A DNA stretch of 64,000 nucleotides from Phallusia mammillata (GCA_965637545.1 OZ281500.1:8804001-8868000), one strand, 5' to 3'; shown: positions 1 through 64,000, counted from the stretch's first letter. The notes: generated by a model from the sequence alone, not told the origin. Translations and numbers: made by a program.

Positions 1-31
1 ATTATTTCACTGTACCTGGAATGTTTTACAG

Positions 32-3000
32 GCATTTTTTCAACAAGGAAGGTGACTTTAACAATGTGACCAGTGTCTCCTACCATTCTGCCACACACAT
101 TCTGGTCACTGGTTTTGCCTCTGGCTCTTTCCAGATACATGAACTGCCTGATTTCAACCTCATTCATACTCTCAGGTGAAACTACGAAAAACTATGCCTA
201 CTCCTTTTCTCCTGGTTTCTCTATAACACTATAAGTCCAATACAAATATTAAAACCAATCAGGTAAAAACCTACAACATTAGTACTGAAGACAATTAGTT
301 TACTTGAGCATGTATCAATAGATTGCTAGAAACTGATCAACTTTTTCAAAACTCTTGTTCTTAATCTAACTTTTTTGTTTGCAGTATATCAGAGCACAAA
401 ATTACAGCTTCTGCATTTAATGTGACTGGAGATTGGATTGCCCTTGCTTCAGCAGATCTTGGTCAGCTACTGGTCTGGGAATGGCAAAGTGAAACTTACA
501 TAATGAAACAACAAGGTCATTTTAACGGAATGTCATGCTTGGATTATTCGCCAGACGGACGATACATTGTGACTGGTGGAGAAGATGGCAAGGTGCATAA
601 GTTTTGTTCTATAAAAACATCACATGAACCTAAATGTCTGAAAGACTAAAATGAAAAATTCAATACAAAGGGTTAATACCTAAAGTAGGGATTTGCTGAA
701 GAAAAAACAATTTTGGAAAAGTGCTTGATGTACTATGGAATAGTAGTCCTGATCTTTTTGTGTCTTTGCGTTTTAAGGTAAAAGTTTGGAATACAAACAG
801 TGGATTTTGTTTTGTGACATTTTCCGAGCACACAGCGGCCATCACCGGCGTCCAGTTTACTTCAAATGGTCACGTGATAATGTCTTCGTCCATCGACGGC
901 ACGGTCAGAGCATTTGATTTACACAGGTGTGACTTTTTTATTTTTTAAGGGTACAGTGAGCTTTTCTGTAGTGCGTGGTATTAGTCTAATTTAAACCGAC
1001 GTAGATGCAAACAGATAACTCATTTGTTTACTACAGGTATCGGAATTTTCGAACCTTCACTGCGCCACGTCCCACACAGTTTTCGTGCCTTGCTGCTGAT
1101 GGTAGTGGGGAGCTTGTGGGGGCAGGTTCTGAAGACAATTTCGAAATATACGTATGGTCTGTAAGAACTGGACGACTTCTGGATGTACTTGCAGGTTGGC
1201 GTTTGTTGTTTGTATTTGTTATGTAAGTGATATCAAGTCTAAGTATTAATTCTCACACCAAAAGCAACCACAAAGCTGTATTCTGTGCAAGTATATTGTT
1301 TAGGTTCACTGTTTTGCGTTTTGCGTATTAAAAACAAAAATCTGTTTTAATTCCAGCACATGAGGCCCCCGTTTCAAGTATTGCTTTCTCGCCAAACGAA
1401 AGTTTGTTGGCAAGCGGATCGTGGGACCACAGCGCCATCTTGTGGAAGATTGGCGACGAGAAGGGAGCGCGTGAAACCATACAGATTGGACATGACGGTA
1501 AAATACATCACTGTACAATCATTACAAGTCACTTTAATTAATACCAAAAATCGTGCTTAGTTATGTCTGTTGCTTTTCGACCTGACGGCAAGGAGTTAGC
1601 TGTTTCTTCACTCAACGCGGAAATAAGCTTCTGGGATGTTCAAACTGCTACGCAAAACGGGTCCGTCGAGTGCAGGTGGGAAAGCTAAAACCTTATTGAT
1701 GAAACTGATTCTTTTTTTTCATAGAAAAAGTGCTTGAAACATCATCGTTTTTATCGTTTTTTTCGCATCACTAGTGGAAAGCCTACCAGGTGGTGCACAA
1801 GTTTACTGTAGCTAAAAAATCAAAATAACATAATTAGTATTATAATTAGCATGAACTTTTAGTTAGAATGATACATTGTGCGTTTGTGCCACAATCACTT
1901 TACACAAACTAAACTGATAGTAGGCATTGTAGTTTAGCCTATTTTCGGCATGTAAGTGGCAAACGAACAGGTTTTTCGGATATGAGTGGTACCCGACTTG
2001 AAACATTTTGGCAAACACTGTTTTATTCAAAATCAAATGCCCCACTGACCGTTACTGGGTCGCAGCCTGGTGTTTGCAGATCCCTGCTTTTAGGGCATCG
2101 AACAGTTTTTTTCCCGACATGTCAGTGCACATTTTTGTTTCCTCTAGACACGATATTGGAGGCGGACGAAGTCAAACCGACCGGGTTTCAGCAAAGACGA
2201 GTTCGTATGGAAAAGCTTTCCAGACTCTCTGTTACACTGCAGATGGCGAAGCAATTATCGCTGGTGAATAGAAATTGCAAAAATAGTTCAATTAACTGTG
2301 TGTGCTTTGCTGTTTGACTGATGTGGACTGCGCTTTAGGTGGACAGACGAAAAACGTGTGCGTTTATCATGTGAGGGAACAAATGCTAATGAAGAAGTTT
2401 CCTATATCAAAAAATCTTTCCTTTGATGCCATGGAGGTGATTTTCCTTTTTTTGTCGTCATAACTTTTAGAAAGAGAGCACCTAAAACTCGCCTGAATGA
2501 AACGCACAAAATATTTTAACAGCTAGCGCTCGACCATTTCCTTTTCGGTTGTTCTGAATTATTCTTTCCTAAAAGCATGAGATAAATATATTCATACTGG
2601 GATCAGTCCTGAAGCGTCGATGCAGACCAGCGATCAAGGCATACTTATCGATAAGTACGCCGTCAAAGGCGTCATACCGATTCAACCGGTCTCCCAAGCA
2701 TTCCCATATATATACATTATTCCCGGCTTTTACCCTTTTTCCATTGTGACGAATGCCCATAGAAATGTGTTTTTTTCATCAGGAATTTTTGGACAAGCGA
2801 AAAATGACAGAGTTTGGACCTTCAGCGTTGATCGACATGGGAAAAGAGGACGAAAATGGGACCGCCCTTAAATTACCCGGGGTTCGAACTGGGGATTTAA
2901 GCTCCAGATCCTTCAAACCTGAAGTCCGAGTTTCGTGCATACGATTTTCTCCAACAGGTGAGGACCTGACTTGTAACTCCTTTTGACCCATGCAAAGTTC

Positions 3001-4887
3001 GCATATATTGCCGTTTGAATGCAAGGGTGTTGGATGTTGGAGAAATGCAGAACATTATAAAACGCACGAAAACACAGAAGTTGTAAACCATGTATCACGC
3101 GATTTTCTTAATTAGCCACTGACAAGAACATATTTTACAGGCCGCGAGTGGGCGTGCACGAGCACCGAGGGCCTGATGATTTACAGTTTGGATTCTAACC
3201 TTGTTTTTGATCCTTACGACCTCGATATCGACGTGACGCCTCAAAACATTCGAAAATTGCTGGATGTAAGGAAGACTTTACAATTTTATGCACGCATGTT
3301 GTCAAAAGTTTATGATATATTTGGGCACATTTGAATGTTGTTTATTTTCCATTTTCTTTCACAGAACAAAGACTACAGTAAAGCTTTTATAATGAGCTTT
3401 CGATTGAATGAGAAGAAACTGATAGAAGAAGTGGTTGAACACATTCCACATACACAAAGTAAGTAGTGCACCTGACGAAATGCCTGTTTGTGAAGAATAG
3501 TAGATTTTCATATTAATCTAGAATCTAGATCTAGACAGTTCGTAAATATTTGCGCAATTTGTCCGCCTGCGATATGCCAGGAAAGAAGCATCTTCCAAGA
3601 CCTCAATTCACAGAGCGTTTTGGTCAGATCAAAGTGGTCATTATATTAAAATAGAAATCTCATTTCAAAGTCAATGTTATTGCGGCTGATGCCTATCCCA
3701 TTTATAACATAAACTAAACAACTCCCTTCCCAATGCTAACCAACATACGTATGTGTTGTTCTGCAGTCGACGCTATCAGCAAAAACCTGCCACAAATTTA
3801 CGTGGAAAAGTCGCTTGAGTTTATAGCACAACAACTGGACGCTTCCCCTTACATCGAGTTCTACCTTCGCTGGTGCCGAGCGCTTTTGGTCAATCACGGG
3901 CCTGTGTTGAAGAAACGATCGAACCAAGTTATGACCACGATGCGTCATCTGCAGAAGGGCTTAACCGGAAAGGCGCAAACCATAGGAAAACTGTAAGCAA
4001 AGATTATCTGATACGGGGCAACTACTGTTAGATTTAATCCCGATCTAAGCATGAGCTAATCGAGCGATTAAATTGCCGATAAATACGTCACTGCATATAG
4101 TTGTATGTGGAAAGGATGTGGTTTGAGGTCGTGCAAGACGGTTGTTGCCTCGCGGCGGGGCATTTTCGCGACGCTGCAACTAAGGGATGGTTTCGAATCA
4201 AGGCGATGGGAATCAAAAGTTTTTACAAACTGACCCGGGTGCGCCTAAATGTACAAATAGATTGCTGTTTGACCTACACCGTCCGATGGGCTTTATGCAT
4301 TTAAGATAATCATCATCGTCAACAAACGTGTAAACGCACCTTGTTTTGTTGATTTATCTTTTAGATGTCCCTTTAACTGACGACACAAGACAACTTCGAA
4401 ATCATTAGTATGCAACAATGCCCCGATTGAATTGAAGGAGCACCTCCAAAATACTAAATATAGGCGAAAATTTGCATTGCTTACAGAGTTGGGTTAAGAT
4501 TACTGCGCACTTTTGTCGGGCGCCAGATTCTATTATTGTTACTATGGCAACAAAGCATGGCTAATAAATTACAAAAAATGACCACAAAATTAAACAATTT
4601 TTGAAGAATTGACTTACGGTTTCTGCACTCGGCGAAGTCCATCGAAAATATCCTCCAAGTCAATAGGATATCTCATGAAAAAAATACTGACTAAAACACA
4701 CGATATATACTGAATTATTTTTTTCAGTTGCGACTCCAACGTCCACCAGATGCGCTACATCCTCTCACTGGCTAAGCTGCAAAAGCTAAAACTTGCCAAA
4801 GAACCAGAAGCCGAAGAAGCAATAGTTGGAAGTGAAAGCGACGAAAGTGATGACGATTTACAAATAATGTCGGTTGCCGCCACGTGA
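32..4887 (+). CDS. PWP2: Periodic tryptophan protein 2 homolog (WD40, SSU processome/UTP-B), 5' part outside the window
   Basis: Phase-consistent exons: 32-175, 385-592, 778-926, 1037-1194, 1357-1497, 1561-1675, 2148-2263, 2339-2436, 2783-2957, 3141-3265, 3365-3458, 3767-3992, 4728-4887 (TGA). Peptides match recalled PWP2: HFFNKEGDFNN, LGQLLVWEWQSETYIMKQQGHFN, YRNFRTFTAPRPTQFSC, EFLDKRKMTEFG, EGLMIYSLD. Confidence 0.95.
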
Positions 4888-5520
4888 TCCGCATTGCTAT
4901 GGAAACGCAGTTATTAACCACGTGAATCTGTTTGGCCCTGTGCCAATGCTTGAGGTGTGACAAAACAGATGTCTTAACGCGTACTGTTTTGCATTTCCGA
5001 TTTTCGCAAATACAAAGACATTCCGCGACAAACAGTTTCTGCTCATAAATTAATGGGTTTCTCTCCGGAGGGATTGTTTGCTTTTCTTTCCTTCCCTGTG
5101 GTTTGTCAGCCTTGTCAAATTTTTTAGTGGTTTTAAATGAAACTCTTTCTTTTGTAGATGGTTTTGTAAATGGAATGTAGTTTGTAGTAAGTGTAGCCTA
5201 ATCTTTGTATAGCTGAAGTTCTTTTGAGAACCTCAGTTGAAGCAGTGGTTACGAAAATTTAGCAAGGTAAGCACATAAGAGAGCGGCATTTATTTCGTCC
5301 ATTTACAAGCACAAAACCACGCGATTTCACATTTCTTAAAAAACACGGAGACGGGCGCTTGGAATGACAACTTGAGATGACAAAGCACAATGCAGGTAGT
5401 CCAAATTTACCAACAAAGAAACTTCACGAAGACTGAAGTTTCCTGAAAGCGTCGTCCTGCATAATTTTGGCACTGCATCTAGAGGTACGAAAAAAAGGTA
5501 ACATGGCAGCTTCAAGTGGT

Positions 5521-13686
<8,166 letters not shown>

Positions 13687-15480
13687 TGTGTGTTATTACA
13701 AACTGATTTACAACCAGTTTACCCAAGAAAAAGGTAGGTCTAATAATAATTCATGTCAATTAAACACAACAGTAAGTGTTTTGTATTTCATAACTCTGAT
13801 TCTAATTTGATTTATAACTCATAAGTTGCAGTAAATAAAAAAAATTGTAGAATTGTGTGAGTGAAAACAGATTTTAGTTTTTTAGTGTGATGTCAAATTA
13901 GAACAATTTTAACAACGATGAACTTGTATCACTAGTTTGTGCAAATTAGCATAAAGATTGGTATGTATAAACAGTGGGTCCAATCTTAGCAAATGCAAAA
14001 TAAAGATATTTAATACCAGTGTTAAACCTAACTAAAGTGCCCAAAGTAGTACTTAACTTCTTGAGAAATCCTAAAAGAAACTAAGACTAAAACATCACTA
14101 TTTTGTTCATACAAATATTAATTATAAGTGCAAGATTTCCAAGCAGTATAATTGATGCAACTAAAACCAATGTATTTTAAGACAAAACATTATTTGGTAA
14201 ATACCAAAAAAACGGCTAATGCTTCAAACCAACAGTAATGGAAACCTTAACAACAGTCAACAATTGCTGTGGAAAATTTCTGTTAACTTATTGGTAGCCT
14301 CAGTTTAGCTGAGTTGCATTATTGGATTTACTGCATTACTAATTACTGTTTAAAATTACATTAAAAGATTGTTTTGACCAGTTAAACTTAAACGAACCCT
14401 ATACAATTTAACAACAATTGCAATTCGTACCACCCCCATTGTCTCGAATGTATCCACGTGATGGCGGGAAACAGTTCTCTCGTGCTGCTGAATCCAAGCC
14501 AAAAGTTTTACCCCAATACGGTATTATAGGTGTTTTTTTAATACGCAGGTATGCATATTTTTCAAACATATTTTTTTTAAAGTAATGTACCTTTATAAAT
14601 CGTGCTAGATAATCTTTTATGTACACTCCGTTTGTATTTAACTCCACCGCATAGGACATCTTACACGAGTAAATATTTTATTCATGAGCGCAAAATAAAA
14701 GTACGACAAACAAATTTTGGCAATTTGCGGCCTACCATTTATCAATAGGAATTAAATTTTACCTAAATCTTTTCTGAAATAAATAATGATAAACTATGAA
14801 AACAGATTTTAAAATCGTCTGTGCTGGGAGTGAATTTCCAACCAGGGTCATAAACGACATGTTCTTGGTTTTCCACGTGAGCTACCTTTGTTAGCAGTTG
14901 CATCCTATGATAGGTTTTTGAGGTGTGGTGCGATTTTCTAACTATTCAGAAATTATATTTAAACAATTCTGTTTTTAAAAAATGTATTTTTAACATTCCA
15001 AACATAAAAAACAATTGATTTAAATCTTCTCACGAAAAATAAGTACAGGTGTGTGTATTTTGTATATTTTAGGGCTAGGAAGAAAATCACCAAAGCTTCG
15101 CCAAAAGTACATAAAGTGGCACCGGTCTTATTTTTCTATTGGGTGTTTAGGTGAAACTGCGGTTTCGACCACACCACATGCGGTTCGGGTAAAGTGGTGC
15201 AAATATAGTACACCAAAAATAATAAGCACACCCGGATAATGACGCTACCATTTTGATATACATCAGACTTACCTGATATGAAAAGTTGCCTTTGTGTCGT
15301 GTCCAACTTCAAACACTTTCCTGCTTCACACTAATTTGTGCTCTTGTACATTTTTTCTGAAAAGCGCGTACCTGGAGAATTGATTTGTTTACTCGTGACG
15401 GACACTTGTTTTTTACCTGGAACTTTGACGAACTGCTTCTGTTGAAAGGTGACAAACATTCGAGTCATTGACATTAAAAC

Positions 15481-15617
15481 ATGCTACAAAACACCATAAA
15501 AGAATAACCATCTAAATATATCTTTTGGAATATGTAATACGTATATTTAAAATGCTACAAAACACCATAAAAGAATAACCATCTAAATATATCTTTTGGA
15601 ATATGTAATACGTATAT
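15481..15617. repeat. Two-copy tandem duplication, period 71 bp
   Basis: A 66-bp block ATGCTACAAAACACC...TACGTATAT occurs identically at 15481-15546 and 15552-15617. Confidence 0.95.
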
Positions 15618-18600
15618 GAAAATGTTTTGAATTTAAACATCACCCAGCAGCTGCCAATATCGTACAGCGTGTCCACTAGGTCCATTTTTTGGTTCAAACA
15701 AAAAATATTTCATACTTATACTCACATTTAAATGTCAAATTTGCCTTCGAATTGTGTACTGTAAACAGTTTCAGTATTGATGCGATATTATCGTTATATG
15801 TCCGCGGGCAATTGGTGCAGGAAAGGGAGGGATATATTGGAATAAACTTTACTTGCGTTAGTAAATTGGTTTATCCGTATTTCATACAGGAAAGGTTTTA
15901 TCATGTCATGAACTATTTAATGCAATGCAAAATGCTGGATCGTTTAGCAGTCTTCTTCAATGTGGTCTACATTCATGGTTTAGGCAGTGCATGTCAAACA
16001 TTTGCGTGCATGCTGCATACAAATGTGACAGCTTTGGAGTGGAATGTCGCTTGAAGTGCTTTGATATACAGTGGAGTCAATTTCGATTTAATCACCCCAC
16101 GGAGAATTCTGGAGACAGTGTATAGAGTTCAGTTGCCGTAAAACGCTTACTCGAGGTCAAATTCGGAAAAACAAATTACTGTGTAACCGCACAAAACTGA
16201 AACGTGGAAAAGCAATTTGCTAGTGGCATTGGGTCATTTTAGCCAAAGCGCACATAGACATCATTGTCGAACAAGCAGACCATTAAAATGGAACCACAGT
16301 AAGCCTGTTCACATAAGCGGGTAAGATTCAAAACTTGTCCCTTAAATTTACTCCAGGTTCTGACAACACATTCTTGGTAAATTCTAAGTCTGAAATAGCC
16401 TCTGTTCACATGGATATCAATTTACCCTCTATTTATTCCATTTTCCGTCTTAGTACAGTCATAAAACATACCACAGGGATTTAAATTATGATAGGATAGG
16501 TATTGCGGCTTTCGGGTTAACGTTTCTCTTTCATGCTTCTTTTTTGACATTTTAACAAAGAAAACAACACAACTTTGTTACCTCATGTGACAATTTCATC
16601 AGCCAATTTATTTTTATGATCTTTGCAGTTTGCATTTTGTTTCTGATAACAATTAAAATATTTAAAAACCATGATATCTCATAAAGTCACAGACTGTGTA
16701 AGAAAAGCATTCGATAAAATTTACCCGTTTTTGTTTAAAATATACCCACCAAATCTACCTGGGTAATTTTATCAACATTTACCCTGATATTTATCTAATT
16801 TTTCGTTTGCTATTTTTGATAAAAAACAGTGTAATTTACTGTAATTTTGTTTGTGTATGTGTTATTCCTAAACGAAGGCCCAGAACATGCAAAATGAAAC
16901 TTTTATTACCTATCATAAAAAAAAGCTATGAAGGCATTTAGCACGAGTAAGGCACCGAGGCAAACGCAAACGATGGATAAAAGCTCTGTGGACGGATTAC
17001 ACCGTTTATTGCAAAAGATGTACAGTATTAAAGGGAATACAGTACGGTTCAGTTCATCTGCAGTGCAGCGGAAAAAGGATATCGTGGGTGCTATGCAGTA
17101 TCGGTTCATTTTGTGCTGTTCTCGCTGTTTCGAAAAAGTATTTGTTGGCAAATTCGAAAGTATAAGTGTAAACGTAAGAATGCAGAGTGTAACCATTCAC
17201 GTTTATATATTAGATAACACAGGCATTCGTATGGAATCTTGTTTGTGTCAAAATGCAGGAAATTAGGCAGAAAATTGAAATAAATAGGTTTCAGAAACCG
17301 AAAATAGACACTCTTTTCGCATGATTTGTGCTTTGAACGGTATGCATGTGTACTGTTAGCAATCCGTACAGTTTTGTGCGAAAGTTTATTTTTACGTATA
17401 AACGTTGAGAATAGGTTTGTTTAGTTACATTTGTGTTTGGGTCAGTGTTTGCGGGTGTAACCTATGTTCAATGGACCGTGTAGGAAGCGCACGTGATGTT
17501 ATCGCGTTCAGAAAGGGTTACAACCATTTTGATGAGTATATGTCCTACATTTTTATCGCAGATACCTTTGACGGTGATCTAATCGTGATGCCGCGTGTAT
17601 AAACCGAAGCGATGTTATCGTCACAACTGGTTTTCACGATCATATACGGTTTTCAAAATGCGGGTGTTGAAATGTCAACGCTATCTTTCGCAAACTGTTT
17701 ATCACCAAACATAGAGCATTGTACCATAGTTGCTGATTGTTCGTTGCATTTCTGGGGATTTCTAACGTGACGCTACCTGTGTGTCCTTTTGTTTGATACA
17801 AAACAACTAGAGATGTCCAGCAAGCGTGTTTAAGCTAGCGCGACTGATTAAAGTCCATTTTGACTTAGCGGGATTTGGGCTAAAATTGCCGGAAAAAACA
17901 AACTTTTCGAACCACAAACGTTACGTCGTGTGGTGAGTCCCAAGCCCCCAGAAAACCCCAGTCGATTTGGTTTCCATTTGTCCAGTAATAGATTTCCCCA
18001 ATACTGTGAGTCATCAGCAATAAATGTGTCACAACCCCAATAGGAAATACACAGATATTGTCGCAAACGTGATGTTTTTCGGAAGTGCATCAAGGCGGGT
18101 ACTGGATTTTGGTGAAGATTTTATTGAATTAATGTTAGGCTCTCCATATTACTCATGCGCGATTCATAAGTGTGTTGCCTTTATAAAGACTTTCTTCAAA
18201 TATAGGGCTGATTCTGTCCAATTGGGACAAGGTGCGGCATGATTTGAATGTAGAGCGACCTTTATCACAACTAACAAAAACAATATTTTTTTTACATTTA
18301 CATCCAATGCCGATCCCTTGCCTTTAACGTAGAAATTGCTATGTTAGTAATGTTTTTTTTTGCAAAATATATTTGACAGCATTAAAATTATTTTTTGCCA
18401 ACAAAACTTCAACCCATTTTTTTGTCATTTTAGGGAAGGAATATTAAACTTTGCTAAGCAGTTTTTCCGGCGCCTAAAGAAATTTACTTTTTTATGGCCA
18501 TAATCCACGAATTCCAAACAATTGCGCTCGAGTGATTTTGGGGCCAGTCGTGAAATTCAACACATTTATGACATTCTTGTTCACTTCTGTAACGTATACC

Positions 18601-21234
18601 GTTCGAACCGCAAATAACATAGCGATTTTATCTTATTACCTTTTTGTTGTAAATGTCAGCGTAAACTATTTTCACGAGCACCTGCACCGATAAATAAGTA
18701 TTGCATAGTTTATTTTGACATATTTTGACATAATATTTTTACGTGCTTTAGTATTTATGGGGAAACCTTTACTATGTAAAATTAAAAATCACAGCATTTG
18801 CTGCCAACCCTCTGTACATGAATTACTCTGAGAATTGTTTAGCTCTTTATACAAAACATTTCAATCTCAATCGCTCTTTTCCAAAAAACACTTATATATG
18901 TTTTCAAGGAAGGCTTCCCGAAATTGCCGACTACAAAACAGTTTTTCCGAACTGTGTACTTTCACACGTATCAACAGTCTTTTCGCATACCGGCACCAAA
19001 CCACTGTAAAAGTCAATCGACCTTGTCGGTACATCCTATTACCAATCAGCACTGATCTCATAAACAAGGGTGACTGAGAACTCGCTTTGAATTGCCGTGA
19101 TGTAATGCTGGTGTATCGAGTATGGGAAATGGAAGTGACTCTAGGGTTTTAATTTGTCGCTATTGACGTTTAAAAAAGGCGCATGACGCATCATGAACAC
19201 TCGGTATCCGTTTTGACAATGATATTGGGCGGGGCCTCTAAACAAGGGTCCTTCGTCATTTCAATCCGCATTATAAACATTTGGAGCTATATTTGCGGTA
19301 GAACTGTAGGGGCAGCTGGTTAAGCCTCCCACAGGTTATGCTTTGCCCAATAGCTAACGGTGTGAGAGTAATGAGAAGCGACAAACGACATAAATAATAA
19401 CTTTTAACGAAGTTGTTTTCGAACTGGCGGCCATAGCTAACTTATCTAAGTTATGACATCCGCGCGACTGCCCAAAGGCAATCAACTAACCAATCAACCA
19501 AATATTGGATAACATCTATTTGCGCGACACGTATGTTTCCATGGGACTTTGCTGACAACAATTCACTCGGTGTCACGGTATGTATATTGTTCTGTCAGTG
19601 ACGCACAATTTTAGTGACGCGTTAAATTGAGTGTGTTTTTGTCTTCTATGCGCCTCTTTTCTGTGATAATACAGTTGAGCTACACTGCAAACAAAGTTTC
19701 ACGTGCAACGTCTTTGTTGTCGTAAAACGCTGGAAAACCATTCATCGCGTTGCTTGACAAACAACAAAAAATAGGGAATGTCGCATTTTTATCGACAATC
19801 GGTCAGTCAATTACCCTATCGTTTTCTAAAGATGGATGCAAATCAATGTCAAGTATTGCAGCATTGCATAGTTGAAGGTAATGCTGGAGGCAAATCTTGC
19901 AGAGCTCTGCGTAACCCGCAATCACTGCAAGCTGTTTACCCTCGACCGCGGTCGTCCACATGCAATCAAAGCTCGCAATCACACGGTGATCGCAATGATA
20001 ATTTGCGCCCTTATATCTTCACGAGTACAATTAGTTTTTATTTATCCCTTTGGCCGGCTTCACTAAAAATAGATTTTAACGTGACTTTTGCATTGAGGTC
20101 GAGGATGTTGACAAGGACCGAGAGGCATAAGCACACACAAACCTCAATGAGACAGCGTTTTTGGGTCTGAGCGGAGTGAGCAAAACGAAAACTCTCAATT
20201 ATTGCAGCGCGGTATGGGGCTGAATCGTATCCGTGGGCAAACTTCGGGAACAAGTGCAGTTTTCATAGGAAGTTGTTCAGTCGGCACACAAATAGCAGGG
20301 AAATTTTGCTTGCTTCTGTGATAAGTATTGGATTTGCTGCGGACAGGAGCGAAACTTGACAATGCTGACAGTACAGCGGTCTAGGAAATTTTGTGTTCGA
20401 AAAGGTTACATCTATTTTTGAGCTCAGACTTTCGCTAGTCTTTTCCAGACTACCGCACAAATCAGGTACGGTATCACATCGCGAGGTAAAACGTTTTTGG
20501 TCTTGCACAATGTTACTTATAAATAGAAAAAGTGGGTCACAACATCGCCTTGATCCTTTAGTAAAATCCCCAGCTTCCTGCTGACTTGTCCAATTTCGTG
20601 ACGGACATCACGAAACCAGCGGCGATCGACAACTTTTGGGTCAAAATCCGCGAGTTTATTCAACCGGATACAGTTACGCTAAATCGGTCTGTAGACCTGC
20701 CCCGGTGGCCATCTCGCGCCAGGTTCGCGTTTCCGTAAAGCGGCAAGCGTCCTTCGTACTTTAAGGAGAAACCTCGTTTCGTGATCGTGTTGCCGACAAC
20801 CTCGCAAGTGATTCACAACCGCTGTGACGTCGCTTGTGTAACGCTCTGTCGCTTGTAGCTTGTTCGTTTAATCTGTTAAATGTTTTTGTTTGTGCGCTAC
20901 CTGCTTGGCCAGGGAAAAAACACCTACTGCGGTATACGTCAGTCGTATCTGGCGATTAAACATTTTGAAGCCTTCAGGAGGCGAGTGACGTAATATGATC
21001 GGAGCCTGTGAGCGTCTCTCTCTCGTCAGACTTTTTCTTCTGACAAAAGGTAAAGTATATAAAGCCAAGAAGGTATGACATTTAGGTATAGCATGGGCCG
21101 CCGCCGTGGGCCGCAGTCAGGATTAACAGAGCTTTCAATTACGATTGCTGTTATGTTGTAACAAATATAAAACTGTTTTATGTTTCTTTAGAAAGCTACA
21201 TTAAAGAGTTTAAAGCACTGATAAGAATAGGAAT

Positions 21235-23603
21235 ATGTTGACGAACGGTTCGACTAAAGCACTCTGCAAGTGTATGCCTAATACTGAAGTCTTGAAATAT
21301 GCCGCCAAAAGTATGCAGAGATCAAGCACCTTGGACGCAACGACTAACATGCAAAATACACATCATCAAAGGCGCCGAGCAAGCGTGGTGTATCCCAGCT
21401 CCGAAGCAAGATGCCTCAGGCACATCCCTCGACGCAGCTTAGCCGAGGCTGTTAAGGACTTTGCACGCGTTGCAAGAGAGCACGGCAGCAGGTTGAAAAT
21501 GCAAGTTCTAGGACAAACGGAATGCGAGACACAAGCCACAAGCTACGCCAAAATCCCCGGACCTCGCGGCATTCCATTTTTGGGTTCGGTGCTTGAATAC
21601 ACAGCTCTCGGACGATTCTCGCCCAAAGAGTTCGACAAGGCGCTACGTCACAGACATAACAGGTAAGCATCATTTTGCAAGATTTTTACATACTACGAGT
21701 TCTAAAAATGCATGTAAATTACTGGCTACTACGCAGATACGCGTCACTGATTGTTTACTAAACGCAATTTACCTGTACAGATACGGAACCATTTTCCGCG
21801 AGAAACTAATGAACGAAGAATTTGTGTACGTTTCCGACCCTAAGGACATTCGAGTCGTTGTCCAGAACGAGGGTAAAACACCACTCCGACCCCATCTCGA
21901 AGCCATAGTGAGATGTCGTCACCAAGAAAACCTCCCAGTCGGAATCACAGCAATGCAAGGTATTTAAAACTCCTGTTTATACAACCAATGAGGTAGCTTT
22001 TTCTCTTTGTTCAATAAGCAATCCGATTCGCTTTTCTCCGAACAGGCGCAGAATGGTTGCGAAATCGTAATGCCATCAACCCTGCCATCTCGCCCATGCA
22101 AATGGTTACAAAGTTTCGCAAAGCTCAAAGCTCTGTTACCGACGATTTCCTGGCTCAAATGGAAAGGACACGTGACTGCAAAACCGGTGAAATCCCGAAT
22201 TTCGAACAGTGGCTTAACCGTTGGGCCCTCGAGTCAATTGGCGTGGTCCTTCTAGATTCAAGGTATGCAAAAATGCTGTACGCGATTGTGAAATTAAATT
22301 TGATACAAAAAGTGTCTTTTACGCAAAGAATATTGTTGTTAGCGGAATGGGTTTTAATCCATATCGTTTTACGCAGACTTGGTTTGCTTGAAAAATCCGA
22401 GGCCAAAGTCAACCCCAGCGCAGAGAAACTTCGCGAATGCATGGACATCTTTTTCGACTATGGAGCCAGATTGACTTTCGGCGTCCCCACTTGGAAACTG
22501 TTCAACACCAAAGACTGGAAAGTGTTTCGCCAGTGTCAACGCGATGAATTTCAATACGCCGGGCTCTTTGTGGACAGGTAAATCACATAATTTCTTGTTC
22601 GTACCGCATGTTAAACCCGTGACTCACACATAAGCGTTGGGTTAATTATTTGCCCGGATGCGTCTCGTCTTATTTGCCTACGATAGCGCAAAGCAAAATG
22701 TTTTAGCCTGAAGCGCCGAACCTTATTCTAATCTTAGATATTATCTTTTACAGAAAGCTAAAGGAACTGGCCCAGAAACAGGCGCTTGGGGGCTCTGCAA
22801 AAAGTCGCGACAGCAATGCACCTGCTAGTCTACTCGAGCACGTGATCAACAACAAATCACTGACGCGTGACGAAGCGTTGACTGTGTGCCTCGAACTATT
22901 AGCAGGGGGCATCGACACAACAGCGAGCGCCGCGATCTTCACACTTTACCACCTATCCGTAAACCAGAAGCACCAACAACATCTGCGTGAGCTTCTTGAA
23001 CAAGAAGAGGCCGAAGGTCCAGTGAGCACCGGTTGCCCAATGAAGGTCCATACAACCGAGTTTTCCAAGTACTTAAAAGCATGCGTTTGGGAGTCTCTCC
23101 GAATTAACCCTCTGACTTACGCAAACATGCGACGGACGAGCAAGGATCTTGTACTCTCCGGTTACAAAGTGCCTAAGGGAACAACCGTCCGTTACACTTC
23201 GCATCTGATGAACCTTAAAAATGAAAAATATTTCCCCAATTCGGAGGAATTTATGCCCTCGAGATGGTTGGACAGAAAATCTGAACACAGGTAATTACTC
23301 ATGTGCAATAAAATAATGAGATCGTTTAACATAGCAGTTTAAACACTGCAAATTTTATCCCGTGTGACAAATCTGACCTATGACTTGTATTTCAGATGTA
23401 CAGAACAATTCACATTTACGCCATTCGGACACGGGGCTCGCCAATGCCCTGGTAGACGCGTCGCTGAGCAAGAGTTGGACTTGCTCTTCCGCGCCATCCT
23501 CAAAAACTACAAAGTTGGATACAAACATGGAAAGATGGGCACAAAAGTTCGTCTCTTCAACAAAGCCGACAAGCCGGCTCAATTCAGCTTTGAGCCCCTC
23601 TAA
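21235..23603 (+). CDS. Cytochrome P450, mitochondrial clan (CYP24/27/49/302-like), 589 aa
   Basis: Exons 21235-21662, 21781-21959, 22046-22262, 22377-22577, 22754-23290, 23396-23603 total 1770 nt in frame. Motifs: IPGPRGIPFLG, C-helix GAEWLRNR, I-helix ELLAGGIDTT, K-helix ESLR, meander FMPSRWL, heme motif PFGHGARQCPGRRVAEQE. Basic N-terminus with no N-terminal TM anchor fits a mitochondrial transit peptide. Confidence 0.93.
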
Positions 23604-23852
23604 GCGATAACAGCAATCTTTTTTATCACAGCCATAACTTCAGGTTTCATTATTATTGTTTTTTTCTTCTGCGCCCCACTGCCCTTTTTATACATCGACT
23701 TTCCTACACTTATTTATTTCTGATTTTTACCTTTTCCAGAATGTTTGCGCTTTTCTCGAAGTTTTGCTCATCTATATATATATTATTTTATTTTTAATTT
23801 ATTTGCGTCCGTATATGCATACATCTATAAATAGTACGCCGTAGAATCCTGG

Positions 23853-25567
23853 CTACGTGGTGCATTTTGGTTGTGTGATATCTTGTGCGCTTGTTATTAA
23901 AGCAAAGTTTAAACTTTGACAAACAGTTTCTTCAATCTTTAAATCAGAACACAGAACAGCGAAAGGCAAACTTTTGCCCCATAACAACGTTTGTTTGAAA
24001 GTAGGCAGCCGAAAAACCATGATTGTATACTTACATAATCCACGCATTGACCATTGTTGAGAGTGCCGAGGAATGGAACTCGCGTTGGTTTTGTTCGGTT
24101 TATTTTCCACAGTTCGTTAATCTGATGGAAGCTGTGAGCCCACATTGGCCGCTCGTTCGGTTCTTTCCAAGTATAAGCAGAATTCGCGTGCAGTAAGCGT
24201 ACACAGCCCCTGGCCGTGGCTTATTTGTCGGCACCGTTGAGTTAGCTACAAAATATCCGTGACTGCAGATAACAGCATTTACTAGCTTGATCGCAACCAA
24301 TAAAGCATAGGGTTTTTGCAGCGTTGCCGCGAAGCACATGCGTCCAATTTTCATTCCAACGCGATTTTGCGTGGCAGGGGACAATCTATGCCTGAAACCA
24401 CCGCTTCAAAAATGATCGTTTCATCACGCTATGTGACAAGTTGAAGCTAACAGAAACTGCGTGATTGAGGAGATGTTACTTTTATTTGCTTGTAACGTAA
24501 TTTCGGTGCGTAAATTGGTGAAGTATAAAAGTGAAAAATAAAAGAACACTTTTGGGCCATATTTTACAAAACATCGCGTTTATTTTCAAATAAAAAAGCA
24601 ACAACAGATAGCACAAGTTGTATTTTGAATTCCGTTCATCCGTTTAATTTCGTGAATTTGTCGGTCTGTCACGTCCAAATCGCGTGATTAAAATCGTTGC
24701 ATTTGATTTTGATCTAGTTGTGTTGCTAACGAAGCGCGAAATTTTAGTTGACACACGTATTTGCAAAACGTAAGAAGCTAACGTATACGAATATGGGAAA
24801 AACTAAGAACGTTCCAGACTTTGTTTCGCGTAAGTTTACAAATATAGAAAGAGAAGCGCCCCAAAAAATATGACCAATAATCTTGTCGAAAAACAACTTA
24901 TCAATTTCAATAAAGTCATTTTCAGGGGGTTCAACATCTAAACAATACACCTACACAAAAAATATGTCGAGTATTTTTTTCATGTGGTGACGATTCTATT
25001 TTGATCTTACGGCACCTCGCCGGTGAGGTAATGTGGCAATTATGGTTGAAAAGGAAATATCAAGGATCTACGAGTATCCCAATTTCGATTTCGTCATGCA
25101 GTCATTTTGTATAATTCGATGTAAGTTAACCTCCACACTGTTGCGACAGAATGAGCCGTTTTCATTGTAGCTGTAACGTGTCTTACATTATTGGAGATTA
25201 ATGTGTTATTGACCTTGTATGTGTCACTCCGATTTGAGTTCTGATAACGCCGGAAAACAAAGGTTTTAGCCAGAATGTTAGTAGAAAATATCGAATTTCG
25301 TGTTGTGTAATCCCCTATGTACTCGCATCGCTGTCTCACGAGGTAAGAAAAGCGCGGTTCGAAAAGTCGCGAGAATATTGGATCTGTCGATTGCAATAGT
25401 TGCGAAACGTTTACGATAAAATTTTGGCAAATTTCGTAATACGTTGCGTCGGGCGTGTACGCGCACTCTTGCTTATTGGGTTGCTGATTGTTTGTAGAGA
25501 AAACACAAGCGGAGTAGACTTGGTGCCAGAGGAACAAACAGCAACCGGCATTATGTACGTCACTCAC
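23853..25567 (-). other. Possible multi-exon gene of unknown function, convergent with the P450
   Basis: Phase-0 compatible pieces: an exon ending at donor AAG|GTCAAT (25214), an acceptor at 24950 (VYCLDVEPPENDF...), an exon ending at strong donor TAT|GTAAGT (24035) and a terminal exon 23936-23853 (IEETVCQSLNF...KCTT*). No recognisable family and the chain is incomplete. Confidence 0.3.
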
Positions 25568-28500
25568 GCTTCTATGACGTCACGATGTGAATCCGCAAAT
25601 ACAATGTTCGGCGATAGACAACCGGCAATGTGTGCCGACGGCCGGTAGCAGGCAGTTTTGACGCAAGATCGAAGGTTTGCTGCCCGGGCAATTTCGCAAG
25701 CGGCCCAGGGTCGTTCGTCACCCAGCTCCGTTTCAATGCGCTGATGTACGCAAGTCGGCGATAAGCAAGGGCCGAGTATCAGCGCTGAATAAACACCTTA
25801 ACCGGCGTATCTTTTTTGCGGACGTAATAGGAACGATCTGCCACTTTCCGGATGCTTCCTTTTTATTTTGACCACGAGTTTCGAGAAATTTCGAAAACGC
25901 CCCCATCGTAGGACATCTGGTCGGTGTTTTGTCCACATCCATCATAGACCTTGTATCCTGTTTTCCAATGTGTAAGGGTGACATACAAGGGTTTTGTGCG
26001 AGGCTTTTCAGATTTGAATGTTAAGTCAGCGACCTTGTTACAAACCACATCAAGACTAAAAAAAGCAATAAGCTACGTGGTATCGTCATGAAGTAAAAAT
26101 ACCCACATGTATACGAACGCTCGCAACACCCGCTTCCTTATAAGTCGAAACAATCACGTCTACATACAACGGTTCAATATGTTCACACGATTTACCTATC
26201 GAACGTCGGCCTAACGTCATGATGTTTCTTCCGTATTAAAAAACACTTCGTTTGAAATGTAAAAAAAAACTCCAGCCCTTCACGGTCAATTATTGTCACC
26301 ATTTCGTGCAAGGCACGCGCCATTGGGGCCAAAGGCAATAGGCATTTCAAAACAAACTGTATCGCAATGCCCCGCTTCGTGAATTGCGGCTATAAATTGC
26401 GTGTTATCTCATTATTAGAGGTTTGCCATCTTGTTTGTATCAACGAAATTAAATGGAATCACAAACCGGGCTATGATTGAAGGTTCAACGCTTTTAGTAA
26501 GCATTGTATCGCACTCAACTTCTGCGATAATTAATTTCCCTGTCGTATTATGTCACATGTTAATGTATTGAATTAAATGTAAAACACTACGGCGTTGGTG
26601 ATGCACGTAGATGTATATTCTTGTAAGAGCAGTAATCAAACTATTTTGTTTAGGGAACTACGTTTTTGCAACTTTTACGCCTTTGAAAATTTAATCCAAG
26701 TGTTTCTACATTTTTTGCGAGCTTTGTTATTTTCTTAGAAATCACGGTCGGATATAATCCACAGTTGTTGTTTTTGGCAAAGGGCAATTTTGATTTTTTT
26801 CAATTCGATCTTTGACATTTGCTCGATTGACCTTGTTGATGAGACGTTGGAACTCGACAGTTATGACCGATAAAAGTGACGCTAAACGACGTGCTGCCAT
26901 AGTTTGCAAATCGTAACGCCGGCGACAAAGGCGATTATCGAGCTGCGACGCTAAACAATATCGCGTCATATCTCGTCTTAAGTCTATGACGTTTCTCGAT
27001 CTGCCGCGGAATGGGCTGGTGGCATCCGCAGCCGTCGCAAATCGACGAAGTAATCCGCTTTTAAGCGATACTAGAGTTTGCAGTAGCTGCCAGATAATCT
27101 ATGTGGAGCACACAAGACCAACTGTCAACCGCAAAAGTTAAGTCAAGACTTGCTCTTATGTCCCTCTCTGAGGTGTCTTTGTTGACTGGGTCCCGCCCTC
27201 GCGCTTCGTCACCAAAAGACGGATAATCTAACGTTTGTAAACCCGCCGATCGAAAGTACCGGATCCGATGTACCAAGGCAGTCTTGTTAACAAGTCAAGT
27301 TCACCAATTACCTCTAGTGAACTTCACTTGTACTTAATTGCCCGAAAAAAATGCCCTTAACGCCTCGACGGATTTCTCTTTTCGGAAACAACTTGTTTGC
27401 TTTCATGGGTTTATAGACTCGTTTTCCATCTATTTAATCGCGTGGGCGAACGTATTTGTAGTTATTTTCCAATCAGGATCCCACATTATAATACTTTACT
27501 TGCGAATTTGCAACAAGTTAGGACCATCGTTTAAAATCTTTAAAATGACTATGGGTTGGAGTGTATTCCCCCATCTGAAGTATAAAAGTTAGAACAAAAG
27601 TTATTCCGATTACTGTGAAGCCACACTGGCATTTGTGCATGAAAAGGCATACGGAATTGCATCTGCTGATAAGGGTCGATGCCAATTTCCGGTAAAATCT
27701 TTTAAAGTTTAAGATCAAAGTTTGACAATATATTATTTTTTTTCGAGAAAATATTTGATGAAAGTAAATCAAACGCCATAGCGTTTATACTTACAAAATA
27801 TTGAGTGTTTACCACCTTTGAAATAAAAACATCCTTATCTTCCGAAAGCATCTGTTTCAAGGAATGGAAAACCTATTCAACCGTTACCGGTTCAAACAGA
27901 GCGTTAAAGTACTTTGTGGTAACTCGAAACCGTTTTGATAAAACTGGCAAAACAAAAACTGATGTTGTCGCAATTGCATGGAGCGTGTAGAGGGCAAAAC
28001 AGTGAGTTCCGAGTTTTCTATAGCTTTGGCGCTGGTAGCGGTTATAGAAATATGAACGCTTTTACATGCCACAAAATTTTAAGGATTTTCTTCCAAACTA
28101 AAAGAAAAAAAAATACGGTTTACTAGCGACATCTTATGGACCATGTGTGCAGACCTTACATAAACCATGAATTACCGAGATCACAGTGAACTACTAACAG
28201 GCATTTGAAGGATGATTAAATAACGTTTTATAAATATAAAGAAAAATGCTTCCATTATTTTAAACGCTACCCTGAAGCCTACACATGTTTAAAGAACAAT
28301 AATTGCCATCAACAAATATTAGATGTTTTGGTCAAACTGACTCGCTTGTGTCGACGTTTTACTAAGTCGCCTGTCTTACGTAGGCTTACAAGGACGAGCA
28401 ACTACATCTCAAGTACATCCAGTTCTCTCTCTATCGACTCAAGTAACATTCGTCCCAATTTTCGCACCTGACTAAAAGGTTTTCAAAATAGCCGGATTAT

Positions 28501-28686
28501 TTTAGTGGGATTATTACAAGTCTAAATCATTTTTATTCACACAAAGGCACATAACATACACTTGTTTATCAACAAACGATTAAATCACATTGAGACTGAG
28601 TTAACTTGACAGGTCACAACAACATAAAGATATACGTTTACACCGACAAACACCTTAATCATAAATATACGGGAGTGGTCAAAAAA

Positions 28687-31600
28687 CTATTTACCGTAAT
28701 AGCAATAACCCGCATAACACCGAGTGGTGACACTTTGCTTGAAGTCGGGGCAGTGGCCAACTCCTCCTTGGTACTCGCACCTGTATGCAGTGGTCACTTG
28801 GCAGTCGGGATATTCACAAGCGGTTGTAGCCACTTTCACCGTCTTGCCGCAGAAGATCTCACAGCGCACTGTTTCCTGAAGTGGTTCAGTCACCGCATCG
28901 CAACCGTACGCACCGCCATTAGTACAGCTGCGTGTGCGAACCTTTTCACCGACTCCACAGGTGGCACTGCAACTTCCGAAAGCCGACCACTGGCTAAAGG
29001 TTGGACATTTTCCTGTTTGACAAGCTCTGGTCTCCTGACTGTCACCGAAACACTCTCCGTCGGATGGAATACAGGATCGTCCACGGATTTGACTTCCACC
29101 TCCACAGGAAGCATCGCAAGAACCCCAGGTACCCCACGGGCCGTAGTGTGGGCACTGGTTGTTGTTGCAAACCTCTACTTGGGTGTTGTCAGCATCCGAG
29201 CCACATACTTGATTCTTATACGCAACACATCGTCGCTTTCTGGTACGTCGACCTCCTCCACAAGAAACGGTACAGTCGGACCACTTTTGCCAATTGGAAA
29301 GGTAAGGAGCAACACCCGAATATTGGCGGGTAAGTTGGTTGCGGGGGATGTAACACAGAGATTGCTCGCAACAGCCCGCAAAGCTTCCCTTCAGTGGGTG
29401 AAAAGAACCGACATTGTAGTTATGATAAGGACATTGATGAGCGTGGATTGGGTTGTGGCCGGTTGGGTTTCCAAAAGAAGGATACTGGCTACCAGGAAAG
29501 TTAAATTGGAAACCAGGACCGCTGTTGTGAAAGCGACCGTTTGGATACTGTCCGGGAAGTGATGCACCTCTTGATCGATTGCGGTTTGCTTGCAGTGCCA
29601 AAGTGTAAGCCAGGATGTCCACTGAACCTTGTTTGCCAGTTTGTTTGCCAAAGGGAAACCCAGGATAATGCGGCTCAGACTGTAGTTTATTGAGGTAATA
29701 TTCCCAGTTGTCAGCGGAGATGACACCCTCCTGGATCAGGTCGTAGTATTGTTGCCTTAAGTGTTGTGGGACCAATGTGAGAGTAATGTTCAGCAGCTTG
29801 TGGAATAGAGTTTTCTGAGTAACCGACGGGTCAACGACACATCCTGATTGCAAACAGTGGTGATAACTGTCCAAGAAATCACTTGGAGACGACTCGAGAT
29901 TAAGCGGAAGGCACAGCGGTTGACCGTACATGTCTCTTGCTGTTGGTGTGGTGCTGCGGTAAGGGTCTTCACCGGATCGTACTTTCACGTGGCGCAGCTG
30001 AGCCGGATAGTAGCAGCCTAAGCCGGATTTAAAGCAACCTCCCAAAAGAGAACACTCTCTGGGATTAATACCTAAAATAGAAACAACATATGTTGTAGAC
30101 ACAGAGTAAAATGGTTTATAATAATGCGCTTTAACATGAGGAAACGAGTTAATACCTCTCCATCCAGCTCGTTTCGGTTTGATACCGATAAACTGCAAGA
30201 CGTCGATCATGTAACACCCAGCAGGTGCTTCATCGATTTCGTGCTGGTTTTGATCGAGTAAACAGTTTGTGTACAAACCACTCCATTCTTTTCCGCTCTA
30301 CAAGTAAACATTTTTATGTTAATACTTAGCAATAATCTTAAATCGCGTCCTATGTAATTCTAACATGCACAATGTGCGTAATAAAGAGTAGTTACGTAAA
30401 CACAATATTATTGAAGTTTATAAATCAAGAGATATTTCATAATCAGTGGTTTTTTGTACTGCCCCTGAACAGCTAGTTGAATTAAAAATGTATTGTAAAA
30501 ATGTAAGTAAAACCAATAACAACTTTAGTTTGTTAACTGGGGGTTTCAAGTTAAAAGTATCCAACAATGTGGAAACGTTTATCTTGCAAGATTAATGACA
30601 TTGGCCATTTAAAAATATATACAAGAACTTTTGGCTTGTCGTGCAACCCGTTGTGCCGTCCCGTTTTACTCTCAGCGCGTCTTAAAGTGCAAATTTGATC
30701 TCCATCGCCTCTTTCAATTGCGCGCTAATTTAAGCAAGGCCTTATAATTTAAAGTATTTAAAAATTAAACAAAAAAGCGTAAAATATATTTAAAAAATCT
30801 TTGAATTCAAAAAACAATGACTCTTGATATCACGTACGGTTTTGACATATTTTTGGACAAGTCGATGAAATGCCACATTGCGAATAGCAAGATGACAAGT
30901 TGGAACACCAGGAAGAACGCTGTAACCGATTGCCCGTCGAAGTGTAGCCAATTCCACGTCGAAATAACAACCAGGTTGAGAGTGGCATGCGAAGCGATCG
31001 TTTTCAAATGCTGGGTTGCTGCTGCTGCACGGTGTTCTAAAAATTAAAAAAATAGATTTGACAAAGCGGCAATAAAAATAACATGAATTAAGTGGTGACC
31101 AGCGCATATCTATCCGATTATATGTTATCTGGACTAAGCGACCTTGCAGTACCACTTTAGTCAATACTCGGAACAAATAAAAAAACGCAGTAGCTTGCAA
31201 CCATTTTTTTACAATACAACTTTCACAATTTTACGTTTTGACCAAAATAACATTTGAAGGTTATTTTCACCTTTGACAGTAAGGTACATTAACAGGGGCC
31301 TCCAGGAGTTTGTACAGATGTGGATCATGTGGATTAACGCCGCAATTGTCCGGAAACTGTTTGGGACAGAGTCGGGGAAATGGCGGAAGAACCGGTGGAA
31401 GGCCTGAAGACGAAAATGGGTAAAGTCCACCTGCGCCGATAACAAGGCCACCTGAAATGAAATATTGTGTTACTTGCTGAAATTGCAGGAAAGAAACCTT
31501 CTTCCTGATTATTTGTACCTGCATGAAAGTTCCTTCCGGATACTTCTTCGGGCTTAACGTATTTTTTCTCGAGTGTTTGTCTTGGAACTGTAACGAAGCA

Positions 31601-32391
31601 AGTTTTCGTATGTCACTATGATTTTGTTATCATGGTCCTATTTTCGGCAAACACAATTATCTTCTTTTAAAGGCAATTATATGACAAACAACAAAGTGTT
31701 TTAGTGGTTTTACAACCTTCATTTTGGTGCAGTATTTTTACCATATATATGCAGATGGACAACCGAGCCATAAATTAACACGGTTATATTAAAAACAACT
31801 TTATATGTGTGACGTTTTAAGGATTGTTTCATGAGTTTATCATTATATTTTCGTTTTCGAAAAAATCAAGCCAGTCTATTTGTTTAAATAAGTTTTTGGG
31901 GTGCATCTTGACTAGAAAACCGATAGGTTAATCGATTCCTTCTTACCATTACTTTTCTTTTCAATTTAACGTTTGCGTTCGCGGGTAAAAATAAACGATT
32001 GATTGATTGACATGGTTATTGGAGACGAAACTTACTTATTTTCGAATAGCATCCGCCTGCATACGATGCGCAGTGATCAGGACACTCGCTGTCTGGACCA
32101 GCAAGTTCAGTTGGATTTTTATTGCATTGATCAAAGTAGCAAGGGACTTTTGCAGCTGTAAAAAATAACACAGTTTGTAAATACACGGCAAACTAAAATC
32201 AATATCCACCCGACTTACTTGGAATTACTATTCCATCACTTCTCAGTTCGTCTATATTGCAGTTTTCAACTTCTGCAAAAAAACAAGTTAGATTGACGTT
32301 TTATTACGTTAAATAAGCACGTGGACATACCTGTGCCTCCGACTGCAAGCGAAAATGCGCAAAGCGCAAGAAGTGCAAAAAACTTTAACAT
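28687..32391 (-). CDS. Secreted Cys-rich protein with trefoil-like modules and 4 thrombospondin type-1 repeats (paralogue A), 718 aa
   Basis: Exons 32391-32331 (signal peptide MLKFFALLALCAFSLAVGGT), 32155-32036, 31587-31519, 31451-31271, 31036-30838, 30297-30156, 30071-28687 total 2157 nt in frame. Four WxxWxxCxxxCGxG...RxRxC TSP1 repeats. Intron positions and phases match paralogues B and C. Confidence 0.9.
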
Positions 32392-32578
32392 TGTCTCGAA
32401 GTTTCACTGTAAACAAAAACACAATCAGGTAAACGACACATGTAGCATCAAAGGCCATTATTTTACACATTGAAAGCACGACGAAACAAAACAAAAAGTC
32501 AATTATGCTTTTAAAAATCGTATACGTACCAGGCCTCGCGAGTGTTCACCTTGTTGCTGACTGGAGTGTGGCTCTCAT

Positions 32579-32614
32579 GAATGATTTTACCCCCTTCCTA
32601 CTTCCCCTTATATA
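32579..32614 (-). promoter_or_regulatory. TATA box plus initiator of paralogue A
   Basis: TATATAAG at 32614-32607 and TCATTC initiator with the A at 32582, 32 nt downstream of the TATA start. Followed by a 5'UTR exon ending at donor CTG|GTACGT (32530). Confidence 0.6.
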
Positions 32615-34177
32615 CTAGCGCCGTGGACACAAGTGACCATTATCCAGCGCGTGGATTAAGCAGCGTCCAACGAACAAATTACGGGTGTAAAGGACTCGCA
32701 GCGGAAAGATATGTTACCCCACGTACAATTACGGTTGGATGATTACAAACTTGGCTACATAGTTTTATGTCGGCAATGCCAGATTACACATATGATTGTT
32801 GCATACTCGGGCTCGTGCACGACGATCCAGAATTAGGTTACGTCAAATTGTTTGTTATGTTTGGTAATTGACGAAAAGAAGACTGCAGCTCTACAACAAA
32901 CTTATTTTTAAAAACGCATGGTCAAAAATGTAAATGCGACTTCGAATGAAAACTCTGCAACGCATGTTGTTTGTCACGAATTTTTTTGGTCATCAGTTAT
33001 TTATAACCAGCCAAGTACGTTACAACAAAGATAATGAGTTTTGCAATCAACGATTAAATTTATACCTTGCACGACAACTATCTGATATAGGTTTTAGTCG
33101 ACACACTTAGTTGTGTTAGTTTTCTGCAATCAGTAATGATTTTTTTAACTGTTCGAAGGGGGATAACTTGTACGCATTGTTTTGAGCCTGTTAATGATTG
33201 CCTAAAAGTCATCATTTTAACTGCATTTTAGCTCACTTGTTTCCAAATGTTTTCAGGGAACAATGTAATTCTCAATAAAATATTACACTCCCATTTAAAG
33301 GTTAAGGTTTCAATAAAAGTGTCCACATCTAGCATATTTGCCACTCCCTGTTCCAGGTTTGATATAAGCGTTTTTCGTGAACTTCTTCCCATTTCAAACT
33401 GAAACAGTTTGATTTTATTTTGCACAAAACCACAGCCGGTAAGGTGATAGGGAGGACAATACCTTTATAAATCAACATAAGGATAATTAAAGTTTTTTTA
33501 CATATAAATACGGCCCAAAAGAGCCAAACCAAGCTCGGACCAAATATTCAATTTGGGCTCAGTGACAGGAACTTCAATATCAAGATATCTAAAGGACTAT
33601 TCAGAGTTGAAGCCATGAGAGTTTTTGATTATATAAACACTTGGATCACATGTCAAACGCAAGCGATTTTTTGCATTAGAATTGTGCAGCCGGACCCTGG
33701 CGCCCCATTAAATGGTTGCCAAAAGCGTATTTTTTAACATTTTGTTGCGATTCGGCCAAAACCGAATGTTTACGAGGAAATTTTGATGCGTAAAACCCTT
33801 TTCTGCCAGTTAAGAACATCACTCTCTATCAAACTGCGTATTAAGTACAATCGCGCTAGAAACATCATTGTATTGCCCACTGCAGGCAACAGATTAGTAA
33901 TTTATTTACAGACTGGTAACGACGTTCGAGGCGACAATGAGACCAACAGAACGAGGATTATGATCTTTTAAAAGCAGCAGATAAACACTACTATATTACA
34001 AAAGTTACTGCGCAACACCAAATTCGGTACAAGCTAACATTAATCATCATGGTAACAATTAACTTCCCAAAGCACGTGGCTATCAAAAGGCTTGAAACAT
34101 CCCAAAAAAGCTCGCAGTCATAATAACAAGAAAATACAAGTCACGTCGTCGAAACCCACTGATCAATTACCCTAAAG

Positions 34178-34198
34178 CAGGGGGTTTCAACCTTTTTT
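34178..34198. mobile_element. Isolated hAT-like terminal repeat, partner end not found
   Basis: CAGGGGGTTTCAACCTTTTTT resembles the hAT MITE ends at 35939 and 60219 and is preceded by CCCTAAAG. I saw no matching right end or TSD. Confidence 0.35.
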
Positions 34199-34552
34199 GT
34201 GCAGAAACCTAACTGGGTTCAGTATATCGACACAGGGTAGCAGCATATCCATGTGAGAGGAATACACATATTTGCCCATGATGACAAAAATACGAAAATA
34301 ACTTTTCTTACCCTTTATGAGTTCAGTGACAAAACAAACAAACAAACACGTGTCAACAAACAAGTCAAAGATGACATCTGCAGTCGGATAGACATATGGA
34401 CGTCAGAATAGGGACTTTAACTGTAGGACAGTTTAAGTTCTTGCGCGGTCAACATACAAAAATTCGTCAAAAAAATTCTCAGACTCGCTTTTAATAATAA
34501 AATGCACGCAATAGCATTTGCCAAACACAGCAATACATCAAAGCACGCTTTT

Positions 34553-35290
34553 TTACAGGGCGATGAAACTGGTCGCAGCGTTGATAATGGTGACCTCGAT
34601 GCTAAAGATCTCCAAGTTTATAGCTCCGTCCGGCATGATATTCTCTGTTGCGTTGTAGACCAGTACGGCGTCCAGAAACATTGGCAAGTTCGCTCGGAGT
34701 CGGGGTCGTGGGGAACCGTTATCAACAGGAATTTCTAATCCAGTAACCCAGTGTTGGTCTCCAAAGCGTGGCGAAGAAGGAACTTCTGGGATAGCAAAAT
34801 CAAATGCCAGCCAATCAAGATACTCTCTATGCACTTGTTGATAGAACCGCATCGCTTTCTTGTTGGTATACCGTCTGTCTCCGCACAACTGGGAGAAGTC
34901 CGTTCTTGTGATTTTCTTGTTGTATAGTATGGAACGAAATTGCTGGAGATACTTCAACAGGTGATAGTCAGGGCCCAAGATGGTACCGTCGTAAAATTCA
35001 ATGAACTTCGGAACATTTGTGAGCTCACACGTCTTGAGACTCCACATCCATCTTCCTGTAGGAACACACCACTCGTACATAGGAAACAAGGGTTCGCGAG
35101 CCACAGCATTGCCCAAAACAAGTTTCTCGGAGTCGTCTATTTCTTCTTGTTCGATCAAGTTGTTCTCAACAGTAGACATTTTTGCAAATTTTGCAAACAA
35201 GTTGTTCTCAACAGTCGACATTTTTTTACCTGTGCTGAATGACATTGTCCACATAATTAATCTTTCTCTTTTGTTCTTATCATACATCAA
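34553..35290 (-). CDS. Orphan intronless ORF, 245 aa, unknown function (copy 1)
   Basis: 738-nt uninterrupted ORF, visibly GC-richer than its flanks, with in-register antisense shadow ORFs (34502-34738, 34940-35242) typical of codon-structured DNA. Contains an internal 42-nt repeat (MSTVENNL twice). No motif recognised. Confidence 0.55.
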   Translation of the reverse strand: MMYDKNKRERLIMWTMSFSTGKKMSTVENNLFAKFAKMSTVENNLIEQEEIDDSEKLVLGNAVAREPLFPMYEWCVPTGRWMWSLKTCELTNVPKFIEFYDGTILGPDYHLLKYLQQFRSILYNKKITRTDFSQLCGDRRYTNKKAMRFYQQVHREYLDWLAFDFAIPEVPSSPRFGDQHWVTGLEIPVDNGSPRPRLRANLPMFLDAVLVYNATENIMPDGAINLEIFSIEVTIINAATSFIAL

Positions 35291-35938
35291 GTCTCATTAT
35301 TTTAAGAAACAAAAAAGAACGAAAAGCAATAAAACACTGTTTTTTATAATTGAGGTTTCCTTTTTACAGTACATTTTTTGCTTACATAATTATTAGTTGG
35401 TTTAAGGGAAAAGATTGCAAAATATAAAGCACCAAAATATCTGCTGCAAAGGATTGCACAACTATTTCGAAATAACCGGCTTACCGAACTGCCCAGCATA
35501 TGGTAAGGCTGTTCAAAACAACATGAAATTTGGTACACGAATTACTGTGGGAATAGCGACACTGAACATGGACTTCCATTAGTTAGTGAATCATGAGAAC
35601 ACGTAAATGACACCGCTCAATGCCATATGTCGCAAACAATCATATGGATTTTATAGGAACGATAAGTTATTTGCAAGTTCAAACTTTTTTAATTCAACTT
35701 TATTTCAGACGAACACATGACGATGGTGAAAACAAGAACATACTTGTTTGCAGCGTTTCAAAAATTTTCCTTTACTCCTTGCTTGGTTAAATCAGCATAC
35801 CAAATGACTATATGGTGTAAGACACGTCGATTACTACTTCAAGTAAAAGAACAGAGTTTATAATCTTTGATTTAATTTGGGCTTTGCCTTTATTTGTGCC
35901 TACTGTATATTTTGACCATTGCATTGTTTACCTTAAAG

Positions 35939-36294
35939 CAGTGATTCTCAAACTTATATGGATCGCGTACCACCTGACAACGTTTTCTATCGCTGCGTAC
36001 CACTAAACCTTGCATAAATAGATAGACCAAGAAATAGGCCCGTTTCCTCAACCCGGCTAGCATATTTAGCAATTTTAAAAGAATGTCCAAAACAAGAGTT
36101 TCGCCCAAACCAGGGCCGATCAGTTGGGTCAGTTGAGTTGCAATTTTTGACGGATCCTATATAGCTATAGCAGAAAACTACTCGCGTATTTTTTAAAACG
36201 GACCTAATAGCTATAGCAGAAAACTACTCGCGTACCACCTAAAAAGTTCTAGCGTACCACTAGTGGTACGCGTACCACAGTTTGAGAACCACTG
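35939..36294. mobile_element. Non-autonomous hAT (Buster/Charlie-type) MITE, unit 1 copy
   Basis: 16-bp TIR CAGTG(A/G)TTCTCAAACT; exact 8-bp TSD CCTTAAAG with central TA; CGTACCAC subterminal repeats; internal duplicated 28-bp segment. Confidence 0.9.
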
Positions 36295-36672
36295 CCTTAA
36301 AGGCATACGTGCCTATCACTCAACCGTAAATGGACTAGAAAACGTTTCATATGCACTCAAGTCTAAATTTTATAACCAAATATTTGTTTTGTCTTTTCTT
36401 CAAGATCACGATTTTTATGACGTATTGTGCGACTACCCGCAGGATTTCTATTATTCTTCTTCTCGCCCTAACCTTTTAAGTTTTCTGTATCTTGTAACTG
36501 AGTCCTAATCCTTTATGTCTAATTAGACAATATTATTGCTAAAACTCTAAAAGACACCACCAAACATTCATTTCATGCAATATATAATAATTTATTTAGA
36601 CGATACACATGGTAACGATATTCAATGGCATAAACGGTTTAATCAGCATAAATAAAAATTTTCTACATAACT

Positions 36673-39626
36673 TTATTTTCCAAGATTTTGATATTGACAC
36701 CAGCCTTCATAGCACGGTACAACTTTGGTAGCCTGGAAATCATGACAGTGACCGATTCCGCCTTGGTAACGGCACTCGTAGGTCTTGTTAACTTTGCAAA
36801 CTGGGTAGTGGCAAGCGGTTGTCTGAGTTTCCACAGGTTTGCCGCAATAGATTTGGCATTTGACGACGTCGAAGAGAGATTCGGTCAAGGTATGGCATCC
36901 GTAGTCGCCGCCATCAGTGCAGTGGCGTGTGCGGGTCTTTTCACCAACGCCACAGTGGATGCTGCAGTTACTGAAAGTCGACCATTCGCTCAGCCTCGGG
37001 CATCGTCCCTCCCGACAAGGTCTGGACTCTTGGGCCGCCCCACCACAAGTTGCTCCGCTTGGAATGCATTGGCGATGTCTGACCTGGGTTCCGCCGCCAC
37101 ACGATGCGGTGCAAGATCCAAAGTCTGACCATTGACCATAGACAGGACATTGCATCTCGTTGCATACCGCCGTTTCTTCGTCCACACCGTCGCACTGCTC
37201 TTTCTTGTAGGCGACGCAACGACGTTTCCTAGTTCGGTGACCGCCGCCGCATGTTTTAGAGCAAGCTCCCCATGTTTCCCAATCTGCGTAGTAAGAAGCA
37301 ACTCCGGAATACTGCGTAACGATGTCGTGTCTTGGAATATAGCACATGTGCCTCTCACAGCATCCGGCAAAGCTTCCCTTCAGAGCAAATTGGGCTCCGA
37401 GTCGGTAATTTTGGTATGGACAGGAAGGCTGTTGTGGGTAGAATGGAGGGTAAACTGGTGGCTGAGGGTAGGGGTTGTATCCTGGGTAAGGGTTCGGCTG
37501 AGGGTAAGGGTTCGGCTGGGGGTAAGGGTTCGGCTGGGGGTAAGGGTTTGGTTGAGGGTAGCTTGGACCACTTGGATAAGGGTTTGGGTAATATGGACCG
37601 TTGTTGGGTAGGTTTGTGGGATTAACTCCTCCGTATGAACGTCCGCCAGTGAGATTAAGACTGTAAGCCAGTATTGGGTCAATGGAATTGCCGTAGCCTG
37701 GGAAATGACTTCCGTATGTGTTTGGAACGTACTCGGACTTAAGCTTCTGCAAGTAGTATTGCCAGTTGTCAGGTGCGATCACTCCATCAAGGACTAATTT
37801 GTAGAAAGATTGCTTCAGATGATCGGGAACGTGGCTGACAGTGATGTTAAAGAGCTGGTATTGGATAGCTTGATGGGTAATAGACGGATCAACCACACAT
37901 CCTGATTGACGACAGTAGTGGTAGCTGCTGAGATAGTCGGATGGAGACGAATGCTGGTTGAAGGGAAGACACATTGGTTGGCCGTACATGTCTCTACCAG
38001 ATGGAGTGGAGCTGCGGTAGGGATCTTTTCCCGAGCGAACCTTTACATTATGTAGTTGCGCAGCAAAGAAGCAGCCAATTCCGGCCTTGGAGCAGCCTCC
38101 GATCAATGCACATTGCTGAGGCGCAATTCCTAAAAATCAAAAGCACAATTATACAAAGTCCAACCAATTTATAGTGATACCAAAAAATGTTTAACAATTT
38201 TTAAGCGTACCTAGCCATCCTGCTCTCTTGGGCTTAATTCCAATGTAAAGAAGAACATCAACCATGTAACATCCAGCGGGCTGTCTGTGGACCAACTCAA
38301 GGTTTTGCTGAATAAGGCACTTGGTGTAAAGACCGTTCCACGGCTTTCCGCTCTAGAATTTATACGAAAGTTTGCTTAACCATTTGGATCTGTTTGTGTT
38401 TAGGATTATTGTTTGTTTTAATCTTACCTTGACTGTGTATTTTTTGACCAGACGGTGAAACTCTTTATTACGAATAGCAAGCTGGCACACTGGTACACCA
38501 GGAAGAACGCTGTGACCGAGAGCACGACGAACAGTAGCCAATTGAGTATCGAAGTAGCATCCCGGTTTTGCGTGACAGGCCAAGGGGTTGGTTTCCAAAG
38601 ATGGATCGCTTGCGCTGCATGGGATTCTGTCAAAAGGACATAAAAGATGCTTTTAGAAAAAAAGTATATTTTGTGTTAGAATAACATATTTTAGATAAAG
38701 TGTAAATATAAAATAGAAACTTTTTTAATAAAATTGTGATATAATACTTTCAGGAGTTTGTGGTTGAAGTTATTTATATTATAATATAAGATAATTACTG
38801 ATAATTATCAGTTGTTCTTTCGTACCTTTGGCAATATGGGACATCTACTGGAGGCTCAAAGAGCTTGTAAAGATTTGGGTCATGTTCATGAATTCCACAG
38901 TTGTCAGGAAACACTGGTGGGCACTGGTTAATTGGTGGGAAAAACGGAGGGATGTGCACAGGAGGGTAATTGTACAGAGATGGTGGCCCGCCTTTAAAAA
39001 CAGAAAAATATTAACAAATAAGATAAATGACAAGATGTACTCAAATTTTTTAATCTAGTTTTTGCTTACCTGGTGGGTAGTAGCTACCAGATCGACCAAG
39101 TAAGTCTCCCTCTCCATAAAGTTCCTCAAGTTTAGCAAATGGTACTGCAAAAATAATGCCAAATATAATCATACAATTCATGAAATATTACACAGGTTAA
39201 TTTTAATTAATAAGTGGTATTCTTTTTTTCTTGATTTTCAAAAGACCGCCCTACATTTTTTAATATCTATTTTTGCCATAAATATAAGTATTGATTTGTA
39301 GTGGCGGCAATTCTGTAAACCGTACTTATTTTCGAGAAACATCCTCCGCTGTAAACAGAGCAGTGAGATGGACATGCAGATTGATCAGTGATGGTTGTGC
39401 TGTTTGCGTCACAAGGATCTTCAACACAGGGAACGGCGGAATCTGTTTTTAAAACAAAGATTAATTAAGTATTGTTTGGTCTAAGATGCTCACAGTCAAT
39501 TAGAACGTATTTACCTTGAACTATTTCTCCGTATTTCACCAAATCATTCAGTGTAGTGCAATTACTTTGCTGTCCTCTGGCCAAGGCAGCCAACGAGGCA
39601 ACAAAAACAAGAAGTATCGAATGCAT
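36673..39626 (-). CDS. Secreted trefoil-like/TSP1 protein, paralogue B, 755 aa
   Basis: Exons 39626-39515 (signal peptide MHSILLVFVASLAALARG), 39442-39326, 39144-39070, 38991-38826, 38626-38428, 38352-38211, 38129-36673 total 2268 nt in frame. The 199-nt and 142-nt exons are the same size as in paralogue A. Four TSP1 repeats and a (YPQPNP)n linker. Confidence 0.92.
37484..37555. repeat. Coding 18-bp minisatellite x4 encoding PQPNPY (paralogue B)
   Basis: GGGTAAGGGTTCGGCTG(A/G) x3 plus one variant GGGTAAGGGTTTGGTTGA, with degenerate flanking units. Confidence 0.95.
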
Positions 39627-39858
39627 ATCTGTGGAAAACCAAGGTTTAGTATTAGAAGTAAATGTTAATTTAGCGTACGCTAATAGTTTTTACCAGTCAA
39701 TATTACAACATTTCAAAATGGTTTCAAAAGCGGAATGTACATCACGTATTCGTAAAACGTGCTCCATTTACCTTGTTTCTTTTCGAGGTACCCAACTTGT
39801 CTTCAACTCTTGAGTGTCAATTTGAATTGTAACGGTGAACCAGTTATCAATTCGATTT

Positions 39859-39947
39859 GAATGATTTCTTAGCCTTAGCGCGTTGCTTATATACGCTACA
39901 ACAGCTTGCGCCACCAACCACCGCGCCCTGAGGGGAATGTGACGTCA
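39859..39947 (-). promoter_or_regulatory. Core promoter of paralogue B: initiator, TATA box and CRE palindrome
   Basis: TATATAAG at 39893-39886; TCATTC initiator with the A at 39862 (31 nt spacing); perfect TGACGTCA at 39940-39947; 5'UTR exon ends at donor AAG|GTAAAT (39772). Confidence 0.6.
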
Positions 39948-41417
39948 AAATGTGTCACTAGATTTTGCCTAAAGGCGGGAAAATTGAGGCGTATAATGGT
40001 AATGGATTCCCTGAAGCAAACTTTGCCATAAAAATAAAAACAACTTGAAACGATAATATTCCGTCGAGACAAAAATAAAACGTTTTTTAATTAACGACAG
40101 GATTTCTGATTGGATTCGCTGTTTACGGTGGTCAGATATGAATCACTCGGTGGATTAAATCGCACTTAATTTGCGGTTTTATGGAAAACTGTTGCACTCG
40201 GTCGGCGCAAGGCGCTTGACGTATTTTGACGTATTTGACCTACGGGACAAGCGCAAACATCAATCTTCAGGAAGTTGATATCAAGAGTGGCAAATAAAAA
40301 ACGGCATTGAATTAACTATTACACTAATAGCAATAACTCCTTTGTTCCTGACTATGAAAGCATAACTTCAGATAACGCACCTTTAAAAAAAATCGCCACA
40401 TACCCTGTATATTATTCAAAACATTCTATGAAGTAATTATAGTTAATTATATTTAGTAAAAAGTAAGTCAACAAGCTGTGCAATATTGCGTTGATGTGTC
40501 ATGGTATTTTTCGCTGTATTGCTGCAAAATTAATGCCGTTCTTGAAGTTTTCCCTGTAGCTATTTTTCGCCAAAAGAATGTCAAGTTCCGCGAACGTCAT
40601 AAAGCTTTGACGTGTCATTTGACTTTTTCGACAAATCCCGCGAAATGTGATTCACGCCTACTTATAGTTTGGCTTGGCGCCTATAGGCGTCAACATTCGT
40701 GTACGAATGTTGGAATTGCCCGGAACATTATTGCGGCATTTTGCTTATAACTTGAAGTTTTAATCGTTTTGTTTTGCATTAGTATGACGAAGGCAGTCAC
40801 CTGGCACTTCTTCTTGGTGGGCAAATTTGTTGACCGTACTTTTTTGAACAATTTTGAAATTTGCATAATGGGTACTATATTTAGTAATTTTGAATTGCAT
40901 CGGCCAACGCCCATGACAGTTATGAAAAGCAACTGCACTTTTTGCAACCTCTAATCAATAGAAAATGTTGATTATGGTCAACGCTGAAGCATTCACTTAT
41001 GTTTGCGGTCGTGCTTTTGGTTTCAATTTTTACATTACGTTTTAGTCCAGCAAATTAATTTTCCAGGTGTGGCACCCAGTTCCATTTCAGGATACCTACA
41101 CTTACATCAATACCCTATTGAAGGCGTTGCCTACAAAGCTACCAACAACAATAAAATGATTAGCCTATTTGATATCATCAGAGCGCGACAAATCAAGTGA
41201 AACAAAAGGCTTGCGACTTAACAAGTCACGCGAATAGCATCGGAAACAGCTTTCTACTCTGAACCAACATCACACAAGGTGCCACATTGCGTTTGAGTAA
41301 ACAATTAACCAGTTACAGCCTATTTACTATGTTGCTTCAGCAGTGAGCGTTTTTGCTTGCCTGAGAGTAGTCACGTCCACAACTCAGGCCAACAACAAAG
41401 CAAAGAAGAATAGAAAA

Positions 41418-42592
41418 ATGGCAACCGACGTTCGGATATGGTTCCCTGTGTCAGTCACTGTTGTAGCTTACCTAGTTTTTTTCGCCTACGAAATTTCAAG
41501 ACGGTAAGTTTACGTGTGTATAACCAATATAACGTGTAGTTATGAAGTGTGTGGGAGCCTTGGTTTTCCGGTATGCAACAAGGAGGCTGTTTTATTGTAA
41601 CATAAATACCCAAATTTCAGTATTTGTCGTACCTGAACATTGCTACAGCCGTACTATGATAAAATATACTCACAGTCTTTCTTGTTTGCTGTGTGTATGT
41701 ATAGCATCAAATGTTTGAATAAGTTGGTGGTTGGTGTTACGACCGTTTCGCGTTTACATCGACGGAAAGCCGCGCCTTATGCACGCTGATATCATCAAAA
41801 ACAAATACGTTGATTGTTTTTACGATGTAACAAAGCAGTTTCATTATTGTCTTCCTAAATTTAGTGTGGTAAACTGTTTTGGGTTGAATCTTTTTCAGTC
41901 TTGCCCACACTAGTGGGGCATTGGAATCTCAAAGATGCATTGTTAGACTTAAATCACTAATTCGATACGAGCCTCACTTAAGTCGCTTTTCTAAATCCTT
42001 GACTTGACTTAAGTCACAGGTTGGAAAGTCTACACTCGACTCAAACTTGCTGCAGATTGACTTGATTTAAACACTAGCGTAAACCGTGTTTTGTATTCAA
42101 AACCGATAGATATTTTGCATTATTTTTTTTGGGGGGGGGGTCTTCAACCTCATTAAGCAATAATTTGACATACATTTTACTAGGCGGCTTTGTTTGATTG
42201 CTGTGTTATTGCCAAATGTTTTTTTTATATTTGCAACCTGCATTGAAAATTCCGAAATGCCAAAGCGCTCACGTGGCTATAACTTGTAGCTAAACCAAAT
42301 GAAAGAACCTTGGCTGATTTTGAGACAAAATTAATTCAACTTGGATTCGACTGAAACCCATTTCCCCATACTGCTTAGATGCAATGTTATTAAGACATGA
42401 TTTTTGTGCAATTCAAATCTTTTTGACTATTACCTTTTTTGCAGATGTACAAAAGTTTCAGATGTTGGTAGTGATTTGAATGGAAGCTATGCAGCTTTGC
42501 CAACACAGGATGCTGGATCCCCAACTCCCTTTCATGGTAACGATATGGCAGTGTATAAGTCGTTGCAGAGTATCGCTTCCACGTCCGTTTAA
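41418..42592 (+). CDS. Candidate small single-pass membrane protein (unit 1 copy, 77 aa if two exons)
   Basis: Exon 41418-41503 (MATDVRIWFPVSVTVVAYLVFFAYEISR, donor CG|GTAAG) joins in phase to exon 42445-42592 (acceptor TTTTTTGCAG|A). An internal donor ATG|GTAACG suggests further exons are possible. Confidence 0.45.
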
Positions 42593-45500
42593 AGCACTTT
42601 TTACCGTTGCACTTGTTTCTTTGTTGTTGTTGTTTGCAGTAAAAATTCGTTGTTTCCCTTTTAGTATATTACTGAACGTTTCTGTGCAAATTATTTTTTA
42701 TTTTCTAGCTAACGCCAAAAGTACGTAAAAACACCAAAAATGAAATGAAGTTGTTTGAATGCACAATACGAAAATAATAGAGTGCCAACTACATCACTAA
42801 ACAGAAAAACAAATTGTTTTTTTCTAAAAATAATTGAAAAAAGACGCTCTAAAGATTTTGCGTAACAACTGTTTGTTGCCGTGCTAACAAAAAAAAACGG
42901 CGATAAAATGCGTTGGATTATTTATATGCAATAAAAAGGGACAAATCACGATTACACAAAAATGTAAGCTTTAGGCTACAAAAGGTGGTGTTTGCATTGT
43001 TCCAGGTTTGCAAAATTTGACAAAATATGAAAAACACTGCCACAATTATTTTTATGTCCGAATTTGGTAAACCAGTTGTAGCCCGCAACAGGTTAGTGAC
43101 GTGAGACGCTCGCATTTCACCTTTCATTGCCACAGTTGCCTAAAAATGGTCAAATTGGGGATCAGTACAGTTTTACATAGTATCGTATTTAGTTACACGC
43201 TGTGACCACTGCGTTCTCAGGTTTATATAAATTCTTGTGTGCCACACCAAACAAGGTTTTGCTTTTAGTTTTTAAACTATCGAATTCCTGATCAACGCTG
43301 ACTAGTATGCATTCTGAAGAATGTTGCATTCTGCTGGGTTTTCTTAATGAATTTTTATCTTTATAAAATTATACCGTGGCCTATATTATGTTACGCTTTA
43401 TGTTAAGCTTTGTTGTGGATTCCCTGTAAGTTCACTACTAAAATAGTGAAACAACAACTAAAGATCAAAGGTTCAGGCTTCTGCTGTAAATCACTGCAAA
43501 CATAGAATTGAGATAATAAAGTCATGCAATGGTACCAAAGTGAAAGGCAAATATACGCAATTACCACATATCCGTTGTATTTGAAAAAAGCAATAACGAA
43601 GTCGTATGGTATGCACAGTGGCAATATAGAGTTTAAGCCATTCTTTCTACTTAGAAATAATTTCTCCACTATGTTTAAAAATAACTTTTATGCAAGCGGT
43701 TTATAAACTTTTGCCTCATTAAGTTATCACATTGCGCTCAGTTTGTGCTACGTCTTAGATAGTTCATAGAAATCGTTCCAAGAATTACAAACATACACTA
43801 TTATGGGAGGAAAGTTAAAGACTGGTAGTATTTGGCCATGAAGCAGTTGTTGAAATGATATAAACGACTTAGCAAATTAGGTACACAAAAATGTATTGTT
43901 TTTATTTATTGAAAAACGCCAAAGGATATTAAATTTTAACAGCACCAAAAATCGCTATAAAGCTCAACGATGAATGGTTATAGCTGTGTACGGCGACGAA
44001 GACAAAAACGTGCTTATGGCTTAAATTTGTGACAAAAAAGTGACAAAAATACCCAAGTTATGTTGTGTTGTAGCGGTTCGTGTGTAATTTAAGGATTTTG
44101 CTTGTTGACTGGTATTGCACTTTTCAGGACATATAATAAATCATCCAATATATTTTTTTGGATGAAAGCAAATCTACCTTGCATGCACAAATTGAGTGTG
44201 CTGAAATTGTCAGCTATATGTCAATATATGTGACTGAAATCTGTTAAGCATCCGTGGATCAGGACGATTTCTGTATTAGTACATCTTTAATTTAAAAGTA
44301 AAAAAAATAAAAAAGGGACTAAAAAATATAAGAGTTGACTGGAGTTGGATTGGACAAATTTGTTAATAAGCTTCGTTCGTTATCTTACACTGCCTAACGT
44401 TGCTATGGAAAGCTGAATTTTTTTCAAGGGGAGTATTAAAACTACTTATATCGTTTGTCATAAATGTAATAAAGTTACATATATGCAAACAGTCCTTGGC
44501 AGCTCCGTGGTTTTGTCAGCACATGATTCTGAATCACAAACTCTTTTTACAGTAACGATGTTGCCTTGTTTTTACGAAATAAAGCTTCCACTTCCCTTTA
44601 CTGGACTTTTTTATCGTATCACCTGCGTTTGCCTTGTTGATTCCTTAGTGGTTTATTCATTTTTTTTATGTTGGTGATACATCATCTTCTGGTAATCTTT
44701 TATTATTTGCTAATAAACGCTAAAATGGCGTAAAAATATAAATAGAGAGTTGTGTCATTGTGCAAAACAGAAGACCAAAAATTACATGTGCAAAATGCAA
44801 AAAACGGGAAAAAACGCAAAAAATATGATTTTACACAATAAATAAAATCGAAACTAAAAGTCTTGATTTATTGGTTTCCTTAGCGTCCATCTTGAAATTC
44901 GTCAATTAGTTATGACAAAACTTCTGCAGAACCCCGTACACCGCCTTGTAAAGAGAACAGGGACCCGACCAATCTCGTTTAGCCTGTGAAAAACAAACAA
45001 TTGTAAATCAAATACGGGTTACACTAAATCTTTTACAATTGAAAGCTTTTAGGGTGTTCCTCTATCGACTTTGTTAATGAGTGGTTTAAGTTTAACAACT
45101 TTAGCGGTATCTCCCAGTATTGTGCTCATAAGATATGCTATAGGCGTTTAGGAAAAAAAATCGGCGGTTCGTACTTTACATAAATTAAATACTGCGTCAG
45201 AGTTTTGTGGGCAAAACGTCTCTTTTAAAAATAACATTAAATTAAAAAAAATTGTGTTATGGTCTCCAATGTAAACAAATCCACAAATTTACGGTTGAAT
45301 TTTGACTACCATGCCCTAAAATTTTAATGACCCTTTTCACATTTTATCCCGGTTACAGCCATCGACAATCGAAGGTATAATGTCGAGGCACAAATTGCTG
45401 GCTACTTCCTTCTCTAAACGCTGGTGAAAACGTTAGTTTAGCATAATGTTAATGTTTTCGCTAAAGATTAGGTTTAGAATGCTTAAAAACAGGTTATGAC

Positions 45501-46027
45501 AAACGACTGTCCTATTCAGGGTGACTTGATAACCCTGCAACGATTGCAGTTTCAGTATTTCCTTAAGGGAATTTATTAGGTAAAGGATTAGTTGGGTAAT
45601 TTTTTTGGCAGTGCGCTTAACATTAAACTTAGGCAACAATTTGGAGATCAAAGAGCACAATATGAAGTTGAAAACAAATTTTCGTTCACTTGGAATTCTT
45701 ACGTAACATTTGGTATACAGTCCAAGATGCTTAACTTTGGCTTGGTAAGTCACCATTATATTCATTTTGGCTATATCGTAAATTGTTGGGCTAATTTTGG
45801 CAAAAGCAATACTGCCTGTAAATGCCTTTTAAACTAAGTAGAAATTACTTTTTTTAAGCTTTTTCTTTACCTTGATATGTTTTGCGTTGAAATCACTACC
45901 GTAGAGACTAGATAAAAAATAAAAAGTTTTTCTTTGCAACCATAATGCCTGACAGCAATCGTCAACGTGGTGGCGTTCAAACGTGTTTGTGCTAATGCAG
46001 TGTGTAGTGTCTTGGCAGGTATCCACT

Positions 46028-46771
46028 TTATTGTAAAAAAAAATTGAAACTGGTCGCAGCGTTGATAATGGTGACCTCGATGCTAAAGATCTCCAAGTTT
46101 ATAGCTCCGTCCGGCATGATATTCTCTGTTGCGTTGTAGACCAGTACGGCGTCCAGAAACATTGGCAAGTTCGCTCGGAGTCGGGGTCGTGGGGAACCGT
46201 TATCAACAGGAATTTCTAATCCAGTAACCCAGTGTTGGTCTCCAAAGCGTGGCGAAGAAGGAACTTCTGGGATAGCAAAATCAAATGCCAGCCAATCAAG
46301 ATACTCTCTATGCACTTGTTGATAGAACCGCATCGCTTTCTTGTTGGTATACCGTCTGTCTCCGCACAACTGGGAGAAGTCCGTTCTTGTGATTTTCTTG
46401 TTGTATAGTATGGAACGAAATTGCTGGAGATACTTCAACAGGTGATAGTCAGGGCCCAAGATGGTACCGTCGTAAAATTCAATGAACTTCGGAACATTTG
46501 TGAGCTCACACGTCTTGAGACTCCACATCCATCTTCCTGTAGGAACACACCACTCGTACATAGGAAACAAGGGTTCGCGAGCCACAGCATTGCCCAAAAC
46601 AAGTTTCTCGGAGTCGTCTATTTCTTCTTGTTCGATCAAGTTGTTCTCAACAGTAGACATTTTTGCAAATTTTGCAAACAAGTTGTTCTCAACAGTCGAC
46701 ATTTTTTTACCTGTGCTGAATGACATTGTCCACATAATTAATCTTTCTCTTTTGTTCTTATCATACATCAA
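46028..46771 (-). CDS. Orphan ORF copy 2 (247 aa) with its C-terminus rewritten by the duplication junction
   Basis: Identical translation to 34553-35290 up to AATSF, then reads NFFLQ* through the A9T filler instead of IAL*. Confidence 0.5.
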   Translation of the reverse strand: MMYDKNKRERLIMWTMSFSTGKKMSTVENNLFAKFAKMSTVENNLIEQEEIDDSEKLVLGNAVAREPLFPMYEWCVPTGRWMWSLKTCELTNVPKFIEFYDGTILGPDYHLLKYLQQFRSILYNKKITRTDFSQLCGDRRYTNKKAMRFYQQVHREYLDWLAFDFAIPEVPSSPRFGDQHWVTGLEIPVDNGSPRPRLRANLPMFLDAVLVYNATENIMPDGAINLEIFSIEVTIINAATSFNFFLQ

Positions 46772-47419
46772 GTCTCATTATTTTAAGAAACAAAAAAGAA
46801 CGAAAAGCAATAAAACACTGTTTTTTATAATTGAGGTTTCCTTTTTACAGTACATTTTTTGCTTACATAATTATTAGTTGGTTTAAGGGAAAAGATTGCA
46901 AAATATAAAGCACCAAAATATCTGCTGCAAAGGATTGCACAACTATTTCGAAATAACCGGCTTACCGAACTGCCCAGCATATGGTAAGGCTGTTCAAAAC
47001 AACATGAAATTTGGTACACGAATTACTGTGGGAATAGCGACACTGAACATGGACTTCCATTAGTTAGTGAATCATGAGAACACGTAAATGACACCGCTCA
47101 ATGCCATATGTCGCAAACAACCATATGGACTTTATAGGAACGATAAGTTATTTGCAAGTTCAAACTTTTTTAATTCAACTTTATTTCAGACGAACACATG
47201 ACGATGGTGAAAACAAGAACATACTTGTTTGCAGCGTTTCCAAAATTTTCCTTTACTCCTTGCTTGGTTAAATCAGCATACCAAATGACTATATGGTGTA
47301 AGACACGTCGATTACTACTTCAAGTAAAAGAACAGAGTTTATAATCTTTGATTTAATTTGGGCTTTGCCTTTATTTGTGCCTACTGTATATTTTGACCAT
47401 TGCATTGTTTACCTTAAAG

Positions 47420-47728
47420 CAGTGATTCTCAAACTTATATGGATCGCGTACCACCTGACAACGTTTTCTATCGCTGCGAACCACTAAACCTTGCTTGAAT
47501 AGATAGACCAAGAAATAGGCCCGTTTCCTCAACCCGGCTAGCATATTTAGCAATTTTAAAAGAATGTCCAAAACAAGAGTTTCGCCCAAACCAGGGCCGA
47601 TCAGTTGGGTCAGTTGAGTTGCAATTTTAAAACGGACCTAATAGCTATAGCAGAAAACTACTCGCGTACCACCTAAAAAGTTCTAGCGTACCACTAGTGG
47701 TACGCGTACCACAGTTTGAGAACCACTG
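47420..47728. mobile_element. hAT MITE, unit 2 copy (47 bp shorter)
   Basis: Same TIRs and CCTTAAAG TSD as 35939-36294, but lacks the internal duplication. Confidence 0.9.
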
Positions 47729-48106
47729 CCTTAAAGGCATACGTGCCTATCACTCAACCGTAAATGGACTAGAAAACGTTTCATATGCACTCAAGTCTAA
47801 ATTTTATAACCAAATATTTGTTTTGTCTTTTCTTCAAGATCACGATTTTTATGACGTATTGTGCGACTACCCGCAGGATTTCTATTATTCTTCTTCTCGC
47901 CCTAACCTTTTAAGTTTTCTGTATCTTGTAACTGAGTCCTAATCCTTTATGTCTAATTAGACAATATTATTGCTAAAACTCTAAAAGACACCACCAAACA
48001 TTCATTTCATGCAATATATAATAATTTATTTAGACGATACACATGGTAACGGTATTCAATGGCATAAACGGTTTAATCAGCATAAATAAAAATTTTCTAC
48101 ATAACT

Positions 48107-51059
48107 TTATTTTCCAAGATTTTGATATTGACACCAGCCTTCATAGCACGGTACAACTTTGGTAGCCTGGAAATCATGACAGTGACCGATTCCGCCTTGG
48201 TAACGGCACTCGTAGGTCTTGTTAACTTTGCAAACTGGGTAGTGGCAAGCGGTTGTCTGAGTTTCCACAGGTTTGCCGCAATAGATTTGGCATTCGACGA
48301 CGTCGAAGAGAGATTCGGTCAAGGTATGGCATCCGTAGTCGCCGCCATCAGTGCAGTGGCGTGTGCGGGTCTTTTCACCAACGCCACAGTGGATGCTGCA
48401 CTTACTGAAAGTCGACCATTCGCTCAGCCTCGGGCATCGTCCCTCCCGACAAGGTCTGGACTCTTGGGCCGCTCCACCACAAGTTGCTCCGCTTGGAATG
48501 CATTGGCGATGTCTGACCTGGGTTCCGCCGCCACACGATGCGGTGCAAGATCCAAAGTCTGACCATTGACCATAGACAGGACATTGCATCTCGTTGCATA
48601 CCGCCGTTTCTTCGTCCACACCGTCGCACTGCTCTTTCTTGTAGGCGACGCAACGACGTTTCCTAGTTCGGTGACCGCCGCCGCATGTTTTAGAGCAAGC
48701 TCCCCATGTTTCCCAATCTGCGTAGTAAGAAGCAACTCCGGAATACTGCGTAACGATGTCGTGTCTTGGAATATAGCACATGTGCCTCTCACAGCATCCG
48801 GCAAAGCTTCCCTTCAGAGCAAATTGGGCTCCGAGTCGGTAATTTTGGTATGGACAGGAAGGCTGTTGTGGGTAGAATGGAGGGTAAACTGGTGGCTGAG
48901 GGTAGGGGTTGTATCCTGGGTAAGGGTTCGGCTGAGGGTAAGGGTTCGGCTGGGGGTAAGGGTTCGGCTGGGGGTAAGGGTTTGGTTGAGGGTAGCTTGG
49001 ACCACTTGGATAAGGGTTTGGGTAATATGGACCGTTGTTGGGTAGGTTTGTGGGATTAACTCCTCCGTATGAACGTCCGCCAGTGAGATTAAGACTGTAA
49101 GCCAGTATTGGGTCAATGGAATTGCCGTAGCCTGGGAAATGACTTCCGTATGTGTTTGGAACGTACTCGGACTTAAGCTTCTGCAAGTAGTATTGCCAGT
49201 TGTCAGGTGCGATCACTCCATCAAGGACTAATTTGTAGAAAGATTGCTTCAGATGATCGGGAACGTGGCTGACAGTGATGTTAAAGAGCTGGTATTGGAT
49301 AGCTTGATGGGTAATAGACGGATCAACCACACATCCTGATTGACGACAGTAGTGGTAGCTGCTGAGATAGTCGGATGGAGACGAATGCTGGTTGAAGGGA
49401 AGACACATTGGTTGGCCGTACATGTCTCTACCAGATGGAGTGGAGCTGCGGTAGGGATCTTTTCCCGAGCGAACCTTTACATTATGTAGTTGCGCAGCAA
49501 AGAAGCAGCCAATTCCGGCCTTGGAGCAGCCTCCGATCAATGCACATTGCTGAGGCGCAATTCCTAAAAATCAAAAGCACAATTATACAAAGTCCAACCA
49601 ATTTATAGTGATACCAAAAAATGTTTAACAATTTTTAAGCGTACCTAGCCATCCTGCTCTCTTGGGCTTAATTCCAATGTAAAGAAGAACATCAACCATG
49701 TAACATCCAGCGGGCTGTCTGTGGACCAACTCAAGGTTTTGCTGAATAAGGCACTTGGTGTAAAGACCGTTCCACGGCTTTCCGCTCTAGAATTTATACG
49801 AAAGTTTGCTTAACCATTTGGATCTGTTTGTGTTTAGGATTATTGTTTGTTTTAATCTTACCTTGACTGTGTATTTTTTGACCAGACGGTGAAACTCTTT
49901 ATTACGAATAGCAAGCTGGCACACTGGTACACCAGGAAGAACGCTGTGACCGAGAGCACGACGAACAGTAGCCAATTGAGTATCGAAGTAGCATCCCGGT
50001 TTTGCGTGACAGGCCAAGGGGTTGGTTTCCAAAGATGGATCGCTTGCGCTGCATGGGATTCTGTCAAAAGGACATAAAAGATGTTTTTAGAAAAAAATAT
50101 ATTTTGTGTTAGAATAACATATTTTAGATAAAGTGTAAATATAAAATAGAAACTTTTTTAATAAAATTGTGATATAATACTTTCCGGAGTTTGTGGTTGA
50201 AGTTACTTATATTATAATATAAGATAATTACTGATAATTATCAGTTGTTCTTTCGTACCTTTGGCAATATGGGACATCCACTGGAGGCTCAAAGAGCTTG
50301 TAAAGATTTGGGTCATGTTCATGAATTCCACAGTTGTCAGGAAACACTGGTGGGCACTGGTTAATTGGTGGGAAAAACGGAGGGATGTGCACAGGAGGGT
50401 AATTGTACAGAGATGGTGGCCCGCCTTTAAAAACAGAAAAATATTAACAAATAAGATAAATGACAAGATGTACTCAAATTTTTTAATCTAGTTTTTGCTT
50501 ACCTGGTGGGTAGTAGCTACCAGATCGACCAAGTAAGTCTCCCTCTCCATAAAGTTCCTCAAGTTTAGCAAATGGTACTGCAAAAATAATGCCAAATATA
50601 ATCATACAATTCATGAAATATTACACAGGTTAATTTTAATTAATAAGTGGTATTCTTTTTTTCTTGATTTTCAAAAGACCGCCCTACATTTTTTAATATC
50701 TATTTTTGCCATAAATATAAGTATTGATTTGTAGTGGCTGCAATTCTGTAAACCGTACTTATTTTCGAGAAACATCCTCCGCTGTAAACAGAGCAGTGAG
50801 GTGGACATGCAGATTGATCAGTGATGGTTGTGCTGTTTGCGTCACAAGGATCTTCAACACAGGGAACGGCGGAATCTGTTTTTAAAACAAAGATTAATTA
50901 AGTATTGTTTGGTCTAAGATGCTCACAGTCAATTAGAACGTATTTACCTTGAACTATTTCTCCGTATTTCACCAAATCATTCAGTGTAGTGCAATTACTT
51001 TGCTGTCCTCTGGCCAAGGCAGCCAACGAGGCAACAAAAACAATAAGTATCGAATGCAT
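48107..51059 (-). CDS. Secreted trefoil-like/TSP1 protein, paralogue C (near-identical to B), 755 aa
   Basis: Exons 51059-50948, 50875-50759, 50577-50503, 50424-50259, 50060-49862, 49786-49645, 49563-48107. Frame and splice sites intact; at least 4 amino-acid differences from B. Confidence 0.92.
48918..48989. repeat. Coding 18-bp minisatellite x4 (paralogue C)
   Basis: Identical to 37484-37555. Confidence 0.95.
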
Positions 51060-51291
51060 ATCTGTGGAAAACCAAGGTTTAGTATTAGAAGTAGATGTTA
51101 ATTTAGCGTACGCTAATAGTTTTTACCAGTCGATATTACAACATTTCAAAATGGTTTCAAAAGCGGAATGTACATCACGTATTCGTAAAACGTGCTCCAT
51201 TTACCTTGTCTCTTTTCGAGGTACCCAACTTGTCTTCAACTCTTGAGTGTCAATTTGAATTGTAACGGTGAACCAGTTATCAATTCGATTT

Positions 51292-51380
51292 GAATGATTT
51301 CTTAGCCTTAGCGCGTTGCTTATATACGCTACAACAGCTTGCGCCACCAACCACCGCGCCCTGAGGGGAATGTGACGTCA
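51292..51380 (-). promoter_or_regulatory. Core promoter of paralogue C (initiator, TATA, CRE)
   Basis: Duplicate of 39859-39947: TATATAAG at 51326-51319 and TGACGTCA at 51373-51380. Confidence 0.6.
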
Positions 51381-52806
51381 AAATGTGTCACTAGATTTTG
51401 CCTAAAGGCGGGAAAATTGAGGCGTATAATGGTAATGGATTCCCTGAAGCAAACTTTGCCATAAAAATAAAAAACAACTTGAAACGATAATATTCCGTCG
51501 AGACAAAAATAAAACGTTTTTTAATTAACGACAGGATTTCTGATTGGATTCGCTGTTTACGGTGGTCAGATATGAATCACTCGGTGGATTAAATCGCACT
51601 TAATTTGCGGTTTTATGGAAAACTGTTGCACTCGGTCGGCGCAAGGCGCTTGACGTATTTTGACGTATTTGACCTACGGGACAAGCGCAAACATCAATCT
51701 TCAGGAAGTTGATATCAAGAGTGGCAAATAAAAAACGGCATTGAATTAACTATTACACTAATAGCAATAACTCCTTTGTTCCTGACTATGAAAGCATAAC
51801 TTCAGATAACGCACCTTTAAAAAAAATCGCCACATACCCTGTATATTATTCAAAACATTCTATGAAGTAATTATAGTTAATTATATTTAGTAAAAAGTAA
51901 GTCAACAAGCTGTGCAATATTGCGTTGATGTGTCATGGTATTTTTCGCTGTATTGCTGCAAAATTAAGGCCGTTCTTGAAGTTTTCCCTGTAGCTATTTT
52001 TCGCCAAAAGAATGTCAAGTTCCGCGAACGTCATAAAGCTTTGACGTGTCATTTGACTTTTTCGACAAATCCCGCGAAATGTGATTCACGCCTACTTATA
52101 GTTTGGCTTGGCGCCTATAGGCGTCAACATTCGTGTACGAATGTTGGAATTGCCCGGAACATTATTGCGGCATTTTGCTTATAACTTGAAGTTTTAATCG
52201 TTTTGTTTTGCATTAGTATGACGAAGGCAGTCACCTGGCACTTCTTCTTGGTGGGCAAATTTGTTGACCGTACTTTTTTGAACAATTTTGAAATTTGCAT
52301 AATGGGTACTATATTTAGTAATTTTGAATTGCATCGGCCAACGCCCATGACAGTTATGAAAAGCAACTGCACTTTTTGCAACCTCTAATCAATAGAAAAT
52401 GTTGATTATGGTCAACGCTGAAGCATTCACTTATGTTTGCGGTCGTGCTTTTGGTTTCAATTTTTACATTACGTTTTAGTCCAGCAAATTAATTTTCCAG
52501 GTGTGGCACCCAGTTCCATTTCAGGATACCTACACTTACATCAATACCCTATTGAAGGCGTTGCCTACAAAGCTACCAACAACAATAAAATGATTAGCCT
52601 ATTTGATATCATCAGAGCGCGACAAATCAAGTGAAACAAAAGGCTTGCGACTTAACAAGTCACGCGAATAGCATCGGAAACAGCTTTCTATTCTGAACCA
52701 ACATCACACAAGGTGCCACATTGCGTTTGAGTAAACAATTAACCAGTTACAGCCTATTTACTATGTTGCTTCAGCAGTGAGCGTTTTTGCTTGCCTGAGA
52801 GTAGTC

Positions 52807-54023
52807 ATGTCCACAACTCAGGCCAACAACAAAGCAAAGAAGAATAGAAAAATGGCAACCGACGTTCGGATATGGTTCCCTGTGTCAGTCACTGTTGTAG
52901 CTTACCTAGTTTTTTTCGCCTACGAAATTTCAAGACGGTAAGTTTACGTGTGTATAACCAATATAACGTGTAGTTATGAAGTGTGTGGGAGCCTTGGTTT
53001 TCCGGTATGCAACAAGGAGGCTGTTTTATTGTAACATAAATACCCAAATTTCAGTATTTGTCGTACCTGAACATTGCTACAGCCGTACTATGATAAAATA
53101 TACTCACAGTCTTTCTTGTTTGCTGTGTGTATGTATAGCATCAAATGTTTGAATAAGTTGGTGGTTGGTGTTACGACCGTTTCGCGTTTACATCGACGGA
53201 AAGCCGCGCCTTATGCACGCTGATATCATCAAAAACAAATACGTTGATTGTTTTTACGATGTAACAAAGCAGTTTCATTATTGTCTTCCTAAATTTAGTG
53301 TGGTAAACTGTTTTGGGTTGAATCTTTTTCAGTCTTGCCCACACTAGTGGGGCATTGGAATCTCAAAGATGCATTGTTAGACTTAAATCACTAATTCGAT
53401 ACGAGCCTCACTTAAGTCGCTTTTCTAAATCCTTGACTTGACTTAAGTCACAGGTTGGAAAGTCTACACTCGACTCAAACTTGCTGCAGATTGACTTGAT
53501 TTAAACACTAGCATAAACCGTGTTTTGTATTCAAAACCGATAGATATTTTGCATTATTTTTTTTTGGGGGGGTCTTCAACCTCATTAAGCAATAATTTGA
53601 CATACATTTTACTAGGCGGTTTTGTTTGATTGCTGTGTTATTGCTAAATGTTTTTTTATATTTGCAACCTGCATTGAAAATTCCGAAATGCCAAAGCGCT
53701 CACGTGGCTATAACTTGTAGCTAAACCAAATGAAAGAACCTTGGCTGATTTTGAGACAAAATTAATTCAACTTGGATTCGACTGAAACCCATTTCCCCAT
53801 ACTGCTTAGATGCAATGTTATTAAGACATGATTTTTGTGCAATTCAAAGCTTTTTGACTATTACCTTTTTTGCAGATGTACAAAAGTTTCAGATGTTGGT
53901 AGTGATTTGAATGGAAGCTATGCAGCTTTGCCAACACAGGATGCTGGATCCCCAACTCCCTTTCATGGTAACGATATGGCAGTGTATAAGTCGTTGCAGA
54001 GTATCGCTTCCACGTCCGTTTAA
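52807..54023 (+). CDS. Candidate small membrane protein (unit 2 copy, 92 aa with upstream ATG)
   Basis: Exons 52807-52937 and 53876-54023. The in-frame ATG at 52807 adds MSTTQANNKAKKNRK before the hydrophobic segment. Confidence 0.45.
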
Positions 54024-57000
54024 AGCACTTTTTACCGTTGCACTTGTTTCTTTGTTGTTGTTGTTTGCAGTAAAAATTCGTTGTTTCCCTTTTAGTATAT
54101 TACTGAACGTTTCTGTGCAAATTATTTTTTATTTTCTAGCTAACGCCAAAAGTACGTAAAAACACCAAAAATGAAATGAAGTTGTTTGAATGCACAATAC
54201 GAAAATAATAGAGTGCCAACTACATCATTAAACAGAAAAACAAATTGTTTTTTTCTAAAAATAATTGAAAAAAGACGCTCTAAAGATTTTGCGTAACAAC
54301 TGTTTGTTGCCGTGCTAACAAAAAAAAAACGGCGATAAAATGCGTTGGATTATTTATATGCAATAAAAAGGGACAAATCACGATTACACAAAAATGTAAG
54401 CTTTAGGCTACAAAAGGTGGTGTTTGCATTGTTCCAGGTTTGCAATATTTGACAAAATATGAAAAACACTGCCACAATTATTTTTATGTCCGAATTTGGT
54501 AAACCAGTTGTAGCCCGCAACAGGTTAGTGACGTGAGACGCCCGCATTTCACCTTTCATTGCCACAGTTGCCTAAAAATGGTCAAATTGGGGATCAGTAC
54601 AGTTTTACATAGTATCGTATTTAGTTACACGCTGTGACCACTGCGTTCTCAGGTTTATATAAATTCTTGTGTGCCACACCAAACAAGGTTTTGCTTTTAG
54701 TTTTTAAACTATCGAATTCCTGATCAACGCTGACTAGTATGCATTCTGAAGAATGTTGCATTCTGCTGGGTTTTCTTAATGAATTTTTATCTTTATCAAA
54801 TTATACCGTGGCCAATATTATGTTACGCTTTATGTTAAGCTTTGTTGTGGATTCCCTGTAAGTTCACTACTAAAATAGTGAAACAACAACTAAAGATCAA
54901 AGGTTCAGGCTTCTGCTGTAAATCACTGCAAACATAGAATTGAGATAATAAAGTCATGCAATGGTACCAAAGTGAAAGGCAAATATACGCAATTACCACA
55001 TATCCGTTGTATTTGAAAAAAGCAATAACGAAGTCGTATGGTATGCACAGTGGCAATATAGAGTTTAAGCCATTCTTTCTACTTAGAAATAATTTCTCCA
55101 CTATGTTTAAAAATAACTTTTATGCAAGCGGTTTATAAACTTTTGCCTCATTAAGTTATCACATTGCGCTCAGTTTGTGCTACGTCTTAGATAGTTCATA
55201 GAAATCGTTCCAAGAATTACAAACATACACTATTATGGGAGGAAAGTTAAAGACTGGTAGTATTTGGCCATGAAGCAGTTGTTGAAATGATATAAACGAC
55301 TTAGCAAATTAGGTACACAAAAATGTATTGTTTTTATTTATTGAAAAACGCCAAAGGATATTAAATTTTAACAGCACCAAAAATCGCTATAAAGCTCAAC
55401 GATGAATGGTTATAGCTGTGTACGGCGACGAAGACAAAAACGTGCTTATGGCTTAAATTTGTGACAAAAATACCCAAGTTATGTTGTGTTGTAGCGGTTC
55501 GTGTGTAATTTAAGGATTTTGCTTGTTGACTGGTATTGCACTTTTCAGGACATATAATAAATCATCCAATATATTTTTTTGGATGAAAGCAAATCTACCT
55601 TGCATGCACAAATTGAGTGTGCTGAAATTGTCAGCTATATGTCAATATATGTGACTGAAATCTGTTAAGCATCCGTGGATCAGGACGATTTCTGTATTAG
55701 TACATCTTTAATTTAAAAGTAAAAAAAATAAAAAAGGGACTAAAAAATATAAGAGTTGACTGGAGTTGGATTGGACAAATTTGTTAATAAGCTTCGTTCG
55801 TTATCTTACACTGCCTAACGTTGCTATGGAAAGCTGAATTTTTTTCAAGGGGAGTATTAAAACTATATCGTTTGTCATAAATGTAATAAAGTTACATATA
55901 TGCAAACAGTCCTTGGCAGCTCCGTGGTTTTGTCAGCACATGATTCTGAATCACAAACTCTTTTTACAGTAACGATGTTGCCTTGTTTTTACGAAATAAA
56001 GCTTCCACTTCCCTTTACTGGACTTTTTTATCGTATCACCTGCGTTTGCCTTGTTGATTCCTTAGTGGTTTATTCATTTTTTTTATGTTGGTGATACATC
56101 ATCTTCTGGTAATCTTTTATTATTTGCTAAAAAACGCTAAAATGGCGTAAAAATATAAATAGAGAGTTGTGTCATTGTGCAAAACAGAAGACCAAAAATT
56201 ACATGTGCAAAATGCAAAAAACGGGAAAAACCGCAAAAAATATGATTTTACACAATAAATAAAATCGAAACTAAAAGTCTTGATTTATTGGTTTCCTTAG
56301 CGTCCATCTTGAAATTCGTCAATTAGTTATGACAAAACTTCTGCAGAACCCCATACACCGCCTTGTAAAGAGAACAGGGACCCGACCAATCTCGTTTAGC
56401 CTGTGAAAAACAAACAATTGTAAATCAAATACGGGTTACACTAAATCTTTTACAATTGAAAGCTTTTAGGGTGTTCCTCTATCGACTTTGTTAATGAGTG
56501 GTTTAAGTTTAACAACTTTAGCGGTATCTCCCAGTATTGTGCTCATAAGATATGCTATAGGCGTTTAGGAAAAAAAATCGGCGGTTCGTACTTTACATAA
56601 ATTAAATACTGCGTCAGAGTTTTGTGGGCAAAACGTCTCTTTTAAAAATAACATTAAATTAAAAAAAAACTGTGTTATGGTCTCCAATGTAAACAAATCC
56701 ACAAATTTACGGTTGAATTTTCACTACCATGCCCTAAAATTTTAATGACCCTTTTCACATTTTATCCCGGTTACAGCCATCGACAATCGAAGGTATAATG
56801 TCGAGGCACAAATTGCTGGCTACTTCCTTCTCTAAACGCTGGTGAAAACGTTAGTTTAGCATAATGTTAATGTTTTCGCTAAAGATTGGTTTAGAATGCT
56901 TAAAAACAGGTTATGACAAACGACTGTCCTATTCAGGGTGACTTGATAACCCTGCAACGATTGCAGTTTCAGTATTTCCTTAAGGGAATTTATTAGGTAA

Positions 57001-57287
57001 AGGATTAGTTGGGTAATTTTTTTGGCAGTGCGCTTAACATTAAACTTAGGCAACAATTTGGAGATCAAAGAGCACAATATGAAGTTGAAAACAAATTTTC
57101 GTTCACTTGGAATTCTTACGTAACATTTGGTATACAGTCCAAGATGCTTAACTTTGGCTTGGTAAGTCACCATTATATTCATTTTGGCTATATCGTAAAT
57201 TGTTGGGCTAATTTTGGCAAAAGCAATACTGCCTGTAAATGCCTTTTAAACTAAGTAGAAATTACTTTTTTTTAGGTTTTTCTTTAC

Positions 57288-57545
57288 CTTGATATGTTTT
57301 GCGTTGAAATCACTACCGTAGAGACGTGATAAAAAATCAAAAGTTTTTCTTTGCAACCATAATGCCTGACAGCAATCGTCAACGTGGTGGCGTTCAAACG
57401 TGTTTGTGCTAATGCAGTGTGTAGTGTCTTGGCAGGTATCCACTTTATTGTCCAACGCCTTGTAGACTGAAATCAAACAATGCTTGGAGCTGTTCTTTCC
57501 TCCGCAGGAATGTACAGATGCTAGTCTTCGTGCAGGGCATGCTTG
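57288..57545 (-). other. Candidate Cys-rich coding exon (86 aa, phase 0-0) of an unresolved gene, crossing the duplication boundary
   Basis: Acceptor CTTTTTTTTAG|CAAGCA and donor ATCAAG|GTAAAG enclose a 258-nt open frame QACPARRLASVHSCGGKNSSKHCL...DTCQDTTHC...DDCCQALW...NAKHIK. Only its 3' part (45871-46034) exists in unit 1. Confidence 0.4.
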
Positions 57546-58624
57546 CTAAAAAAAGATTAAGTTGAATTTTTCAGTTTGCCAAAAATTTTAAAGCCTATAA
57601 AATATAAAGATGAAAATTGTCATACCCGGATGTCTTCAAGAAAATATTTTACAAGGTTGCACTTTTTTTGTACTTCCATTCTTGATATGAGTGTTGTTGG
57701 ATTAAATGAAAACGTTTTAGATGGAGCCAGAACAAGTACCAAAAATAAATTTAAAAGAATGAATTTCATCACGTCGGCGATTTTCAGTGAAATTTTGGGT
57801 GTAAATAATAAAGGTCTTCCTCGTCCGGTACAGTTGCTTGTTCTCCTCGTACCTATCAGTAGTTGTGGTAATCAGGTTGTGGATGAAATGTGTTGGATTT
57901 AAGCTTATATAATGTGACCAGGCAAACTCGGTTTCGGTAATATTTCGTCGTACAATTGGGGATTTTTGCAAAAAAAAGTTTAATGAATTTTACGAGCGGT
58001 ATTTACCACACTGGCCAAACGCACATTGTGACTGAAAACATTGTGACTTAAACCACACACCAAAAAGTAACACATTGTCAAAAACTCCTTGTAATAATAA
58101 TGACAGCGATTGTTTAAACATCTGTGATAGATGTTAGGTTTTTTAAAGAATTTATTCGAAGCTCTGGCATTTTTGATTAAATCCAATACTTATTTTAAGT
58201 TAAATTTAAAATGTAAAATTATGAGTAATATCCTTTTTGTGATATTTTGTTAATGTTTCAATGTTGTGGTAGATTTATTTGTTTGTTTTATTCCACTTTT
58301 CTATTCTCGAAGCCAATTTAAAAGATAATTTAAAGACATAAGTTTTCGTGGGTGGGTTAAAGTTTTTACCTTTAAAGGTCTACTTCAAAGTACCAAAAGT
58401 ATACGTTCTCTATGGACTATAGTGTGCGTTTTGAACTTTTTACGTCGATTTGATACGTTTGTTTGTTTGTGTAGTTTTTTGGAATTAGCATCACCACTAT
58501 ATACTTCATTTAACTATTTAAGTTTTGACGAGTCTCTGTGGATATATTTCACATTCCACAAAAATAGTGTAAGGAATTTTGACTTTCCTCTGGGTTGCTG
58601 AACGTACGTTTCAATTTGGACAGT

Positions 58625-61600
58625 ATGGAGGTTTGTGTTTATTTTTTATGGGCAACATCACTAAACTGACTTGAAACATAAATTAAACAATTTCTTAAGC
58701 TTGTAACTACTAAGTTTTATCAAAATTATTTATTTATTTTAGGATATACCAAAGCATTCCATGCACACATTGGTGTTTCGAAGTCTAAAGAGAACACATG
58801 ACATGTTTATATCTGACCAAGGTGCTGCGTTACCTGACAATGAAGCTGCGTAAGTAATATTTTAATATTTTTTTCAAGCAAAACTTAATAAACTTTTAAA
58901 TGCATGCATGTTTATATTTTTTGTTATGGTTAGGTCAAGAATAGGTAGAAAAATAAAAGCACTTTCAGAGTATGGACCTGTTTTACATTTGGCAAAAATG
59001 CAGATGAAACAAAGTGCAAAGCAGGATCAAATACAAAATGGACGCTCAGAAAGTAAGTCTGAAAATTGGGTTTGGGTAAAATTGTTTAAATTCAAACAAT
59101 ATGCGAAAGTTAGATCCATTGTTATTAAATATATGTTTAAATCAATAATTTTTGATTTACAGGTACACAGCTTGCCATTATGCCTGCAGATTCAACTTCT
59201 GATGGTGCGGCGAAAACAAACACCAGGTAGAAAATCTTTTGTGTAAAACTTGAATAAAACTGACACCATGTATACATTTAGTTCTGTGAAACACCAACCC
59301 GGAACACAAGACATCAAAAATGTTCAAGAAAACAACAGAGCATTACTAGCAGCGAACACTCGACCAATTGCCCCAAGGAAAGCACAGATTATGCCAAAAC
59401 CCAGATGGCATGCACCATGGAAACTTTATCGGGTACATATGGGACTTTAGTGTGTGTTGCTGGTTGCAAAATCGCAAGTAACAAATGTTGACACTTTTTA
59501 CTTTATAGGTTATAAGTGGTCATTTGGGATGGGTACGGTGCATTGCTTTTGAGCCTGGAAATGAATGGTTTTGTACAGGTTCCAATGATAGAACTATTAA
59601 GGTAGTTAAAATGACCTTTGCCAAAACCATCATTGTTGTGAATTATAAATCAAAGTTCAACTTTTTTAGATTTGGGACCTTGCCAGTGGCAAATTAAAAC
59701 TGTCTCTAACTGGTCATATTAGTTCTGTCAGAGGTCTTACTGTTAGTGACAGAAACCCTTACTTATTTTCATGTGGAGAAGACAAGCTTGTCAAATGTTG
59801 GGATTTAGAACAAAACAAGGTAAAATGTTGTTTTATATGTGTCAGCAAAAAGAATCCTGTTAAACAGGCATTTCATGTTATCTTGTATTGTTATAGGTGG
59901 TTAGACATTACCATGGCCATCTTAGTGCATGTTATGGAATTGACCTACATCCAACAATTGACATTTTAGTGACATGTGGAAGAGATTCTGTTGCAAGGGT
60001 GGGTGCTTTTAACGACCCTACAAGCTAAATTTGTAGTTCTGATGTTACATCTCTGTGTTGCTTAGGTGTGGGACATGAGGACAAAATCAAACATTATGAC
60101 ACTCTCTGGCCACACAAACACAGTGGCTGATGTTAAATGTCAAGCTGCTGTTCCAGAGGTGAGATTGCTTTAATGTGTTTCTAATCATATGATGGAAACA
60201 TAGTTGAATTGTGTAGTCCAGGGGTGGGGAACCTTTTTGTTTATAAAGGCCGCCAAACGGTTTATCGACACTCGTTTAGGCCGCATAGACTATTTGCCAG
60301 GCCAAGGACAGTGGTGTTCAAACTTTTTGACTTACAGACTGGTGGATGTGCTATTGAACTTACGGTCCAAGCTAAATAAAATTCCTCCCTACATTTCAAC
60401 CCTCACTACAACATTCGGGATTTTATTAATGTAGAAACATGCTTGTTTACCAATATTAATCTAAGAGCAGCTTGTGACATCACAGACAAGTTTAAGACAT
60501 TCGATTATGCGCAAACAATTGTTCTTTTGCAACACAAGTAATATTGTATGTAGAACCTGGGTCTCTTGGCAGACCTACGGAAATCGCTTTGTGTACCAGT
60601 ATGCACCACTTGGCTCTAGTTTGAAAACAGCTGCCCTAGAACCAATCAAATAGTAATGTGGAATAAAGGAAAAAAATACGTTTCTGTCTAGTTTTTAGTG
60701 CCTGGTGCACGGTGAATTATCTACATCCTAAAAGGTATTCTGACATCGAAGGCCGCACTTAGTGCCCTAAAAGGCCGCATGCGGCCTTTGGGCCGCAGGT
60801 TCCCCACCCCTGGTGTAGTCACTTACATCAAAAATAAAGATTGAAAACATAACATGTTCTACAACAAATTTTATTCAGGTGATTACTGCATCTCATGATT
60901 GCACAGTGCGCTTATGGGATTTGGCTGCTGGAAAGAGCAGATCCGTTTTGACAAACCACAAGAAAAGTGTTCGCTCCATTGCCCTTCATCCAACACAGTA
61001 AGCATTTATATTTCCTTTATTTGGCCTAGTTTGCTTGCATGATTTGTTGGTCACATAAATTGTGTAATAAATCTTAGAAAAGTTGTATCAAACTGTTCAG
61101 TAGCAAACAGCCAAACACACTGGACCTTTGGGCCGAGCATTTTGAGGAATATCTTTATTGGGAAAATCCCCTGACAAATACAGTGACGTTTCAGATTTCC
61201 TCCGCGCGGCGGAAACTGAAAACGCAAACATTTACAGTTGAAATCAAACATTATCTTTAGGCCTCAGATTCCCAGCAGTTAAACGGACTCGTAAAACCTT
61301 TTCTGTTGTTTTTAGGTACACGTTTGCCAGCGGGGCACCCGATAATATCAAGCAATGGAAGTTTCCCGATGGCGATTTTATACAGAATTTGTCCGGTCAT
61401 AATGCTATTGTTAATTGTTTGGCACTAAATACCGACGGCGTTCTGGTTTCAGGAGGTAGGAGTACTTGGAAAAACGCATATTTTGGGAGACGCCCCAACC
61501 TTGCTTTGTTATTTTGTTCCGAAATAACTTTCGGGTGGAAATCGTTTTCGTTCTGTTTTTTTGTTGTTAATTTTATAGGCAAAATTTACACATCCGCTTT

Positions 61601-62444
61601 TCGATTTAGTCCCTGTATAACAAAAACGGGCTTTAGTCCACGTGTAAACAAATTACAGTTAGTTGCGCAAAATTCTAGATTCACTATGTACCATGTCCTC
61701 AAGTGATAAACACCGAATGAGAATCATAAAGTAGTTTTGTCGCGAAAACTGCTCCCCACCTAGTTTATTGTAGTTTATGACTCCGTTCCATGTCCACGTT
61801 AGAGTTGCAACCGGGCCCGATCCCGAATCGTTTTAAGAAGCCCGCGTTCAAGTTTGAAAGAAAGGCATATAAAAAGAAGAAATGCACAATAGACAATAAC
61901 GTAAACAAGCCTTTTTAAAGCTGTTAGGCGTAAGGTTTAGCCCAGTAACTAGCTGCTAGATAATTTATATTTTAAACAATAACGGACACATAATGTGAAA
62001 TCAGTCCTGAATTTAAGGCTGTTTGTTGAATACCCGAACCCGGTCCGACGTACAACTCAGGTCGACGCTAATACCAGTGCTCAAATCCCCACCGTTAACT
62101 GACCTATATTGTATAAAGCTGACAACGGCACGATCCATATGTGGGACTGGCGAACGGGATACAACTTTCAACGTACGAAAGCCCCAGTGCAGCCTGGATC
62201 CCTTGATAGCGAGAGCGGAGTGTTTGCGATGGCTTTCGACAAGAGCGAGAGTCGATTAATCACGTGCGAAGCCGACAAAACCATTAAAATCTACAAAGAA
62301 GATGACGAAGCGGTAAGCAGCACCAGTATTTGTATCACCAAAATGGTGAAATTTCGTCAAAATTGTGTTTTGTTTATCTCGTAGAGTGAAGAAACTCATC
62401 CCGTACAGTGGAAACCTGAAATCCTGCGCAAGAAACGCTTCTGA
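58625..62444 (+). CDS. PLRG1: Pleiotropic regulator 1 (Prp46/PRL1, NTC spliceosome WD40 protein), 465 aa
   Basis: Exons 58625-58630, 58743-58849, 58934-59052, 59163-59226, 59282-59432, 59509-59601, 59670-59819, 59897-59998, 60066-60158, 60879-60997, 61316-61455, 62119-62312, 62385-62444 total 1398 nt. Motifs: [70 protein letters not shown]. Confidence 0.96.
60219..60812. mobile_element. Non-autonomous hAT (Buster/Charlie-type) MITE in a PLRG1 intron
   Basis: Perfect 16-bp TIR CAGGGGTGGGGAACCT; exact 8-bp TSD GTGTAGTC with central TA; GGCCGC subterminal repeats. Confidence 0.92.
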
Positions 62445-62845
62445 GGAGAAATGTATTTTTACGCATTCTTTCCATTGGAAATGCCAGTCGCTGGAGTGAC
62501 GTTTTACGGCCACCTTACAAACTTTACAAGCCTAATGTTGTGCGACATGTTTGAGTGACAGTTGGGTTCAAACTTTTGTGGTCGTATATTGCACTGTCAT
62601 TGTGGGGGAGGTCAACAATTTCCCGATCCTGGTAATCGTTGGTTAGGGGACAATTGACCTAACATTGATGACATTAGCCCATGTCTATAAAATCACTTTG
62701 TGAATACCAAATACCGTACATTTGTTTTATTACAATATCTTGGCGACGCCCAGCAAATACCGCGTTTTACGTGCAGTCGTTAAGCAGTGTCAGTTCCAGT
62801 TCAAAAAACTCATTCCACATTCTTTTTTACTTGCGTAATCCTGTG

Positions 62846-64000
62846 TTAGTTGATGATGGTGCAAGTGCGACAGGCCATTCGACCCTCCTTCAGGTTAAGC
62901 GAGGCAAACAAAAGGCGAATCATCCAGTGGTAGTTGTTAATAAACGCTAGAGGTGGGTTGGTGTTTTGAGACTTCAATTCATCATCCCACCTATTTAAAA
63001 ACTCTGCTTTATCCGTGGTATCCGCCGGCTGTTCTTGAACCTGTGCCACCAATGCTATCCGTACCTTGTTGGTAACGTTTTGGCATGCGTGTTGACGCTG
63101 TCCATTTTTAGTCTGCTTTTGTGATTGCTTTCGACGGTTAATACAGCGAATGCATTTTGGTAAACAACGCTGACCTGCGTCGCCCTTGCCCTGCAGATGT
63201 CTGTACTTGGCTTGGGTTTTATTTCCGTTGACTATTAACTGTCTATAGTCGAGAATATTTGCGGGCCATTGTGCATCTTCAGCAACCAAGTCACACAAAT
63301 TAGTTTGAATCGGGATCGAGCCCACAATTTCGCGAAAGTGAAACAAATAGTCACGCCCTTCAATAGGTTTCGGAGGACTCATTTTCAAATTCCATTTTTT
63401 GCTAGGTATATGAGGCACAAAGAATACAGTTTTTGAACCCGCATTATAGCTTGGATTTAGTTTCGTGTCCGGTTTTGGGGCTTTAGTTGTTCTCAACCGT
63501 AATTGTTCGCAAGATGATTTCTCTGCAATGTTTGCAAATAAATTTTTGCTCTTTAAGTCTTGCTCTTTGGATTTCTTACACAGCTGAAGCGTTTCTTCAG
63601 CATCATGATTATTACTTTCCATATTGATATGGATCCGTGCAGGACGCTTTACACCTCTTCGGAGCATAGACATAACTTTCGTATGAAGCCGGTGCATGGC
63701 CGTACGACTGTCAATACACTCTGATACGCCGTTATTGCTTTTGCCTGGCTTCCAACATCGACCCGGAGGCGAGTATAGTGGCTTTCCGGCCTTGTAGTCC
63801 ATGAGTAGTTTTGTAATTCCCACCGGTTCTTCGTTAGCTTTAAAAGCACGAAAACAGCGTGGGTCTGTAGCTGAGGCTCTAACTACAGCTGCAAACGTAG
63901 GTTTTGTCTCTTCACTGCCAGTATTCTTTTCTTGCGTAAGAGAACACTGCGTGTGATCCCAAATCGATTTTAGGGTAGTCAATCGACGTTGCTCTGGGCT
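62846..64000 (-). CDS. Large terminal exon of an unidentified protein (over 378 aa, K/S/N-rich), 5' part outside the window
   Basis: Frame is open from the window edge to TAA at 62846, convergent with PLRG1. A possible donor AAG|GTACGG at 63065 means the true 3' structure may differ. Confidence 0.6.
   Translation of the reverse strand, partial: SPEQRRLTTLKSIWDHTQCSLTQEKNTGSEETKPTFAAVVRASATDPRCFRAFKANEEPVGITKLLMDYKAGKPLYSPPGRCWKPGKSNNGVSECIDSRTAMHRLHTKVMSMLRRGVKRPARIHINMESNNHDAEETLQLCKKSKEQDLKSKNLFANIAEKSSCEQLRLRTTKAPKPDTKLNPSYNAGSKTVFFVPHIPSKKWNLKMSPPKPIEGRDYLFHFREIVGSIPIQTNLCDLVAEDAQWPANILDYRQLIVNGNKTQAKYRHLQGKGDAGQRCLPKCIRCINRRKQSQKQTKNGQRQHACQNVTNKVRIALVAQVQEQPADTTDKAEFLNRWDDELKSQNTNPPLAFINNYHWMIRLLFASLNLKEGRMACRTCTIIN

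Follow-up and report, generated by a model that had tools for sequence, protein, structure and literature searches.

Three paralogous genes in a 64-kb window

The window considered here is a stretch of 64,000 nucleotides from the ascidian Phallusia mammillata, with positions counted from its first letter. It contains three genes, A, B and C, all on the minus strand and at the positions where an earlier interpretation made from the DNA by itself (the sequence-only reading) had placed them:

28687 to 32391, minus strand: gene A, modelled from three-frame translation with GT/AG sites, exon-wise tblastn to B, and Pfam; modelled exons 32391-32331, 32272-32219, 32155-32036, 31587-31519, 31451-31271, 31036-30838, 30297-30156 and 30071-28687 (including the stop codon)
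36673 to 39626, minus strand: gene B, seven exons with intron phases 1,1,1,2,0,1 and the same layout as the RNA-verified gene C; exons 39626-39515, 39442-39326, 39144-39070, 38991-38826, 38626-38428, 38352-38211 and 38129-36673
48107 to 51059, minus strand: gene C, seven exons with intron phases 1,1,1,2,0,1, defined by RNA contigs; exons 51059-50948, 50875-50759, 50577-50503, 50424-50259, 50060-49862, 49786-49645 and 49563-48107

Gene C is transcribed and spliced. Spliced RNA contigs from two studies (X7 and X9) reproduce all six of its introns exactly, with GT..AG ends, jumping over 49563-49643, 49787-49861, 50061-50258, 50424-50501, 50578-50758 and 50876-50947, and the 2293-nt X9 contig aligns to the gene with 0 mismatches. 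Where B and C differ, the spliced contigs bear the C-type letters. Expression is run-specific, being seen in X7, X8, X9, X12 and X14 and almost absent from X19-X24. The seven exons with identical phases that had been ascribed to all three genes are present in B and C, but gene A is predicted to have eight, its model containing an extra phase-1 intron within the first coding exon.

Architecture of the encoded proteins

Each protein of ~735-755 residues begins with a predicted signal peptide, followed by a small 6-Cys module, a disordered Gly/Pro/Tyr linker and a compact head. The head, of ~270 residues, is predicted to pack two degenerate trefoil (P-type) modules against several helices. After it come a second Pro/Tyr-rich linker, a 'CPY...GCC...CY.PR' motif, three TSP1 repeats and a Cys-rich tail. 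Mature A, B and C have 49 cysteines each. The parts of the B protein are encoded as follows:

39573 to 39626, minus strand: signal peptide of 18 residues ending ...ALARG, read directly
39326 to 39442, minus strand: M1, read as exon 2, a small 5-Cys module to which exon 1 adds one Cys
38428 to 38923, minus strand: M2, degenerate trefoil, formed by exon 5 (38626-38428) and the preceding 3' portion of exon 4 (38923-38826)
38056 to 38352, minus strand: M3, degenerate trefoil, formed by exon 6 (38352-38211) together with 24 codons at the start of exon 7 (38129-38056)
37885 to 37983, minus strand: M4 ('GQP.C ... YH.C...GC.VDP'), partial hhalign match to trefoils (9-24%)
37484 to 37560, minus strand: 18-nt tandem repeat, 4.3 copies, encoding a Pro/Tyr-rich hexapeptide linker (copy in C at 48918-48994)
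37330 to 37422, minus strand: M5 ('CPY ... GCCE..CYIPR'), a conserved family motif ahead of the TSP1 repeats
36835 to 37290, minus strand: three TSP1 repeats (~37290-37141, 37140-36994 and 36993-36835), Pfam PF00090
36673 to 36834, minus strand: Cys-rich C-terminal tail and stop codon

The signal peptide, the 5-Cys module of exon 2, the Cys motifs quoted in the sequence-only reading and the Cys-rich tail can all be read in A, B and C, and the proposal that these are secreted, modular proteins holds as a prediction. The Tyr/Pro-rich linker is likewise found in B and C, including the 18-nt repeat. Four TSP1 repeats had been counted, but Pfam gives three in every copy and homologue, with three PF00090 stretches in each of A, B and C (E 1e-20 to 1e-24). 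The claimed fourth is the Cys-rich tail, which in B is without a Pfam match. As sequence motifs, the TSP1 region of B contains WxxW in its first repeat and CxxS/TCG in its first two.

Two probable degenerate trefoils in the head

The canonical trefoil has the spacing C-x9-10-C-x9-C-x4-CC-x10-C with disulfides 1-5, 2-4 and 3-6. This six-Cys spacing is absent from both M2 and M3 of B. The Pfam Trefoil model (PF00088) matches no B exon at E values up to 10 and none of six full-length homologues, and scanning the genome with it in six frames gives zero matches in the two clusters of the family and ~60 canonical trefoils elsewhere. Four lines of evidence nonetheless support the conclusion that M2 and M3 are two degenerate trefoils in the previously unannotated front half of the protein: profile-profile comparison, relatives with canonical trefoils in the corresponding positions, the AF2 model of exon 5 and language-model neighbours.

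In M2 of B a Tyr stands in place of trefoil C5 and a helix of ~11 residues is inserted in loop 3. The full six-Cys set is kept in M2 of P0044 and P0087. Exon 5 of the window matches an exon of a chromosome-8 relative (E 6.7e-7), and the chromosome-8 M2-type exon, in which CCFD is present, is matched by Pfam Trefoil (E 0.014, positions 9-43). Aligned by hhalign to 28 canonical Phallusia trefoils, M2 scores 66-73% with all rows and 22% once rows retaining the double Cys are dropped. When the AF2 model of B exon 5 (pLDDT 92.5) was compared by VIA with 48,161 PDB chains, only 5 reached Z >=2, and the top three are all trefoil domains, from GAA, NtMGAM and porcine MGAM (Z 2.5-2.9, rmsd 2.0-2.1 Å over 37-38 aligned residues, 22-26% identity); such low Z-scores reflect the very small size of the domain. 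An HMMER search of the PDB with the M2 profile found no trefoil, nor did Foldseek with either structure model.

M3 of B has Ala for C2, Gly for C4 and a loop 3 of ~5 residues, so that the two missing cysteines are precisely those that pair with each other in a trefoil disulfide (C2-C4). Its hhalign score against the same 28 trefoils is 96% (P 1e-9, trefoil columns 5-42) and stays at 86-92% without the CC-keeping rows. In the chromosome-8 relatives, and also in P0088, P0095, P0109 and P0120, the M3 equivalent scores 22-23 bits with Pfam Trefoil, for which the gathering score is 21 bits, and the M2 equivalent 13-16 bits. Clavelina P0046 keeps all M3 cysteines (CGW...GCC). A helix and hairpin corresponding to M3 are visible at residues 316-332 of the predicted AF2 model of P0034, and in the AF2 prediction for the entire head pLDDT is >90 at residues 170-343 and 370-440. 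The top three named clusters among the language-model neighbours of the M2-M3 part are all PF00088, with a score of 0.78.

It might be argued that the Cys modules do not derive from trefoils at all and that the resemblance is convergence among small disulfide-rich domains. Consistent with this, Pfam, HMMER and Foldseek all give no match, neither module shows the six-Cys pattern, the VIA Z-scores lie below 3, and a language-model score of 0.78 is within the range often reached by shuffled proteins. Convergence would, however, have to account for four methods agreeing on one family, for M3 aligning at 86-96% along trefoil columns 5-42, and for homologous modules of relatives that exceed the Pfam cut-off. 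It would also leave as coincidence that P-domains fill the top three places among 48,161 chains and that the Cys losses of M3 form an exact disulfide pair. We therefore regard convergence as improbable.

Accepting M2 and M3 as degenerate trefoils, they share with the PF00088 family (TFF1-3, the P-domains at the N-terminus of the GH31 glucosidases GAA, MGAM and SI, and frog integumentary mucins) the core helix and beta-hairpin and the register 'C...GC[C]FD...C', with 'GW.GIT..C' in M3 only. They differ from the canonical six-Cys form in that M2 is without C5 and M3 without C2 and C4, and in loop 3, which has 10 residues canonically and ~5 in M3, gains the additional helix in M2, and has lost its Trp in the Phallusia modules. 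With the canonical loop-3 'PW' gone, TFF-like lectin activity should not be assumed. Unlike canonical trefoils, moreover, M2 and M3 sit inside a larger helical domain and are joined to TSP1 repeats. No such combination is known among vertebrates.

The trefoil-like character proposed in the sequence-only reading thus survives for M2 (exons 4/5) and M3 (exon 6/7 junction), but the exon-2 and 'GCC...CYIP' modules give no trefoil signal (hhalign 0.3-5% for M1 and 4-6% for M5). The M1-homologous part of the P0034 model has a pLDDT of 87-94. For the 'C...GC.VDP' module, M4, the partial hhalign match is the one, weak, signal; M4 is possibly the remnant of a third trefoil, though this is not established. 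In place of a multi-trefoil front half, the proteins have a compact helix-rich domain around two degenerate trefoils. Of the checks that had been suggested, Pfam returns PF00090 and not PF00088, and Foldseek finds no trefoil; by VIA, the exon 5 model matches PDB trefoils.

A probable recent tandem duplication carrying B and C

Genes B and C lie in two consecutive copies of a longer unit:

34564 to 46034, unstranded: duplication unit 1, with gene B (self-BLAST 99.3-99.4%)
46035 to 46044, unstranded: junction filler A9T between the units, within a 70-nt unitig at 46005-46074
46045 to 57451, unstranded: duplication unit 2, with gene C (self-BLAST 99.3-99.4%)

The pair would have been produced by an 11.47 kb head-to-tail duplication. 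Over this length the units differ by 43 substitutions (0.37%), 6 of them exonic, and 70 indel columns, and the duplication is younger than typical allelic divergence. Genes A and B are only ~50% identical in amino acids over the last exon. Growth of the array by tandem duplication, with an old split of A from B and a very recent one of B from C, is borne out by these figures.

So small a divergence, below the usual heterozygosity of ascidians, is also what might be seen if B and C were one gene and the repeat an assembly artefact in which two haplotypes had been set head to tail. Short-read contigs of X1 and X4 cross the gene singly and mix B-type with C-type letters, and contig depth gives neither the copy number nor the zygosity of the duplication. 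Against this, two DNA data sets that differ in both year and study (X1, 2020; X4, 2018) each contain the junction unitig, including A9T and built of junction-specific words alone, with 0 mismatches. The flanking contigs stop exactly at 46034 and 46045, as a repeat boundary would predict, and similar tandem units of ~9 kb occur at other loci with the same ORF family. Since the junction is found in two further DNA data sets, the 11.47 kb duplication is probably not an assembly artefact, and we give the single-gene alternative little chance of being correct.

An ascidian family

The array of three is real but larger than had been described: three more genes lie 8-24 kb past the window and 6-7 on another chromosome. 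Altogether the P. mammillata genome has two tandem clusters comprising at least 13 paralogues that share the exon 4-7 layout, as well as two distant relatives. Translated exons of the loci L015/L008 are identical to UniProt entries of P. mammillata. An exhaustive HMMER search gave 90 matches, of which every named one is ascidian and labelled 'uncharacterized protein'; the family ranges over Ciona, Clavelina, Styela and Phallusia. The suggestion of a lineage-specific family is accordingly correct in that named homologues are confined to ascidians, but the lineage is ascidian-wide and not this species alone. It is so far a sea-squirt-only family, and an unstudied one. The tree places (B,C) as the sister group of (F,(A,P0001)), so that A has an orthologue in another species. 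The family grows through tandem duplication at the locus, and its members A and B are old paralogues.

The outgroup in this tree consists of ascidian proteins with trefoils and 5-7 TSP1 repeats, namely Ciona LOC100178821 (F6PX32, 'P-type domain-containing protein'), Clavelina LOC143468761 and two Phallusia chromosome-8 genes, which phmmer and six-frame matches tie to the A/B/C family. They have the same order of N-terminal Cys module, M2-like and M3-like exons, 'CPY...GCC...CY' and TSP1, but differ in having canonical or near-canonical trefoil cysteines that reach the Pfam cut-off and 5-7 TSP1 repeats in place of three.

Two other identities were considered and rejected. Like SCO-spondin, the Phallusia proteins are predicted to be secreted and bear TSP1 repeats, but only TSP1-type models match them, there are three TSP1 repeats only, and vWD, LDLa, EMI, TIL and CTCK domains are absent. 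The automatic name 'SCO-spondin-like' (Ciona XP_018667725) is an annotation artefact, because it rests on the TSP1 match. Nor are the window genes gel-forming mucins, being without vWD assemblies, CysD, PTS repeats and CTCK; the CysD/WxxW domain (PF13330) is confined to the gene that opens the chromosome-5 cluster.

Taken as a whole, our best explanation, to which we assign a probability of about 0.7, is that A, B and C are paralogues in Phallusia mammillata, all three transcribable, and belong to a family of secreted, disulfide-rich extracellular proteins restricted to ascidians.

Possible roles

Small secreted proteins with few TSP1 repeats include sea-anemone TSRL, which has three, and proteins of the Ciona stolon and Pinctada byssus (PMC12817120). 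These marine adhesives are without a trefoil-derived head, unlike the Phallusia family, for which an adhesive role is suggested by analogy. The proteins could instead be matricellular or signalling regulators in the manner of thrombospondins, CCN proteins and R-spondins. TSP1 repeats are frequent in signalling modulators, the proteins are of moderate size with one folded head, and expression is limited to runs X7, X8, X9, X12 and X14, with next to none in X19-X24. By analogy, however, structural or secretion products would be a better fit for the tandem multigene expansion that is still under way, the Pro/Tyr-rich repeat linkers, the mucin CysD/WxxW domain of one paralogue and the recurrence of TSP1 proteins in marine adhesives (PMC12817120). 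We consider a signalling role rather unlikely.

A different possibility is that this is the family of Ci-META2, a secreted Ciona protein that is upregulated at metamorphosis and expressed in adhesive papillae, neck and dorsal trunk. The comparison is by description and mass: descriptions of F6V1M6 (KH.C6.197) give it a secretion signal and three TSP1 repeats, META2 has a mass of 85.5 kDa (~85 kDa) where family members have 83-87 kDa, and ~600 residues of it are without annotation, a large remainder as in the Phallusia family. Yet the name META2 is attached to 0 of ~20 named homologues, and none of the Ciona proteins compared matches the mass of 85.5 kDa. We put this identification at somewhat less than even odds. 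Were it true, the architecture would already have a name, and the likely role would be in settlement and metamorphosis.

The reading that we tentatively favour, at somewhat short of even odds, is a role in matrix, tunic, mucus or adhesion involving binding of glycans or partners. The proteins would be secreted into the extracellular matrix, the tunic, mucus or an adhesive secretion, where the trefoil-derived head and TSP1 repeats would serve to bind glycans or partners in the matrix, and where the 49th cysteine, left unpaired, could form covalent links.

Gene structures and transcription

Three-frame translation combined with GT/AG splice sites places three genes in the window, whose sequence contains no N runs, and all three lie on the minus strand; the sequence-only reading had placed them on a common strand.

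Gene A: 28687-32391, minus strand
Gene B: 36673-39626, minus strand
Gene C: 48107-51059, minus strand
Gene B exons (minus strand; phases 1,1,1,2,0,1): 39626-39515, 39442-39326, 39144-39070, 38991-38826, 38626-38428, 38352-38211, 38129-36673
Gene C introns (minus strand; all GT..AG): 49563-49643, 49787-49861, 50061-50258, 50424-50501, 50578-50758, 50876-50947

Gene C is a copy of gene B at an offset of ~11.43 kb, and the seven exons with shared phases that had been claimed for all three genes hold for this pair. The last seven exons of gene A (32391-28687) are laid out as in B, but its first coding exon runs into a stop with the intron at 32330-32273 (phase 1) retained. This exon thus needs an additional phase-1 intron, and our predicted model of A has eight exons.

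Public contigs were placed on positions 45500-51100 (5601 letters). Contigs from two RNA-type runs of different studies, X7 and X9, both skip the six introns of gene C exactly, and none of the six exon joints is present in either DNA run. A 2293-nt X9 contig spans 48066-51043 without mismatch and, bearing in mind that contigs omit minor variants, carries the C-type letter at all five B/C-discriminating exonic sites within it. It follows that C, or an identical allele, is transcribed, with the splicing of the model. Five RNA-type runs contain about 0.4 of the sampled words, equal to the exon fraction, and six further P. mammillata runs contain next to none, and so expression is condition-specific.

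The neighboring genes in the window are a WD40 plus Utp12 (PWP2-like) gene at 400-4000 (+), a cytochrome P450 at 21200-23600 (+) and a second WD40 gene at 61400-62400 (+). A 378-codon ORF lacking a Pfam match (62846-63982, -) lies at the window end.

Domain content and family membership

Exons were searched singly, and contiguous proteins from the databases (P0034, P0005 and others) represented the spliced products of A, B and C. Three TSP1 repeats are found in the last exon of each gene (Pfam, E 1e-20 to 1e-24); the fourth that had been claimed is the Cys-rich tail. No domain other than TSP1 was detected by Pfam at E values up to 10 in any exon piece or full-length homologue, and NCBIfam gave no match. 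Thus, of the two Pfam families named in the sequence-only reading, PF00090 was recovered and PF00088 was not. A signal peptide is present by reading of the sequence, and mature A and mature B each contain an odd number of cysteines, 49 when summed per exon. An 18-nt repeat in B (37484-37560) and C (48918-48994) encodes a Pro/Tyr-rich hexapeptide linker. The WxxW and CxxS/TCG motifs of TSP1 repeats are glycosylation sites in general, and candidate sites are present in B in repeat 1 (WxxW) and in repeats 1 and 2 (CxxS/TCG).

Six-frame searches of the 240 Mb Phallusia genome locate the exon 4-7 layout at two places. This chromosome carries six genes, with D, E and F lying 8-24 kb past the window, and chromosome 5 carries six or seven; two distant relatives are found on chromosome 8. 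Exon translations of a chromosome-5 paralogue are identical with P. mammillata UniProt entries. A word search and exhaustive HMMER with P0034, a TSP1-free Ciona savignyi fragment, returned 90 matches. All named matches are ascidian and are annotated 'uncharacterized' apart from one 'SCO-spondin-like' and one 'coadhesin-like' protein; they come from Ciona intestinalis (six loci), C. savignyi, Clavelina lepadiformis (five), Styela clava (five) and Phallusia. In a maximum likelihood tree, built by a quick method with SH-aLRT as the only support measure, B and C pair as sisters with zero distance between them and group with F and with a pair formed by A and P0001, the orthologue of A from another species, while the chromosome-5 genes form a separate young clade. 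The tree bears out the proposed old split between A and B and very recent split between B and C. The window array thus belongs to a larger family whose expansion is ongoing. The cluster is real, transcribed and expanding in tandem, and the proteins of its family are secreted and ascidian-restricted. Literature on the six Ciona LOC loci, on KH.C6.197 and on trefoil plus TSP1 in Ciona contained nothing concerning this family.

Several individual members merit description. The first chromosome-5 gene (L015, G000:C5:7044001-7054000; P0036 / P0122) has a mucin-type CysD/WxxW domain (PF13330) before the usual modules. Within the same young array, the last exon (~8043-9569) of L018 (G000:C5:7074001-7084000) contains a TGA in frame, and L016 has an exon 4-5 pair for which no exon 6-7 was found; both are possible pseudogenes or fragments. 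Several members of the P0043 / P0049 clusters are on intron-less 2-3 kb marine metatranscriptome contigs, including a Tara-type MERC record, and the family may therefore extend to pelagic tunicates.

Relationship of the Cys modules to trefoils

The sequence-only reading took the Cys modules for trefoils. Neither single exons nor full-length members match the Pfam Trefoil model at E values up to 10, and a six-frame genome scan with PF00088 found ~60 canonical trefoil exons elsewhere and none in either cluster. The connection emerges through the distant relatives. Window exon 5 matches a chromosome-8 exon (E 6.7e-7) in a gene with the same module order and five TSP1 repeats. The exon-5-like module of this gene has CCFD and reaches Pfam Trefoil E 0.014 at positions 9-43, and its equivalent of the exon 6/7 junction module scores 22.8 bits, above the Pfam cut-off, with 22.1 bits in the second chromosome-8 gene. 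The same trefoil pattern is found in P0088, P0095 and P0109, distant matches of the exhaustive search, one cluster of which is a UniProt 'P-type domain-containing protein'. Even in the core family the double Cys persists in places, with CGW...GCC in M3 of Clavelina P0046 and GCC[FY]D in M2 of P0044 and P0087. The chromosome-8 relatives, L027 (G000:C8:17393001-17403000, minus) and L028 (G000:C8:13727001-13737000, minus), carry a canonical trefoil at the N terminus, M2- and M3-like trefoil exons that are near-canonical, a 'CPY...CC...CY' motif and at least five TSP1 repeats; in Ciona they correspond to LOC100178821 (UniProt F6PX32, 'P-type domain-containing protein').

Module alignments were compared by hhalign with 28 canonical Phallusia trefoils, and the comparison was rerun without the rows that keep the double Cys.

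Table. hhalign comparison of the Cys modules with canonical trefoils (all rows; without double-Cys rows)
M1 (five-Cys module, exon 2): 5%; 0.3%
M2 (exon 4/5): 66-73%; 22%
M3 (exon 6/7 junction): 96% (P 1e-9); 86-92%
M4 ('C...GC.VDP'): 24% (partial); 9%
M5 ('GCC...CYIP'): 4-6%; 0.05% (5 rows left)

In the alignment the two cysteines missing from M3 are at the trefoil C2 and C4 positions, which are partners in one disulfide. The structural models point the same way. AlphaFold modelled P0034 from a 104-row alignment with pLDDT >90 at residues 170-343 and 370-440, and in this model M2 and M3 each appear as a helix-plus-hairpin amid several more helices; window exon 5 alone reached pLDDT 92.5. When the exon-5 model was compared with 48,161 PDB representatives only five chains had Z >=2, and the top three were the P-domains of human GAA (8cb6, 90-134), human NtMGAM (3l4t, 13-50) and porcine MGAM (9kz7, 66-104), with rmsd 2.0-2.1 Å over 37-38 residues, 22-26% identity and Z 2.5-2.9. 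The tiny size of the domain accounts for these low Z values; that P-domains occupy all of ranks 1-3 is, judged from the predicted structure, not due to chance. Foldseek against the PDB gave no match better than E 1, and no trefoil, for either the 515-residue or the exon-5 model. With the whole model VIA-align returned only generic three-helix-bundle matches, at 390-448, and an M2 HMMER profile had no relevant match among PDB sequences. The three nearest named language-model clusters to P0034 residues 165-345 are all PF00088, which at a score of 0.78 is a lead only.

Taken together, the relatives, hhalign, structure and language model place M2 and M3 with the trefoils. M3 is well supported as a degenerate trefoil, and M2 is supported as a trefoil that lacks C5 and whose loop 3 contains an inserted helix. 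M4 may, on weak evidence, be a trefoil remnant. M1 and M5 are something other than trefoils, and a trefoil origin was rejected for both on hhalign values of 0.3-6%. The head, the ~270-residue front region that includes M2 and M3, is one compact helix-rich domain and not a string of independent trefoils.

The B/C tandem duplication

Self-comparison identifies two head-to-tail units of 99.3-99.4% identity.

Unit 1: 34564-46034
Junction: 46035-46044, ten non-templated letters (A9T)
Unit 2: 46045-57451

Global alignment of the units gives 43 substitutions (0.37%) and 70 indel columns; six of the substitutions are exonic, and four of these change an amino acid. That the duplication is an assembly artefact is highly improbable, since contigs of two DNA runs from different studies, X1 (2020) and X4 (2018), break exactly at 46034 and 46045, and a 70-nt unitig of junction-specific words only (46005-46074) occurs in both without mismatch. 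We therefore take the duplication as real, noting that contig depth is no measure of its copy number or zygosity. The A9T join lacks microhomology, which favors end joining over unequal recombination. Non-allelic homologous recombination via flanking repeats was rejected, as the boundary sequence has no third copy. A Helitron-type origin was likewise rejected, as the unit ends (TG...TTGT; other strand AC...TTCA) do not fit TC...CTRR. The pair is a clean, dated, gene-carrying tandem duplication with a non-homologous junction, useful for studies of array growth.

Each unit begins with a 245-codon ORF (34553-35290 and 46028-46771, minus), inside which the left breakpoint lies. The ORF has no Pfam or NCBIfam match and is weakly covered by RNA contigs (46094-46271, 46529-46710). 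It belongs to a dispersed family for which six-frame searching yields at least 71 matches, spread over all the large chromosomes. At other loci, copies lie within tandem units of ~9.0-9.4 kb that are 98-99.98% identical, and the ORF may represent an element that is mobile or forms arrays. Between the ORF and gene C, a short high-copy repeat at 47430-47730 (~35996-36300 in unit 1) has summed contig depths of 3,000-15,000 in the DNA runs, against ~50 alongside, with many contig ends, and is likely a small transposable element.

Proposed function and significance

The signal peptide, the 49 cysteines and the TSP1 repeats indicate that the proteins are secreted, and they may act outside the cell as part of the matrix, the tunic, mucus or an adhesive secretion. 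Binding would fall to the trefoil-derived head and TSP1 repeats, the Pro/Tyr-rich segments would serve as flexible or cross-linkable spacers, and an unpaired cysteine would permit covalent pairing. Tandem expansion is common among secretion-product genes. By analogy with this, with the CysD/WxxW paralogue and with the recurrence of TSP1 proteins in marine adhesives (PMC12817120), we give this reading a probability of about 40-50%. A matricellular or signalling role is the less probable alternative. The loop-3 Trp of canonical trefoils has been lost, and TFF-like lectin activity is therefore not to be assumed.

According to its description, Ciona META2 (KH.C6.197, F6V1M6) is secreted, has three TSP1 repeats and is upregulated at settlement. 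At 85.5 kDa it is the size of this family. Its mass (85.494 kDa) has no match among the Ciona proteins in the comparison set, its name is absent among the homologues found, and a word search based on ten aligned full-length members gave 4 hits among 8000 scored, mostly low-complexity candidates. Its membership, suggested by this resemblance, is possible but falls short of probable. More speculative still, and improbable as a whole, is that the head is a new composite extracellular domain, an ascidian invention in which two trefoils, each having lost a different disulfide, fused with helices into a rigid unit; it might include META2 and function in the attachment of larvae or juveniles or in building the tunic, with copy-number variants such as B/C continuing to change its dosage.

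Trefoil modules have been recognized in vertebrate mucus peptides, GH31 glucosidases, ZP proteins and frog mucins, and we know of no described family in which worn-down trefoils are joined to TSP1 repeats. Two degenerate trefoils in an unannotated head followed by three TSP1 repeats are a new combination of known parts. The family illustrates that a tiny disulfide fold can shed different cysteine pairs and escape family models, yet retain its core. Some 500 'uncharacterized' residues in some 20 annotated ascidian genes gain a structural reading, and if META2 does belong, the family would give molecular access to settlement and metamorphosis in ascidians.
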